Source: a virus (taxonomy: Duplodnaviria > Caudoviricetes). From it: 64,000 bases of DNA. The translations under genes were made by a program, and so were the position numbers. The notes under the pieces are model-generated. The model saw only the letters and a list, made by a program, of their open reading frames with translations, had not been told where the DNA came from and searched no databases. Where the stretch lies: IMG/VR virus record IMGVR_UViG_3300028585_000519, positions 5,001 through 69,000 of that record; one strand, written 5' to 3'. Positions 1 to 64,000 of this stretch are shown one piece after another. Numbering within the stretch: position 1 is the first letter of the stretch; every line of letters begins with the position of its first letter.

Positions 1-1297
1 GCGAATGGAGGATGGCAAAGATGCGCTGTTTAGCCTTACGCACGATTTCAGCCGGTACGTCTTCGGTCATGCTGTTAGCATGAGCTATGGTAGCTACTAT
101 CTCTAGCACGGGCTCGATGAGCAGCAGGTTTTCCATTTCCTGCATTTCTAGTACATACACGCCCTTTGCCGCTAGCATGGCCTGCTGCTCAGGCGTTCGG
201 TAGTCACGGTCTACAATGCCGCAGCACTCCAAGCCGTGCAAGTCTCTGAGCGCCCGGAAGGATTTGGTAGTTTCAATGACTTGGTCGCAGCCTTCGCGGG
301 GTATAATAGTCCAGTCAGGATAGATACGGGAGAAGAACAGGCGGTCAAGGCTACCCCGTTGTCCTTCAACAAAGAGGATAGACCTGCGGCTGCCCAGTAC
401 TGCTAGTAGAAGTGCCTCTGGCATATCCCCGGCATTAGTAGATACCTCTTCCCAATCCCAGCTTTGACCATCGTAGCTCTTAATCCACAGCTTCTTTGCC
501 TCGGTGCGGGTGGCCGCGAAGTCAAGGTCGTGCGTTAGGTACACAAACAGGCAATCAGGGCGAGCCTGCTCAATAGCATCCCAAAGACGCGCCTGAACAA
601 CGCGGTGCAGGTGAATCTCGGGTTCATCAATAACTAGGATGGCATTAGCAGGAGCCGCCAAGCATTGACCAATAAGATAGAAGGTTACCCGCTCGCCGTC
701 GCTCATCGCACTCGCTGGGTAGGGTGTAGTGTCTGTGCCAGCTAACTTCGCTTGTATTGTACCTGACTTTAATATCAAGTTACGATGAGGTAATACTTGT
801 TCCCAAATCAGCTTTATTCGGTCAATATCAGTATCAGGTGGTGCTACGTAGATAGTGCGATTCTTAGAATCCAATGTGTATTGAAGACTAACCTCAGACT
901 GCTCTGATACTAGGTAAACAAGTAGTTGTAGAAAATCAGTTACAAAGCCAGTTTCTGGATTTTCACCGTACTTATGTCTTTTTCTATAGTCAGGAGCAAG
1001 TCTTAAATACTCCTGTTTGTTCCTACTGAACTCAGCAGCGTCAATTCCTAAATCAAGAGCATAAGCGGCATCTTGCAACGCGACTGGACTGACACTTTCT
1101 GGAAATGCTAAGGACTTCTGAGCACTGATTCTGCGGATTAAATCTCTTTGGCTGCTTCTAAATTCAAACCACGCACCTAGACGGGTCTTTCCAGAACCGT
1201 TTGCGCCGACAATTACAACAGAACCCTCCGCTGTAGGAAGAGTATGGTGGCCTCCAGCACCGGCTTGAGGCATTTCTAGAGTAGTGGCGCGGCTCAT
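1..1297 (-). CDS. ABC-type ATPase fused to DUF4435-type TOPRIM domain (single-gene PARIS-like); runs off the left edge
   Basis: Translated by hand from ATG 1297: Walker A GANGSGKT, signature MSDGERV, Walker B IDEPEIHLH, H-loop YLTHD, TOPRIM FVEG and GIVDRD. Confidence 0.82.
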   Translation of the reverse strand, partial: MSRATTLEMPQAGAGGHHTLPTAEGSVVIVGANGSGKTRLGAWFEFRSSQRDLIRRISAQKSLAFPESVSPVALQDAAYALDLGIDAAEFSRNKQEYLRLAPDYRKRHKYGENPETGFVTDFLQLLVYLVSEQSEVSLQYTLDSKNRTIYVAPPDTDIDRIKLIWEQVLPHRNLILKSGTIQAKLAGTDTTPYPASAMSDGERVTFYLIGQCLAAPANAILVIDEPEIHLHRVVQARLWDAIEQARPDCLFVYLTHDLDFAATRTEAKKLWIKSYDGQSWDWEEVSTNAGDMPEALLLAVLGSRRSILFVEGQRGSLDRLFFSRIYPDWTIIPREGCDQVIETTKSFRALRDLHGLECCGIVDRDYRTPEQQAMLAAKGVYVLEMQEMENLLLIEPVLEIVATIAHANSMTEDVPAEIVRKAKQRIFAILHS

Positions 1298-1358
1298 TAA
1301 TTCAGTAGGTCAAAAGATAAATGTGCCGGTAGATGGGGTTTAACTGTAATAAATCCAT

Positions 1359-3101
1359 TTACTTAAACCCTTCCTCAATAAAGGTAAAAATATCTTTAAG
1401 ATGGTTCTGAGCCTTCTTGCTAAGATGCGAAAGAGTTATTTCGTTTGCTTCTACTTTATCTAAGAAAAAACGCCCTATAAGCTCTTTGCCCCCATAGGCT
1501 TTTAGGTCTTTGCTTAGATACTCAGTAGTTCTAGTAAAGTCAGGAGCGGCTAGTTTAATATCATCTTCAGTGAAAATGTCCTCTATGCCATCACATCCTT
1601 TGAGCGTATGGATTTTTAAATCAACAGATTTATCATTGGAAAAGAACTGAATTTTTATTTTTTTAACCTCTTTTGACGAGCCTTTCTCATCAAATATCAT
1701 CAGCCATCTTAATCCCCAGCCTATGCACAATTCCATAAGCAAGTGGGCATTAGATGCCCCCATTGCTGGCATAAAATAAAAATCACCCTTATTTCCTATT
1801 AGCTTTTTAGCAGCAGATAGGTAATAGTAGTCTGACAACCCCTCTACAATAACATTCTTGTCTTTAGCTGCGGAAAAGCTATGGGCTACACTCATGCCCA
1901 TAGCATCAATCACTGGCTTTATCGCATCTTTTTGATTTTCAGAAAGCTTCGTAGTGATTTTTTCTACTGTGGTACCTGTGCTTTGTTTATTGAATACTAG
2001 TCTTACTCTATTAAGCTTCTCAGCATCAATTAGATAGGGTGAGTGGGTGGCGTATATAATCTGATTTTTATGTGACAGTTCTTCAAAAACTCTTATCATA
2101 TCGTACTGAGCCTTTGAATGTAAGTGAGAGCCTGGTTCATCAAATAATAGAATTAGGTTAGAGGTGTTCTTGTCTTCTGCTGTTAAATGCAAGTAGAATG
2201 ATAGAAACCACTTAAACCCTAAACTTCTTTTCTGAGGTGGTAAGAGTTCTCCTGCCTTAGTCTGAATGAAAAATCGTAGATAGGCACGGCCATCTTTGCC
2301 ACCTTGGTGGTAGGTGACAGATATTGTAGCTCCTTTTTCGTCCCCTATTCTCTGCTTCCACCGCTCGTTAAAATCTGCTGTTAGAGTAGCTTCAAATTCT
2401 CGCTGCTTTTTAGTTACCTTATTATCCGAAAAGTCTTTTAAATCCGAGAAATCAACTTCTAGGATTGATTCTACATTACGAACAGCTTGTAATCCTTTAG
2501 CGGTAGAGCCATCAGTGAGTTCGTCTAAATAAAAGATATCAGGTAATATATCGAATAAATCATCAAATAAAATAATTTTTGGAGCCATAAACAGTATAGC
2601 TCCTCCTAGCCAATTTCTTAGTCTTGCCTCACTTATAGTTTTAAAGGCTTCTATTTGCTTGGCTGCATTATAAGCATTTATGAATCCTTGGTCATGAAAG
2701 TCGGCGTAGGCAAGGTAAGTAGTCTTATTATGTCCTATGCTTCTGCTAATCCTAATATTTCTAAGATTTTTTATATAATCTCCAATTTCTTCTACGCGTA
2801 GTAGGTCATTAATCTCAATCTGATTCCAATTTAAACCTATCATCTTGTCGTGTAATTTATAGCTTTCTTGAATACTATAAGTACAAGATACTCTTGGCAT
2901 TAACGTTAAATCTTCCTCATCTCGGTAAGCATCTAAACAAGTAGTGCCGTCTTGGTAATTCTTCAATGCTTCAAGTATGGAGCTCTTTCCAGACTCATTT
3001 TGCCCTGCTAGAATAGTAATGCTATCCTTTTCAGATATGTAACATTCCTTGCTATCAATGATTGACCGGTAGTTCGTGACACGAAAAGAAGTAAGCTTCA
3101 C
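1359..3101 (-). CDS. OLD-family ABC ATPase-TOPRIM nuclease
   Basis: Walker A GQNESGKS, RSLGFKWFLSF, Walker B FDEPGSHLH, ATHSP, TOPRIM VEGLSD, IEDIF. Confidence 0.85.
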   Translation of the reverse strand: MKLTSFRVTNYRSIIDSKECYISEKDSITILAGQNESGKSSILEALKNYQDGTTCLDAYRDEEDLTLMPRVSCTYSIQESYKLHDKMIGLNWNQIEINDLLRVEEIGDYIKNLRNIRISRSIGHNKTTYLAYADFHDQGFINAYNAAKQIEAFKTISEARLRNWLGGAILFMAPKIILFDDLFDILPDIFYLDELTDGSTAKGLQAVRNVESILEVDFSDLKDFSDNKVTKKQREFEATLTADFNERWKQRIGDEKGATISVTYHQGGKDGRAYLRFFIQTKAGELLPPQKRSLGFKWFLSFYLHLTAEDKNTSNLILLFDEPGSHLHSKAQYDMIRVFEELSHKNQIIYATHSPYLIDAEKLNRVRLVFNKQSTGTTVEKITTKLSENQKDAIKPVIDAMGMSVAHSFSAAKDKNVIVEGLSDYYYLSAAKKLIGNKGDFYFMPAMGASNAHLLMELCIGWGLRWLMIFDEKGSSKEVKKIKIQFFSNDKSVDLKIHTLKGCDGIEDIFTEDDIKLAAPDFTRTTEYLSKDLKAYGGKELIGRFFLDKVEANEITLSHLSKKAQNHLKDIFTFIEEGFK

Positions 3102-3181
3102 TGTAAGTACTGAGATAGGGTGGGAGAAAAGGCTAGCGAGACCGGTCTGTCATACCTGCCGCGTAGCAGGCTGTTGATTTT

Positions 3182-3637
3182 TCAGGGCTTAGGCAATTGG
3201 TTAAGCAGTATCTGTATTGTGCGCTCCTTATCAGCCAGTTGGTTAGTGAGGAGCGCGTTTTCTTTTTGGGCAGCAGCTAGGCTTTGTTGTGCTTGAACTA
3301 GCTCCTGTTGGCAATCCTGTAGGGTAGTGGGGGAGTAGTGGTTGTCGCCGTGTACTGTGCCAACCACTTGGCCACTACCCTGGGCCATCACGTTGGTTGT
3401 CGTGATATTTCTAGCTTCTGGATACTTGCTGAATAGGATATCCCATGCCTCTGGAGTAGCAGATTGTACTCCGTTACTGACCCGATTGATGAAATCTGGT
3501 TTTCGGCCAAGTGCAAGGCTAATAGCTCGGTCTGAGTTGATGCCATGTGATTTCATAATCTGTCTAGCTATAGACAGAAATTTTTCATCAAGCTCAGTCT
3601 TAGGGCTTCGGCCCTTTTGATTTTGTGGGGAAGACAT
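3182..3637 (-). CDS. Phage repressor-like XRE HTH protein with C-terminal coiled coil (likely start 3637)
   Basis: HTH-like DRAISLALGRKPDFINRVSNG; divergent from the early operon; no S24 peptidase domain. Confidence 0.7.
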   Translation of the reverse strand: MSSPQNQKGRSPKTELDEKFLSIARQIMKSHGINSDRAISLALGRKPDFINRVSNGVQSATPEAWDILFSKYPEARNITTTNVMAQGSGQVVGTVHGDNHYSPTTLQDCQQELVQAQQSLAAAQKENALLTNQLADKERTIQILLNQLPKP

Positions 3638-3685
3638 GAAAATTATATCGCTGATTATCCGATACTTGGGATAATAAAGCGTATT

Positions 3686-3706
3686 GTGTCGCATTTAATG
3701 CGACAC
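3686..3706. promoter_or_regulatory. Putative repressor operator
   Basis: Perfect inverted repeat GTGTCGCAT-TTA-ATGCGACAC between the divergent genes. Confidence 0.7.
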
Positions 3707-3724
3707 GTGTACTCTTAAAGCGCG

Positions 3725-3732
3725 TATGTTTG
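3725..3732 (+). promoter_or_regulatory. Early rightward promoter -7 box
   Basis: TATGTTTG matches the Bacteroidota TAnnTTTG consensus, upstream of the first early gene. Confidence 0.6.
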
Positions 3733-3793
3733 TCACAGCACGACAACGCACTTGCAATAAAGCAGGTGGCGGGTGAATCGTGTAAAACACGTG

Positions 3794-4069
3794 ATGCAAC
3801 CCCCGCTCAGCACGAACAAGCAGAAGTACTACCATCTCCTGTCGCTGGTGTGCGAAGACCTGCATACCTCGGCCGTTGACGCGCTAGTACGCACCGACCA
3901 CGAAGCCTCGACGGCCACGCTCACGGCCGTGCGCCAGGGCCGCAAAATCGACCTCGTGCTGCTGCTGGATTTGGTGCGCATTGGCCTACCCGACTACGCT
4001 ATTCCGGTCGAAGTGCTGCCGCTGCCCGTGCCGCAGCCATTGCCCATCGCTCAACCCCTGTTTCACTAA
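3794..4069 (+). CDS. Phage early protein (Cro position)
   Basis: First gene divergent from the repressor; stop overlaps next start. Confidence 0.6.
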   Translation: MQPPLSTNKQKYYHLLSLVCEDLHTSAVDALVRTDHEASTATLTAVRQGRKIDLVLLLDLVRIGLPDYAIPVEVLPLPVPQPLPIAQPLFH

Positions 4070-4431
4070 TGGAAGACCGCGCCCCCTACGCGCCGGCCCT
4101 CAAGGCCCCGCGCAACCTCGCCGCCCCGCTAGCCGAGTGGCTACGCACCCAGGGCTTCACCGCTACCCAGCAGCACCACGACACCTTGGCGACGGTAGCC
4201 GCGCACTGGCTGGGGCCGGTGGGGGAGTGCTACGACTTCACCTATACCTGGGCGGCCGGCCCCGTGCCCGAGGCTACCTGCCAGTTGCGGGTGTCCTGGC
4301 TGGGTTTGTCCATGCAGCTTTTCACGGCCCAGCGTGCGCGCCGCCTGCGCGACGTGCGCCTACTGCTGCTGGGCAACGTGCGCTATGCTAATGCCCGCAC
4401 CCTGACCACGCTGACCCATACTGCCCCGTAA
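4069..4431 (+). CDS. Hypothetical phage early protein
   Basis: Translationally coupled ORF in the early operon. Confidence 0.6.
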   Translation: MEDRAPYAPALKAPRNLAAPLAEWLRTQGFTATQQHHDTLATVAAHWLGPVGECYDFTYTWAAGPVPEATCQLRVSWLGLSMQLFTAQRARRLRDVRLLLLGNVRYANARTLTTLTHTAP

Positions 4432-4450
4432 CCCTTTTTTCAGCATTCCC

Positions 4451-5035
4451 ATGCCCGAAAACCCCACTGCTGACCCCATTACGCTTGAGCGCCAAGCCCT
4501 GCTGCAAGGGCTAGCCCAGCAAGCCGCCGCCTGGTGGCGCAACACTATAGCTGGCCCCGGCTACCTGAGCAAGTTCGACAACGGCGACCGTAGCCGGGCC
4601 GGCGAAACGGCCCAGGTGATGGCGAGCCTAGCCGCCCTGCGCAGCCCGCAGCCCAGCGCCGACAAGTTCGACCACTTCGAGCAGCTACTTACCGAGGCCC
4701 TGCTGACCCGGCTGCTGGGCAACCCCGAGCCGGCCCCGCGTGACCTCTCGCACCTGCAAGGCAACATGCCCGATTTCACCGCCGCCGAGTTGGAGGATAT
4801 CCGCGCCCGCGCCGCTGCCAGTGCGGCCGCGTCCGTGGTACTAAGCGTGGACTACGGCCCCGAAGGGCTGCTGCGCCAGGTAGCCGAGTCGGTCGGCGTC
4901 GGGGGCTTCCCCTGGAAAACAACCATGTGGGTCTGCTGGGATACGCGCCCCGAATGCTGCTACGTGGAGGTGCGCGCCGGCTACGGCCGCGCCACCCAGC
5001 GCCTGCCCGCAGTAGGGGAGGCCCCCGCTCGCTAA
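4451..5035 (+). CDS. Hypothetical phage early protein
   Basis: ORF with pyrimidine-rich leader, operon context. Confidence 0.65.
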   Translation: MPENPTADPITLERQALLQGLAQQAAAWWRNTIAGPGYLSKFDNGDRSRAGETAQVMASLAALRSPQPSADKFDHFEQLLTEALLTRLLGNPEPAPRDLSHLQGNMPDFTAAELEDIRARAAASAAASVVLSVDYGPEGLLRQVAESVGVGGFPWKTTMWVCWDTRPECCYVEVRAGYGRATQRLPAVGEAPAR

Positions 5036-5066
5036 GTCTCTCTTTCACCCTAATACCTTCTCTTTC

Positions 5067-5327
5067 ATGCGCCTGAACACTACCCCCGACCCGCCGCCCG
5101 CCAAGCCCTGCATCCGCGACATGCACGAATTGGTGCACGTGGTGCTCACCGAGCCGCTGCTGATGCTGGCGCCCCTGCCCGAGTTGGCGCGCCGCCTGCA
5201 CGAAGTGGTGGCCCAGCACCCCCGCTTTCGGGAAGAAGCCCCGCTGGTGCTGGCCGGCGAAACGCGCCGCCGCCGTCGCTACAGCGGCGCGCTCACCGTG
5301 GCCCACAGCCACGCCGAAGTTGCTTAA
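5067..5327 (+). CDS. Hypothetical phage early protein
   Basis: Operon context. Confidence 0.55.
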   Translation: MRLNTTPDPPPAKPCIRDMHELVHVVLTEPLLMLAPLPELARRLHEVVAQHPRFREEAPLVLAGETRRRRRYSGALTVAHSHAEVA

Positions 5328-5390
5328 TCTGCTAGCCGCCTACGCCTTCCGCTCTTTTCTATCCCTCACACCTACGCCCTGCTTTTCCCG

Positions 5391-5690
5391 ATGTCCTTCC
5401 CCAAGCTTTCCCTCCAGGATGCGCGCACCGGCAAGCGGGTGCGGGTAGCCGCCTTCCAGCCCGGCGATGCGCTCGTGGCCCAGCCGCAGCCCATTTTGGG
5501 CTACTGCTACACCACCGAAAACAACTGGACGGTGTACGTGGCCGGCCCCATGCCCCCGCACCTGCGCACGGCCGTGGAAGAAGGCCACCTAGACCGCGAG
5601 GTGCTGCTGGTGGCCGAGCTGCCGGCCGGCATCCAGGAAATCACCCTGCCCGACCACCGCCGCGAGTTTCGCCTCCAAAAAGCTGCCTAA
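5391..5690 (+). CDS. Hypothetical phage early protein
   Basis: Operon context. Confidence 0.6.
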   Translation: MSFPKLSLQDARTGKRVRVAAFQPGDALVAQPQPILGYCYTTENNWTVYVAGPMPPHLRTAVEEGHLDREVLLVAELPAGIQEITLPDHRREFRLQKAA

Positions 5691-5702
5691 CCCCGTTTTG
5701 CC

Positions 5703-6107
5703 ATGACTGCCCAAGACTTTGCCACCGCCGGCTTCATCGACGAGCGCTTTCGCTACATCATCGCCCAGCTCGGGCAGCTCGTGCCCGCGCCGGCCCCGGC
5801 CCAGGCCGAGGTGGTGCTCTACAGCTACAAGAAGCTGGCCCAGGTGCTCGACGTGACGGTAGAAACCGTGAGCGCCTGGGTCAACAAGGGCAAGCGGGTG
5901 GAGGGCCGGGTGGTGAAGCTCCAGGTATTTCGCTTCACGAGCGAGCCCCGCGTGCCCTGGCCCGCGCTGCTGGCCTACGAGCGCGGCGAAGACTTTGACC
6001 TGGCCAGCCTGCCCGCGCCGCTGCTGCTGCCCCCGGCCGAGCTGGCCCCGGCTCCCGTGCCCAAGTCGCCCACTACGGTACCCGCGCCGATGCGGGTGGC
6101 TTCCTAG
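5703..6107 (+). CDS. Excisionase-like HTH DNA-binding protein
   Basis: YSYKKLAQVLDVTVETVSAWVNKG is a MerR/HTH_17-like motif. Confidence 0.7.
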   Translation: MTAQDFATAGFIDERFRYIIAQLGQLVPAPAPAQAEVVLYSYKKLAQVLDVTVETVSAWVNKGKRVEGRVVKLQVFRFTSEPRVPWPALLAYERGEDFDLASLPAPLLLPPAELAPAPVPKSPTTVPAPMRVAS

Positions 6108-6323
6108 CCGGGTGCTCACCTGCTTTTTTCCTTCTGCTATGCCCAGTGAACTGCTTGCCGGGGCCGCGCCAGCCGGCCCCGTAGCCGGAGGTGCGCCCGC
6201 TGAGGTGCCCCCGGCCCCCGGTGCCCGCCGGGGCCGCCCGCCCGGCAAGGCTAGCCAGCGGCCCTTGCGCTGCCCCGTCAATCAGTTCACCGCCCACGAC
6301 CGTCCCCTTTTTCTTGTTTAGCC

Positions 6324-6671
6324 ATGAGTCCAGTCACCGTTTATTCCTCGGCCCCCGAAACGACGCAGCTCGCCTGCGCTTTCCAAAACGTGCGCCGCGC
6401 CGGCCACGCGCTGCTCGTGCAGCCCCTCTCGGCTAGGCCCGCCCCCAACCCGGCGCGCAAGCACCTGCTGCGCCTGCGCGACGAGCGCAACGAGGTGTAC
6501 CAACTGCTTGCCAACGCGGGCCAGCTGCTGGACCTGTTCGAGAAAGGGGAGGTGCTGCTGGCCGCCGGCGAGGAGCAGGGCCTGCGCGCCGACCGCGACA
6601 GCCTGGAGGTGCGCCTGCGCGGGCTGCAAACGGCTATTCAAACGTTGGAAGGAGGCCCGAGCCATGTCTGA
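6324..6671 (+). CDS. Hypothetical coiled-coil phage protein
   Basis: Operon context, overlaps next start. Confidence 0.55.
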   Translation: MSPVTVYSSAPETTQLACAFQNVRRAGHALLVQPLSARPAPNPARKHLLRLRDERNEVYQLLANAGQLLDLFEKGEVLLAAGEEQGLRADRDSLEVRLRGLQTAIQTLEGGPSHV

Positions 6672-7443
6672 GGCCAAGAAAATCCACCTGGAGCTGGGCA
6701 TCCCGGCCCACCACGCCGAGCTATTGCGGGTGTTGGTCCACAACCTCAACTACCAAGACGACGAAGACCCGAGCAAGTACACCGGCCCCTACGGCGTGGA
6801 GATTCTCGCTGAGGAGCCGTGCCTGACTAATGGCGAGCCCGAGGTCGAGTTCTCGCTCTGGTTCGACCGGCCCGCCACGGCCTATTGGTTTGCCCTGCGC
6901 CTGCACGAGGCCAAGGCCGCTTGGCTACTGCTGGCGCAGCCGGCGCCGGCCGAGTACCCCAAGTTTCTGTACTCGGCCCGCCTGGGCTACTGGTGCCGGC
7001 AGAACGCGCCGGGGTATTTCTGCCTTGCAGGTGACTCGCAGCTGCAAGTGCGCCGTGAGCGGGAGCAAAACCTGTTCGAGCCCGGCGAGTGGGCGCCCAT
7101 CACGGAGGCGCAGTTCTTGGACGCCTACCGCACCGTGCGCGAGGTCCTGCACCAATTCGCCCTGTTGGCTGCGCCGGCCCACTACCTACGCCGGGGCCAC
7201 ACCACCAACATCTGGCTCTACCGCAATGCGGGCGCCTACGCGCCGAACCACCTGCGCCTGAACGCGTCGCAGGATGAGCACGGCCGCTCCTGGCAGCTGC
7301 TGTACGCCCGCGATGTGCGGCCGCAAGACGCGCGGCGCGTGGCTAGCAGCGAGCAGGAGTTCAGCCAGCAACTGGCGGCGCTGCTGGCCGATGCCGACGC
7401 CGTGGCCACGGGCCAGCTGGAAGGGGAGGTGAGCCGTGGCTAA
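6664..7443 (+). CDS. Hypothetical phage protein
   Basis: ATG 6664 coupled to the upstream ORF. Confidence 0.65.
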   Translation: MSEAKKIHLELGIPAHHAELLRVLVHNLNYQDDEDPSKYTGPYGVEILAEEPCLTNGEPEVEFSLWFDRPATAYWFALRLHEAKAAWLLLAQPAPAEYPKFLYSARLGYWCRQNAPGYFCLAGDSQLQVRREREQNLFEPGEWAPITEAQFLDAYRTVREVLHQFALLAAPAHYLRRGHTTNIWLYRNAGAYAPNHLRLNASQDEHGRSWQLLYARDVRPQDARRVASSEQEFSQQLAALLADADAVATGQLEGEVSRG

Positions 7444-8206
7444 GCTTTATGGTGTGCGTATCGATGAGATTGCCACCGGCACCGGCCGGATGGAGCTTAT
7501 CGGCAAGCAGCAGCCCCTGCGGAGCCTGGAGGAAGTACGCGAGTTTCTGACTGCCTACTCCCAGGCCTGGCAGCAGTTGCTGCCGCCCCTGGCCGAGGTG
7601 ATAGAGGAGCAGTTCGAGGCGCAGCGGGCCGCCTTGCAAGCGGAGCTAGGGCCGCCGCTGCCCGGCTCACGCAAATGCCTTTTTACCCTGCATCCTTACA
7701 CGGACCCCGACGAGCAGGGCGGGGTCATCGAGCACGTGATTACGATTCTGGAGCTGACGGGCACGCTCTCGGCCCAGGGGCAGGAAGCACTGCTAGCTAA
7801 GAATGTACTCGTCTCGGTGTTGCGCGTGCGCCAGTGCCGGGTCTGCGGCTGCACCGAAACGGACTGCCGGCCGTGCATCGAAGCCACCGGCGTGCCTTGC
7901 CACTGGGTGGCCCCCAATCTGTGCAGCGCCTGCACGCCGCAGGCGGCCCCGCTGGCCGAGCAGCAGTGGGCACTCAGCTTCGCCCAGGCCGCCGTGGTGG
8001 AGCGGGCCATTGCGGCCCACAACACGCAGGCGGGACGGCAGCACGAGGAGGCGTTGCAGCTACGGGTAGTGCATCGCAACGAGCGCGACTACTTCGTCTA
8101 CCTGACCGTGGCCAAGGGCGAGCGCGTGCAGGAAGAGGACTTGTTTCACCTAGGCTGGGAGGCGGGTAAGCTTTTCCAGCAGGAAGGGGGGGCGAACGGT
8201 GGCTAA
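7436..8206 (+). CDS. Phage protein with Cys-rich Zn-finger-like motif
   Basis: CRVCGCTETDCRPC...CHWVAPNLCSAC. Confidence 0.65.
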   Translation: MAKLYGVRIDEIATGTGRMELIGKQQPLRSLEEVREFLTAYSQAWQQLLPPLAEVIEEQFEAQRAALQAELGPPLPGSRKCLFTLHPYTDPDEQGGVIEHVITILELTGTLSAQGQEALLAKNVLVSVLRVRQCRVCGCTETDCRPCIEATGVPCHWVAPNLCSACTPQAAPLAEQQWALSFAQAAVVERAIAAHNTQAGRQHEEALQLRVVHRNERDYFVYLTVAKGERVQEEDLFHLGWEAGKLFQQEGGANGG

Positions 8207-8798
8207 GTCGAAAACCCCCGCGCTACCGCTCACGGCGGCCGGCACCCTGCCCAAAGCGGACGTGCTCGAGCGCTGGCGGGCCTTGCCCACCGGCCGCCCC
8301 ATCGCGATGGAAGCGAGCCCGGCCGATGCCACCGGCAGCAGCTACGAAGGCGACAGCATTCGCCTCACCGGCTCGCTTCAGCACCTTGATTCGCAGCTCA
8401 GTAACCTCAAGGGCCTGCTGCGCTTCGAGAATACCAAAACCCGGCTGAGCATCGCCTTCTCCCAGCAAAAGAAGAAGAATACCCGCGAGCCGGTGCCAGA
8501 CAAGTACGTGCTCTACCTGAAGGTGGTAGAGAAAGTGCGCACCACCCGGGCCAGGACCAAGGCCCCGCCGGCCCCGCCCGCCCGAGCTCGGGCTGCGCCC
8601 AAGGCCCCGCCCGCCGCCGTGGCCCCAGCTGCGCCCCCACAAGCGGTAGCCGAGGCGCTGGAGGCTCTGTTGGTGCTGGGCCAGAAGCGGCCCGAGGCCG
8701 AGCGGCGGCTGGCGCTGGTGGTCGCGGCGCAGGGCCCGGGCCTGGACTGCGCGGCCTACGTCACGCTGGCGCTCAAAGTGCCCTTGGCCAAAAAATAA
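8199..8798 (+). CDS. Phage protein with C-terminal RuvA domain III-like module
   Basis: Pro/Ala linker followed by EALEALLVLGQKRPEAERRL...AAYVTLALK. Confidence 0.6.
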   Translation: MAKSKTPALPLTAAGTLPKADVLERWRALPTGRPIAMEASPADATGSSYEGDSIRLTGSLQHLDSQLSNLKGLLRFENTKTRLSIAFSQQKKKNTREPVPDKYVLYLKVVEKVRTTRARTKAPPAPPARARAAPKAPPAAVAPAAPPQAVAEALEALLVLGQKRPEAERRLALVVAAQGPGLDCAAYVTLALKVPLAKK

Positions 8799-9013
8799 TT
8801 TCCTCCCCTTTCGTCTAACGAAGACACGCGGCGCCTGCCTCTTCCCGGTCGGCACAGGCGCCGTGGATGCCCGCTCAACGCGGGCCAGGGGAGCGCAGGG
8901 TCTGCAACCGCACGACTCGGGAGCCCAGCCGGGCGCGGCGGAACACCCGCCGCCGCACCGGGCTGGCCCCACCTTTTTGCCCTATTACCTACTCTCCATC
9001 CCTTTCCTGCCCT

Positions 9014-10357
9014 ATGTTACCCGCTATTCGCACGCTCGCCAGCGCCAAGCTGGCCTGGCACCTACTGGCCGAAACCGTCGCGCCCGGCGCCGCGCCCACG
9101 ACCCACCTGCGCGTGGTGAAGGGCGTGGCCAAGCAAGTGGTGCGCCGGGCTAAAAAGCTCCTCAGCAACGGGGCCAAGATTACGGGCGAGCTGATAATTC
9201 AGCTCGTGCGCCAGGCTACCCAGCGCCTGGCCAGCACGCCCACGCTCTGGAGCCAGGTGGTGATGACCGACGCCGGCGTGCCCGAGCTGCCGCCGCTCTA
9301 CACCAACGGCGTGGAGCTGGGGCAGAAGCGCGGCCTCACCGACCGCACCATCCGCACTCACATCCAGGAGCTCAAGCGGGCGGGTCTGATTACGCGCAGC
9401 AAGTACCGGGGCACCAACGCCAGCTATTGCCTGTGGATTAACCCCGATTTCGTGTGGGAAACCGCCCCAGCGGCCTCAGAAAGCGCAAAAACGAGCCCGC
9501 CGGAAAGCGCTTTTTTAAGCCCGTCAGGTATAAATCTTCCGCTTATAGAGGTTCTAGAAACTACTAGAAGCTCGAAATCTGCAATTAGCCAGGTGGAAAA
9601 GTTAGTAACCGCACGCGAGGTCGGCGAGGTGGACAAAACTGGAATCCCCTTTACTGGAAGCGCAGGGCCGCAGCCGGGCTCGGAGCCGGGCGCTCAGACG
9701 TCGAAATCAGGGGCTGGCGGGGCCGGCGCGGCGCGGGCCGAGCGTTTCCTCGAAAAAGCGGCCGCCTGCGGCACCGGGGCCCGGGAAGCCGAGAAGCGCC
9801 GGCTCGTGGAATGGTTCTGGAGCTACGCCAAAGCCGTGATTTACAAGGGCAAGGTCTTCAACGCCGAAGCCGAGCGCCAGGCCAAGAACGCCATTTGGTT
9901 CGGCGTCTTTGGGGCCTTCAGCACCGGCGAGCCCGCCGACTGGGAGAAGTGGCGCCCGGGCTTGCAGCGCCGTATCGAGCTGGCCGGGGCCTGGCTGGCC
10001 CGCAACCCAAGCTGCTACCCGGCAGCGCCTTACGCCGAAGTGCTGGCCGGCTGCGGCTACTTCGACGCCGGCAACGACCGGGGCTTTGCCCGCACCCTGG
10101 GCTGGTGGCGTACCGAGCAGGCCCGCCAGCGCCAAGGTGCCGTGGAGCGCGCCCTCGACGAAGCCCTGACCGAGCTGCATCAGCGCCGCCGCCTCGACGC
10201 CGGCCAGCGCCGGGTGCAGGCCAGCCGCCGCGCCCGCCAAAAAGACCTGCTGGAGCTGCACCGCTTCCACCACACCAAGCTGGCCCGCCTGGGCGGCGAC
10301 GACGCGCTGCTGCGCCTGGCCGCCCGCCTGCAAGCCGAACACATCCGGCTGTCCTAG
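9014..10357 (+). CDS. Phage replication initiator-like winged-HTH protein
   Basis: GVELGQKRGLTDRTIRTHIQELKRAGLI wHTH; position at the end of the early region. Confidence 0.65.
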   Translation: MLPAIRTLASAKLAWHLLAETVAPGAAPTTHLRVVKGVAKQVVRRAKKLLSNGAKITGELIIQLVRQATQRLASTPTLWSQVVMTDAGVPELPPLYTNGVELGQKRGLTDRTIRTHIQELKRAGLITRSKYRGTNASYCLWINPDFVWETAPAASESAKTSPPESAFLSPSGINLPLIEVLETTRSSKSAISQVEKLVTAREVGEVDKTGIPFTGSAGPQPGSEPGAQTSKSGAGGAGAARAERFLEKAAACGTGAREAEKRRLVEWFWSYAKAVIYKGKVFNAEAERQAKNAIWFGVFGAFSTGEPADWEKWRPGLQRRIELAGAWLARNPSCYPAAPYAEVLAGCGYFDAGNDRGFARTLGWWRTEQARQRQGAVERALDEALTELHQRRRLDAGQRRVQASRRARQKDLLELHRFHHTKLARLGGDDALLRLAARLQAEHIRLS

Positions 10358-10379
10358 TTATCCTTTTCTCAAAATAGTC

Positions 10380-10649
10380 ATGTCCGTTACTGCCCCCAAA
10401 CCCTCCGAATCCGGCCTCACCAAGTGCTGGGTGCTATTTCACAACCAAGCCAAGAAAACCTTCCGCTCGTACGACTCCAGCGGCCGCTACACCGTGGACG
10501 ACCCCCGGGCCTACGGCATCCGGGGCCTCAAGAAAATGGTGGACCGCTGGGGCGCCAAGGTCGTGAGCAAGGCCATTCTCTACGACGTGGCCAGCGGCCT
10601 GCCCATCGAGCAGTTTCAAGATGGGCAGTGGGTGCCCGCCCAGGCATGA
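10380..10649 (+). CDS. Hypothetical phage protein
   Basis: Operon context. Confidence 0.6.
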   Translation: MSVTAPKPSESGLTKCWVLFHNQAKKTFRSYDSSGRYTVDDPRAYGIRGLKKMVDRWGAKVVSKAILYDVASGLPIEQFQDGQWVPAQA

Positions 10650-11005
10650 GGCTGCCCCACCTGGACCAAAAGATTCCGCTGTACTGGGGCGAGGCCCAGC
10701 AGCTGGCCGCCGCCATCGAGTGGGTGCTGACCCCGCAGCTGCTGCCTCTCGTGCGGCCGACTTTGAAGATGGTGCTCAGCTTCGGGCCGCTCACGCGGGT
10801 GGGTACGCGCCTGCTGGCCCGCCAGCGCCAAGAGGCGTGCCGCAGCGGCTCACCGCCGCGTAAGCCCCGGCTCTTTACCCTGCGCTACGACGAGATAGCG
10901 GCGCTGCTCGTCATCCTGCCCAGCGCCCCGGCGGCGGGCGCGGCCTGGGGCGAGGTGCACCGGGCCAGCCTGAACCTGGAGCGCTTCATTGCCTTCGACG
11001 CCTAA
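10646..11005 (+). CDS. Hypothetical phage protein
   Basis: ATGA overlap with the upstream stop. Confidence 0.55.
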   Translation: MRLPHLDQKIPLYWGEAQQLAAAIEWVLTPQLLPLVRPTLKMVLSFGPLTRVGTRLLARQRQEACRSGSPPRKPRLFTLRYDEIAALLVILPSAPAAGAAWGEVHRASLNLERFIAFDA

Positions 11006-11429
11006 GGCCAGCGCGCCTAGCTGCCGAGCAGCAGGTGCAGTTGGTTGCCGAGCTGCAACTGCGCATTGACCAATTCGCGGCTCTGGTGCCCGCGCACGTA
11101 CTGCATGAGCAGGTGCAGGGCCCGGGTAGTAGGGGGCTGGTTAGCCGGGCGGGCTAGCACCTGGCGCACGGCGCGGGCGCGAAGCATTTTGGCATCCATA
11201 CAGAAAAAAGGAAGAGAGGTTGAAAAAGCGCGAAAAGGCAGCAAAGCTGCCTCAGAAAAAGCAGCAATATCGACCAATTTCGCCCAAGGCAGTGCAGCCC
11301 CATGTCAACTTTACTTTTTTGTCGCTCAAGGACTAAGTCCCGAAACGCCGGTAAGAAATTGTCGTGCCGGCTGCTCTTGGAAAGGTATATTTATTTCGCG
11401 GGGTAATGCTAGTTTTTATAGCGTAGGTT

Positions 11430-12026
11430 TTGCCCGTAGCTTTAGACTATTATCCCGTTCGCGTTCACCCTTTTCCTGTGGAGTACATCACCCTGCCCGT
11501 CGAGTCTCATGTTTTTCGCTTCCTGCTGGCCAACCAGGAGGAGGAGCATTACTTCCTCTCCGAAGCCGACCCCTTCGGCATGTACCTGCTACGCCTGCTC
11601 ATCGAGAACCCCATCGAGCGCCGGCGCGACGAGCAGGTGGCGGCCTACCCCGAGCGCTGGCCGGTGCAGCTGGGCAGCTACGAGGCCTGGGGCATTGGGG
11701 AGCCCAGCGGGAAGGTAGCGTACCTGTTTAACAGCTACATCAACAAGTTTCTGCTACGCGACCTGCACGGCTTCGTGCAGCAGGCCGTGGAAGACGGCAA
11801 GCAGGCCAAGCACGCCATCCAGGGCTTCATGGTCAAGTACGGCCTGCGCGAGGAGGACATCCAGTTCGAGACCTTGCAGAAGTCCTGGCAGCGCTACTGG
11901 TCGACCCGTAAGAACAGCAAGAAAAAGCGGGTGAGCCTGACGGGGCAACTGCCACTGAAGGAGCTGGAGAAACGCCTGCTGAAGACGTCCGCTGCGGCCC
12001 CGCAGTCAGCGGCCCGGGCGGCGTAA
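11430..12026 (+). CDS. Hypothetical protein, candidate late-gene activator
   Basis: Last gene before the structural block; helical basic C-terminus FMVKYGLREEDIQFETLQKSWQRY; function inferred from position. Confidence 0.6.
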   Translation: MPVALDYYPVRVHPFPVEYITLPVESHVFRFLLANQEEEHYFLSEADPFGMYLLRLLIENPIERRRDEQVAAYPERWPVQLGSYEAWGIGEPSGKVAYLFNSYINKFLLRDLHGFVQQAVEDGKQAKHAIQGFMVKYGLREEDIQFETLQKSWQRYWSTRKNSKKKRVSLTGQLPLKELEKRLLKTSAAAPQSAARAA

Positions 12027-12032
12027 AAAATC

Positions 12033-12093
12033 TCTAAAGCGTTTGTCCATTTTCTAAAGCGATTGTCCATTAAAAGTGCCCACTTTGTCCATT
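12033..12093 (+). repeat. Tandem direct repeats, about 20-bp period
   Basis: TCTAAAGCG(T/A)TTGTCCATT at 12033 and 12053, third TTTGTCCATT at 12084. Confidence 0.85.
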
Positions 12094-12736
12094 GGCTACC
12101 TCCCCTGATTTACCCGCGCTGAGCCAGGCTCCCAACCCGGGCCTGGCTGGCTACGTGGCCGCCTACTACCTGCCCCAGGCCGACCTGGCCGCCGACCCCG
12201 TGCTGGCGAGCCCCGGCCTGGTCTCGGCCGACTTGCAGCTGCTGCCCGGCGCGGGCTGGCGGGCGCTGCCCTACACCACCCACACGCTCAAGCTGGAGGA
12301 GACGCCCAAGACTGAGCGCGGCGTGACCACCTACCAGGTGCGCGCCACGGCCCAGCGCCCGCAGCCCAGCCCCGGCGTGCTGGCCACGCTGGCCAGCCTC
12401 GACCGCCGGCCGCTGCTACTCTTGCTGGTAGAGGCCGGCGGCGGGCGCCGGCTCGTAGGCTCGCGCGAGGAGTACCTGCTGCTGAGCACGACGGGGGAGG
12501 GGCAGAACCCGGCCAGCAAGTCGGGCCTGGAGCTGCGCTTCGAAGGCGCGGCCACCCGGCGGGCGCCCTACTACCAGGGCGCCGTGCCGGTGCTGGACGG
12601 GTCGGCACTGCCGCCGCTGGCCGGCACCGGCGGCTACGTCGAGATTCGCGACAAGCGGGGCAACCTCATGGCGCGCGTGCCGGCGGGCACGGTGGTGACG
12701 GTGGCCAGCGGCTTTCGGGTGGTGCTGAGCTACTAA
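12092..12736 (+). CDS. Putative virion protein
   Basis: N-terminus (PGLAGYVAAYYLP) resembles that of the 18299 tail-like protein (PGLKGLIYLAP). Confidence 0.6.
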   Translation: MATSPDLPALSQAPNPGLAGYVAAYYLPQADLAADPVLASPGLVSADLQLLPGAGWRALPYTTHTLKLEETPKTERGVTTYQVRATAQRPQPSPGVLATLASLDRRPLLLLLVEAGGGRRLVGSREEYLLLSTTGEGQNPASKSGLELRFEGAATRRAPYYQGAVPVLDGSALPPLAGTGGYVEIRDKRGNLMARVPAGTVVTVASGFRVVLSY

Positions 12737-12771
12737 GTCCTTTCCAGCGGCGAGCGGGGCGGCCAAGTTTG
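12737..12771 (+). promoter_or_regulatory. Phage late promoter motif, copy 1
   Basis: GTCCTTT-N20-CAAGTTTG, ATG 4 nt downstream. Confidence 0.75.
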
Positions 12772-12775
12772 TACT

Positions 12776-14650
12776 ATGGCTGTACTGAGCAAGCAGGAGT
12801 TTAAAGAAAAGTGGGGGGGTAAGTTCGCCGACAACACCATCCAGGACATCGACGAGGCGATGCTGCGCGACTTTCGCCAGGACATCGCCGATACGTTTGC
12901 CCACGTGGGGGCCATCAGTGCGCCCACGGCGCCGGACTACGACGCCGGGGCGATATACGCCAAGGGCGCGCTCGTGCTCTTCGGGCTACCTAACAAGTTG
13001 TTCTACCAAGCCAAGGTGCCGGGTCTGCTGCCCACCCCCACGCCCGTCGAGGAAACGGCCGAGTGGCTGCCGGTGGCCCCGCCACTCTCGCCGCTGCTGC
13101 CCTACCGCGAAATGCCGGTGCTGCAGGCGCAGGATTATAGTAGTAATGGCCTGCTGGAGCCGAGTACCTTATACCGCCTCACCGGCCGCGTGGATGCCGC
13201 TGGCGCGGCGCTCGATGACGTACTCGTGGCGGCAGTGAGCCGCCACCAGGTGGCGGGGGCAGATGCGTACGCCATCCATGTTGACCCGCAGACCCGCCAG
13301 GAGCAGCTGCTGGCGGTGAGCTACGAGCTGGCCACCGACATCACCTCGCCACGCACGGGCGGCGCAGTAGCGTTGCCTGTTTTCGTCGATGAGAACGGCA
13401 ACATCATCGTTGGCGTCAACGCCAGCCACAGCATAGCTGGCAACTTCAACACCATCATCGGTGGCGAGGATTGCCATATTGACCACCCGGCCAGCTCGTT
13501 CAACTACATCTCCTCCAGCACCGGCGTGCAGATTCTAGCGGGCCGCGATAACTCGGTGAGCAGCAGGCGGGGCGGCACTATCGAAGGCGGCCGAAGCAAC
13601 ACCATCGTCGGCGGCGGCGGCGTCATCCCAGCCACTTGCTCCGGCGTGACGCTCATTAACTGCGCCGATTTCATAGCCCCGGCCGGGGTGAATGATGCCA
13701 CCTACATCAACAACGTGCTGGTCGGGGGGAGCAGCGGCGCGGCGCGGGTGCAGCTCACCACCGAGCCGGGCCGGCGCGTGGCCGTGCTGGCCGTGGAGTC
13801 GAACCAGCTGGCCATTTCCAGCGTGCGCCTGTTCGACAATGCCAGCGCGGCCAACTTCCAGCTCAACAAGCGGGTGGGCGGCAACTGGGCTCCCGGCACG
13901 CAGCTGCCGCTGAGCAGCCTCAACGCGGCAATCAGCGCCCTGACGCCGGCCGAACTCACGGCGGGCGCGGAAATTGAAATCGAAACCCAGCAAACGGGCG
14001 AGCAGGCCAACCAATTTCTGGCCCTGTTCTCGCTCGCCGGCCGCAGCGGCACGCTGCTGCTGCTCGGTACCCGGCCAGCGCGGCGCGTCTACAACCCCGA
14101 CGTGTCGCCCCAGCCGCAGCGAGGCTTGCTATTCAATGCCCCCGGCAGCACGCAGCAGCGGTTCTCCTTTCCCACGCCCGCCCTGACGGAGGCTACGCTG
14201 ACCTTTTGGGTGCGGCGTAACCAGGCCTTCGATGCGGGCACGGAGTATTGGTGCGTGAGTGGCCGGCCGGCCACCAATGCGTACCTGACCGGCGATAGCT
14301 CTTTCAACCTGCTCTATTACAGCGATGGGGTGAGCTTCAGCACCTGCGCCCTGGGTATGCCCACGGGCCTCTGGAAACGCGTGACGGTTTTGCTCACCAA
14401 CGTGGTAGCGGGCGAAATCACTATCAACGGCTCGTCGTCGGCCAGCGGCATCAGCGGCCTAGTCAACCTGGAATACCACGACGTGCGCCTGTATTCGCGC
14501 CACTTCAGTATCGACGAGCGCAACAACCGCACGGCCGCGCCCACCGACTCGCTGCTGGCCCGCTTCACCCTGCCTTACGACCTGGATACGAGTGTGCCGG
14601 TACTGGACGAGTCCGGCCACGGCGCCACGGGTACCCTTTCCAATTTCTAA
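12776..14650 (+). CDS. Putative receptor-binding or fibre protein
   Basis: CBM5/12-like DYDAGAIYAKGALV...TAEWLP, Gly/Asn-rich beta-helix-like middle, LamG-like C-terminus (TLTFWVRR...YHDVRLYSR). Confidence 0.55.
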   Translation: MAVLSKQEFKEKWGGKFADNTIQDIDEAMLRDFRQDIADTFAHVGAISAPTAPDYDAGAIYAKGALVLFGLPNKLFYQAKVPGLLPTPTPVEETAEWLPVAPPLSPLLPYREMPVLQAQDYSSNGLLEPSTLYRLTGRVDAAGAALDDVLVAAVSRHQVAGADAYAIHVDPQTRQEQLLAVSYELATDITSPRTGGAVALPVFVDENGNIIVGVNASHSIAGNFNTIIGGEDCHIDHPASSFNYISSSTGVQILAGRDNSVSSRRGGTIEGGRSNTIVGGGGVIPATCSGVTLINCADFIAPAGVNDATYINNVLVGGSSGAARVQLTTEPGRRVAVLAVESNQLAISSVRLFDNASAANFQLNKRVGGNWAPGTQLPLSSLNAAISALTPAELTAGAEIEIETQQTGEQANQFLALFSLAGRSGTLLLLGTRPARRVYNPDVSPQPQRGLLFNAPGSTQQRFSFPTPALTEATLTFWVRRNQAFDAGTEYWCVSGRPATNAYLTGDSSFNLLYYSDGVSFSTCALGMPTGLWKRVTVLLTNVVAGEITINGSSSASGISGLVNLEYHDVRLYSRHFSIDERNNRTAAPTDSLLARFTLPYDLDTSVPVLDESGHGATGTLSNF

Positions 14651-14660
14651 GTTTAGTACA

Positions 14661-15161
14661 ATGGCTTTTCTTACTTCCGCCCATAAGCACCTCGAATTAC
14701 GCGTCGATGACGTGGTGCATGCCGAAACCCGAGTGGGCCAGGTGGCCCGCGTGTGGAGCCTGCACCACGAGCAGGACGATGCCGGGATATGCCGGGTCGA
14801 AATCGGCGTTAAACTGCTGCTCTTTAGCCTCGCTAGTAACGAGTTGAATGAGCGCCTGCCCGAAACGCGGTTTGTGACGTTGAAAACCGTGCTCAAGGGC
14901 AACAACGACACGCTGGTGGAGCACCGGACGGGCCGCATCCTGGCCATCCGCGACGTGCCGGGCAACGCGGGTACGGCCGTCACGCCGCATACGGCCGACT
15001 CGGCCGACTGGGGCGCGCTGTGCCGCTCCTTCGAGGTCGATACCATGCTGCAAGGCGACTGGTTCGAGGAAATTCGCGACGGCCGGGCCATCATCACCGG
15101 CGAGTGGATTGTGGCCAACCTGCAGCAGGCCTATCAGATGGGCCGCTTCTCCCAGCCATGA
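14661..15161 (+). CDS. Hypothetical phage late protein
   Basis: Follows the fibre gene in the same unit. Confidence 0.6.
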   Translation: MAFLTSAHKHLELRVDDVVHAETRVGQVARVWSLHHEQDDAGICRVEIGVKLLLFSLASNELNERLPETRFVTLKTVLKGNNDTLVEHRTGRILAIRDVPGNAGTAVTPHTADSADWGALCRSFEVDTMLQGDWFEEIRDGRAIITGEWIVANLQQAYQMGRFSQP

Positions 15162-15238
15162 GTTTTCCCGCCTGGTGGCTGCTCGTGCCGCTCGTGGCGT
15201 TGCTGGCCACCGTCCTCTACCGCGCTAGCCGGCGCTAG
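15158..15238 (+). CDS. 26-aa single-TM peptide
   Basis: MSFPAWWLLVPLVALLATVLYRASRR; ATGA overlap; followed by a terminator. Confidence 0.45.
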   Translation: MSFPAWWLLVPLVALLATVLYRASRR

Positions 15239-15245
15239 CTCACCC

Positions 15246-15273
15246 GCCCCGACCGCCTTGGTCGGGGCTTTTT
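15246..15273 (+). terminator. Intrinsic terminator
   Basis: GCCCCGACC/GGTCGGGGC stem plus T tract. Confidence 0.8.
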
Positions 15274-15276
15274 GCT

Positions 15277-15311
15277 GTCCTTTTTGCCGGCAATTGCCAC
15301 CGGCAGCTTTG
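15277..15311 (+). promoter_or_regulatory. Phage late promoter motif, copy 2
   Basis: GTCCTTT-N20-CAGCTTTG with GGCAATTGCC in the spacer. Confidence 0.75.
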
Positions 15312-15331
15312 CATCGTCTTAGCTACCCACG

Positions 15332-16684
15332 ATGCGCTCTACTAATCTGCTCGCCGTTATCCTCGGCTCCCCCTTCATGATGCAGCACCAGGCGGTGCTG
15401 GGCTACCTGCCCCAGGTGGCCATGCTGATGCGTGGGGAAGGCGTGCAGCAGCAGGGGCCGCTGGCCAAGCGCCGGATGCGCCCCACCATGATAGCCGAGC
15501 TGACGCCGGTCGGCGCCGCCACGGTGGCGGGCCGCAAGCGTGTGAAGGGCTACGACGAAGCGCCGGAAGGCTCGGTGGCCGTGCACTCGCTCAAGGGCGT
15601 GATGCTCAAGGATGACCAGATAGGGCTGTGCCAGGATGTGCCCGGTACGGCGAGCCTGGGCCGGGCCATGCTGGCGGCCGACGCCCACGAGAACGTGGTG
15701 GCCCACGTGCTGGCCATCGACTCGGGCGGGGGCAGCGTCGACGGCACGGCCGAGTACGGCGCCCTGATTAAGGGCCTGACCAAGCCGGTCGTGGCCTACT
15801 CCGATGGCATCATCGCCTCGGCCGCCTACTGGGCGGCCTCGAGCTGCGCCAAAATTGTGCTCAATAACAGCACGTGCGCGGTGGGTTCCATCGGCGTGAT
15901 GTGCAGCGTGGCCGACTACAAGCCCATGCTGGAGAAGCTGGGCGTCGTGTTTCACGACCTGCGCGCCGATGACTCGGACGAGAAAAACGAGGACTTCCGC
16001 CAGCTCATGGAGGGCAACCACAAGCCCTACATCGAGAACGTACTCAACCCGTTGCGCGAGATGTTCGCCAGCACCGTGAAGGAGAATCGCCCGCAGCTCG
16101 CCACCAAAGAGGGCGAAAAGCTGCTGCACGGCTCCATGTATTTCGCCAACGCGGCCGTGGCCGATGGCCTGGCCGACGAAATCGGCCCCTTCAGCCGCGC
16201 CGTGGAGCTAGCCCTGGAGCTAGCCGAGGCCGGCGACCCCACCACCGGCGCCGCCGGCGGCAACTCTGCCACCACTTCAACCCAACCCCCCATGTTCGGG
16301 AAAAACAAATTTCCGGCCGTCGCCGCACTGGCCGGCCTTTCGGGCGCTGCCCTCACCCCGGAGCTGGTATCAGCCGCCAATGACGAGCTGGAGACTGCCG
16401 GCATTTTGGGCGCCGCCCTGGTGACGGAGGCCAGCCTTACTACGCTGCAAAACGACAGCACGGCCTGGAACGCGGCCCACACGGCCCTCGAAGCCGCCGG
16501 CGCGACCGACGTGGTCGCCCTGGCCGCCGACCGCGACAAATACAAGGCGGAGGCCGCCGCCTTTGGCAATCAGCCGGGCGTGCTGCCCACCAGCTCTACC
16601 AAGACCGGCACCGACGTGGCCGAAGGCGGCGATGCCAACGACAAGCTCGTGAACGACCTGCACGAGAAGATGCTCAACGGCTAG
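15332..16684 (+). CDS. S49-family prohead protease with scaffold-like C-terminus
   Basis: IDSGGGSVDG, IASAAYWAAS, VGSIGV motifs; directly upstream of the capsid gene. Confidence 0.88.
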   Translation: MRSTNLLAVILGSPFMMQHQAVLGYLPQVAMLMRGEGVQQQGPLAKRRMRPTMIAELTPVGAATVAGRKRVKGYDEAPEGSVAVHSLKGVMLKDDQIGLCQDVPGTASLGRAMLAADAHENVVAHVLAIDSGGGSVDGTAEYGALIKGLTKPVVAYSDGIIASAAYWAASSCAKIVLNNSTCAVGSIGVMCSVADYKPMLEKLGVVFHDLRADDSDEKNEDFRQLMEGNHKPYIENVLNPLREMFASTVKENRPQLATKEGEKLLHGSMYFANAAVADGLADEIGPFSRAVELALELAEAGDPTTGAAGGNSATTSTQPPMFGKNKFPAVAALAGLSGAALTPELVSAANDELETAGILGAALVTEASLTTLQNDSTAWNAAHTALEAAGATDVVALAADRDKYKAEAAAFGNQPGVLPTSSTKTGTDVAEGGDANDKLVNDLHEKMLNG

Positions 16685-16726
16685 TGCCCTAGTATTCCTT
16701 TTTATCAACGTTTTAAGTTACTACCG

Positions 16727-17683
16727 ATGGCCTTAGAAACCGCCGACATCAAAGCCCAATTTGGGGCTTACTACCTCAACAACGGCCAGAACCTGGCGCG
16801 GCTCTACGAGCTGCTGCGCCGGGCCACGTCCACGGAGGCCATGTTCTCGCCCATCAACACGGACGATACCATCTGGCGGGCGGCTAAGTCGCTCTACACC
16901 CGCGTGGTGCAGCCCTTCCAGAAGGCGTTTACGCCCCTGGCCAGCGTCACGTTCGTGCCGGTGGAGATTAAGCAGTTCAAGATTAAGGTCGATGCCCAGG
17001 AGTATCCCGACGACCTGGAGGCGAGCTGGCTGGGTTTCCTCGACGGCGAGGATATTGACCGCAAGGCCTGGCCCTTCGTGCGCTGGTACACCGAGCAGTA
17101 CCTGATTCCGCAGATTAAGCAGGACATCGAGCTGCTCGAAATCTACCAGGGCGTACGCGTGGAGCCCGTCAACGGCGTAGCCGGGGCTGCTGGCACGAGC
17201 CTGGACGGTCTGAAAAAAACCATCAACAGCCACATCAACGCCGGCCGCATCACGCCCATCGCCACCGGCGCGCTGGAGACTGAACCGCTCGCCTTCGTTG
17301 ACCAGATGGAGGAGTGGGCCGACGGCATCGACAAGGCTTACTGGAACATTCCCATGATTCTGGGCGCCTCGGAAACGGTGGCGCGCCGCTTCTTACGCGG
17401 CCAGGAGCGCAAATATGGCAAGAACACCGGTGGCGGTGCCCTGGGCCTGACCATCAACAACACCAACATCACCCTGGCTGGCCTGCCATCGCACCAAAAC
17501 ACCGACAAGTTCTGGTGCACGCCCAAGGCCAACGCCGTGATGCTGCGCAAGCGCATCCAGAATCAGACGAAGGTGCAGGTGGAAAATGTCGACCGCCTGC
17601 TCAAGTTCTTCACGGACTTCAGCATGGGCATCGGCTTCATCATCCCCGAAATCGTCTTTACCAACGACCTCGACCTGGTCTAG
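16727..17683 (+). CDS. Major capsid protein (putative)
   Basis: 318 aa, directly after the protease. Confidence 0.7.
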   Translation: MALETADIKAQFGAYYLNNGQNLARLYELLRRATSTEAMFSPINTDDTIWRAAKSLYTRVVQPFQKAFTPLASVTFVPVEIKQFKIKVDAQEYPDDLEASWLGFLDGEDIDRKAWPFVRWYTEQYLIPQIKQDIELLEIYQGVRVEPVNGVAGAAGTSLDGLKKTINSHINAGRITPIATGALETEPLAFVDQMEEWADGIDKAYWNIPMILGASETVARRFLRGQERKYGKNTGGGALGLTINNTNITLAGLPSHQNTDKFWCTPKANAVMLRKRIQNQTKVQVENVDRLLKFFTDFSMGIGFIIPEIVFTNDLDLV

Positions 17684-17774
17684 GCTAAGGCGGCGGCCGG
17701 CCCAGCTCTACGGAGCGGGTCGGCACGTCGCACAAGGGTACGCGTGTTTTTCCACCAGTAACTAATTGCCACTC

Positions 17775-18251
17775 ATGGCTGAAGCAACCAACGAGGCAGC
17801 GCTACAAGAGCAGAATGCCCAATACAAAAAAGACCTGGAGAAAGCCCAAAAGGCGCTCACGAAGGCCCAGGAGGTGCACGAAAAAGAGGTGACTACCCTT
17901 AAGGAGGAGCATTCTAAAGAGGTAGTGGCGCTGCAGGAAAAGGCGACGGAGCTGCAAAACCAGCTCACCGACGAGCGCCAGCGCTCGGGTGATTTGGCCG
18001 CCGACCTTAACGAGTCGGAAAACCTGACTGAAGAGCTGCAAACCAAGCTCAAGCGGGCCGAGACTATCCAGGCCGAGAGCGATACGCTCATCGTGTCGGA
18101 CGGCACCGACGACTATAAAGTGCTGCTCAAAAGCTTCAAATTCAAGGGCCAGGGCTACAAGGCCGAGGAGCTGAAGGATAACGAGGTGTTCGTGCAGCAG
18201 CTTGTCGCCGCCGGCGTCGGCTTCCTGCAAAAAATTAAGGCCGGGGAGTAG
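17775..18251 (+). CDS. Coiled-coil phage head-associated protein
   Basis: Long E/K/Q-rich heptad region after the capsid gene. Confidence 0.65.
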   Translation: MAEATNEAALQEQNAQYKKDLEKAQKALTKAQEVHEKEVTTLKEEHSKEVVALQEKATELQNQLTDERQRSGDLAADLNESENLTEELQTKLKRAETIQAESDTLIVSDGTDDYKVLLKSFKFKGQGYKAEELKDNEVFVQQLVAAGVGFLQKIKAGE

Positions 18252-18298
18252 GCGCTCCCCGGTTCATTCATTCACTTTTAAGGTAAGGAGCCGCACGC

Positions 18299-18880
18299 AT
18301 GGCCACACTTAACAACTTGCCCGGTACCGGCGGTAAAGACAACCAGCCGGGCCTGAAGGGCCTCATCTACCTCGCGCCGGAGGACTGGTTTTCCTCCATC
18401 AAGGAGCTGAAGAAAACCGAGGAGCCCGGCGACTCGGTCACCATCGACGGCTCGCACACCTTCCTGCCGGGCAAGGGCTTTCTGACGGCCTACGCCACCC
18501 AGGACACGGCCGGCCTCAAGCTCGACCCCACCGGCGAGCGCGACAGCCGGGGCTACAAGGCCGGCCTGGAGTTTTTCAACCCCGGCAACACGAAGGAGGC
18601 GGCCGAGTTCATGCGCATCGTGAAAAACACGAGCTGCATTATCCTGGTCAAAACGCCCGATGGCGTGGTGCAGCAGGTGGGCGGCAAAGACCTGGGCGCC
18701 GAAATCGTCGGCAGCTGGGACTCGGGCAAGCTCTCGGGCGGCAAGCGCGGCACCATGTTCAAGGCCGAGGCTTATCAGCAGGGTAATCAGTTCTACGAGG
18801 GCGACATTGCCCTGCTCGACGGCAGTAAGGTCAACGCGGGTACCGGCGTGGTAACGCCGGCCCCGACTACCACCACCTAA
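18299..18880 (+). CDS. Major tail tube-like protein (putative)
   Basis: Size, beta-rich Gly-rich composition and position. Confidence 0.5.
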   Translation: MATLNNLPGTGGKDNQPGLKGLIYLAPEDWFSSIKELKKTEEPGDSVTIDGSHTFLPGKGFLTAYATQDTAGLKLDPTGERDSRGYKAGLEFFNPGNTKEAAEFMRIVKNTSCIILVKTPDGVVQQVGGKDLGAEIVGSWDSGKLSGGKRGTMFKAEAYQQGNQFYEGDIALLDGSKVNAGTGVVTPAPTTTT

Positions 18881-18884
18881 GCCC

Positions 18885-19127
18885 ATGCTACGCCCCGAGG
18901 TCGCCGCCCTGTTTGCGCTCACCAGCCACACCACCCGGCTGCACGTCGTGCGCCTGGGCCGGGACGTCGACCTGACCCAAATCAGCGTCGAGGAGGCCGA
19001 GGAGCTATTGGCCCTTCCAGGTGGTTTCGAGTGGCTGCGGCGGAAGGCAATGCCCGAAAACGAAGCGAGCCCGGTGGCTGTCACCACCAGGCCCGCCAGG
19101 GCAAAAAGGAAAAAAGCGAGCACGTGA
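18885..19127 (+). CDS. Small hypothetical phage protein
   Basis: Operon context, followed by a terminator. Confidence 0.55.
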   Translation: MLRPEVAALFALTSHTTRLHVVRLGRDVDLTQISVEEAEELLALPGGFEWLRRKAMPENEASPVAVTTRPARAKRKKAST

Positions 19128-19164
19128 GGAGGAGCTTGGAGGAGCAGGAAGCTCGCTTTTTTCG

Positions 19165-19197
19165 GCGCCCCGACCAATGGTCGGGGCGCTTTTTTTT
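19165..19197 (+). terminator. Intrinsic terminator
   Basis: GCGCCCCGACC/GGTCGGGGCGC stem plus T8. Confidence 0.85.
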
Positions 19198-19232
19198 GTC
19201 CTTTTCCCCAGCAAGATACAGTGCCAGGTTTG
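19198..19232 (+). promoter_or_regulatory. Phage late promoter motif, copy 3
   Basis: GTCCTTT-N20-CAGGTTTG. Confidence 0.75.
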
Positions 19233-19236
19233 CATG

Positions 19237-19866
19237 GTGAAGGATATACGGGAGTGGCTGAAAAGCGGGCTGGATTACGCCCAGGGCGTGGCCCTATATG
19301 AAAGGTTTGGTAAGAGTCGCATCGTACTCAATGCCTTACGGCGCGGGGCTAGTGACTTTACGCGCCAGAAGCTGCGCGAAGAATTAACCAAGCTCAGCCA
19401 GCAGGACGTAGCGCCACCGGCACGTGCATGTGTCGTCGATACATCGGTCAAACGGGTTGATAAAACGCCGAATCGTGTGCCTGTCAGCCCCCGGGATGGC
19501 CAGGTAGCTAGCTCAGCAGTTGAGCACCCCGAGCGCCGCACCTGGTACGCCAACCGGGCTTATGCTCACGCCCAGTTGGAGCTAGTGGGCACCGATGCTG
19601 AGCGGCGCGAGCTGGCCACCAGCATCCTGGCTGCATCGGAGCAAATAACGGCCAGCTACCGGGCCATGGAGGCCCCAGCCGACGTGGCGCCCGGCCCTGA
19701 CCTGGCCGCGCTCACCGACGAAGGGGAAGTCCGCCGGCTGCTGGCTAACCTGCGCCCGCAGCGCAGCAAACTGAAAAACCGCCCCGACCGCGCCAGCGAC
19801 CTGGCCCGGGTAGTGGCCCAAATTACCCTGTTGGAAACGAAGCTGAAGACCTGTGATGGAGACTAA
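19237..19866 (+). CDS. Hypothetical phage protein upstream of terminases (start GTG 19237 or ATG 19234)
   Basis: KDIREWLKSGLDYAQGVALYERFG N-terminus, coiled C-terminus. Confidence 0.65.
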   Translation: MKDIREWLKSGLDYAQGVALYERFGKSRIVLNALRRGASDFTRQKLREELTKLSQQDVAPPARACVVDTSVKRVDKTPNRVPVSPRDGQVASSAVEHPERRTWYANRAYAHAQLELVGTDAERRELATSILAASEQITASYRAMEAPADVAPGPDLAALTDEGEVRRLLANLRPQRSKLKNRPDRASDLARVVAQITLLETKLKTCDGD

Positions 19867-20515
19867 TCCGAACTATACCCCCGACACTGAAACGGCCCTG
19901 GACCGCATCCGGGCCTCGTTTTTCTCCGATGAGGAAGACCCCGACGCCCAATTGAGCCCGGCAGAGCTGGACCAGAAGGGCCAGCTCGTGTGCGCCCACG
20001 CCAACCGCACCGAGGGCAAAAGCCTGGAAAAAACCGTGAAGCTGCTCATCGCCCGCTACGGCGTGAGCCGAGCCACGGCCTACCGCCGGTGCCGCGACGC
20101 CTCGGTTTTGTTTGCCGACGTGACGCGCACCCACAAGGAAGGCGAGCGCCAGATTGTGTACGAGATGGCCCAGCGCGCTTACCGCGATGCGGCTAAGCTC
20201 GGCGACCCCAAGGGTATGAACGGGGCCATCGCCAACATGATTAAGCTCAAGCGCCTCGATAAGGAGGACTCGGCCGCGCTTACGCCCGACCTGCTGGGCG
20301 ACAAAACCTACTACCTGCAGGTAGGGCAGGGGAGTGGTAAGGGCCAGAAGGTCATTGACCTGGGGCAGTTGGAGCACCTCGACGAGGGCACCTACGCCGA
20401 GGTAGTAGACGCCGTGGAAAGCTCGGATTTGCCCCTGGCAGGCATGAGAGCCCTGTTGTTGGAAGCTAGAGAGGAAGGAGAAGAAGATGTCGACGACGAA
20501 CGCGCCGCAGGTTAA
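19853..20515 (+). CDS. Terminase small subunit (putative)
   Basis: HTH-like IARYGVSRATAYRR; directly upstream of the large terminase. Confidence 0.65.
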   Translation: MMETNPNYTPDTETALDRIRASFFSDEEDPDAQLSPAELDQKGQLVCAHANRTEGKSLEKTVKLLIARYGVSRATAYRRCRDASVLFADVTRTHKEGERQIVYEMAQRAYRDAAKLGDPKGMNGAIANMIKLKRLDKEDSAALTPDLLGDKTYYLQVGQGSGKGQKVIDLGQLEHLDEGTYAEVVDAVESSDLPLAGMRALLLEAREEGEEDVDDERAAG

Positions 20516-22178
20516 GCCCCTGCACTTCAATCGGCCCCAGCTGCGGTTTATGATTAGCAAGCTGGCCAGCGCGGTTTCGCTCTGGAGCCGGGCCACGGGT
20601 AAGAGCACGCTCATTGCCTGGCTCATGCACCTCATCGTGACCAAGATGCCGCGCTCGTGCTGGGCCATCGTGGGCTCGACCTACGCCCAGATTCTGACGC
20701 GCACGCTGCCCTCGACCATCGCGAGCCTGGAGCGGCTGGGCTATTTGAAGGACGTGCACTACTTCATCGGGCGCAAGCCACCGCAGGGCTGGGGCTGGCC
20801 CGAGCCCTACCAGCGCCCGGTCCGCTACGACCACTTCATCATTTTCTATACCGGGGCCGGCTTTCACCTCATCAGCCAGGACGGCAACGGCAGCAGCTCG
20901 CGCGGCGTGAACCTGGACGGCTACATCGGCGACGAGGCCCTGCTGCTCGACCGCGAAAAGCTGGGTACGGACGTGATTGCGGCCAACCGGGGCAACAAAG
21001 ATTACTGGCCCGGCTGCCAGCTGCACCACGGCAAGTTTCTGTTCAGCTCGATGCCCTGGGGCGATACGGGCAAGTGGCTGCTGGACGAGGCAGCCTACTA
21101 CGAGCGCGACGGGCAGAATTTCGGCCTGGTGCGCGAGCGCCTGATTGCCTTGCAGCTCGACTTCGTGGACAGCCGCTCGATGAAGACTCGCGAGCAACTC
21201 TACGAGGAAATTCTGGCCCTCTCGGCCCAGTTGCGCTTTTACCCCAACCAGGCGAAGCTCAAGCGCGGTGATAAGCAGGTGGCCAAGGGCATGCTCTACT
21301 CGGAGGCCAACATCTTCGATAATATTCAGAACCTGGGCATTCCGTACCTGGAAGAGCAGCGCCGCGAGCTATCGGATTTCATGTTTTTGATTGAAATCCT
21401 GAATCAGCGGCCCAAGTCGGTGGAGGCGGGCTTCTACCCCAAGCTCGCGGCCCACCACGCCCAGGAGTGCCCCGATAACGCTTACGTGGCTGGCCTGGAG
21501 TTCAACCTGAGCCGGCTCAGCGTGCACGATAGCCGCATGGACGGCGACTGCCGGGCCCACCAGCCCCTGCGCATGTCGGTGGACTGGGGCGCCACCATCA
21601 GCACCATGCTGCTGGCCCAGGTACACGCCGACGTGAGCGAGTACCGCTTCCTCAAGGGCCTGTACGTGAAGCATCCCAAGCTGATTAAGGACCTAGCCAA
21701 GCTCTTCACCACCTACTACGCCTACCACTTGAACAAGGTGGTGGAGCTGGTTCAGGATAACGAGTGGGGTAACCGCCGCGCCCCCGACGCCAAGCTGACT
21801 TACAACGAGCAACTCATCGAGGAGTTGCGCGACGCCGGCTGGCGGGTGCGCGTCATCGACCAGGGCCGGGCTCCGGACTACGCCGTGCGCTACAAGCTGG
21901 CCATGGACCTGCTGGGCGAGGCCGATAGCCGCCAGCTGCGCATCCGCTTCAACAAGGTCAACTGCCGCGACGTGCTCACGGCCTTGAGCATGGCGCCCCT
22001 GCGCATCGGTAGCAAGGGACAGACCGAGAAGGATAAGCGCAGTGAGCAGCGCAAGACCACGCCGGCCCAGGAGGCCACCCACTTCACCGACAACGTGGAC
22101 CTGCACTTCGTCTCAATTGACAAGTACGTGGCCAAGGCAGCGGGCAGTGGGCATGGCCTACTCATCGTCAGTGCCTAG
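20487..22178 (+). CDS. terL: Terminase large subunit
   Basis: Walker A SRATGKS, Walker B YIGDEA, RNase H-like SVDWG and HFTDNVD. Confidence 0.85.
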   Translation: MSTTNAPQVKPLHFNRPQLRFMISKLASAVSLWSRATGKSTLIAWLMHLIVTKMPRSCWAIVGSTYAQILTRTLPSTIASLERLGYLKDVHYFIGRKPPQGWGWPEPYQRPVRYDHFIIFYTGAGFHLISQDGNGSSSRGVNLDGYIGDEALLLDREKLGTDVIAANRGNKDYWPGCQLHHGKFLFSSMPWGDTGKWLLDEAAYYERDGQNFGLVRERLIALQLDFVDSRSMKTREQLYEEILALSAQLRFYPNQAKLKRGDKQVAKGMLYSEANIFDNIQNLGIPYLEEQRRELSDFMFLIEILNQRPKSVEAGFYPKLAAHHAQECPDNAYVAGLEFNLSRLSVHDSRMDGDCRAHQPLRMSVDWGATISTMLLAQVHADVSEYRFLKGLYVKHPKLIKDLAKLFTTYYAYHLNKVVELVQDNEWGNRRAPDAKLTYNEQLIEELRDAGWRVRVIDQGRAPDYAVRYKLAMDLLGEADSRQLRIRFNKVNCRDVLTALSMAPLRIGSKGQTEKDKRSEQRKTTPAQEATHFTDNVDLHFVSIDKYVAKAAGSGHGLLIVSA

Positions 22179-22223
22179 TGGCAATTGCCGCGAGATGTAA
22201 CACGAGCTTTCCTCACAAAACCT

Positions 22224-22259
22224 AAAAACCCTCTTCCCAGCACGGGAAGAGGGTTTTTT
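22224..22259. terminator. Intrinsic terminator, possibly bidirectional
   Basis: AAAAACCCTCTTCCC/GGGAAGAGGGTTTTT. Confidence 0.85.
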
Positions 22260-22276
22260 CATGTCCGGCCCGGGGT

Positions 22277-22352
22277 ATATCCTTTTGGTGCCCCCTGGCA
22301 ATTGCCAATTGGGCAACAGTGCACGTTGGGGTCTTCAGCGACTAAATGAGAC
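22277..22352. other. Conserved non-coding block, candidate packaging site
   Basis: Motif scaffold shared with 51777-51850. Confidence 0.5.
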
Positions 22353-22463
22353 GAAAAAGTCCCGAAAAACCTAAAAAATGGCCTTCCTGCTATCGCCAGG
22401 GCACTTGGCTGTGAGACTGGTATCATTCGCTGGCCGGCCAGCGGGTTTGCCAGTCGTTTTGCT

Positions 22464-22498
22464 GTCCTTTTTGCGCAGGGGCACCTAGCCCAGTTTTG
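22464..22498 (+). promoter_or_regulatory. Phage late promoter motif, copy 4
   Basis: GTCCTTT-N20-CAGTTTTG. Confidence 0.75.
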
Positions 22499-22523
22499 CA
22501 GCGGAGATTAGCGAAGAGGAACA

Positions 22524-22790
22524 GTGGAGACGATACGACTAGCGGATGCGCTGGCGCGAATGGAGGCGGCTAAGGTGCCGTTTACCCTGCGCTTTGTGAC
22601 CTATGATGCCGGCAGAAAGACGGGCGGCCGTGTGGTCGAGTGGGAAAACTGTCGTTTGGCAGCAAAAAGCGAAGGACATCCTTATCGCTACCCCACACGC
22701 AACCTGTTAGTAGGGGAGAGTTTAGAGCGCCGCAAGGTGCACATCTGGCTGCTGCTGGCCCTCGACGGCCAGCGCATTATGCTAGGGTAG
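22524..22790 (+). CDS. Small conserved phage protein upstream of portal
   Basis: TIRLADALARME; a remnant (IRLKDALALLD) lies near 51905. Confidence 0.65.
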   Translation: METIRLADALARMEAAKVPFTLRFVTYDAGRKTGGRVVEWENCRLAAKSEGHPYRYPTRNLLVGESLERRKVHIWLLLALDGQRIMLG

Positions 22791-22849
22791 AGGAGTGCCT
22801 GGCCGGCTAGGGAGTCGGCAGGATGGAGGAACGTGCAGGAGAAGATTTT

Positions 22850-24235
22850 ATGCGAGTAGTTATTAGCCCAGATGGGCGTTTCGGCCACGTCGATGGCGGC
22901 GAGACCGTGTTCAAGCTCAACGCCGGTGTCAGCGGCCCCAGTGGCGGCAGTGGCGCCGGCAATCTGCCGGCGGCCGAGCCCACCTCACCTCAGCGCAAGC
23001 CCGAGGGCGGGGGCCTTATCTCGCCCTGGGGCGAGGACAACCTGTTTCCGCAGGCCGTGGTCAAGGACATGGAGAAAAACACGGTGTTGCCCGCCGTGCT
23101 GGAGCAAAAAACGGCCACTATGTACGGCCAGGGTATCGCCTACGGCATCATTGCGGGCGTCGATAAGAGTGGCGCCAAGCAGTTCGAGGGGCAATACGTG
23201 CCCGAAATCGAGGACTTTTTGGAGGGTTCCAACGTGGCGCGCTACGCCTTCGAATGCCTGAAGGATATCAACATCTTCGGTAATGCTTTCCCCGAGCTGA
23301 TACTGAGCAAGAACCGGCAGAAAATTGTCGGTATTGCGCTTCAGGACGCAGTTTGGTGCCGCTACGGCATCCCTAAAAACGGGGTGGTGGACTACGTCTA
23401 CCTCAACGCCAACTGGCACGACGGCGGCTCGGCCACCGACCCGGTGCTCACCACCAAGATTCCGCTTATCGACCCCTACTACGACGCCGTGGGCAACCTA
23501 CGCGCCCGTACCGATAGCTTCAATTACTGCTATCCGCTCAGCATCCCTTCGCCCGACAAGGCGCTCTACCAGCTCGTGGCCTGGAACTCGCTGCGCCGCT
23601 CGGGCTGGCTCGACGTGGCCGCCGCCATTCCCGAGTTCAAGAAGATGCTGTTCAAAAACCAGCTTAGCGTCAAGTACTTGGTGGAGATTCACTCGTCGTA
23701 CTGGAACTGTAAGTACGGCGAATGGGATGCGCTACCCCAGGAGGAGCGCACGCGCCTGCTCTCGGAAGAGCTGACGACCTTCAACAACGTCATGAGCGGT
23801 ACCAACGGTGCTGGTAAGACGGTGATGTCCACTACGTACACCGATAAACTCACGGGTAAGGAGTTCTCGGCTTTCAAGATTACGGCCATCGATGACAAGC
23901 TCAAGGACGGCATCTACATCGAGGACTCGCAGGAGGCCAGCAGCCACATCTACACGGCCGTGGGCTACGCGCCGGCCCTAATGGGCGTCTCGCCCGGCAA
24001 GGGCATGGGGGGCGGCGCCGGCGGTGGCTCCGAGCCCCGGGTGCTGTTTTCCAATTTCATCAGCACCGCCCAATTCCACATGGACTTGGTGCTGGAGCCG
24101 CTCAACCTGATTGCCCGCTACAACAACTGGACGGTGGGCGGCAAGCCCATCCGCTTCAAGTTCCTGCCGCCCCTGGTCATGACCGAAGCCACGGCCAACA
24201 CCCCCTCGGCCGACCCGCAGCAGCAGTCGAAATAA
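22850..24235 (+). CDS. Portal protein (putative)
   Basis: About 460 aa downstream of terminase; PWGEDNLFPQ N-terminal motif; homologous remnant at 52075. Confidence 0.7.
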   Translation: MRVVISPDGRFGHVDGGETVFKLNAGVSGPSGGSGAGNLPAAEPTSPQRKPEGGGLISPWGEDNLFPQAVVKDMEKNTVLPAVLEQKTATMYGQGIAYGIIAGVDKSGAKQFEGQYVPEIEDFLEGSNVARYAFECLKDINIFGNAFPELILSKNRQKIVGIALQDAVWCRYGIPKNGVVDYVYLNANWHDGGSATDPVLTTKIPLIDPYYDAVGNLRARTDSFNYCYPLSIPSPDKALYQLVAWNSLRRSGWLDVAAAIPEFKKMLFKNQLSVKYLVEIHSSYWNCKYGEWDALPQEERTRLLSEELTTFNNVMSGTNGAGKTVMSTTYTDKLTGKEFSAFKITAIDDKLKDGIYIEDSQEASSHIYTAVGYAPALMGVSPGKGMGGGAGGGSEPRVLFSNFISTAQFHMDLVLEPLNLIARYNNWTVGGKPIRFKFLPPLVMTEATANTPSADPQQQSK

Positions 24236-24612
24236 TGGAGCTGATACCCCAACCTACCGGCTCCTACAAATGCACCCAGTGCTGCGTGGCTATGGTTGCC
24301 GGCGTCACGCTGAAGAAGAGCATCAAAGCCTTCGGTCTGGAGCACGCCACCAACCTCTACGCCATGCGCAACGCCCTGAAAAAGCTGGGCTACGTGGCCG
24401 CTGAGAAATACGAATCCTTCGGCCGCAAGGAAAAGCGGCTGCCGCGCACCTGCATTCTGCGGCTCAAATGGCCTAAGCAGAAGCTGGGCCATTGCGTGGT
24501 CTTCCACAAAGGCGAGGTCTACGACCCGGCGGGCTACGTGCTGGACTGGTCGGACTTCCTGGCAATGAATTGCGACGCTTTCATCACTTACCTCAGCATC
24601 AACCCCGCATGA
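24235..24612 (+). CDS. C39-like papain-fold peptidase
   Basis: Q...CTQCCVAM, GHCVV and YDP give a Cys-His-Asp arrangement. Confidence 0.65.
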   Translation: MELIPQPTGSYKCTQCCVAMVAGVTLKKSIKAFGLEHATNLYAMRNALKKLGYVAAEKYESFGRKEKRLPRTCILRLKWPKQKLGHCVVFHKGEVYDPAGYVLDWSDFLAMNCDAFITYLSINPA

Positions 24613-25625
24613 GCCTGATTCGCACCATCGACCAATTCTGCGCTCATGTGCGGCTGCAGGCTAGTGGCACCCTACTCGAAAACCTGGAGCCCGACCTGCG
24701 CGTGGCCGAGCGCCGCCACCTGCGCCCGGTGCTGGGCGCGGCCCTCTACAACGAGCTAACCGCCTTGAGCAACGGCGACGTGCAGGCGGCGCTCGACGAC
24801 TCGGCCAGCGCCACCGGCGGGCTGCTGCGCCTGGTGCACGAGGCGCTGGCCAACCTGGGCCTGCTGGAGTACTTGCCACTCAATCAGTTGCAAATCAACG
24901 ACGCCGGCGTGTACGTCGTCAACGGGGGCTCGCGGCCCTTCCAGTGGCAAATCGACCAGCTCAAGGCCAGCCTGCGCGGCAAGGGCTACAACGCGCTGGA
25001 AAGCGTGCTGGAGTACCTGCAGGCCCACCTCGCCGACTTTCCGGCCTGGGCCACGTCGCCGGCGGCCGTGCAGGCCCGCGAGCAGCTCCTGGCCTCAGCG
25101 GCCGAGTTTACGCGCCACTACGATATCGCCGGCTCGCGTCTCACTTACCAGGCCCTGCTGGCCACCCTGCGCAAGGTCGAGCGCTTCGAGCTGGAGCCCG
25201 TGCTCAGCTTCGAGTACCTGGGCGAGTTGAGGGCCCAACTCGTGGCCGGCGCCGTATCGGCCGACAATCAGGTCGTGCTGGAGCGCTTCCTGCGCCCGGC
25301 CCTGGCGCACCTGGTCGTGGCCGCCGCCATTCCGGAGGTGGGCCTCACCTTCAACGGGAGCGCCCTGGAGCTCAACATCTTCCGTCCCGACGACGCCAAC
25401 GCCAAGGAAGCTGACGCCAGCCTCGACCAACTGCTGAGCCTGAAAATGAGCAAGGCCCGTGCCGATGGCCTGGTCTTCCTGACGCAGCTGCGCCGGCACC
25501 TGAACCTATACGCCTCGGGCATCCGCTTCGCCACCTACTTCAATTCCAGCGCCTACACCGACCCCCAAGCCCCGCGCCTGGTGGTGCGCACGGCGCCCGA
25601 TTCCCCCACCATCTTTTTCGGCTAG
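24609..25625 (+). CDS. DUF6712-like head-associated protein
   Basis: LRPVLGAALYNEL and RFELEPVLSFEYL repeats; position after the portal. Confidence 0.6.
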   Translation: MSLIRTIDQFCAHVRLQASGTLLENLEPDLRVAERRHLRPVLGAALYNELTALSNGDVQAALDDSASATGGLLRLVHEALANLGLLEYLPLNQLQINDAGVYVVNGGSRPFQWQIDQLKASLRGKGYNALESVLEYLQAHLADFPAWATSPAAVQAREQLLASAAEFTRHYDIAGSRLTYQALLATLRKVERFELEPVLSFEYLGELRAQLVAGAVSADNQVVLERFLRPALAHLVVAAAIPEVGLTFNGSALELNIFRPDDANAKEADASLDQLLSLKMSKARADGLVFLTQLRRHLNLYASGIRFATYFNSSAYTDPQAPRLVVRTAPDSPTIFFG

Positions 25626-25627
25626 TT

Positions 25628-25999
25628 ATGCCCCACCTCCCCACTACTACCGGCGGCGGCCAGGACTTGATGCTGGCCGTGGTCATCATGCTTTGCTCGG
25701 GCCTCTCGGCCCTGGTCGGTTGGTTTATCGTGCGCACCCTGAAAAGCGTCGAGGATGCCATCCAGGCCGGCAAGGCCGAAACCACGGCCCTGCGCACGGA
25801 GCTGGCCACCGTCAAGGCCGACCTGAAGGGCTACGCCAACCAGGTCGAGCGCCAAAGTGAGGAGCTAGGCAGCCTCAAACGCGCCTACGTCGTGCTGGAG
25901 CGCGCTTTCAGCGCAATGGACAAGTGGCTCTACGGCCAGCACGTGCTGGGCAAGCTGCCCCAGCCGCCCGACTTCCGGGCTTCTGCAACCCCTGACTAA
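25628..25999 (+). CDS. Holin-like TM and coiled-coil protein
   Basis: N-terminal TM then coiled coil; first gene of the lysis cassette. Confidence 0.5.
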   Translation: MPHLPTTTGGGQDLMLAVVIMLCSGLSALVGWFIVRTLKSVEDAIQAGKAETTALRTELATVKADLKGYANQVERQSEELGSLKRAYVVLERAFSAMDKWLYGQHVLGKLPQPPDFRASATPD

Positions 26000-26021
26000 T
26001 CAGCATTTTACCTTTTTTCTT

Positions 26022-26429
26022 ATGCGCGCATTCCTGCACAACCGCAACCCCCAAAACCTGGCCTGGCACCAGCTGCTCTACGGCTGGCTGCTCCGCCACA
26101 ACGAGCTTCATCTGGCCCTGCTGCTGGCCTTGCTGTGGTACCCCATCCAGCTGGCCTTCGCCTGGTACTTCCCCGACGCGGCGCCCCTTAGCTCCACCCA
26201 GCTCCACAAGGTGCTGCTCACGGCCCTGGTGTTCGTTTCCGGCCACGGCTTTCTCTGGCTGGGCCTGCGCTTCAACCTGCCCATCCTGCCGCGCTGGCTC
26301 AAAAAACGCTTTACCACCACCTTCTTATCCCTTACCGAATGGCAAAAAATGCAATTCTTCGCCTTCTTGTGGTCAGCCTATTTGGTCTGCTGGGCACTCA
26401 TCTGGCTTGGGGCCAGCCAAGCCGCCTAG
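26022..26429 (+). CDS. Holin-like 3-TM membrane protein
   Basis: Three hydrophobic segments; upstream of the endolysin. Confidence 0.55.
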   Translation: MRAFLHNRNPQNLAWHQLLYGWLLRHNELHLALLLALLWYPIQLAFAWYFPDAAPLSSTQLHKVLLTALVFVSGHGFLWLGLRFNLPILPRWLKKRFTTTFLSLTEWQKMQFFAFLWSAYLVCWALIWLGASQAA

Positions 26430-26918
26430 CTTCTACGCCGCCGGCGCCGGCCGTGCGCCAGGCCAACGCGAAGCGCATCCTGGACTGGGAGCGCTCGCAG
26501 CTCTACGTCCGTGAGCATGGCTACAACCGGGGCGCTGAGGTCGAGAGCTACCAACGCACCACGGGCAACGCCCCGGGCAGCGAGTGGTGCGGCTCGTTCC
26601 AGGCCACGGCCAACGCCCGCTGCAAGCTGCCCTTCCCGAACGCGGCCGGCGGCGCGCTACTGGTTCCTGCTCACGAGCCCGCGCACGCTGTTTTTCCAAG
26701 GCGTAGTGGGCAGCGTGGACGCCATTGAGCCCGGCGACCGCGTCGGCTTCTGGAGCCCCAGCGCCCGGCGCATCGGCCACATCGGCGTTGTCGAAACCAA
26801 GACCCGCAACGGATTTGTGACTATCGAGGGCAACGTCAAGTCCGGCGTCAACGCCGGCGTGCACCGTCTCAGCCGGGGCCGGGGCGAAATCCACGCCGCT
26901 TCCAACTGGAGCTACTAG
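26339..26918 (+). pseudogene. CHAP-family endolysin with signal peptide, frameshifted near 26650
   Basis: EWCGSF in one frame, GHIGVV and IEGN in the next; break in GGCGGCGCGCTAC. Confidence 0.8.
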
Positions 26919-26921
26919 TCT

Positions 26922-27089
26922 ATGAAAACCGTGTGCCTCCTTGCCCTGCTGCTGCTCAGCGCCTGCGCCGTGCAGCCGCCCCACCTGGCCCAGGCCCCGC
27001 GCCCGGCCCGCCACCAGTACCGGCACGCCCAGCGCCATCACGCCCGGGTGCGGCCGCATCTCAAACCCTTTTATCTGCCCTGGAATTGA
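26922..27089 (+). CDS. 55-aa cationic His/Arg-rich lipoprotein
   Basis: MKTVCLLALLLLSAC lipobox; TGA overlaps the next TTG. Confidence 0.55.
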   Translation: MKTVCLLALLLLSACAVQPPHLAQAPRPARHQYRHAQRHHARVRPHLKPFYLPWN

Positions 27090-27424
27090 AAAACCTCTAC
27101 GGACTACTCGTGGTGGCCAGCCTGCTCAGCAGCTGCGCCACCGAGCAGCGCATCCCGGCCGCCTTCGATACGAAGCTGGACTCGGCGCTCACCGCCGCCG
27201 GCGTGCCGCCCCTGCGCAAAGTGAAGTTCACCGGCCCGGTAACCTTCCAGGTGGGCACTGGCAACGTGGCCACGGCCATCACCAGGGCCAACGCGCCGGT
27301 GGCCGCCGCCCCCCATGCCACGGCCGCCAAGGTCGAAACATCGGTACCCTGGCCGGTCTACGCCGGTGGGGCCTTGTTGCTGGGGTTGGGTGGCGTTATG
27401 CTACGCGGCAAGCTGCCTTTCTGA
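27086..27424 (+). CDS. Unimolecular spanin-like lipoprotein
   Basis: Lipobox LLSSC plus C-terminal TM (PWPVYAGGALLLGLGG); last gene of the lysis cassette. Confidence 0.7.
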   Translation: MKNLYGLLVVASLLSSCATEQRIPAAFDTKLDSALTAAGVPPLRKVKFTGPVTFQVGTGNVATAITRANAPVAAAPHATAAKVETSVPWPVYAGGALLLGLGGVMLRGKLPF

Positions 27425-27447
27425 GGCAAAGATTTACCCATGAAAAG

Positions 27448-27476
27448 AAGCCCTGGCCAGCAGCCGGGGCTTTTTT
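27448..27476 (+). terminator. Intrinsic terminator
   Basis: AAGCCCTGGC/GCCGGGGCTT plus T tract. Confidence 0.75.
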
Positions 27477-27696
27477 ATTCACTAAACCTCGGCTTCGTCA
27501 GCCGGGAATAAGGAGGCAAATATATCGCGGGAGGATGCTGTGTCGCATAACCTATTTAAGCCGGGTGTATGGCGGATGTGAATAATTCACAAAGCATTGA
27601 CATTTTATTGGTTATAAAGACTAGGGTTCTGTATATTGGTCGCGAGTTACGCAAGGTTTTCCTTGTGTGACTCGCTCACTCTCACCCCCTAAAACT

Positions 27697-29361
27697 ATGA
27701 GAAAACACCTACTGCTAGTGCCCGGCTTACTTTTTATGCTAGGCGGCACAGCAACCTGGGCTCAACAAGTCCCGACTGCGCCACCATTGCCAATCCCCAG
27801 CGATTCTCTGGTGGAACTGGATAGGATGCTAGCCCGGCCCCTTACCACGGCAATTGTCACGCAAGACGCGTACGATAGGATTGTCTATCAGCAGCAGGTG
27901 AAGACCAGCGGTATGGCAGTGCAACAGGGTAAGACGCTGGGCACGAGCATTACGGCCGATGACAAGGGAGGTACCCTCAATGTGGGCTCCTTTGGCATCG
28001 GCCGAGCAAAGAGAGTGGCTGTGCAAGGCACGGTCAATTACAAGGCAGAAGACGGGTTCGTAAAGCTGTTTGTAAACGAGAAGTATCAAAAAACACTCAG
28101 CTTTGGCGGTACTGCCCTCTGGTTTAGAGCCCCTAAAAAATCATTCGCTGATGAAGACCGGCAAAAGCTGCATAATAAGTTGCGTAAAGAGCGCAAAGAG
28201 GATGCTGCGTACTGGTCGGCTGAGGCGAATGATGCTCGCTGGAAGCTAGCCTACACCGAGTACAAGGGAAAGCTTGCGAGTTTTCGCAAGTACCGTAAGC
28301 TTTTTGGTCAGTGGCTGACCGATGGCCTCGATAATACGGTCCTGCAGGCTTATTTACGAGATGGAACATTCCCCCCGATGGGCGCTGACAGGTTGAGGTG
28401 GTATGATAAGACGGGTAAGAATCTAGGTAGGGAAGACACAGATGATATGGCGGCACAGGAGCTTTATCTCAAGTACTTGAAGGTAGAGCAGGATGTCCTT
28501 CCCCTGCTTGACGTAGACTTGCCGTATTCTACTAGAACGCTGCCTGAAAAGAAGGCCATGCCTAAGCAGAAATGGGCGTCATTGACCTACCAGGAAGAAG
28601 TTCAAAGGCTAAAGGACTTACTCGTATTTAGTGGCGACTCTGCTCAGTATACAGAAGCTTGGCTGACGAAGCGACTAATGTTGTATTGGCTGGAAGCCGA
28701 CCGCAAGCGGCTCAGTGCGCGTGCGAGCCGCTACGATTCCCTGCAGCATAAAGTGAATTGGACTGGGCAAACCCGGTTTTGGACGAGCCTCTCTGTTTTC
28801 TACAACACGGTCAAGCAACCCATCTTTTCAGCCGCTAATAAGAAGCAGACCTACGCGGATGAGATTGTAGATGACTACTTTAAAGGAGAATTGGCCATGA
28901 ACTGGCTCTGGGAAACGGGCGTAGTTAATTCGTACGTTTCGGCTGGGGCTGGCCTGGATAACATGCTCGTGTTTTCTAAGAAAAATCTGCTTACCTATCA
29001 AACGAGTAGCCGACAAGCGACTGGCATTGGCAATGATTCTGCCCTGGTTGTAACGCAAAAGCAGCTCTACGCGGCCGTGCCGCCGGGGGGCTGGTACGTA
29101 AATCCCCACGTGCAAGCGGCCTTTACGGTGCCGCAGTGGCAGAATGTGGGGCTCTCGCTTAGTGCGGATTTTTTAGTGAATTTAACCCAAGCCAAGGCGC
29201 AGAACCAATACAGCTACCGAGCCGGTATTTTTATTCCCGTCCAGACCACCAAAAGTACGCTGCTACTCATGCCTCAAATTCGGTGGAAAAATACCGACCA
29301 GCCAAACCCCTGGACGTTTGGATTCAGCCTAACGGCCTCCGTGCCAGGGCTTTTAAAATAA
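27697..29361 (+). CDS. Secreted cargo (moron) protein of unknown function
   Basis: Signal peptide ending TWAQ; visibly lower GC; terminators on both sides. Confidence 0.75.
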   Translation: MRKHLLLVPGLLFMLGGTATWAQQVPTAPPLPIPSDSLVELDRMLARPLTTAIVTQDAYDRIVYQQQVKTSGMAVQQGKTLGTSITADDKGGTLNVGSFGIGRAKRVAVQGTVNYKAEDGFVKLFVNEKYQKTLSFGGTALWFRAPKKSFADEDRQKLHNKLRKERKEDAAYWSAEANDARWKLAYTEYKGKLASFRKYRKLFGQWLTDGLDNTVLQAYLRDGTFPPMGADRLRWYDKTGKNLGREDTDDMAAQELYLKYLKVEQDVLPLLDVDLPYSTRTLPEKKAMPKQKWASLTYQEEVQRLKDLLVFSGDSAQYTEAWLTKRLMLYWLEADRKRLSARASRYDSLQHKVNWTGQTRFWTSLSVFYNTVKQPIFSAANKKQTYADEIVDDYFKGELAMNWLWETGVVNSYVSAGAGLDNMLVFSKKNLLTYQTSSRQATGIGNDSALVVTQKQLYAAVPPGGWYVNPHVQAAFTVPQWQNVGLSLSADFLVNLTQAKAQNQYSYRAGIFIPVQTTKSTLLLMPQIRWKNTDQPNPWTFGFSLTASVPGLLK

Positions 29362-29378
29362 GTCATTTTGCAGAGTGT

Positions 29379-29412
29379 AAAGCCCCGCCGGAGCCAACCG
29401 GTGGGGCTTTTT
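29379..29412 (+). terminator. Intrinsic terminator
   Basis: AAAGCCCCGCCGG/CCGGTGGGGCTTT plus T tract. Confidence 0.75.
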
Positions 29413-29415
29413 GCT

Positions 29416-29450
29416 GTCCTTTTTGGCGGCAATTGCCACGCGCAGCTTTG
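29416..29450 (+). promoter_or_regulatory. Phage late promoter motif, copy 5
   Basis: GTCCTTT-N20-CAGCTTTG with GGCAATTGCC; ATG 4 nt downstream. Confidence 0.75.
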
Positions 29451-29454
29451 TGGC

Positions 29455-30276
29455 ATGCACGAAGTAGAATGGAATAAGCAGCCCAAGGAAGTGGCCGCGA
29501 CGTGGGACGAGCTGAGCCTGGTCCAACTGCCCCGGGTGGTCGCCATTTTGTACGGTAACTATACCGATGTCAATCGGCAGCGTATCGAGTTGCTGGAGGT
29601 ACTGCTGGGCGTCAGCCGCCCGCTGCTGCTGCGCCTCACACCGGTGCAGCTACTGGAGATTTTCTGGCTCACCGACTTCGTGCTCGCGGCGCCCGTGGCC
29701 CGCACCTTGGTCGTGGCCCCGGCCCTGCGCCCGGCCCGCTTCCGGCCCACCTACTACGCCCCGGCCGACGAGCTGGCCAACGTGAGCTTCCTGGAGTTCG
29801 CCTTCGCCGATGCCTACTTCGTGGCCTACTGCCAGGGCCGCGACCCGCAGTGGCTCCACCACCTGCTGGGCGTGCTCTACCGCCCCCAGCGCGCCCGCTA
29901 CCGGCCCCGCGCGGCCGACTACGGCGGCGACCGCCGCGCCGATTTCAACGAGCACCTCATTGAGCGCCACGCCGCCCGGCTGGCCCGGCTGCCCGAGGCC
30001 ACCAAGCTGCTCGTCTTTGCCTGGTACCAGGGCTGCCGGCACGCGCTGGAGCAGCGCTACCCGCACGTGTTCACGCCGGCCAATCAGGAGCAGGCCAAGG
30101 CCCACCCCGATGGCTGGGCCTTCGTGCTGCGCGAAATGAGTGGCCAGGCCTTCGGCTCGTTCACCGAAACCGGCCGCCAGCCCGCGCACCAGGTGCTCTC
30201 GAAGATGAATGACGACATCGCCCGCGCCGAGGAGCTGCGGCGCCAGGAGGAAGCCCAACACCACACCACCAACTAG
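29455..30276 (+). CDS. Tail assembly chaperone-like protein
   Basis: First gene of the tail module; homologous remnant at 55272. Confidence 0.55.
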   Translation: MHEVEWNKQPKEVAATWDELSLVQLPRVVAILYGNYTDVNRQRIELLEVLLGVSRPLLLRLTPVQLLEIFWLTDFVLAAPVARTLVVAPALRPARFRPTYYAPADELANVSFLEFAFADAYFVAYCQGRDPQWLHHLLGVLYRPQRARYRPRAADYGGDRRADFNEHLIERHAARLARLPEATKLLVFAWYQGCRHALEQRYPHVFTPANQEQAKAHPDGWAFVLREMSGQAFGSFTETGRQPAHQVLSKMNDDIARAEELRRQEEAQHHTTN

Positions 30277-30279
30277 TTC

Positions 30280-30813
30280 ATGCGTTTAACTACCTACAAC
30301 CAGCTGCTTAGCGAGCTGGCCCGCCGCCACAAGGCCATTGCCGCCACCCCCGAAAACGGCCGCTTCCTGCGCATTTTTATCTCGGCCGACCCGGTGCAGA
30401 AGCAGGTCGACCTGATGCAGTTTCAGAGTAGCATGCGCTCGGCCCTCAAGGCGCCGGCGGGGCAGCCCTTCCTCGTGGCCGAAAACTATCAGGTGGACTA
30501 CGGCGACAATCAGGGCGACTACTTCAGCCGCGAGTTTCGCGGGGCCTACCTGGTGCTCCAGCGCGCCGAACTCAACAACTACGCCGCCCGCGACGAGGCC
30601 ATTGCTCACTGCGAAACCATCGCCGAGCAGCTGCTCGGCGCCTTGGTGGTGCAGTTGCGCGAGGAGCACGCGGCCGATATCAGCGTGCGCGATGCCTGGC
30701 TCGAGCACATCGGCCCGCTCAGCGATTTAAGCGTGGGCGTGCGCCTGAGCTTCACCTGGAGCGAGCCGGCTGGCGACGAGTTAGTATTCGACGAAAACCA
30801 CTTTACTGCTTAA
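30280..30813 (+). CDS. Tail terminator or completion-like protein
   Basis: Size and position. Confidence 0.5.
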   Translation: MRLTTYNQLLSELARRHKAIAATPENGRFLRIFISADPVQKQVDLMQFQSSMRSALKAPAGQPFLVAENYQVDYGDNQGDYFSREFRGAYLVLQRAELNNYAARDEAIAHCETIAEQLLGALVVQLREEHAADISVRDAWLEHIGPLSDLSVGVRLSFTWSEPAGDELVFDENHFTA

Positions 30814-30816
30814 CCG

Positions 30817-32871
30817 ATGGCCGGCGAACGCTTAAGTAAAATCACCATCCTGGCTAGTTTTTCCCCCAACGACATGGTGCGGGCTAGCCAAACTACCGAG
30901 GTGCGCCTGCGCCTGGGCGGGGTCTGGATGAGCTACTACCGGGGGGCTTACACCCAGCAGCATCAGTTCATCGTGCCCGACCCCGATGACGTGCAGCGCG
31001 CCTACGTGCAGCAGGCCGTGGATAACTTCCTGGCCCTAATCAAGCTCGACATTCAGTCGCGCGGGCTGCCCTACGTGGTGTCGGCCTCGCGCGACCTGGG
31101 CAACGACTTATTCACGGGCTGGCCCAACATTGCCTTCGACATCGAGGCCACGCAGTACAGCGCCCTCTTTGACCTCGACTTTGAGAATCGGGGCTCGACC
31201 TCGCCGCCGGGCTGGGTCGTGCAGCGGCGCCTGACCACGTTGCAGCCCATCGTGTGCTTCCCCCTGTTCAACCCGACCGGCGTTTTTGGCTCGGCCACGG
31301 GCAGCATCCACCTGTCGGCGTATCAGGGTAACCGGCAACCTTTCACCTACACCTGGGCCGACATCGGCCTGGCCACGAATAGGCGCGAGAACCTGGCGGC
31401 GGGCACCTACGTGTGCGTTATCGGCGACCAGGACGGCGTCTCGACCACCGTGACGGTGAACATTACGAGTGATGCGCAGCTGCAAGTCACCGTGCAGCAA
31501 ACCGAGGACAGCCTCACGCTGCTCGTGAGTGGGGGCGTGGCGCCCTACACCGTGCTGTGGGACGACGGCGCCACGGCCTTTGAGCGCCTGAACCTGGCCG
31601 CGGGCACCTACGGGGCCGTGGTAACCGATGCCAAGGGCGCCAGCCAGCGCATCACGGCCACGCTGCTGCCCAACCGCTGCTACTTCAGCCACAACCCCGT
31701 GCGCCTGGCCCTGGACGCCGGCGACGCCTACCGCCTCGACCCCACCACCAAGCCCAACCTGAGCTTCGTGGCCCAGGTGTGGGTAGAGCTGGAATACGGC
31801 GCCGGCAACTTCGTGCAGGTAGGCCCGGAGCTGGAGCAGCCGGCCGATGCCGGCGGGCGCACGGTGTTCGACGTGCAGGCCCTGCTCGACATCCACGTGC
31901 GCGAGCACGTGCCGGCGCCCTCGGCCCCGCTCGCGGCCCGGGCCGAGGGCGTGTTCACGCGCTTCTACCTCAAGAGTGCCGAGAAGTTTGGTACGCCGCC
32001 CGTGACGGCGCCGCTGGCCACGGCCCAGGTGCACGTGGTGCTGTGCGGGGGCCTGAGCCCGGCCGAGGCCGTCGCTGGCAACTGGCCCGCCTACCAGGCG
32101 GCCGTGCAGCCGTTTCTCACCTGGGAGCCCGACTATCAGCGCGTGCTGCCGGCCCAGCCCGCCTACCTCTACTACCAGCACGTGGCCACCGATGGCGACG
32201 TGCTGCTCTGGAGCAAAGTGCACCACGTCGACGGCACGAGCACCGACAGCCAGCTCACGACCCTGGCCAAGGTGCGGCGCTGGGAAGTGCACTGCCTGGC
32301 CGTGGGGCCGGCCGCGCTGGGCCTGGCCGGCCCCGAGGTCGCCGGCTACGACGTGTGGCTGGCCACGGCCGCCGGCGTGCGGCGCAGCCAGGTGCGCCAC
32401 TTCGTGCTGGAGCGCGATTTCTACCCCCAGCAGCGCTTCTTTATTTACAGTAACTCGCTGGGCGGGGCCAACGTGCTCGCGGCCCTGGGCACGGCCAAGC
32501 AGACGCTGGAGGTGGTGGCCACCGAGGCGCAGCGCCCGGCCTACGACCCCGACCTGGGCGACGTGGCCACGCTCGACCGCCTGGGCACGCCCACGCTGAG
32601 CGTCATTACCGGCCCGCGCCGGCGCGACCAGGTGCAGGCCGACCAGGAGCTGCTCTACTCGCGCCGGGTGGTCTTGCTCAAAGAGGGCCAGTACTGGCCG
32701 GGCCGCGTGGCGCCGGCCACCTACACCGTGCGCGACGAGGAGCAGGGCCTGGCCCGGCTGGCCTTCGACTTCGTGCTCGCCCAGCAGCGCCACTTCAGCC
32801 CCCGGCTGCCGGCCGTGGTGGCGGGGGCCAGTGTCACGCCGGTTGCCGGCTGGGAAGGAGCCACGCCATGA
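30817..32871 (+). CDS. Tail-tip or virion protein with two SprB-like repeats
   Basis: GSIHL...PFTYTW...ENLAAGTYVCVIGD and SGGVAPYTVLW...NLAAGTYGAVVTDAKG. Confidence 0.7.
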   Translation: MAGERLSKITILASFSPNDMVRASQTTEVRLRLGGVWMSYYRGAYTQQHQFIVPDPDDVQRAYVQQAVDNFLALIKLDIQSRGLPYVVSASRDLGNDLFTGWPNIAFDIEATQYSALFDLDFENRGSTSPPGWVVQRRLTTLQPIVCFPLFNPTGVFGSATGSIHLSAYQGNRQPFTYTWADIGLATNRRENLAAGTYVCVIGDQDGVSTTVTVNITSDAQLQVTVQQTEDSLTLLVSGGVAPYTVLWDDGATAFERLNLAAGTYGAVVTDAKGASQRITATLLPNRCYFSHNPVRLALDAGDAYRLDPTTKPNLSFVAQVWVELEYGAGNFVQVGPELEQPADAGGRTVFDVQALLDIHVREHVPAPSAPLAARAEGVFTRFYLKSAEKFGTPPVTAPLATAQVHVVLCGGLSPAEAVAGNWPAYQAAVQPFLTWEPDYQRVLPAQPAYLYYQHVATDGDVLLWSKVHHVDGTSTDSQLTTLAKVRRWEVHCLAVGPAALGLAGPEVAGYDVWLATAAGVRRSQVRHFVLERDFYPQQRFFIYSNSLGGANVLAALGTAKQTLEVVATEAQRPAYDPDLGDVATLDRLGTPTLSVITGPRRRDQVQADQELLYSRRVVLLKEGQYWPGRVAPATYTVRDEEQGLARLAFDFVLAQQRHFSPRLPAVVAGASVTPVAGWEGATP

Positions 32872-34316
32872 TACGCATGGTGACCGTCGTGGAGCAGCGC
32901 GAGCTGCTGCTGCCCACCGAGCTGAGCCTCGACATCGACAACCCTGGCTTCCAGCCCGATGCCATCCCCGGCACCTGGTCGCTGCCCTTCGACTTGCCCT
33001 GGGCGCGCGAAAACCTGCTGGCCCTGGGCTTTCCGCACTGGCAGCGCACGCCCGGCGGCCCGGCGCCGGTGGCCGTGGACGTGTACCTGGACGAGGTGCG
33101 CTGGCGGCGCGGTAAGCTCGTGTACGTGAGCGTGGACGTGCCGGCCCAACTGCTCAAATACAACTTTGTAGCCGATGCCGCCGACTTGGCCACGCTTATC
33201 AAAGACGTCAAGCTCGACACGCTCGACCTGGGGCAGATACCGCTGGAGCGCACGACGACGGCCCAAGCCTACGCCCTGCTGCCGGTGCGCAACAAGTCGT
33301 TCTACGGCGACGTGGACAAGGCCCCGGCCGGCTACAACGGCTACCTCAACTACTTCAACGGCGGCTACCCAGGCGATACGGTGCTGGCGCCGCAGCCCTA
33401 CCTCGTGCCCATCGTGCGCCAGGTGCTGGCTCACTTCGGCTACGAGCTGGTGGGCGCCTGGGCCGACGACCCCGAAATGCAGACGGCCGTTATCTACTCC
33501 GACCGCCTGTGCACCGACCCCGGGACGGTAACGCTCAACCGGCACGTGCCGGCCATCAACGTGGCCGACCTGCTGCTGGGCGTGGCCGGCCTGTTCTGCC
33601 TACAACTCTACTTCAATCCGCTCACCCGCCAGGCCCGCTTTACGCCCCTGCGGGGCGTCGTGGCCGGCGCCGGGGCCGGCCAGCGCGCCCGCCCGGGCGC
33701 GTGGCTGGGCAGCACGGCCAACACTACCAACGGCTTCCTGCTCAAACAGGAGCCCGACAGCAACGACGAGCTGGACAAGTCGCTCGACACGGCCTGGCAG
33801 CTGCTGCGCGTGGGCGCCGGCGGCGAGGAGCAGACGGTGAAGGCCGGCACCCTGCACATGGTCGACGTGACCGAAGGGGGCCGCAACTGGCTGGTGCCGG
33901 CCTACGAGGGCAAGGGCGCGGTACCGGGCAACCCTGACGTGGGCGACGAATCGAAGGTGGGCCTGCGCCTGCTCTTCAACCGGGGCGTTCAGCCCGACTC
34001 GGCTGGGCAGGGCTACCCGCTAGGCAGCAGCGGCACCACCGACCGCACTGGGGGCTCGGTGGGCCAGTACGCGCTGCAATGGGCGGGGGCGCAGGGCCTC
34101 TACCAGGTGTGGCACAAACCCTGGCTCGACTTCCGCGCCCGGGCCGTGCAGCACACCTACCTGAGCGCGCTGCGCGTGGGCGACTTGCTAACGCTCGACC
34201 CCAGCCAGGCTGACCTGGTCGATTACCACCTCTGCTTCTGGGAAAAGGTCAGCTTATCGGTGGCCGCCGGCAGCGCCCTTACTTCCGCCACCTTCACTTA
34301 TCAGGAATTGCTGTGA
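32868..34316 (+). CDS. Minor tail or hub protein (putative)
   Basis: Coupled to the upstream tail gene. Confidence 0.6.
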   Translation: MIRMVTVVEQRELLLPTELSLDIDNPGFQPDAIPGTWSLPFDLPWARENLLALGFPHWQRTPGGPAPVAVDVYLDEVRWRRGKLVYVSVDVPAQLLKYNFVADAADLATLIKDVKLDTLDLGQIPLERTTTAQAYALLPVRNKSFYGDVDKAPAGYNGYLNYFNGGYPGDTVLAPQPYLVPIVRQVLAHFGYELVGAWADDPEMQTAVIYSDRLCTDPGTVTLNRHVPAINVADLLLGVAGLFCLQLYFNPLTRQARFTPLRGVVAGAGAGQRARPGAWLGSTANTTNGFLLKQEPDSNDELDKSLDTAWQLLRVGAGGEEQTVKAGTLHMVDVTEGGRNWLVPAYEGKGAVPGNPDVGDESKVGLRLLFNRGVQPDSAGQGYPLGSSGTTDRTGGSVGQYALQWAGAQGLYQVWHKPWLDFRARAVQHTYLSALRVGDLLTLDPSQADLVDYHLCFWEKVSLSVAAGSALTSATFTYQELL

Positions 34317-34801
34317 GCACCGAAACCATCGACCTCTCCCAAAGCTTCGCCCAAGACGAGCGCGACGTGGCCCTGGCCTGGCTCAAGTTCACCATCGAGC
34401 ACTTCCAGGCCAACATCAAGCGCCTCAAAATCGGCGCCACGCAGGAGCTACGCGATAGCTTCTCGGGCACGCTGGTGAGCGCGGCCGGCGGCGACGAGCT
34501 GAAGCTGCGCATCGCCTACGCCATCCAGGGCATGTACGTGGATATGGGCGTGGGCCGCGGCATGGGCGCCGGCGTCACTAAGGCCGGCGGGCGCGACGAA
34601 AGGAACCGTGACTACAACGAGCTGCGCAACAACCGGGGCCAGCTCAACCGCCACGAGCGCCGGGCCAAGCGCTGGTACGGCAAGCAAATCGCCTTCGATA
34701 GCCGCCGCCTGGCCGAACTCGTGAGCGATTTGTGGGGCAAAACCTTGATTTCAACCATCACCACGGCCGCGCCGGAGAAGCCTGTGCAGGTAGTTTTTTA
34801 A
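34313..34801 (+). CDS. Tail or neck completion-like protein
   Basis: TQELRDSF...YGMYVDMGVG-like basic motif; position. Confidence 0.5.
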   Translation: MSTETIDLSQSFAQDERDVALAWLKFTIEHFQANIKRLKIGATQELRDSFSGTLVSAAGGDELKLRIAYAIQGMYVDMGVGRGMGAGVTKAGGRDERNRDYNELRNNRGQLNRHERRAKRWYGKQIAFDSRRLAELVSDLWGKTLISTITTAAPEKPVQVVF

Positions 34802-34858
34802 CGCCGACCTCTGCGGCTTCGTGGTTTTGTTAGCTAATAACAACGACTACAGGCGGTT

Positions 34859-35191
34859 TCACCCTCCTGGCGCTTTGCCGATATTGCTATTGCTAACGCC
34901 TGTCCAGAGCGCGCAAAAGAGACCGCCTACCACCAATAAGGCCAGTGCGTAGGCTAAGGCCTGGTCGTATCGACCAGTTACTAGCTTGAATACCAGGCAA
35001 ACTAAATTGCCTAGTGTGCCGATAGCCAAGGTGAAGAAGACTACAATTAAGGCAGTTAAGGCGGTATTATAATCAAGGCCGATGGATAAGGCCAATACGT
35101 ATAGCCCCATTAAGACTGCAATAAGCCCATTGAACAAGAGGGCACCCGCGTTGAGTTGCCAGAAAGAGGGCCTTATTGATTCGTCTGTCAT
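34859..35191 (-). CDS. Antisense 3-TM membrane moron
   Basis: 110 aa hydrophobic, lower GC, opposite strand inside the tail module. Confidence 0.7.
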   Translation of the reverse strand: MTDESIRPSFWQLNAGALLFNGLIAVLMGLYVLALSIGLDYNTALTALIVVFFTLAIGTLGNLVCLVFKLVTGRYDQALAYALALLVVGGLFCALWTGVSNSNIGKAPGG

Positions 35192-35228
35192 GCAGTAGGA
35201 AGGACGGGCAAGATACGCCCTGTTAGCT

Positions 35229-35263
35229 GTCCTTTTTGCCGGCAATTGCCGCTTGCACCTTCG
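35229..35263 (+). promoter_or_regulatory. Phage late promoter motif, copy 6
   Basis: GTCCTTT-N20-CACCTTCG with GGCAATTGCC. Confidence 0.7.
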
Positions 35264-35307
35264 CCCTGCAATTAGTGCAGAGGATTTTGTGAAGGAGACA
35301 AAGCGGG

Positions 35308-38300
35308 ATGGCAAAACAGCCAACAGAGGAAAGAACCGTTGAAATTATCGTCAACGGGGCGAAGGCGAATGCGAGCCTGAAAGAGATGGCGGCTGCGGCG
35401 GCCGTGCTCAGCAACCAGGTGGCGAAAATCGCCGCCGACGACCCCAAGCGCGGGGAGCTCATAGCCCAGCTGCAGCAGATGCGCCAGCGCATCACCGACA
35501 CCCGGGCCGAAGTCAACGGCCTGGTGCAGTCGCAGGAGCAGCTAGCCGCCGCGCAGGCCGCCACCGTAGCCGAGCAGGCGCGGGCCATCGCGTCGGGCAA
35601 AGCCAGCACGGCCTCGCTCACGCAGATGAGAACCGCCGCCGGGCTGCTGGAAAAGCAGCTCCACGAGCTGGCGGCCGACGACCCGGCCCGGGCGGGGCTG
35701 ATTGCCGATTTCCAGGCCCTGCAGGCGCGCATGGGCGCGGCCCGGGAGGAAATGACGCGGGTGGTGAAAACCGAGGCCGAGCTACGCGCCGAGCAGGAGG
35801 CCCTGCGCGCTAGCCAGGTGCAGCTCGTGGTCAATGGCCAGCGGGTGTCGGCCTCGATGCGCGAAATGCGCGAGGCGGCGGCCCAGCTGGAGGGGGAGCT
35901 GGAGCAGCTGGGCCAGGACGACCCGGCCCGGGGGCCGCTCATTGCCGCGCTGCAGCAGATGCGTGTCCGCATTCACGACGTGCAGCAGGAAGTGGCCGGC
36001 GTGAGCCGCACGACCAGCACCATGAAGCAGGTCATGACCAACGCGTTTGCCTTCGCCGTGGGCGGCGGTATCGAGCAGGGTATTGAGAAAGTGGGGGAGA
36101 TGGGCAAGTCCATCTTCGACACCACGGCCAAGTTCGAGACCTACGGCAAGGTGCTGGCCAACGCCCTGGGCAGCGAGTCGCTGGGGCAGAAAGCCCTGGC
36201 CGATATCCAGCAGATGGCGGCCAAAACGCCGATTTCGGTCGATACGCTCACCAGCTCGTTTATCAAGTTCGTCAACCGGGGCCTCACGCCCTCGATGGCC
36301 GAGCTTTCCAAGCTCGGCGACTTGGCCAGCAGCCAGGGCAAGGACTTCGACTAGCTCACGGAGGCGGTGCTCGATGCGGGCACCGGCGAGTTTGAGCGCC
36401 TCAAAGAATTCGGCATCTCGGCTAGCAAGTCTGGCGACCAGGTGTCGTTCAGTTTCAAGGGCGTCAATCAGACGGTGGCCAACACCCCGGCCGCCATCCA
36501 GGGCGCCATCGTGGCGCTGGGCGAAATGAAGGGCGTGGCTGGCGGCATGAAAATGATTGCCGAGGGCCTCGACGGCCAGCTCTCCAACCTGGGCGACACG
36601 GCCGACCAAACGGCAGTGGAGTGGGGGCAGGTGCTGCGCCCGGCCTTCGTGGCCGTGCTCAGTACCCTGGGCTTCCTGCTGGGCATGCTCAAGGCCGTGC
36701 CCAGCCTGATAAAAGAAAATAAGGGCGTCATCCTGGCGCTGGCCGGCGCGCTCGTGGTGCTCAATGCCGAGCAAGTCACCTGGAACCTGATGCTGCTCGA
36801 GGAGGCCGTGCGCACCAAGGCAGGCCTGGTTTGGAAGGCGGCCTCGGCCACGGCCACCAACGTGATGACCTTTAGCTGGCAGGGGCTCAACGCCGCCATG
36901 CGGGCCAACCCCATCGGCTTTGTTATTGGCCTGGTGATGCTGCTGGTGGGCGCCATTGTGGCGGCGTACGAGAAGAGTGAGACGTTTCGCAACATCGTCG
37001 CCGGGCTGGGGGCCTCGCTCAAAGAGTTTGCCGTGACCTACGTGCAGGGGCTCATTACCGCCCTCACGGGCCTGGGCGACGTGCTGATTGGCACGGTTAC
37101 CCTCGACCCCGAGCGGGTGAAAAAAGGCATGCAGGAGGGCTTCGCCGGGGTCAAGGCCATGTACTGGGATTCGGGTAAAAATGCCGCCAAAGCCTTCGGG
37201 GAGGGCTATAAGGAGGAAGCGGCCCGGCAAGACCACGAGGCCAACAAACAGTACGAGGAGCGCCGCAAGGAATTTGCTCAGCGCATCAAGGATGCCCTGG
37301 CCAAGCGGGCCAAAGACGAGGCGGAGGCGGCCAAATCCGGCCGGCTGGAAGCGCTCAAAAACGAGGAGGCCGACCTGAAGGAGCGCCTGGCCAAGGCTCG
37401 CGAGGGCTCGGAGGCCGAGATGCGCCTCAAGCAGCAGCTCGTGACCAACGCGGCGGCCCAGGAGCTGCTGGATGAAAAGAAAACCGCCGCCGACCGGCGC
37501 ATTATCCTGGCTGAGGCGGAGGGCAAGCGCGTGCAGCTAGCCCAGGAATTCTACGAAAAACAGGCCAAGGAGCGGGAAGCGGCGGCCAAGAAAGCGGCCG
37601 AGGAGGAGCTGAAGCGCCGCCTGGCCGATATTGAGGCCGAGCAGCACCACCAGGAAGCCAAGCTCAAGCTGGGCCAGGCCGCGATGGTGGCCCGGGGCGA
37701 CGAGCGCGTGAGCGAGTTGTCGGCCATTTATACCGATGGCCAGTTGAAGATTGCCGCGTTAGAGGCGAACAGCAAGAAGGAAATCCTCAAGCTCACCGGC
37801 ACGGCTGCTCAGAAAAAGGCGCGCACCCTCGACCTGGAAAACGAACTGGCGGCCGAAAAGGCCCTGCTGGAGGATAAAGTGCGCGTAGCCCAGCAGGAAA
37901 AGCTGGATAAGTGGGCCAAGGAGGATGCAGCCAAGCAGGAGAAATTTATCGACGGGCAAATCGAGAACATTGAGGAGCAGGCCACGCGCCAGCAGCAGGC
38001 CTTCGATGTGCTGCTCAGCGCCGGGCTGGAGTCCCAGCAATCCGCCGAAGCGGCCAAGTACGAGGCCCGGCAGGCGGCTTTTCAGAAGGAGCTAATCCTG
38101 ATTGAGGCGAGCCTGGGCAAGGAGAGTGCGGCCTATAAGCGGGTGTACGACAAAATGGTGAAAGACCAGACCGATACCACTAAGCGGGAGGTGGCCCTGC
38201 GCGAAAAAGTGACCAAGGAAAAAATCGCGCTCCAACGGATGGAGATGTCCGTCGCCGGCGACGTGCTCAGCTTCGGGCTGGAGCTGCTGGGCCAGGATGA

Positions 38301-39051
38301 GGAGGCGCGCAAAAAGCACCACTCCTTATATACCGCCCTGGCCGCGGCCAAAATCATCATCGACGGCACGAAGGAAGTGCAGCAGATTTGGGAGTACTCG
38401 GCCGAGAACCCGGCCAACGGCCCCACGATGGGCGCCGCTGGTATTACGATGGGTGCCATCCAGACGGGTGTAGCCATTGCCCGTACGGCGGTGGCGCTCT
38501 CCAAGCTCGGCGGCGGCGGTGGGGAGGATAAGGGTGATTACAGCAGCTATGCCAAGGGCGGGGCCACCGGCACGGGCGCCGGCCTGGCCGTGTCGCCGAT
38601 GGGCCAGCTCATGCAGATGTCGGGCATGAGCGTGGGCACCAACGGGCGCCTGACCGACGGCTCGGGGTTCGCCGTGGCCGGCGTGGTGCACGAGGACGAG
38701 TACGTCATCCCGAAGTGGCAGCTGCAAGACCCGCAGGTGGCGGCCGTGGCCCAGTGGCTGGAGGCCCGGCGCCTGCGCGGCTTCGCCGATGGCGGGCACA
38801 CGTCGGCCAGTTCCGGCACCGTGCTGCCGGTGGCCACCGCCTCGCCCTCAACCGATGGCGAGCGCACCTACGCCGTGCAGACCCAGATGCTCGACGCTCT
38901 CGTGGCAATGACGCAGCAGTTAGGCGACGTGAAGCAGTGGCAAGACCGCTTGCAGGTGCACCTCAATATCCGCAACGCCCAGGCCCGCACCGACGAGTAC
39001 AAGCAGGTGCAGTACAACTCCGCTATCCGGAGCAAATCAGGCCCCGGGTAG
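35308..39051 (+). pseudogene. Tape measure protein interrupted by in-frame TAG at 36352-36354
   Basis: Both ORFs in one frame: SQGKDFD*LTEAVLDAGTGEFERLKEFGI; about 1247 codons in total; three N-terminal ~80-aa repeats (DDP.R..LIA). Confidence 0.85.
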
Positions 39052-39186
39052 CCATCCAAAAAAAGGTGCTTTATTAGTCCACAAAAGGGTATTGAAAAAC
39101 GCCCCCAAAAAACCGCGTTTTTGGGGGCGTGGAGACGGTTTGCAAAACCATCCACAAAAGACCCGTTTTGTGGAGTAGTTTCGGGT

Positions 39187-39453
39187 ATGAATCTCATTAG
39201 ACTCGGCGAGCACTTTGTGCAGCCACAGATAATTCTAAAAATCTCAGCCGACGATGTTTTCAACCAAGACCTCTATCGGGTAGAATTTCCCAATGACAAT
39301 GATGTTCACCGTAAAGGATGGGGGTGGATATACGTTATTAATGTAGTGCTATTGCATCAGGAAAAGCTCACTTTAAAGTTTCAGGATGAGGATAGTAGAA
39401 ATACGCGCTTTGCTGAAATCGAAGAGCAGATACAGAATGCTAAATGCGTGTAG
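39187..39453 (+). CDS. Small hypothetical cargo protein
   Basis: Lower GC; preceded by TAGTTTCG; overlaps the resolvase start. Confidence 0.55.
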   Translation: MNLIRLGEHFVQPQIILKISADDVFNQDLYRVEFPNDNDVHRKGWGWIYVINVVLLHQEKLTLKFQDEDSRNTRFAEIEEQIQNAKCV

Positions 39454-40025
39454 CTATCTACGCCCGCGTCTCGACCAAGGACAAAGGCCAGTCCACCGAC
39501 AACCAACTGCCTGACCTGCGCCGCTATGCCGAGGTGCACGGCTGGGATATCTACAAGGAGTACGCCGAGGAGGAGTCGGGCAGCACGGCCAACCGCACCG
39601 AGTTTAAGAAACTCTTCGCTGACGCCCACCAACGTAAGTTCGACCTCGTGCTGTTCTGGAGCCTCGACCGCTTCAGCCGCGAGGGTGCCCTACCCACGCT
39701 TCAGCACCTGAACCTGCTGGAGAGCTACGGTGTGGGCTACAAGTCCTACACCGAGCAGTACCTGGATAGCACCGGCATTTTCAAAGATGCCGTCATTTCC
39801 ATCTTGGCTATCGTGGCCAAGCAAGAGCGGGTGCGCCTGAGCGAGCGCACCCGCGCCGGTATCGAGCGGGCGCGTGGCAAGGGTACCAAGCTGGGCAAGC
39901 CCGGCCTAGAGCAAGAGCAGATCGAGCGGATACGCCAGCTGAAGGGTGGGGGCATGTCGAACTATGCCATCGGCAAAGCCCTGAAGCTCTCGGCTAGTAC
40001 TGTAGCAAAGTACATGGCAGGTTAA
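39444..40025 (+). CDS. Small serine recombinase (resolvase/invertase family)
   Basis: YARVST, DRFSR, C-terminal HTH. Confidence 0.92.
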   Translation: MRVAIYARVSTKDKGQSTDNQLPDLRRYAEVHGWDIYKEYAEEESGSTANRTEFKKLFADAHQRKFDLVLFWSLDRFSREGALPTLQHLNLLESYGVGYKSYTEQYLDSTGIFKDAVISILAIVAKQERVRLSERTRAGIERARGKGTKLGKPGLEQEQIERIRQLKGGGMSNYAIGKALKLSASTVAKYMAG

Positions 40026-40026
40026 G

Positions 40027-40127
40027 ACTTTTTACCTGATTAAATCGCTGCCTAGTTTGGATAATAGCTCAGCCAGTATGACTGAACTATTATCCAAACT
40101 AGGCAGCGATTTAATCAGGTAAAAAGT
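40027..40127. repeat. 41-bp perfect inverted repeat between convergent genes
   Basis: 40027-40067 pairs with 40087-40127; 19-nt loop. Confidence 0.95.
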
Positions 40128-40135
40128 TGGTTCTA

Positions 40136-41737
40136 TTACTGTACGTAATTTTCGCTAGGAATTAGGCTGTACGGCTCCACACTCAAGTAAACGTTACCGG
40201 CTGTGCCGCCTGTGGGAAGGTCGTAAGTGTTGTAAGCAGGGCTGAAGGGATACCTAGATGTGGTGTTTACGATAATAGGGTCGTAGAAGTAGGATATTTT
40301 CTCTCCAAGGTCAGTTGAGCCTTCTGTAAACTGTAACGTAACAGTTTTCTCATTGGTAGTGGAGGCATTAGCGCCAAACTTTACCCCTGATTTCACTATG
40401 GCGCCAAAAGAAGCGTCGTATTCAAAATTAGCAGCATAAGTGGTTGATACTCGTTGCTGCTCTGTGTGTACAACAGTCTGATTCTCCTCGTAAACGTGAT
40501 AAGTCCAAGCTGTACCAAAGTTGCTCAAGTCCCAGGCCGCAATTGCAATTTCGGGATGAAACTCCTTGGGGGTTACTGAAGTGACTGTGTAATAATTTAC
40601 ACTGCCCCAGAGATTCCTAATCTGGTAGTTGATGTCGTACACCTCGCTTGGCTTAGCGCTAAAGCGGATGTTTGTCTGTGGCGGTGAGCCGTCTTTAGGA
40701 TTGAATAGTACTACTATCAGAAATTCGTATCTACCATCAGTCCAGGAGTTTGTCGTGAAGTTAGAACTGCCAATGGTAGGGGTAGTTGGATTGCCTGAAG
40801 AGCCGGAAATCTTTTCTATACCCGCATTACTTAACCGAAAAGCCCGGATAGTTTCCCGAAAACTATCCCGGAATCTACCTTTTGGGGTAGTAGGTGAGAG
40901 ATTGTAGTACACAAAGTCCCGTTGCCATTGGTAAGAAGGGTCAACAGTATATATATTATATGCTTGGATGTTGCGGTAGCTCATTGTGAAAGTCCCATCG
41001 CCGCTTTGCGAGTCATAACCTACGCGGCTAGAACCTGCTGCTTTTGACTTTTCATCGGAAGTCTTAGTCGATATTGATTTCTGTATGCCATTATAAGCAG
41101 GGGCAGAGAACTGAAATGAAAACTGACCGTTTTGATAAAAAGGTTTAGTCACTTCTCCTAGTACTGGGGTATTCGTACTAAGGACTACTCGCTCGTTTTG
41201 CTTTACTACAAGAGTAGGAAAACCTGGGATAACACCGGGCTCAATAATGGTTTGTTCACCACTTACCGCATTAAATAGAGGTGTTTTTCCATCATTCAAC
41301 TGGCGAACCGCAATACTAGGCACCTCTTGTGCAGGATGCCAAGTTTCGGGGGAGAAGCCACTGGGTAGAGTAGGAATAAAAATGGTGAGTAAGGGAAGTT
41401 GATGCTCAATAGAAGCTAACTCATCAGTAGGTAAGTAGTGTATTAAGCGTTCGCGTAGAGTTTCACCATTATTGATAGGAGTGTCTTTGACCATTTGATA
41501 GAGGATGTCGTAATCCTGGTCAAATTGCTTTAGGCTTTCAGTTTGCAGAAAGGCTCGTAGTTCGGGGTCTTGTTTGAGCGCTTGGCCCAAGCTTTTAGCG
41601 AAAACAGTCTGTAACTGGTTTATCTTGTTTGGCGTTAAAGTACTAACCGGTGCAACAGATGATAGGTCTTTATTACAGGACTGTACACCACTCATTAGTA
41701 ATCCTAATAGACTGAGTGTAATGGCTTTGCTTTTCAT
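40136..41737 (-). CDS. Lipoprotein cargo of unknown function
   Basis: MKSKAITLSLLGLLMSGVQSC lipobox; lower GC. Confidence 0.8.
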   Translation of the reverse strand: MKSKAITLSLLGLLMSGVQSCNKDLSSVAPVSTLTPNKINQLQTVFAKSLGQALKQDPELRAFLQTESLKQFDQDYDILYQMVKDTPINNGETLRERLIHYLPTDELASIEHQLPLLTIFIPTLPSGFSPETWHPAQEVPSIAVRQLNDGKTPLFNAVSGEQTIIEPGVIPGFPTLVVKQNERVVLSTNTPVLGEVTKPFYQNGQFSFQFSAPAYNGIQKSISTKTSDEKSKAAGSSRVGYDSQSGDGTFTMSYRNIQAYNIYTVDPSYQWQRDFVYYNLSPTTPKGRFRDSFRETIRAFRLSNAGIEKISGSSGNPTTPTIGSSNFTTNSWTDGRYEFLIVVLFNPKDGSPPQTNIRFSAKPSEVYDINYQIRNLWGSVNYYTVTSVTPKEFHPEIAIAAWDLSNFGTAWTYHVYEENQTVVHTEQQRVSTTYAANFEYDASFGAIVKSGVKFGANASTTNEKTVTLQFTEGSTDLGEKISYFYDPIIVNTTSRYPFSPAYNTYDLPTGGTAGNVYLSVEPYSLIPSENYVQ

Positions 41738-42094
41738 TGGTGAGATGTGGAAAATTTGTGCCACAAAGGGACGACGCTATAGCGAGATTCGAAAGGACAA
41801 AGTCTATTAAATCAAATGAGTAGATAGCTTAAAACTGACAACTAAAAGTTATAATGACTGCTGCTTGAGCCGAGAAATATTTATAATTACTAGTAGGTCG
41901 TAGATTGCAATGACCTGGTGGTCAATATATTGTAATAGTAAACAAAAAATTATTAGCGTGCCGCATAAATGGCGATATGTGACATCTGAACTGAAAATAA
42001 GTAGCCCTGTCTTCTTTTTACATAAATCCAAAAAATGTAAAATATAAATACAATATTAAAAATACATTTTAATTTAATTAAAATTAAAATGTAT

Positions 42095-42319
42095 TGCCCC
42101 TAAAACTGCCCCTATTTTTATGAAAAACCCCCTCAGTTGCATCTGAAGGGGGTATGCTTGTTACCGGGTGGCGCGGCCTTTTTTTGTGCCCCTAGGTCAC
42201 TGACTGGCTAAAATTGGCCTCTGCGTGCTGTAAACGCAGATTCTCACAATCACCCCCAACCAGCCCCAACTAGAAAAGGTGGCACTTTGCCACTGTTTCT
42301 GCCACTAAAAAAGCCCCTA
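42095..42319. repeat. Integrase arm-type repeats on both sides of the att core
   Basis: TGCCCCTA at 42095, 42107 and 42187; TGCCACT(A)/AGCCCCTA at 42288, 42300 and 42312 (12-bp period). Confidence 0.65.
42166..42190 (+). repeat. att core at the junction of the two elements
   Basis: GGGTGGCGCGGCCTTTTTTTGTGCC; 23/25 identical to 58909-58933; 130 bp from the integrase 3' end. Confidence 0.8.
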
Positions 42320-42320
42320 C

Positions 42321-43609
42321 TTAGGCGGCCTTGGGCGGGCGCCAGGCCGTCTGGCGGTAGGAGTCGAGCAGCTCCTGGCGGTTGATGCCCAGGTACACGT
42401 TGAACTGGCTCTCGGTCTGGTGGCCGGTGGCCAGCATGACGAGGCGCGCCGGCACGCCCTGGTAAATTTTAAGGGTGGCGTGGGTCTTGCGGCCCACGTG
42501 CATGCCGAGCTTGAGGCGGGTAAGGCCGGAGAGGGCCGCTACGTGGGGCAGGTAGCGCCAGGGGTCGCGCACGAAGGGCAGGCAGGAGTCCAGTCCCAGG
42601 GGCCGGTACTTCTCCAGCAGGGCCACGGGCCGGAACACGTCGTCATCGAGGTAGGGAATGAGGCCCACGACGGTGGTTTTGTTGAGGGCCTTCTCGATGA
42701 GCTCCTGCGCGGCGTTGATGTGCTGCCAGCCCAGCTCCTGGGCGTCGCCGTGGCGCTGGTGTAGGCGCAGAGCAGAAACATATCGCGGGTCCACTCGCAG
42801 CGGCTCACGTGCGCGGCGGTACTGAGCTCGCCCCGGCCGCCGCGCCCCTCCCGCGGGGTGGGCTCGGGGAAGGCGGCGGCCAGGTGGGGCCAGTACGTCA
42901 GGGGCCGTGAAGTCGATGGCGGCGATGGCCAGCAGCTCGTCCTGGGTGAGGGCGTCCTTGCCCACGGAGCTGGGGGCCAGGCGCAGCACCTTGCGAAAGC
43001 CGCCGGGTACGGGTAGCTCCTGGCTCTCGGCCCAGAAGAGGAAGGAGCGCAGGCGCTTGACGTAGGTGTTGAAGGTGCGCGGGCTACGGCCGGCCACGCC
43101 GAGCATGTAGTTGCGCAGCCCGTCGTAGAAGGCCTTGGTGAGCCCCTCGAAGGAGAGGGGCTGGCGGCGGTGGGCAGCGAAAGCGGCCAGTTCCTTGCGC
43201 ACGGCCCGGTGGGTCCAGATGGTGTCGGGCGAGAGTAGGCGCCCGGTGCGCACCGATACCTTGTCTTCCTCCTCGGTAATCCACTGGTCGAAGTAGTCGA
43301 GGAAAGTGAGGACGATTTTGGGCGGCGGGGCAGCGGGGCCTGGCCGGTGCGGGCGGCTACGAGCGCGGCCACGTGCTGGGCGATGCCGGCGTGCAACTGG
43401 TCCTTGCCCAGGGGCGCGCCCTGGGCGGCGCGGTGCAAGGCCTGGGCGGCGGCGGTTTGGTCGTCGAGCACCTGGTTGATGGCGTCAGCGTAGGCGTCGG
43501 GCTTGTTTTTGACGCGCAGGCGCTGGCCGTCCCAGCAGTAGGTAAGCTGGATTTGGGCCTGGCCGCTCTTAGTGAGTTGGCCCAGGCGCAGCTGGCAGGT
43601 TACTTCCAT
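42321..43609 (-). pseudogene. Tyrosine integrase, multiply frameshifted
   Basis: Arm-binding N-terminus, RHGD (frameshift just before it), HVGRKT, GHQT, NVYLG spread over several frames. Confidence 0.88.
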
Positions 43610-43712
43610 AGGTGGGCAAGGTAAAATGAAACTTTATAACTATGCCATTCACAAATGCCGTGACGTTCTTTGCCTAGAGGAATAGTACTGTCCTACCTTA
43701 TAGTTGTTCCCT

Positions 43713-46281
43713 ATGCCTGATTTTGACTTTGAGCACTTGAGTGATAAGAATTTCGAGCACATGGCAAATGCGCTATTTGCCGAACACATTGCTCGCGGCC
43801 TGCGCCCATATACTACGGGCGCTGATGGCGGGCGAGAAGCAACCTTCGAAGGGTAGATGAAATATTGGTTAGCCGGTCCATTGTGGAATGGCTACTTAGT
43901 AGTTCAGTGCAAGCAGAAGCAGGCACGGGGAGCAACGCCTAAGGATGAAGCAGATTGGGCGATTAAGGAGCTCAACAGAGAGATGGAGCGGTATAAAACT
44001 GCTAAGCGGAAGCGCAGAAGACCAGATTACTTTCTCTTTATCACCAACGCTCACCTGTCGGCGCAGCAGGCTACCGGGGGTAAGGATAGATTTGTGGAGC
44101 GCCTCAACTACTGGAAAGGGGAGCTAGGTATTAAGGAAGCAGATGTGTGGGACCGGGACAAACTCAACAACTTAGTAGACATCACCCCCAAAGTTGCTGA
44201 GCGGTTTGGCTTGTTACATTCCGGCAATCTTATTCACCACGTTGCGCAGGCGTTCCTTTCGCATCAGCAGGGTGTAGAAACGACGCTATCAGTTTTCCTG
44301 CAGGAAGAATTGCGGATTGACCAATTCGTCCTACTGGCCCAGGCCGGTCATGCCAGTGATAGTCGTCCCCCTCTAGCGCGAGTGTTTGTAGACTTGCAGG
44401 CGGTACCTGAATCAAGCCCCGAGCAAGTGGTATATGTGGTGCAGGAGGTACAGCAAAAGGCTGACCGACCACTGCACCCAACGCTGCTCAGAGAGGAGCG
44501 TCAACTAAGTGGCGAGTCGTGGCGGGCACACATGGACGAGGAAGAGTATGAGGAAGCCGAATCTGACTTGGGTGAGGAGGATGAGGAGGAGCAAGCGCGT
44601 ATTGCGGAAATTTTTGATTCTATTCCAGAGGAAAAATATGGGCCTTCCCGCTTTGTCATTGTAGGAGGACCAGGGCAAGGAAAAAGTACGCTAGGCCAAT
44701 TTCTGGCACAACGCTACCATCCCGCGCTGCTTAGGGCAGATACAACTAGAACGCTGGAGTTCGAGACGAATCGCACGCTACAGGTGATAGAACAAGCTGC
44801 TGCTGAGTCGGGAACTTGTTTGCCCATCTGTCCCCGCTGGCCGTTTCGCATCATCTTGCAGGAATTTGCTGGAGCACTGGCTCAAGGGGAAGTTGGTTCC
44901 GTTTTGGAGTATATCGCCGCTCAGGTGCATAAGCGCTCCAAGCGCTCCTTTACCGCGCAAGATGCGGAGCTGATGCTAACCAACTCGGCTCTATTTGTGG
45001 TGTTTGATGGGCTGGACGAGGTGCCGGCAGGCAATAACCGGACGGAGGTGCTGGATGCCGTAGCAGCAACGCGGGCTCACCCTGTCGCAAGTGCTGACTG
45101 ACCACCGCAAGACCCTTGAAATTTTGCACGACCGCATTGGCCTGCTGCTGCAGGTAGAAGGGGAGTCGATAGATAAAATGGAGGGTTACATCTCGCCTGA
45201 ACGGCTGCGGTGCTTGGTATATAATTACTTAGTGCAAGAGGAGTACAGCGGAGAAGAGTTAGATTGGCTGACGGATACTATTATGCACGCTGCCCTGGAC
45301 CGTCTTGTGTTTATTATAACCCCGGAAGATGGCCGCTACAGCTTTGAGGTGCGGTCATTACAGGAATTCTCGGCGGCGCGCGCCCTGATGCGGGAGGAGT
45401 ACGACGTAGTAAAAGAGCGATTGCGGGCCATTGCCCCGATACCCTACTGGCGTAATACCCTGCTGTTTGCCATAGGCCAAGCATTTGCTCAGCAGAATAC
45501 GCGGGACCGCGACATGGTCATGCAGTTGTGCCGGGAACTAGATGAGGCAGACGACATATTGCTTGCCCGTACGCGGGTCGGGTCGCGAGTGGCCCTTGAT
45601 ATGCTGGAGGAAGGTATCGTGGCCATGCAGCCAAAATATCGGAGCCTTGTATTAGCCAGTACGCTCCAACTACTACGCTTGTCGCACCTCGACACGGCTG
45701 AGCGTTTGGTAGGGCTTTATAAGGTATCGGAGCGAGAATTGTATCGCAAAGCTATTCAAGCCGTATTAGGCAGCGGGGATTTTGACGAACAGGTTGGCCT
45801 GTTTTTGGTGCTGGCCCGGTTAGACGAGCGCAAGGAAGAATGGGCTGGCGCTTTGCAAGAGCAGCACTGGCCCGAGTCATTGGCACAGCAACAGTTGCTG
45901 ATTGAGAAAACCTTGAATTTTTGGATTAATCCCTGGATGCACGACATGCTAGGCCGCGTAGCCGGGGAGAGTGGCCCAGGATGGGTGGCGGACAACATGC
46001 GGCGCATGCAGACCGGAATTACCTGGTTGGAGGAGGCCAGCCGCCTACGCTTTGTGCGCGAGAAAAGGGTGAATGTGAAAGGTCTGCCGCTCAGCTTTTC
46101 CACCATCTGGCAGTGGGTATCACCAAAACTGCTGGCAAGTTGGCCAAGCCAGCAATTAACACACTATGCGTGGTTGCCGTTTACTATTGGTCAGGAGTTT
46201 ATGCAGCATCCTACGCCCGATACCTTAGCCGATACTCTGGAGGCATTGGTGCAAGCCGGGGGATACCTGAGTTTTAAATAG
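43713..46281 (+). pseudogene. NACHT/STAND NTPase with N-terminal restriction-endonuclease-like domain; nonsense mutation and internal deletion
   Basis: GADGGREATFEG then TAG at 43854; GGPGQGKST; VFDGLDEVP; out-of-frame deletion near 45070; FEVRSLQEF. Confidence 0.78.
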
Positions 46282-46371
46282 GGGTATTTCTACGCTAGTT
46301 TCAGCTTACTTGATAGGGGACTTTTGCTTTGTCTAAGAAACGGTCTTTTAGACGTTTAAGAAAAAAGTACC

Positions 46372-46719
46372 ATGGCCTACCCTCTTGTTAATATCTGCAA
46401 CTCGACTCTTTACCCTGTTTCAGGCCAAGTAATCTATGAGAGCGCATATTGCGGCAATGACCAGTTTACCATTGCTCCCGGCAAATGCTGGGAGGCCAGT
46501 AGCCGCGGTGTCTGCTTAGTAGGTGAAATAGTGGTGACTGTCCTTGTGAACGGTAACCCCGTACAAGCTGCCCCCTATACTTCGTCAGGCACTTCTTACA
46601 GCCAGTTTGCAGTCATACAAATAGGCAGCGACTCATTCGCCGTAACTCGGGTTACGAGTGCAAACGACAGTGTTGACGTAGGTGAAGTAGAGGCCGCGCC
46701 TACTGAAACGCAGAAATAG
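46372..46719 (+). CDS. Small Cys-containing beta-rich cargo protein
   Basis: Intact 115-aa ORF followed by a strong terminator. Confidence 0.7.
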   Translation: MAYPLVNICNSTLYPVSGQVIYESAYCGNDQFTIAPGKCWEASSRGVCLVGEIVVTVLVNGNPVQAAPYTSSGTSYSQFAVIQIGSDSFAVTRVTSANDSVDVGEVEAAPTETQK

Positions 46720-46735
46720 CTAAGCGTCTTCCACA

Positions 46736-46770
46736 AGAAAGCCCCTGGCGACTATCGCCAGGGGCTTTCT
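46736..46770. terminator. Bidirectional terminator
   Basis: 16-bp perfect stem AGAAAGCCCCTGGCGA between convergent genes. Confidence 0.85.
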
Positions 46771-46862
46771 GCTATGCGCTACTTGAGCTGATTACCAGTG
46801 AGCTGACCACGTATCAGTAAGCACGGCAGGCGGCGTCGAAGTGGCCAGGTTATGCTGTTTGG

Positions 46863-47240
46863 CTACCCATTAGGTCTTAGGCGCGAGAAGATGTAGTAGG
46901 TTAATGCGCTCGCAGCAAGGGCAAGCACAGTAGATGTTGTTGCTGGCAGGCGCTCCGCGCTCGCTGCCTTGACTACAAGAATTGCCCCAAGCGAGTAGCA
47001 AATCCTTTCGGCGAGAATAGGATTTGACTTGAATCCATAATGCCCTGATAACACGATAGATGCAACAATGCACGCCACTATGCTTGGTACAACTACGAAT
47101 AAACCGAAGTATAGGTCCTCTATTGTTAACTTATCGAAGGCAGTATCTGATGCAGCATGGGCAGGTAACGCGGTGACCGCTGCTAGTAAAATACTTATCA
47201 GTAAGGTGGCGAGGAAGTAAGAATTCTTGTTTAGCTGCAT
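46863..47240 (-). CDS. Membrane cargo protein, about 4 TM
   Basis: Hydrophobic segments; lower GC. Confidence 0.6.
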   Translation of the reverse strand: MQLNKNSYFLATLLISILLAAVTALPAHAASDTAFDKLTIEDLYFGLFVVVPSIVACIVASIVLSGHYGFKSNPILAERICYSLGAILVVKAASAERLPATTSTVLALAASALTYYIFSRLRPNG

Positions 47241-47435
47241 GATGCAAATTACTGCCAAGTCCTCGGTAACTGCCACCTAGCGCTTTTTCATGCGCTGTTG
47301 GCTTTCGAACACCGCTGGCTTCACGGCCGGCTGTGAAAGATGGTCAGCTCACGTTTGGCGCCACCGCCTCGGCGTAATCCCGTCCTACTGCTGCTTGAGG
47401 CAGGGTTACATCTTGATGGTGTAACCCCGCTTTTT

Positions 47436-47954
47436 ATGAAACAGCTGAAGAAACCGGACAAGATTGACAAATACAGGTCGCACCTGATGGAGGGGGCCGA
47501 CCTCAAGGACGAGGAGCTGGAAATGTTGGCTAAGTACCGCAAGGCGCACGCGCTGCTGTGCCTGGGCTTCAGCCGCAACCAGGTAATTGCCACGCTGGAG
47601 AAGGAATTTGAGCTGAGCCAGCCGCAGCTCTACGCCATCGTGCGCGAAAGCGTCACGCTTTATGGGAGTATTGAAGAAGTCGATAAGAAGGGCCAGCGCG
47701 TCATTGCTATCGAGAATTACAAGCTGCTGGCCAACCTGGCGCGCAAGGATGGCGACATCAATGCCGCCATTCGGGCTACCGAGCTGGGCGATAAGCTCCA
47801 GGGGCTGTTCGAGCCCGAAAAGACGCTGCTTGACCCCCAAGCCTTCCTCATCCCCGTGCCGATGGACTTCAGCACCGACGTGCGCGTGCTGCGCGAGCAG
47901 GAAACGCAGGGTATTGACTTTGAGGACGTAAGCGGCCCCGTAGATGAAGAATAA
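47436..47954 (+). CDS. Terminase small subunit-like protein (second phage)
   Basis: Same layout as 19853-20515; overlaps the large terminase start. Confidence 0.6.
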   Translation: MKQLKKPDKIDKYRSHLMEGADLKDEELEMLAKYRKAHALLCLGFSRNQVIATLEKEFELSQPQLYAIVRESVTLYGSIEEVDKKGQRVIAIENYKLLANLARKDGDINAAIRATELGDKLQGLFEPEKTLLDPQAFLIPVPMDFSTDVRVLREQETQGIDFEDVSGPVDEE

Positions 47955-48796
47955 TACCGCCCGGCGCATCTACGTCAACGAAAAGCAGCGGCAATTCCTG
48001 GCCGCCAAGCAAAAGCGCCGCAGCTTTGTCGGCGGCCGGGGCTCGGGCAAGACCACCGTGGCCGGCCACGAGACGCGGGTGCAGATGAACTACCTGCCCC
48101 GGGCCAAGGGCTTTTTGGCGGGCCTGACCTACACCCAGCTCACGAGCAACACGGTGCCAGCGATGGAAGGGGCCTGGGAGGCCCACAGGCTGCGCGAGTA
48201 CGACTCGAAGTCCGGTTTTGGCCACTACGTGAAGGGTAAACGCCCACCAGCTGAGAGGATTAAGCCCTACCAGCCCCCTAGCAATTACGAGAACGTGATT
48301 ACGTTTCTCAACGGCTACACCATCCAGATGCTGAGCATGGACCGGGCCGAGCTGGCGCGGGGTGGTAACTACGACTTCGGCCACATTGACGAGTCGGCCC
48401 TGATGAAGGAGGAGCACGTGAACAAGATTCTGCGCCCCATGATTCGGGGTAATATCTACCGTTTCGGCAACCTGCACCACCAAACCTTCTGCGATTACAC
48501 CTCCGTGCCCTGGCTGCCTTCAGGCCAGTGGATGTTCAAAACCGAGGACCTGGCCAAGGAAAGCCCCGACGAGGCGTTCTTTCTCGAAAGCACCGCCTAC
48601 GATAACGTGGCTGTACTGGGGGAGAGGTACTTACGCGACCTGCGCAACGGTATGACCCCGCTGGAGTGGGACGTGGAGGTACTAAATAAGCGCCTCACCA
48701 AGCTACCCAACTCCTTCTACCGGTCACCAAGTTCTGCGATAGCTACGAGCGCAAGCACGTGGTTATCTATGGTGACCGCAGCGGCAACAACAAGCA
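47944..48796 (+). pseudogene. Large terminase remnant, type B
   Basis: GGRGSGKTT, GHIDES; deletion near 48720 joins a C-terminal VIYGDRSG fragment. Confidence 0.82.
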
Positions 48797-49223
48797 GGAG
48801 GAGCATTTTATGGCCCGCCGCTACCTGTGCCCCGCCGGCAAGCCCACCATCGGCTACGGCCACGTGATACTCCCCGGGGAGGAGCGCTACCACACGGCCG
48901 TGCTCACCGAGGCCCAGGCCAGCGCCCTGCTTCAGCAGGATATCGACAAGAAGTACGGCGCCCACGTGGCCAGCCGCGTGCACCGCGACCTGACCCAAAA
49001 TCAATTCGATGCCCTGGTGTCGTTTTGCTTCAACATCGGTACCGGCAGTTTCGATAAGTCGAGCGTGCTGGCCCTGGCCAACGCCGGCGCTACCGACCCC
49101 CGGGTACTAGCTAACGCCTTCGGCCTCTGGAACAAAGTGACCAACCCCAAGACGAAAGTAAAAGAAATCAGCAAAGGACTCACCATCCGCCGCGCCCGCG
49201 AAGCGGCGCTTTATCTCTCGTAA
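48759..49223 (+). CDS. GH24 phage lysozyme, N-terminus replaced by a terminase fragment
   Basis: E-x8-C-x5-T (EHFMARRYLCPAGKPT), IGYGH, QFDALVSF..NIG, GLTIRRARE. Confidence 0.8.
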   Translation: MVIYGDRSGNNKQEEHFMARRYLCPAGKPTIGYGHVILPGEERYHTAVLTEAQASALLQQDIDKKYGAHVASRVHRDLTQNQFDALVSFCFNIGTGSFDKSSVLALANAGATDPRVLANAFGLWNKVTNPKTKVKEISKGLTIRRAREAALYLS

Positions 49224-49224
49224 G

Positions 49225-49827
49225 ATGAAATTACTCGACTACTGGCTGGCCGCCTGGGCCGGCTTCGTAAGTGGCATTGTGACGATGCTGCTGCTGCTAG
49301 CCCTGCTGCTGAGCCTGAGCAGCTGCACCACGAGCCGGCCCCCCGGCACGTTGCCCCCGGTGCCGGTAGACCTGGCCACGGTGCAGCGCCTGGACTCGGC
49401 CACCCTGCAAAACTGGCTGCCTAGCGACCTCTCGGGCCTGCCCCCGTACCTGGTACCGGCCCCGGCCGGCTCCAGTCCCCGGCAGCGCCGGCAGTGGCAA
49501 AAGGCCCAGGCCGAGAACCTGGCCCGCGCCGGGGTGCAGCCCACCACGGTTAAAATCAAAAACAGCAGCGTGGCCACCGCGCCCGGGGCCACGGCCGTCA
49601 ACCGCCCGGCCTCGGCCGTGGCCACTGCTGCCGGCAGCGTGGCCACCGATGCGCGCAAGGCCGGCCAGCGCGGCGGGCCGGGGGCGGTGGCCACGGCCAC
49701 GAGCAGCAGCGGCCTGCCCTGGTGGGTGTATCTATTAGTAGCCGTGCTCGGGGCGGTAGGCTGGGAGTTGTTCTCGGCCAAAGTGGCCCCGGTGCGTCAG
49801 TTGCTCCGGTGGCGAATGGTAAGTTAG
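49225..49827 (+). CDS. Unimolecular spanin-like lipoprotein
   Basis: Lipobox LSSC, C-terminal TM PWWVYLLVAVLG; next to the lysozyme. Confidence 0.7.
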   Translation: MKLLDYWLAAWAGFVSGIVTMLLLLALLLSLSSCTTSRPPGTLPPVPVDLATVQRLDSATLQNWLPSDLSGLPPYLVPAPAGSSPRQRRQWQKAQAENLARAGVQPTTVKIKNSSVATAPGATAVNRPASAVATAAGSVATDARKAGQRGGPGAVATATSSSGLPWWVYLLVAVLGAVGWELFSAKVAPVRQLLRWRMVS

Positions 49828-49958
49828 AGAAAGAGGGGCGTGCGCCTTGCTGGGCTTCGTGTACCTAGACAGTGTACATTTGTAACGAATTGAATGATTG
49901 ACATTTTTTGTTAGTAAGTTATTCGTCATTTTCTAGAAAGCCCCGCCTGATTCAGGCG

Positions 49959-50967
49959 ATGAAAGCCATCTGCTACTTCCCGAGTGCCCCTAAGCAAGGC
50001 AAATTCTACTCGGAGGTCCATGCCTTCGACAATATCAAGAACCTGGGCTTGCAGTACCTGCTCGACCAGCGGGCCTTCATGACGGACTTTACCTTCCAGA
50101 TTGAGCTGATGAACCGCCGCCCCACGACCGTGGAGGGCGGTTTCTACCCGCGCCTCAATACGGCCCTGCACGTGCAGGAGTGCGCCGACGACGACTTTGT
50201 GCTGGGCCTGGCCCTGGGCGACGAGCACACCCCCCGCAAGGGCCGGGGCCAGCCCCAGGGCCTGAATCTGGAGAAGCTCACGGCGGCCCGCGCTTTGCGG
50301 GCGACGCTGACTTCTCCGATAGCCGCGGCGATAGTGACTGCCGCGCCCACCAGCCCCTACGCGTGAGCGTGGACTGGGGCGGTAGCATCACCACGCTGCT
50401 CGTAGGGCAGCCCCATTTGGATAAGCGCGATGCCGCATCCTAAAGAGCCTCTACGTCAAGCACCCGGCTTTTATCAATGACCTCGTGGAGGCCTTTGCCA
50501 ACTATTACTCGTGCTATTTGCGGGGTGAGATTGAGTTCCTAGCCGATGAGGAGTACGGTGATGCCTACCGGCCCAACAGCGAGCTTACCCTCAACAAGAC
50601 GCTCATGGCGGCCTTTCGCAAGCGGGGCTGGCGCATCCAGCGCTACGGGCTGGGCCGTATCCCGGGCCACCCCACGTGCTACGCCCTGGCCCAGGAGCTG
50701 CTAGGGGAGGAGAGCCCCAACCTGCTGCGCATCCGCTTCAACAAGGTCAACTGCAAGGACGTGCTCACGGCCATGCTATTGGCCCCGGTGAGCTAGGACT
50801 CAAAGGGGCGCATCATTAAGGTCAAGGCCAGTGAGAAGAAGACCAGCTTCCTGGCCGAGCACGCCACTCACTTTACTGATAACGTGGATTTGCACCTGCT
50901 CTGCTGCGGCACTGCGGTAATTAACGCCCAAGTGGATTTCAGTCAACTGAGGGTGTTTAGTACGTAA
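49959..50967 (+). pseudogene. Large terminase C-terminal remnant, type C (similar to the prophage 1 terminase)
   Basis: FDNIKNLG, VEGGFYPRL, SVDWGG, RFNKVNCKDVL, HFTDNVD in three frames; TAG at 50794. Confidence 0.85.
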
Positions 50968-50973
50968 AGCATA

Positions 50974-51044
50974 CCTGTTCTAAAATCCGCGATTTACAAA
51001 GCCCCCTTTCTGAGGGCTTTGTAAATCGCGGATTTTAGAACAGG
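50974..51044. repeat. 31-bp perfect inverted repeat between convergent genes
   Basis: 50974-51004 pairs with 51014-51044. Confidence 0.95.
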
Positions 51045-51069
51045 ATGTATCAAACGCCAAGGGTCACAC

Positions 51070-51381
51070 TTAATAAGCGTCTAGCCCATTGACATAACCA
51101 CGCCAATAAAACGGGTCATAACCAACTTCTCTGGCATGCCGAACGGCAATCTGCCGCTCGGCCGCCAGCGCTTCTTCGTATTCAGCGGTTCCCTTACCAT
51201 ACTCTTGGTCTAGTCGAGCTGCAAATGCAAATCCATCCCCATAACCCGACGCAGCTAGCGTATTCTGCGACGTGAGAGCTACCTGCGTAGCTACACTGCC
51301 CCGTGCTGTTGCTGGGGTTGCGCAGCAATAACTGCCTGCTAGCACGAAAGCTAACGAGAAAGCAACATGTATTTTTTTCAT
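51070..51381 (-). CDS. Small secreted cargo protein
   Basis: MKKIHVAFSLAFVLAG signal-like N-terminus; lower GC. Confidence 0.65.
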   Translation of the reverse strand: MKKIHVAFSLAFVLAGSYCCATPATARGSVATQVALTSQNTLAASGYGDGFAFAARLDQEYGKGTAEYEEALAAERQIAVRHAREVGYDPFYWRGYVNGLDAY

Positions 51382-51776
51382 GAGGAAAAGGAAAAGGATG
51401 AAGGAAAGACTCCCTCTTGCTGCGGGCGGGAGCGTAGAAACAAAGGAATGAGCCACCGTAGCTTCACCAAAGGACACAGTGGGAAAATCCAAGACATTTC
51501 GTTTTGTGAATAATTAAAGTTTTTGTTCTGATTTTTAGACTAAAAATCCTTATTTATTGTGCTTGTTGCTTTTTATTATCTGAAGTATTCTATTGGTAAT
51601 TAAATGTTTATGCTGAATGTGTATGCTAGGTAAAGCCAGTGCCTAAAGTAGACATCAGCATACAAGCACAGGGGTGGAAATAGTTAGTGAACCAGTCATA
51701 GTCACTACTAACCAAACCAAGCTGCTTCTCAGGCATTGCTGATGAGCTAGCGCCTGTGGGGTGACAAGCCGGGTAG

Positions 51777-51850
51777 ATATCCCCGAGGCCGCCCCGGCAA
51801 CTGCCGAACCGCGACAGAGCAAGCCGGGCACCGCGCGCGACCGGTGAAAC
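51777..51850. other. Second copy of the conserved post-terminase non-coding block
   Basis: ATATCC...GGCAACTGCC...ACAGAGCA...GCGAC...TGAAAC. Confidence 0.5.
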
Positions 51851-52074
51851 TGTGAAACATCTTTTTGGCCCAAAATCGCTGTTTGCAGCGCGCCAGGACC
51901 ATCTATTCGCCTTAAGGACGCGCTGGCCCTGCTCGACGGGCTGGGTCACTTTCGACCGCCACCGGCAAACGGGCTCGGCCTGGGCCAGCGCGCGGCCGAA
52001 GAGGCGGCCTGCGCCCGCCCACGGCCCGTGAAGAAACCGACGAGGACCGCGCCGCCCTCGCGGCCGATGGCCAG

Positions 52075-53163
52075 GTGCCGGTGCCCACTGGCTCAATGCT
52101 AAGCATGGAGCAGCAGCAACTGGTATTTGCCGGCACCGGCACCGCCTACCACCGGGGCCTACGCGCGGCCATGCGCCTAGGTGGTGCCCTGGGCGCCAGC
52201 AGCCCCACCGGCCCCATCCTTTCCGGCGGGGCTGCGCCCTCGGCTCCGGTCGATAAGAGTGCCAAGGCGGGCCTGGTCGCCCCCTGGGGGCCGGGCAACG
52301 ACTGGCCGCAGTAGGTGCTGGCCGCCCTTACCAAGAGCATCATTCTGTACCCGGTGTTGGACTGGAAAACCCGCGCCGTGTACGGCAGCGGCATTGTCTA
52401 CGGCAAGGTTATCGGCTACAAGCCCGATGGCTCCGAGATTTTTCAGCCTGTCAAGGACCCGGTGCTGCGCGAGTTTTTCCGGCGCAGCAACCTGCCGCGC
52501 TTCGGCTTTGAGGGCCTGCAGGGGCTGCTCCACTTCGGCCAGGCCTTTGCCGAGCTGATTCTTAGCAATGACCGCCGCCAGATTACGAGCGTCACCATTC
52601 AGGACACGCCCTTTTGCCGCTACGCTACCCAGCAGGCGGGCCAGGCCGTGCCGCCGTGGGTGTACATCTCGGCGGGCTGGCCGGCCGCTCAGCCCGGCGA
52701 CGGCTACACCGAGCAGGTGCCCACGCTCGACCCCTACTACAACGCCATCGACGACCTGCGGGCTGACAAGCGCGGCTTCAAATATATCTGGCCGCTCTCG
52801 CTGCCCAGCCCTGGCAATGCCCTTTACCAGGTGCCGGCCTGGAGCGTCATTCTCAAATCCCGGTGGTTCGATGTGGCCCTGGCTGTGCCCGAGTTTAAGA
52901 AGCAGCTCTTCGACAATCAACTCTCCATCAAGTACCTCATTGAGGTAGCCAAAGCCCGCGCCCCGGTGGCCAGCGGTACGAGCCAGGCCCAAGGCTTTAC
53001 CCGGGCCGGGCAGCAGGGTGGGGCAGTGGCTACCGCGCCCAGCGCCGGGGCCACTGCTGGTGCTGGCGTACCAATCTGGTTACTAGGTATAGGATTTCTA
53101 GGCTTGCTAATTTCAGGAATTCGCCACCTAGTTCCGAGGCAACTGAGTCGATGGTTAAAATGA
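52075..53163 (+). pseudogene. Portal remnant (TAG at 52312) fused by deletion to a spanin-like C-terminus
   Basis: PWGPGNDWPQ*, IKYLIEV as in 22850, then TAPSAGATAG..PIWLLGIGFLG. Confidence 0.8.
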
Positions 53164-53465
53164 TGGCATAACTGTGATAACTGATGTAAAGGCTCCGTTA
53201 GCGGGGTTTGTATATCGGTTAAAATGTCGTTTTGAGGGTTAGTCAACAGAAGTATACAATGCCTCTAAAAGTATTGCCATCAAGATATGATTAATTAAAA
53301 TGTAAGATAGGCGCTAAATAGAAAGGTATTATCAAGTTAAAAAAGGGTACTTGAATGTCACAAAATCAGTCACTTTATCCTTTGTTTCAGGCGGTAGTAA
53401 AGCTGTCCTTTGCCTTTAGTCTCGCTGACCCGAGATACACCATTTCACTTCTTTTTAGTTTTCTT

Positions 53466-55175
53466 ATGAATGTTTCTCGACTCATACAGTTCACCCTTTT
53501 GTGTAGCGCGCTCCTGCTTGGGAGCGCGCAGCAAGCAGCGGCGCAAGAAGACGAAAGTTGGTATCGGGAGTACGTACGCAAACGCGCTCAGCAGCACACA
53601 ACCGTGCCCAAGGCCAGCAGCGCAAGGGCTGGGGGGGCAGCACAGCGCGTGAGCGTATGCGATGTGGGGATAAATGGTGACTTTGAAGACCAAAATGCTC
53701 AGCCGACCAGAACAGGAAACATGGGGGGGGAGCTTACGGGGCAAACCGCGCCCGACCAATTAAAAAATTGGTATTCTCCTTCTTTTGCTACTCCTGATTA
53801 CCTAGCTACGAATGCGCCAGCTACGTCGGATGTACAGCCCAATTACGAGAATTCAGTTTTTGGCTCTTCCACGCCGTTCTCAGATAACGGTCACATCGGT
53901 CTCTATACCCGCCAGCAGTTTACTGACACTGCCCCTCGTGACCGAGTAGCAGAGTACGCTAGCGTGCGTTTACCCAATGCCCTCATTGCTGGCGCGCGTT
54001 ACTATGCCGAACTACGCGTTAGTCTCGCCCACGGTAGCTTTTTAACGAACTACGGTATTACCAGTGGCTTTGGGATGCTGTTCACACCTGGCAACGTTAA
54101 CAATATAGGCACACGCGATTTTCTGCCATTCCCAACCACTCCTTATCAAACAATTTTCAATACTACTCCGATTGGGCAGAGTGCCATCAATAATGGCATA
54201 CTGGGCTCTACTAATTGGCAGCGAATATCTGGGCAGCTAGACGGAACCGCTGGAGGGCAGGCTATGCAGTACCTGACTATTGGACTTTTTAATTCGAATG
54301 CTTCCAATCAAACGTTGCTCCCTGGACGAGATGCTACGCGGCCTAATACGTACTTCTTTGTTGACGCGGTGCAGGTCTTCAAGATACCGACTGTTGGGGC
54401 AGCCCCGGCTACCCTTTGTACTGGCTCGGCGGTGACTTTGGGGGAAGGGTGCGATATCCCGGGGGCCTCCTACGCGTGGACGACTACGGGTAATAACACG
54501 CCCTTTGCTAATACCATCCAGACGACAGTGCGCCCCACCACTACCACTACTTACGTACTGACTGTGAGGCTGCCGGATGGTAGCACCTATCCTACTTCGG
54601 CCACCGTCAGAGTGCTGACGGCAGACCCGCAGGGGCTATATGGTAATTTTTATACACACAGGTATGATGGCTGCAGAAGGTATTATAATGTGCGTATGCA
54701 GCAGGTACCCGGTGCTACCAGATACGTGGCGAACGTAGGCGTAGGAGGAAATACTGCTGAAGGAGGAGCGGAGGGAATAGTGGACACCCAGACAGGCAAT
54801 GTGATATTTCCCGTCGACATAGAAGGTGCAGGCTACACTATTACGGCCCACATCACTGTCTTCATAAATGGGTCATGCAGTGGAAGACAGGATTTTGAAT
54901 TTTCGGAATATCTGTACGGTCCTGACCCGAACTGTGGCGGGCCAGGGCCTGGTCAAACGACCATAGCTGCACCCTACCCAAATCCAGCCAGCAGTGCCAT
55001 TACTCTGCCTGTGGGTGTTGAAAGTGCTACGTTGCTCGATAACCACGGTCAAACGGTACGGGTCTTGGATGGCACGAATAAAATTGATGTGCGAACCTTG
55101 CCAGCTGGTCTGTATAATCTACATATGCGACAAGATGGAAAGGTGATTAACAAGCACATTCAAGTAAGCCACTAA
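53466..55175 (+). CDS. T9SS type-A CTD secreted protein (cargo)
   Basis: Signal peptide; NGDFE...SPSFATPDYL CBM-like domain; C-terminal YPNPAS...LPAGLYNLHM. Confidence 0.85.
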   Translation: MNVSRLIQFTLLCSALLLGSAQQAAAQEDESWYREYVRKRAQQHTTVPKASSARAGGAAQRVSVCDVGINGDFEDQNAQPTRTGNMGGELTGQTAPDQLKNWYSPSFATPDYLATNAPATSDVQPNYENSVFGSSTPFSDNGHIGLYTRQQFTDTAPRDRVAEYASVRLPNALIAGARYYAELRVSLAHGSFLTNYGITSGFGMLFTPGNVNNIGTRDFLPFPTTPYQTIFNTTPIGQSAINNGILGSTNWQRISGQLDGTAGGQAMQYLTIGLFNSNASNQTLLPGRDATRPNTYFFVDAVQVFKIPTVGAAPATLCTGSAVTLGEGCDIPGASYAWTTTGNNTPFANTIQTTVRPTTTTTYVLTVRLPDGSTYPTSATVRVLTADPQGLYGNFYTHRYDGCRRYYNVRMQQVPGATRYVANVGVGGNTAEGGAEGIVDTQTGNVIFPVDIEGAGYTITAHITVFINGSCSGRQDFEFSEYLYGPDPNCGGPGPGQTTIAAPYPNPASSAITLPVGVESATLLDNHGQTVRVLDGTNKIDVRTLPAGLYNLHMRQDGKVINKHIQVSH

Positions 55176-55199
55176 TCGTTTTGCGAAACGAGGCTAGCC

Positions 55200-55230
55200 A
55201 AGCCCCAGCCCTCCCGGCTGGGGCTTTTTT
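55200..55230 (+). terminator. Intrinsic terminator
   Basis: AAGCCCCAGCC/GGCTGGGGCTT plus T tract. Confidence 0.8.
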
Positions 55231-55232
55231 GT

Positions 55233-55267
55233 ATCCTTTTCTACCGAGGCAGCCCCCGGCAATTTCG
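55233..55267 (+). promoter_or_regulatory. Phage late promoter motif, copy 7 (element 2)
   Basis: ATCCTTT-N20-CAATTTCG; ATG 4 nt downstream. Confidence 0.65.
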
Positions 55268-55271
55268 GGGC

Positions 55272-56113
55272 ATGGAAACGCTACAAATCGGCAAAATCAC
55301 CAAGCAGGTACCCTCGACCTGGAACGAGCTGCGCCGCCGGCAACTGCTCGACATCCTGGCCGAACTCTACGCCACCCCGCGCCGGGGCCGCCGGCTGCGG
55401 CTGCTCCAGCTGCTCACGGGCTTCCCGCTGCCCCTGCTGGCCACCCAGCCCGACGTGGTGCTGGCCCAGCTACTGCCCCTCACCGACTGGCTCAACAGCG
55501 GGCAGCACCTGCTCACCGAGCAATTGCTGCCCACCCTGGGCATTCCCGGCCGGCACTTCACCGAGCGGCCTACCACCTGGCACGGCCCCCGGGGCACGTG
55601 CAAAACCTCACGTTCGGCGAGTTCATCTTCGCCGACACCTTCTTCGTGCTCTACGCCCTGACTAATAAGGCCGAGCACCTCGACACCTTCCTGACGGTGC
55701 TCTACCGCCCCGCCCGGCGGGTGACGACGGCCGCCGGCCTGGTCGAGCAAAACGCCAGCCCCGCCGATGCCGACTGGAACGGCGACGTGCGCGTGGCTTT
55801 CAACGAGCACCAACTCGAAACCCGCGCCCTGCGCACCAAGCACGTGGCCGCCCTGCAGAAGCTGGCCATCGCCACCTGGTACCGGGGCTGCCGCGCGGAG
55901 CTGGCCCAGGAATTTCCCGGCGTGTTCGTGGCCGCCGGCGAGGATGCGCCGGCCAGTAGCGGCCAGGCCCCCGACTGGAGCCGCGTGCTACGCAAGCTCT
56001 CGGGCGGCGCCTTCGGCACCGTGGCCCAAACCGGCAGCCAGCCCCTGCGCCTGGTGCTGGCCGAAATGCAGGAGCTGGCCGCCCAACCTAAAACCCCCAC
56101 CACCCATGCGTAA
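55272..56113 (+). pseudogene. Tail chaperone-like gene, frameshifted near 55595
   Basis: Homologous to 29455 (WNEL, FGEFIFADTFF, LYRP, WYRGCR). Confidence 0.8.
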
Positions 56114-56608
56114 CGGCCACTACGAAGCCCTCTTTCGCCGGCTGGCCAGTGAGCACTGGCTCATGAATGGCAAAAAGGTGTCGGCCTCGTTCAACGAAAT
56201 GGATGCCGCGGCTAAGAAACTGGCGGCCCAGCTCAACGACCTGGCCAGTGGCCACCCGGGCCGCAAGCAGATGGTGGCCGACTACCAAGCCCTGCAAGAC
56301 CGGATTGAGGGCGTGAAAAAGGAAATGGGTAGCGCCCAGGAGCAAAGCTCGGTATTTAAGCAGGCGCTGGCCTTTGGGGGCGTGAGCCAGCAGGAGGCCA
56401 CGCGGCTAATTCAGCAGGCTTTGCAGCGCGTGGGCAAGGAGTTGGATGAAATCAAGATGCCGGCATCGACTACCTGAAGTCGCTCGAAAACGTGGGCAAG
56501 GGCGTGGAAGAGCTGGTGAACAAAACCAACGCCTACACCCAGCGCCAGCAGCGGCTGTTGGCCTCCGAAACCGAACTGGCCGAGGCGCAGAATGACCTCA
56601 CCAAATGA
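56106..56608 (+). pseudogene. Tail-terminator N-terminus fused to a tape-measure fragment
   Basis: MRNGHYEALFRRLA, then SASFNEMDAAAKKL..HPGRKQMVADYQAL matching the TMP repeats. Confidence 0.7.
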
Positions 56609-56627
56609 GGCATTTGGCGTGGGGTGG

Positions 56628-56665
56628 CAAGCTGCTCGAAAACCAGTTCGTTTTCGAGCAGCTTG
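56628..56665. terminator. Hairpin terminator-like inverted repeat
   Basis: 16-bp perfect stem CAAGCTGCTCGAAAAC. Confidence 0.65.
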
Positions 56666-56874
56666 GCTCAGAAAGACTGGTTCGGGACACGAACAAAAAG
56701 AAATTTTCGGAGCCTACTTGTTAAGCCAGTAAAGCAGTGGCTGGAGGCAATTGCGCGAGGACAATAAGTGTTGAGCAGGAAGGTGCACCTTGCTGAACTA
56801 GGCATGCTACTATCGGTCGCCATCTTAATTTGGCTTTTGGATAGGTAGAGTACGCTTAGCCCAGTGCCAGTTTT

Positions 56875-57303
56875 ATGAAAAAAGCCGCTTCGATTTATTA
56901 TAAGTCTACAGGGTTCATTTTGCAAGCAGTTGCCCCAATGGGGCGGGCTTGGCTAGCCGCCGAGCCTGTCTTACATCTACCTGTCACTGCCTCTGCTGAA
57001 GAACTAGGCAGCGCACTACTAGCAGTTATCCACCCGGCGCAGCAACAAGTAGTTCCGCCTACTGATTGGAAGGAGTTCACTAAACTGAACTTGCGTCGTC
57101 TCAGCATGAAGACAACGAAGCAGCTGCACACAGATTGTAAATTCTGTCATCTAACTGTGGAGGGAGAAACCGTCCAGATTGAGCCGTCAGCTAATCAAAA
57201 GACGGGGTTTGCTTTCTTCGCCAATCAAACGATTACCTTAGAGGGCACACAAGCAATTGCTTTGGGGAATGCTATTCTACAGGCATTGGCGCAGTCTACC
57301 TAA
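56875..57303 (+). CDS. CdiI-like immunity protein (orphan)
   Basis: Resembles CDI/polymorphic-toxin immunity proteins (EELGSALL...LGNAILQAL); no toxin gene nearby. Confidence 0.5.
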   Translation: MKKAASIYYKSTGFILQAVAPMGRAWLAAEPVLHLPVTASAEELGSALLAVIHPAQQQVVPPTDWKEFTKLNLRRLSMKTTKQLHTDCKFCHLTVEGETVQIEPSANQKTGFAFFANQTITLEGTQAIALGNAILQALAQST

Positions 57304-57744
57304 CGTGGATAGTGTGGCTGGTATGCGGCAGCCCTGTTACATAGGTTACACGCTCGTTCAATAACTGATATTTAAGAAGTGACTCGGGCTTTCTAGTATA
57401 TCCATCACGTTATAATTTGGTAGCCAGCACCTACATTTGGCCTCATTGCGCGCATCTACTCCACGACGGTAAATGAGACCTACGACCTCGGAAAGTTCGG
57501 AGCAGCTGACCGAATATGCGTGCGCGTGGATAGATGCGAGCGCAGCCGAATCAGTGCTTACCGCCGATATCTTAGGTAATGAGGTAGTAAAGAAGAGTTG
57601 CTTCGTGAAAGGGGGGCGTATTTACGTCGTGTGAACTGGTAACCGATAACTTATAATAGCCCCATTAAGACCTACTTAATCGCCCTTGCTTGTGCCGCCG
57701 GCCACGGCTGCGACCAGTTGTCCCTCAGTCCTTTCTACTGCTAG

Positions 57745-58161
57745 ATGATGCGTTTCGTCCGCTTTTGCCAGGGTTTGGCAGTCTCTTTTCTTTTAACCGT
57801 TTTATTAGCGGGGCAGACCCGGGCTCAAACCACGCCTGCTGCGGCTGTCTCAGGTGGTGTTACATCGCCTCATCTGATACTGGTAACGGTAAATTGGGGG
57901 GCCAATTTGCTGGGCACGACCTTTCTGCAAGCCACCTTCGATACTGGCGGACGGGGCTTAGCCAACCTGAGCGAAGCGGAGCTGAACAAGAAGTATGCGA
58001 AGGTGCCCGCACCTGCTTCTCCGGCTTCGATTATCAACTTTGTCGTGCAGAGTGGCTACCGAATTGTAAGCTTTTCCACTACGCAGGCTGGGGCTGGGCC
58101 CGATGCCAGCCGCGTCAGCGTCACCAACGGTTATGTCTTTCTCTGCGAGCAGGTACATTAG
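57745..58161 (+). CDS. Small secreted protein
   Basis: Signal peptide ending TRAQ; C-terminal IINFVVQSGYRIV. Confidence 0.7.
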   Translation: MMRFVRFCQGLAVSFLLTVLLAGQTRAQTTPAAAVSGGVTSPHLILVTVNWGANLLGTTFLQATFDTGGRGLANLSEAELNKKYAKVPAPASPASIINFVVQSGYRIVSFSTTQAGAGPDASRVSVTNGYVFLCEQVH

Positions 58162-58387
58162 CATCACTCCAAAGCGAAGTTCGGCAAAACGATAGTTGAA
58201 TTAGAAAAGAAGCTATTTTGCCTATCATAAAGCATCGCTTACAATAGGCAAAAATAGAAGGTGTGGGGCAGGCCAAAAGGTATACCCTGCTGGCCCCCGC
58301 CTAGCCGGTAGCCAAAGCCCGCCCAGGATGGGGCCAGAAAGTAGGGCCAGCGTTGAAGCTTGCTGGCCCCATCGTGCTGGCCTTTTT

Positions 58388-58813
58388 ATGAATTTCGGTT
58401 ATGCCCGCGTGTCGGCCAAGGGCCAAAACCTAGACACCCAACTGGAGTAGCGGCACGCCGCCGGCGTGCCGCGCATCTTTCAAGAGAAAAGCAGCGGTAC
58501 CACCACCCAGCGCCCGCAGCTCGACCAGTTACTAGCCACCCTGCGCGAAGGCGCCACGGTGACGGTCGCCCGATTAAATCGGCTCGGGCGCAACAGCGCC
58601 CACATCATGCAACTCGTGGCCGACTTCAACGCCCGGGGCATGCGCTTTGTGGCCCTGGATTTGGGTATCGATATGGCCACGCCAGCCGGGCGCTTGGTGC
58701 TGGGCATCTTCGCCGCGCTAGCCGAGTACGACCGCGAGCGCATCCGGGAGCGTGCCGCGGGTGGCATTGCCCTGGCCAAGGAGCAGAGCTTGGTAGCTGA
58801 GAAAATCCACTGA
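58388..58813 (+). pseudogene. Serine resolvase with TAG at 58448 and truncated HTH
   Basis: MNFGYARVS..QLE*, LNRLGRN, DMATPAGR, YDRERIRER. Confidence 0.88.
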
Positions 58814-58908
58814 AAATAGCCTCATTTTAGAGAGTAATGTCACCCTTTTAGCTGCCTTTTTGAGAAAAAAGAGGCTTATAGAGTATTTAAACGAACGTTG
58901 AACTTTCT

Positions 58909-58933
58909 GGGTGGCGCGGTCTTTTTTCGTGCC
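58909..58933 (+). repeat. att core at the right end of element 2
   Basis: GGGTGGCGCGGTCTTTTTTCGTGCC. Confidence 0.8.
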
Positions 58934-59054
58934 AAAATTTTGCAAGGTTATAGGCGTTTTTCACAGAAAAATTATATTAAATTTAATATAATTAATGCTG
59001 GGGCATTAGCTTGCGCAGAGGCCCATTTGCGGTTGACTTGTTGGCGCTATGCTA

Positions 59055-59127
59055 AAGCTTCTTGCACACACATGAAAAGGCCCGAAACCGCAGGTTTCGG
59101 GCCTTTTCATGTGTGTGCAAGAAGCTT
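59055..59127. terminator. 35-bp perfect hairpin at the 3' end of the host gene
   Basis: 59055-59089 pairs with 59093-59127. Confidence 0.9.
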
Positions 59128-62100
59128 AATACAGAATCGTAATCGACCCCGCGTAGGACTTGCCCAGCGGGCCCTTTGTGACGACTACGTAGTAGTAGGT
59201 GCCCACCGGCGCGGGCTGGCCGTTGATGTCGCCGCGCCACTCATTGGCCCGGCTGTAGTTTTCGGCCGAGAAAATCTTGTTGCCCCAGCGGTTGAAGATG
59301 GTCACCGTGTTGTCGGGAAACTGCTCGATAAACTCAATCTGCCAGGTGTCGTTTTCCCCGTCGCCGTTGGGCGTGAAGGCATTGGGAATGCGGATGGCCG
59401 GGCGCACGGTCACGGTCACCTGGTCGGAGCTGGCGCAGCCCCCGGCCCCGGCCGAGAGAGTGTAGGTAGTGGTAACCAGGGGCGCGGCCACGGGGTGCAG
59501 CGGGTCATTGGCCGGGATAGTGAGGCCCAGCGCCGGCGTCCACGTCACGGGGTAATTTCCATCGGCGCTCCCATCCAGCACCACGGAAGTGCCAGCCAGA
59601 ATCTCTTTATCGGGGCCGGCGTTCACCACCACCGGCGGCTGAATCCGCACGGCCACGCCGTTGGAAACGGCTGTTACGGCCTGGCCGCAGTCGTTGGTAG
59701 TGCGCAGGCGCAGCGTCACGGTCTGGCCCTCGCGTAGCGTAGTGCTGGTGAAAACCGGGTTCGTGGCCCCGGCTACGTCGGAGCCATTTACCTGCCATTG
59801 ATAGGCGGGAGTTGCCCCAGCGCCCGTAATGCTGGCGATGCTGAATGTGAGCGGCTCGCCCAGGCACACCGGGCCGCCCGGCTGCACGGCAATGGTGAGC
59901 GTGGGCAGCGGCGTAGCCGTGCGCGTGACCGTGACGGTGGCCGTGGCCAGCCCGGTGGTGCACAGCCCCACGGTGGGCGTCACTTCTACCCGCACCTGGT
60001 CGCCGGTAACCAGTGTGCTGCTCGTGAAGGTGGGCCCGCTGGCCACGGCCACGCCGTTGACGAGCCAGCGGAAGGTGGGCGCGGTACCCACATTCGTTGC
60101 TACGGCCGCGAAGGTAAGGGCGGTGCCGGGGCACTGCACGGGCGGCGTGGCCAGGGTCACGGTGGGCGTCACCAGAGGCGTCACCCGGATGACCACGGCG
60201 TTGGATGCCACGGTGGAGCAGCCGCCGAGGCCCGACAGCACCCGGCGCCGGTAGTAAGTAGTGGCCGTGAGCGGGCCGGGCGCAAACGTCGGTCCCGTAG
60301 CGCCGGGAATGAGTTGCCAGCTGACATTATCCGGCGCAGTTTCCCACCGGTAGGTGTAGTTGCCCGCGCCGCCGCTGGCCTCGCTGAGGCTGGTGAGCGG
60401 GGCCGGGGTGGCCCCCACGCAGATATCCTGGTCGGCGGCAATGGTGCCCGCCATCAGCAGGGGTACCACCGTCAGGGTAACGGCCGGCGAGTATACCGGG
60501 CCGCAGGTGCCCGACGTAACTCCCCGGCGGTAATACGTGGTAGCCGTGAGCGGGCCGGGCGCGAACGTCGGCCCGGTAGCGCCCGCAACATTCGTCCAGG
60601 TGCTGTTATCCGGCGACGACTGCCACTGGTAGGTATAGGTGCCAGTGCCGCCGCCGGCCCCGCTGGTGCTGGTGAGCGCGTCCGGGGTATTGCCGGGGCA
60701 TAGTTGCTGATTGGTGCCGATGCCGCCGGCCGCCAGCGCCGGCGTTACCGTAATAGTCACAACGTTGGAGAAGGCCGGGCCGCACACGCCCGACGTCACG
60801 CGCCGCCGATAGTAGGTAGTGGCCGTGGGCGTGCCGGGCGCGAACGTGTCGCTCGTAGCGCCGGAAATATCCGTCCAGTCGGTGTTATTCAGCGAGGACT
60901 GCCACTGGTAATTAATCGGGCCCGTGCCGCCGCTCGCCGGTGTGTTGCTGCTGAGCGGCGTGGCCGCCGTACCCGCGCAAAGCGTTTGATTAGTGCCAAT
61001 AGTGCCCGCCGCCAGGGCCGGAGCCACCGTAATAGTTACCACGTTGGAGGGCGTGGTGGTGCAGCCACCGGACGTTACCTGGCGGCGGTAGTAAGTGGTA
61101 GCGGTAAGTGCGTCGGGCGCGAAGCCATCGGCCGTGGCGCCGGTGATGGTTGCCCAGTTGAGGTTATCTGCGGAATATTCCCACTGATACCCGTAGGCGC
61201 CGGTGCCACCCGTGGCCGGGGCGGCGCTGGTGAGCGGCGCGGGCGCGGTGCCGGCGCATACCGTTTGGCTGGCGGCAATGCTGCCCGGCGCCAGCGCTGG
61301 CAGCACCCGCAGCATTACCGAAGGCGAGTACACCGGGCCGCAAGCGCCCGCCGTTACCCCGCGGCGGTAATACGTAGTAGCCGTGAGCGCGCCGGGCGCG
61401 AACGTGGGGCTGGTGGCGCCAGCGATATCGGTCCAGGTAGTGTTATCCGGCGACGATTGCCACTGGTACGTAAAGCTGCCGCTGCCCCCGCTGGCCGCGC
61501 CCGTGCTGGTGAGCGGCGCCGGGGTGGCGCCGAAGCACAGCGTCTGGTCGGCGCCGACGGTGCCGGCCAGCAGCGCCGGGGTTACCGTGATGGTCACCAC
61601 ATTCGAAAGCACCGGCGCGCAGCCGCCCTCCGAGCTGGCCCGGCGCCGGAAATACGTGGTGGCGCTCAGCGCGCCCGGCGCGTATGTGGGGCTGGTGGCG
61701 CCGGCGATGGCCGTCCAGGTCGCGTTATCCAGCGAAGATTCCCACTGGTAGGCGATGGCGCCCTGGCCGCCCGTGGCCAGGGTGTCGCTGCTGAGGGGGG
61801 CGGCGGTAGCGCCGGCGCACAGCGCCTGGCTGCGGCCGATAGTGCCGGCCGTCAGGCCGGGCGCCACGGTTATGCGCACGGTATTGGAGGGCGTGGCGGC
61901 GCAGGCGCCGGAGCTTACCTGGCGGCGGAAATAAGTGGTAACCGGGAGCGTACCGGGCGCGAAAGTGGCCCCGGTGGCGCCAGCGATGGCCGTCCAGGTC
62001 GCGTTATCCAGCGAAGATTCCCACTGGTAAGCAAACGTGCCGCTGCCGCCCGTGGCCGGCGCGGTGCTCGTGAGCGGGGCCGCGGCGTTGCCGGCGCACA

Positions 62101-64000
62101 CGGTCTGGTCGGCGGCGATGCTGCCGGCTACCAGGGCCGGCAACACGGTGATGGCTACCGAGGCCGTGGGCGTGCGCGGGGCGCAAAAGCCCGACGTCAC
62201 CAGCCGCCGGAAGTAGGTGGTGGTGCCCAGCACGCCCGGCGCATAGCTTGGCGCGTTGGCCCCGCCGATGTCGGCCCAGGTGCTGTTATCCGTCGAAGAC
62301 TGCCACTGGTAGGTGAACTCTCCGGTGCCCGCGCCGGCTGGCACCGTCGTAGTGAGCGGGGCCGGCGTGGTGCCGGCGCACACCGTTTGGCCCGGCCCGA
62401 TGCTGCCCGGCGTGGGCGCGCCGGGCACCTGGATGAGGCTCGTCACCTCGCGGCAAAAGCAGAAGTTGGTGATGCGCAGCGTTATCTCGTAGTTGCCGGG
62501 GGCGGGGAAGGTGAACACCGGGTCGGCCAGCGCCGAGGTGCCCAGCACCGTGCCCGTGCTCGTTTTAAAGGTCCAGGCGTAGGATTCGGGGTTGGGAATG
62601 GGCGAGCCGGCCTGGAAGGTTATCTCCAGGCAGGCCGTGGACCGCGCCCCGAAGCCCACGCGCAGCAGCGAGCTCTGGTTGAAGTTGGGCAGGCCCAGCC
62701 CGCCGAGCCGGCCGCCCAGCTGGAGGCTGTCGCCGGCGTAGGCCGCCTTGGCGCCCAGCGAGTCGGGGTAGGCGAGGAAGCCGATGGCGGGTTGGTTGTT
62801 GCGGGCCACGTAAATCTTGCCGTCGGGCGCGGCCTGCATCGAGCCCAGGCTGACGAGCGTATCCTGCTTGAGCGGAATATTGACCTTGCTGGCCGGAATG
62901 TTGGTGGCGCTCAAATCGAACTGCAAGAGCTGCGGCGGGCTCGTGACGGTGGCGTAGAGCCGGCTGCGGCTGGGCGAAAACTCGACGCCGTAGTAGCCGC
63001 CCGCCCCGCTGTCGATAACGCGGCGGTTGCTGACCTGGCCCGTGGCCGCGTCAAAGGCAAACAGCTCGACGCTGCTGGTGCTATCGGCCGTGGTGGTGCT
63101 GAAGCGGGCCACCGCCAGCTGCTGGCCATCGGGCGATACCTTTATCTGGCCGCGGTAGCCCTGGGGCGAGGCGCTCGGCGCGTGCAGCGCCCCGATGGTC
63201 GAAATCACGGGCGTGGGCTGCACGCCGGCCGGCGTCACGCGGTAGGCCAGAAACGAGTCGCCGCGGTTGTCGGGGCCGCTGGTGGCCGAGCCCCAGCCGT
63301 GCACGATTATCCACACGTCGCAGCCGTTTTTGTGCAGCACGCCCGTCATTTTTTCGGCCGTGCCCGCAGCCAGCGGCGTGTTTTTGGTGCCAATGACTAC
63401 CTCGCCCTGGCCGCCCACCGGGATATTGATTTCCGAATAGCTCAGCCCCTTGGGGCCGCCCTGCGCATCCTGCGTAAAGAGCAGGTAGCGCGTGGGCCCG
63501 CCCGGCGTGGCCGGGCTGCCCGGAAACTTGATGGCCAGCGGCCCGTCGGTGCCCAGGCGGTTGCCGCCCAGGCCCGTGCCGTTGGGCATGATGCTGTGGT
63601 TGCGGCTCCACACGGTGTCGCCGTTGCTGTAAAACAGCAGGTTGCCCGTGCCGTCCGACATCACGCCCGAGCCGGCGGGCGCCACCATGCGGCCGTCGGT
63701 GAGCACCTTGGGCGGGATGGAGTCGGTGGCCTGGTTGAAGTCGAGCCCGGCCCGGTAGCCGAAGTACCAGGTGTTGATAAACTTCTCGTCCTGGCTGCAA
63801 TCGGGTGGGGCGGTGGCCTGCGCCCGGGCCGTGGTGGCCGCGCCGCTCAGCAGCGTTAGCAGCAGCGCGAGCAGCCAGCCGGCGGCCGGGCGGGCCCAGC
63901 CGGCCGGGCGCGGGCGGCGGGGGGCCGCTGGTTGGCCCGGCGCAGTAGCCAGCAGCAAAGGAAGCGAAGTAGAGACAGAGAGCGGTAGCGCTGCGGGCAT
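59126..64000 (-). CDS. Host T9SS type-B (gliding motility-associated CTD) surface protein with PKD and Ig-like repeats
   Basis: Signal peptide; C-terminal IPNAFTPNGDGENDTW...IFNRWG...GTYYYVV; the start may lie beyond the window edge. Confidence 0.9.
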   Translation of the reverse strand: MPAALPLSVSTSLPLLLATAPGQPAAPRRPRPAGWARPAAGWLLALLLTLLSGAATTARAQATAPPDCSQDEKFINTWYFGYRAGLDFNQATDSIPPKVLTDGRMVAPAGSGVMSDGTGNLLFYSNGDTVWSRNHSIMPNGTGLGGNRLGTDGPLAIKFPGSPATPGGPTRYLLFTQDAQGGPKGLSYSEINIPVGGQGEVVIGTKNTPLAAGTAEKMTGVLHKNGCDVWIIVHGWGSATSGPDNRGDSFLAYRVTPAGVQPTPVISTIGALHAPSASPQGYRGQIKVSPDGQQLAVARFSTTTADSTSSVELFAFDAATGQVSNRRVIDSGAGGYYGVEFSPSRSRLYATVTSPPQLLQFDLSATNIPASKVNIPLKQDTLVSLGSMQAAPDGKIYVARNNQPAIGFLAYPDSLGAKAAYAGDSLQLGGRLGGLGLPNFNQSSLLRVGFGARSTACLEITFQAGSPIPNPESYAWTFKTSTGTVLGTSALADPVFTFPAPGNYEITLRITNFCFCREVTSLIQVPGAPTPGSIGPGQTVCAGTTPAPLTTTVPAGAGTGEFTYQWQSSTDNSTWADIGGANAPSYAPGVLGTTTYFRRLVTSGFCAPRTPTASVAITVLPALVAGSIAADQTVCAGNAAAPLTSTAPATGGSGTFAYQWESSLDNATWTAIAGATGATFAPGTLPVTTYFRRQVSSGACAATPSNTVRITVAPGLTAGTIGRSQALCAGATAAPLSSDTLATGGQGAIAYQWESSLDNATWTAIAGATSPTYAPGALSATTYFRRRASSEGGCAPVLSNVVTITVTPALLAGTVGADQTLCFGATPAPLTSTGAASGGSGSFTYQWQSSPDNTTWTDIAGATSPTFAPGALTATTYYRRGVTAGACGPVYSPSVMLRVLPALAPGSIAASQTVCAGTAPAPLTSAAPATGGTGAYGYQWEYSADNLNWATITGATADGFAPDALTATTYYRRQVTSGGCTTTPSNVVTITVAPALAAGTIGTNQTLCAGTAATPLSSNTPASGGTGPINYQWQSSLNNTDWTDISGATSDTFAPGTPTATTYYRRRVTSGVCGPAFSNVVTITVTPALAAGGIGTNQQLCPGNTPDALTSTSGAGGGTGTYTYQWQSSPDNSTWTNVAGATGPTFAPGPLTATTYYRRGVTSGTCGPVYSPAVTLTVVPLLMAGTIAADQDICVGATPAPLTSLSEASGGAGNYTYRWETAPDNVSWQLIPGATGPTFAPGPLTATTYYRRRVLSGLGGCSTVASNAVVIRVTPLVTPTVTLATPPVQCPGTALTFAAVATNVGTAPTFRWLVNGVAVASGPTFTSSTLVTGDQVRVEVTPTVGLCTTGLATATVTVTRTATPLPTLTIAVQPGGPVCLGEPLTFSIASITGAGATPAYQWQVNGSDVAGATNPVFTSTTLREGQTVTLRLRTTNDCGQAVTAVSNGVAVRIQPPVVVNAGPDKEILAGTSVVLDGSADGNYPVTWTPALGLTIPANDPLHPVAAPLVTTTYTLSAGAGGCASSDQVTVTVRPAIRIPNAFTPNGDGENDTWQIEFIEQFPDNTVTIFNRWGNKIFSAENYSRANEWRGDINGQPAPVGTYYYVVVTKGPLGKSYAGSITILY
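60185..62410 (-). repeat. Eight tandem ~93-aa Ig-like repeats
   Basis: G.I..xQ..C.G..P..L....YQW.SS.DN.TW..I.GAT...PG.L..TTY.RR repeated 8 times. Confidence 0.9.

Follow-up and report, generated by a model that had tools for sequence, protein, structure and literature searches.

The window analysed here, the whole stretch of 64,000 nucleotides, carries a prophage whose host is Hymenobacter (Bacteroidota), referred to below as prophage 1, and a second element related to it. Across the whole window the bipartite pattern RTCCTTT-N20-CANNTTYG is matched exactly seven times, at 12737, 15277, 19198, 22464, 29416, 35229 and 55233, always on the + strand, confirming all seven starts given by the first-pass annotation with exactly 20 nt between the boxes. 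The 100 dinucleotide-preserving shuffles of the window used as controls gave no match, and allowing two mismatches adds just three weak matches, the chance expectation being 1.2. The seven sites, very probably late promoters, and the features around them are as follows:

3725..3732, + strand: -7 box of the early promoter, TATGTTTG, of host type, preceding the first rightward early gene (3773)
11478..12026, + strand: candidate late activator gene, 182 aa with a basic C-terminal tail, of an uncharacterised family
12043..12093, + strand: TTGTCCATT box in three phased copies (12043, 12063, 12085), separating the candidate activator gene from the tail-tube-like gene
12092..12736, + strand: gene of tail-tube-like fold, 214 aa, the first gene after the candidate activator
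12737..12771, + strand: probable late promoter 1, GTCCTTT-N20-CAAGTTTG, heading a 624-aa gene of unknown kind with its ATG 4 nt past the last G, the mRNA being predicted leaderless; orthologous sites L012:873, L026:1184 and L027:492
15277..15311, + strand: probable late promoter 2, directly behind the terminator 15246-15268, with the GGCAATTGCC palindrome in its spacer, heading the 450-aa head-protease-type gene 15332-16684 (phrog_53); orthologous sites in about 15 relatives
19198..19232, + strand: probable late promoter 3, directly behind the terminator 19164-19190, heading a 210-aa gene, a 220-aa gene and the large terminase 20487-22178 (phrog_2); a conserved GTG lies 4 nt past the last G, and N4-GTG recurs in L008:4657 and L014:187
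22464..22498, + strand: probable late promoter 4, heading an 88-aa gene and the 470-aa gene 22823-24235, which is homologous to the block annotated as portal in the Polaribacter phage Leef_1 record; orthologous sites in L012, L013, L014, L015, L025 and L026
29416..29450, + strand: probable late promoter 5, behind a hairpin and T-run (~29382-29415), heading tail genes, with ATG 29455 4 nt past the last G and GGCAATTGCC in its spacer
35229..35263, + strand: probable late promoter 6, CACCTTCG, with GGCAATTGCC in its spacer, heading the tape-measure genes 35308-36354 and 36367-39051
55233..55267, + strand: probable late promoter of the second element, behind a hairpin and T-run (~55202-55232), orthologue of the 29416 site, with ATG 55272 4 nt past the last G

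The site at 55233 had been assigned to a second phage; the site stands, and the element itself is a decayed relative, with its terminase in pieces and, behind 55233, a frameshifted homologue of the gene behind 29416.

Arrangement of the sites in the window

Every site lies between genes or begins at the stop codon of the preceding gene, and the next gene block starts 1-45 nt away, in agreement with the earlier statement that the copies head structural modules. A GC-rich hairpin followed by a T-run stands directly 5' of four sites (15277, 19198, 29416 and 55233), two of the four hairpins (those at 15246-15268 and 19164-19190) being picked up by a terminator scan. The copies at 15277, 29416 and 35229, three of the six sites of prophage 1, have near-identical spacers, each including the palindrome. 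No hairpin common to the spacers was found, and an Rfam scan of the window matched no RNA family.

The second box begins with CA and not TA at 7/7 sites, and the early promoter, since its box reads TATGTTTG, keeps TA, both as first reported. Scanning for the sigma-70 consensus is uninformative for Bacteroidota. A TTTG inside GTCCTTTTTG was considered as a -33 element and rejected, because it is absent at 12737 and 19198 and its spacing would be only 17 nt.

Conservation among relatives and contrast with host DNA

The comparison set comprises 37 related prophage or virus stretches, 708 kb together with the window, and was searched with a relaxed pattern in which spacers of N18-22 were allowed. 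The 68 matches share N=20 in all cases except one (67/68). Apart from a single N18 match, no match in the window or the TerL-oriented loci L008-L031 departs from the + strand; L035 and L042, the loci with minus-strand matches that were checked, have their virion genes on the minus strand too. Among the 65 distinct sites, three bases that the search pattern does not fix are nevertheless recurrent, including (i) a G before TCCTTT (64/65), (ii) a G two bases 5' of CA (54/65), and (iii) a G directly after CA (49/65); in addition, a T precedes GTCC at 46/65 sites. Sequence comparison gives the consensus (T)GTCCTTT(T)-N19/20-(GG)CA(G)nTTTG with invariant spacing, and the start codon stands exactly 4 nt past the last G at 27 of the 65 sites (binomial p = 3e-19). 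The sites are syntenic across relatives, each preceding a block of virion genes, as a rule with an intrinsic terminator immediately 5' of it; the TGTCC core, its fixed distance to a -7-type box, the co-orientation and the position at the head of virion operons are conserved among relatives across the phylum. With the 624-aa protein as query no close relatives were found in viral contigs, whereas a terminase query did find relatives, and a word-indexed profile search returned no further annotated ones.

The host presents a different picture. Intergenic enrichment of TAnnTTTG is about 5-fold across 400 kb of Hymenobacter chromosome, and none of the 58 intergenic TAnnTTTG boxes has TCCTTT at N20 upstream. 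The relaxed phage motif finds 1 match in 400 kb of host DNA, as opposed to the 68 in the window and relatives, so that the separation between related prophages and host anticipated by the first-pass annotation is recovered and the motif is not as common in host intergenic DNA. A first base C is not enriched in host intergenic DNA, whereas TA is, and the Hymenobacter promoters have no strong -33 consensus. Across five whole Hymenobacter genomes, 29 strict matches were found versus 7 for the reversed control, nearly all of them in co-oriented prophage clusters.

As Bayley in 2000 and Chen in 2007 are said to have described, Bacteroidota sigma-A promoters comprise a -33 TTTG and a -7 TAnnTTTG. 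The phage sites share this geometry, the second box keeping A at position 2 and TTTG at positions 5-8, with the upstream box in the -33 slot (19-21 nt spacing) and the same distance to the predicted start. They differ in that the second box begins with C, reading CAnnTT(T/C)G at 7/7 window sites and 61/65 sites overall where the housekeeping box is TAnnTTTG; in that GTCCTTT fills the slot in which TTTG or TTG would be expected 19-21 nt upstream; and in that a single fixed spacing replaces a range. Those parts of the first-pass interpretation that computation can address were all borne out. The proposal of a late regulon defined by a T-to-C change is upheld for most virion-gene promoters, with TA at the promoter of the candidate regulator in 9/10 relatives that carry the upstream box; it does not extend to the low-GC relatives L186 and L016, which retain TA at late sites, and therefore CA cannot be essential to the promoter class. 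As far as sequence comparison can tell, CA characterises the high-GC Hymenobacter lineage (Cytophagia) rather than the putative class in its entirety, and the signal is not private to this phage, representing a predicted promoter class common to Bacteroidota phages.

The gene at the early/late border

The gene first noted as 11430 is the last gene before the virion genes; its true start is GTG 11478. Ahead of the first late promoter, all motif-bearing relatives share only two genes, this one and the tail-tube-like gene, and the family is present in every relative that covers the region, including phages of GC 0.35-0.48 and Leef_1, where it corresponds to gp39. The family comprises >2,000 sequence clusters. 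The 182-aa protein matched no Pfam or PHROG family, and its AF2 model (pLDDT 83) found no fold match in a Foldseek search of the PDB. Residues 91-150 weakly match assorted three-helix or winged-helix domains in VIA-align (Z ~5), and the protein has no recognised DNA-binding domain. Pfam, PHROG and Foldseek against the PDB disclosed no homology to C, Ogr/Delta, MotA/AsiA or RinA/ArpU, the matches in VIA-align being weak, generic three-helix ones. The protein is a structural twin of Polaribacter phage Leef_1 gp39, which was found by a profile search of cultured phages together with, weakly, Flavobacterium phage 1H gp34 (E 6e-5); tblastn with two distant family members gave no match in cultured phages. 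The earlier remark that no sigma or Q-like gene is recognisable agrees with the Pfam scan, which showed no sigma or Q-like domain in the early genes scanned and no Sigma70 domain in 20 early and border ORFs, and no sigma appears among the fold matches of the 182-aa protein.

A new observation comes from outside the window, where sequence comparison places a TA variant of the signal directly before the conserved 11478-family gene in relatives whose region could be read. TCCTTT-N20 with a TA-type box immediately precedes this gene in L035, L036, L039, L043, L096 and L189-L192; among the 10 relatives with the upstream box, the second box begins with TA in nine, with GA in one (L168) and with CA in none, and the split between the promoter of the candidate regulator and those of the virion genes is pronounced (Fisher p = 2e-11). 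The window's own 11478 promoter has no TCCTTT box.

Behind the gene, the three TTGTCCATT boxes have the TGTCC core in common with the late-promoter box. They were tested as a promoter and rejected, the N20 geometry being absent. Every relative examined, phages of GC 0.43-0.47 among them, has arrays of TGTCC boxes at this junction, and the order is always 11478-family gene, phased boxes and gene of tail-tube-like fold. The AF2 model of the 214-aa protein encoded by the latter (pLDDT 78) has as its best Foldseek rows the tail tube proteins of SPP1, T1, monocin and lambda, and Hcp, with probability <=0.97 and an E value of just 0.015.

The 11478 protein may be the factor that reads the GTCC box, a candidacy put forward tentatively, since adjacency and co-occurrence are what link it to the boxes, a pattern that a gene merely located at the early/late border would also produce.

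A proposed late switch and its alternatives

Activator-dependent late promoters of phages are characterised by a defective core promoter and, in a set position beside it, a conserved phage-specific site, the pair recurring ahead of the late operons; this combination is found here. The sites probably constitute a class of activator-dependent late promoters private to Bacteroidota phages and read by the host RNA polymerase, and it is rather likely that a dedicated phage factor reads the GTCC box. In Flavobacterium psychrophilum the sigma-A box spans -12 to -5 (PMC9723704). The downstream half of each site would be this host -7 box (-12 to -5), with C for T at the first base as the weakening change, and the GTCC box would fill the host -33 slot, to be read by a phage-made protein that recruits the host RNA polymerase, a design of the class II activator or sigma appropriation type. 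The predicted start of transcription lies 5 nt past the last G, a base that at about 40% of the sites coincides with the initial A or G of the start codon. Since a start codon 4 nt past the last G lies where sigma-A starts transcription, many late mRNAs would be leaderless. In most relatives the gene of the candidate factor would have a promoter that combines this box and spacing with a consensus TA -7 box, from which the host polymerase would make a little of the factor unaided; the factor would then boost its own promoter and turn on the CA promoters.

Two groups of known systems invite comparison. The middle promoters of T4 comprise a MotA box at -30 and a host -10 box and operate by MotA/AsiA sigma appropriation. 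The proposed switch resembles them in that the host sigma would read the downstream box, a phage box would replace the upstream element at a fixed distance, and the promoters would be silent without the phage protein; it differs in the Bacteroidota-type host sigma, in a regulon made up of the late virion genes of a temperate siphophage, and in that no MotA/AsiA homologue was detected. Activator-dependent late promoters of temperate phages include those of Mu (C protein), of P2, 186 and P4 (Ogr, B, Delta), and of the Gram-positive RinA/ArpU/Ltr family. Here too one and the same site, beside a defective core promoter, stands at the head of each of several late operons, and the activator gene, in our case a candidate, is located just upstream of the late genes. 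In contrast, the candidate protein shows no sequence or fold relation to these families in the searches made, a single asymmetric box over the -33 slot takes the place of an upstream dyad, and many transcripts are predicted to be leaderless.

An alternative is that one alternative sigma reads both boxes with no activator of sigma-A involved, either a diverged phage sigma (with the 11478 protein in a role like that of T4 gp55 or SPO1 gp28/gp34) or a sigma of the host. The rigid spacing of two conserved boxes is typical of a sigma, the conserved C with its flanking Gs (GGCAG) suggests that the second box is positively recognised and has not simply been weakened, and the candidate protein is sigma-like in size, mostly helical and of unmatched fold. 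However, the second box keeps nnTTTG, the Bacteroidota sigma-A signature, at the usual distance to start codons, and the promoter of the candidate regulator, which must fire before the factor exists, joins the shared upstream box to a complete TA box, an arrangement that fits host sigma-A better. The absence of Sigma70 domains from the ORFs scanned and of fold matches to any sigma also argues against this reading, and a host alternative sigma would be expected to have host targets, of which the five Hymenobacter genomes hold almost none. We regard an alternative sigma as unlikely.

Ordinary constitutive sigma-A promoters with an unusually good upstream element, timed by a repressor, by read-through or by copy number with no late factor, appear quite improbable. 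The geometry of the sites equals that of a host promoter (-33 slot, -7 box), the lack of a strong -33 consensus in Hymenobacter promoters means that the host polymerase may tolerate many upstream sequences, and the GGCAATTGCC palindrome is a possible operator. Yet the palindrome is present at only half of the prophage 1 sites, TCCTTT is used by none of the 58 host boxes, the prevalent first C is not enriched in host promoters, six unrepressed virion-gene promoters would be costly in a lysogen, and this reading would leave unexplained why the regulator gene has TA where the virion genes have CA. That the sites are no promoters at all, serving instead as recombination sequences at module boundaries, as packaging or replication sites or as RNA elements, is highly improbable: they do lie at module borders and some spacers are near-identical, but most copies conserve just the two boxes and their distance while the spacers differ, which is the mark of a bipartite site recognised by a protein rather than of homologous exchange. 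Moreover, the sites keep a fixed strand and a fixed position with respect to start codons, and the Rfam and spacer-hairpin searches were negative.

Returning to activation of host sigma-A polymerase by a phage factor, it is possible, and we suggest it with due reserve, that the 11478 family represents a new phylum-wide class of phage late-transcription factors that would dock the GTCC box in the -33 slot and redirect the unusual sigma-A polymerase of Bacteroidota, in a two-tier TA/CA circuit with largely leaderless late mRNAs. In line with the first-pass annotation, which knew of no such switch, our literature searches found no published description of the motif, nor of how virion genes are switched on in the tailed phages of Bacteroidota, whose hosts include soil, marine and gut bacteria. 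The TA/CA split and the conserved neighbouring gene make the identity of the switch directly testable by experiment, for which there is a cultured system, Polaribacter phage Leef_1, besides several Hymenobacter type strains that are lysogenic. Because the signal is easy to recognise, it may be used (i) to annotate late operons and exact start codons in poorly annotated phage genomes, (ii) to locate prophages in Bacteroidota genomes, and (iii) to design parts for inducible expression in a phylum whose genetic toolkit is small.

The late motif and its prophage setting

The window belongs to a 69-kb IMG/VR provirus record, in which the main prophage (prophage 1, ~3.7-40 kb, 60-70% GC) is flanked by AT-rich DNA. 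Relatives of its terminase occur in the genomes of Hymenobacter aranciens, H. rubidus, H. crusticola, H. psychrotolerans, H. terricola, H. pini, and H. norwichensis, and the host is therefore Hymenobacter (Bacteroidota); remoter relatives are found in Aequorivita and Saprospiraceae assemblies. Candidate lysogens with a prophage of this kind are H. aranciens ASUV-10-1, H. rubidus DG7B, H. psychrotolerans DSM 18569, H. pini BT728, and H. norwichensis DSM 15439. At 42-59 kb lies a second element (element 2), decayed but related to prophage 1, whose large terminase is reduced to several out-of-frame pieces (47968-50928).

A pattern search of the window for RTCCTTT-N20-CANNTTYG, comprising an upstream (GTCC) box and a second (-7) box, returned exactly seven matches, all on the plus strand, compared with none in 100 shuffles. 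The first-pass annotation had described seven copies with N20 spacing at the heads of structural modules, which is accurate, the genes behind them including virion genes:

12737, plus strand: motif copy, followed by a 624-aa gene of unknown function
15277, plus strand: motif copy, followed by a 450-aa gene of head-protease type (phrog_53)
19198, plus strand: motif copy, followed by a 210-aa gene and then the large terminase (phrog_2)
22464, plus strand: motif copy, followed by an 88-aa gene and a 470-aa gene homologous to a block annotated as portal in the record of the cultured Polaribacter phage Leef_1
29416, plus strand: motif copy, followed by tail genes
35229, plus strand: motif copy, followed by the tape measure gene
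55233, plus strand: motif copy in element 2, followed by a frameshifted homologue of the gene behind 29416 (29455-30276), the frame switching between 55272-55661 and 55547-56074 within 55181-56113

Tolerating up to two mismatches added only three weak matches, with 1.2 expected. All copies are intergenic or start at the stop codon of the preceding gene, each lies 1-45 nt from the next start codon, and four are directly preceded by a GC-rich hairpin and T-run, two of these hairpins being placed by a terminator scan at 15246-15268 and 19164-19190.

A relaxed scan (TCCTTT-N18-22-[CT]A..TT[CT]G) over the window and 37 related stretches, 708 kb, gave 68 matches, with a box distance of exactly 20 nt in 67. 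Every match in the window and in the terminase-oriented loci L008-L031 lies on the plus strand, with the sole exception of the single N18 match, and in the minus-strand loci checked (L035, L042) the virion genes are likewise on the minus strand. Among 65 distinct sites, conservation extends to bases outside the search pattern, namely (i) a G before TCCTTT (64/65), (ii) a T before that G (46/65), (iii) a G two bases before CA (54/65), and (iv) a G after CA (49/65), the remaining spacer positions being variable. The motif also recurs at syntenic positions, with the same genes behind it, among phages with 65-79% terminase identity. The fixed N20, conserved boxes, variable spacer, and syntenic positions are the mark of a bipartite site recognised by protein and do not resemble recombined homologous DNA.

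Three of the six late promoters of prophage 1 carry in their spacer, at a fixed offset of 7-8 nt, a perfect palindrome GGCAATTGCC (core GCAATTGC), at 15289-15298, 29428-29437, and 35241-35250. It is found in relatives (L012:19839, L013:10885, L022:4577, L025:18254, L027:17262, L016:4508, L186:9638), including distant ones with GC as low as 0.39, and a second register, at offset 14 and overlapping CA, occurs in L140, L142, and L167. The palindrome could mark a promoter sub-class as the target of a second regulator. The DNA from the terminase stop to the fourth late promoter is non-coding and contains two more GCAATTGC palindromes (22181 and 22298).

Further genes of the window comprise (i) a 564-aa ORF (27667-29361) just before the terminator and the fifth late promoter, with a third-position GC of 0.58, lower than in the genes around it, and without homologues among the relatives, likely cargo gained by insertion (a moron); (ii) in element 2, a 606-aa protein (53355-55175) with a type IX secretion C-terminal sorting domain and no homologue in relatives; (iii) in the AT-rich flank, minus strand (2-3101), tandem ATPase genes, AAA_15/AAA_21 of OLD type and AAA_21 with DUF4435, which look like a defence island beside the prophage; and (iv) a 70% GC region (59126-64000) in which both strands have very long open frames (1624 aa, minus; 1051 aa, plus), the plus frame having no Pfam family.

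CA and TA forms of the second box

The second box reads CA in 61 of the 65 distinct sites, and of the four TA sites three stand before a single gene, homologous to window 11478-12026, which encodes the candidate late activator. At the early promoter the first-pass annotation had TA retained, and the box at 3725-3732 indeed reads TATGTTTG. A search of five whole Hymenobacter genomes for TCCTTT-N20-TAnnTTTG gave 11 matches versus 6 for the control; seven of the 11 lie directly upstream (~25-60 nt) of a candidate-factor family gene, four of these genes matching the family with E-values of 1e-48 to 1e-64. Near-TA versions before this gene read TAGGTTTA (L036) and TATTATTG (L096), L168 has GA, and L017 and L042 have GTACTTT-N20-TAAGTTTG; no CA box precedes it among the relatives read (Fisher p = 2e-11). 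In the relatives whose upstream region was readable, each prophage thus carries a single TA-type copy, ahead of the candidate-factor gene, and has its virion genes headed by five to seven copies of CA type. The window itself has no TCCTTT box upstream of 11478-12026. Where most relatives have the TCCTTT-N20-TAnnTTTG promoter, it has been remodelled, with an AT-rich divergent region and a small minus-strand ORF (~60-86 aa) at 11017-11430.

An IMG/VR scan for GTCCTTTT-N19-CANNTTTG gave matches in at least 118 stretches, many of them chance occurrences in AT-rich DNA. Among the matches listed, 13 of 122 have an ATG exactly 4 nt after the G, with ~2 expected, and many of those 13 also lie behind a terminator, in phages of GC 0.35-0.62. 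TA is the form found at late sites in low-GC relatives, L186 and L016 among them. The class is defined by the GTCC box and the spacing, the C being a feature of the Hymenobacter branch.

The candidate factor and its adjoining boxes

Among the genes ahead of the first late promoter, 11430-12026 and 12092-12736 are the only two conserved in all motif-bearing relatives that cover the region. The 12092-12736 protein has a tail-tube-like predicted fold, with SPP1, T1, monocin, and lambda tube proteins as best Foldseek rows (probability up to 0.97, E only 0.015), and is read as the probable first virion gene. The true start of the other gene is a GTG at 11478, giving a 182-aa protein without a Pfam or PHROG family. 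Its model is confident (pLDDT 83) and finds no match in the PDB with Foldseek, and VIA-align relates residues 91-150 weakly (Z ~5) to various three-helix and winged-helix DNA-binding domains.

The candidate-factor profile retrieves 2,073 cluster representatives at E ≤0.001 and 723 at ≤1e-10. Family members stand beside the motif in phages of GC 0.35-0.48 (L137, L016, L029, L186, L193-L195) and include gp39 of Leef_1 (E 1e-17; structural TM 0.70/0.80), a phage with TGTCCTTTT(T) boxes behind terminators and before several virion gene blocks; gp34 of Flavobacterium phage 1H is a weak match (E 6e-5). In all relatives examined, one to four phased TGTCC boxes lie directly 3' of the candidate-factor gene, those of the window being as follows:

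12043, 12063, and 12085, plus strand: three phased TTGTCCATT boxes

In the window's group the boxes lie past the stop codon, whereas in one prophage group (L036:13390-13480, L039:10670-10760, L043:6400-6480, L096, L168) they lie inside the 3' end of the ORF, encoding a repeated peptide, LSQKTGG / LSRKTGG. The final box gives an inverted repeat, TGTCC-N5-GGACA. Adjacency and co-occurrence tie the protein to the boxes as a candidate, short of proof of binding.

Mode of action and the promoter class

Pairing a phage box with a host core element is familiar from T4 MotA, Mu C, and P2 Ogr; the design here would be of that type, with no homology of parts detected. Probably, the GTCC box, in the -33 slot, would be occupied by a phage protein that recruits the host sigma-A polymerase, which would read a -7 box weakened at CA. 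With a full TA box ahead of it, the candidate regulator gene could be expressed first, its product later reinforcing its own expression. A single alternative sigma reading both boxes is unlikely; the first-pass annotation had recognised no sigma gene in the window, and no sigma domain was detected in the 20 early and border ORFs scanned.

Constitutive host promoters, timed by repression or read-through alone, are somewhat less likely still. Outside its prophages, a 400-kb sample of the H. pini chromosome (L045-L064) has TAnnTTTG ~5-fold enriched between genes, against only 1.5-2.5-fold for the CA, GA, and AA versions; no upstream element is conserved among the 58 intergenic TAnnTTTG boxes, and TCCTTT at N20 is absent from all of them. 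Promoter-like boxes there favour TA(C/T)CTTTG, without a clear -33 consensus. The motif is rare in this host DNA, the relaxed form matching once in these 400 kb. The five whole Hymenobacter genomes gave 29 strict matches versus 7 for the reversed control, nearly all in co-oriented clusters, such as six within 56 kb (G004:C9) and five within 26 kb (G003:C20). The signal is shared by several Hymenobacter phage lineages, some of the clusters lying in prophages distinct from the terminase relative.

In Flavobacterium psychrophilum, the sigma-A box TAnnTTTG lies at -12 to -5 and leaderless mRNAs make up only 5.5% (PMC9723704); the predicted transcription start is thus 5 nt past the final G of the site. 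In 27 of the 65 sites (binomial p = 3e-19) a start codon falls exactly there, an ATG in 22 cases; the window has it at 12737, 29416, and 55233, and at 19198 via a GTG conserved in relatives. This geometry supports a promoter, predicting many late mRNAs without a leader, and that the element is something else is very improbable. The host seems to have some leaderless genes too, given an ATG exactly 4 nt after the G in 6 of 121 TAnnTTTG occurrences (L045-L064).

Full-text searches found no description of the motif in the literature. New are (i) the Hymenobacter branch of the promoter class, (ii) the TA/CA split between the regulator gene and the virion genes, and (iii) a defined protein family as candidate factor, represented in a cultured phage.
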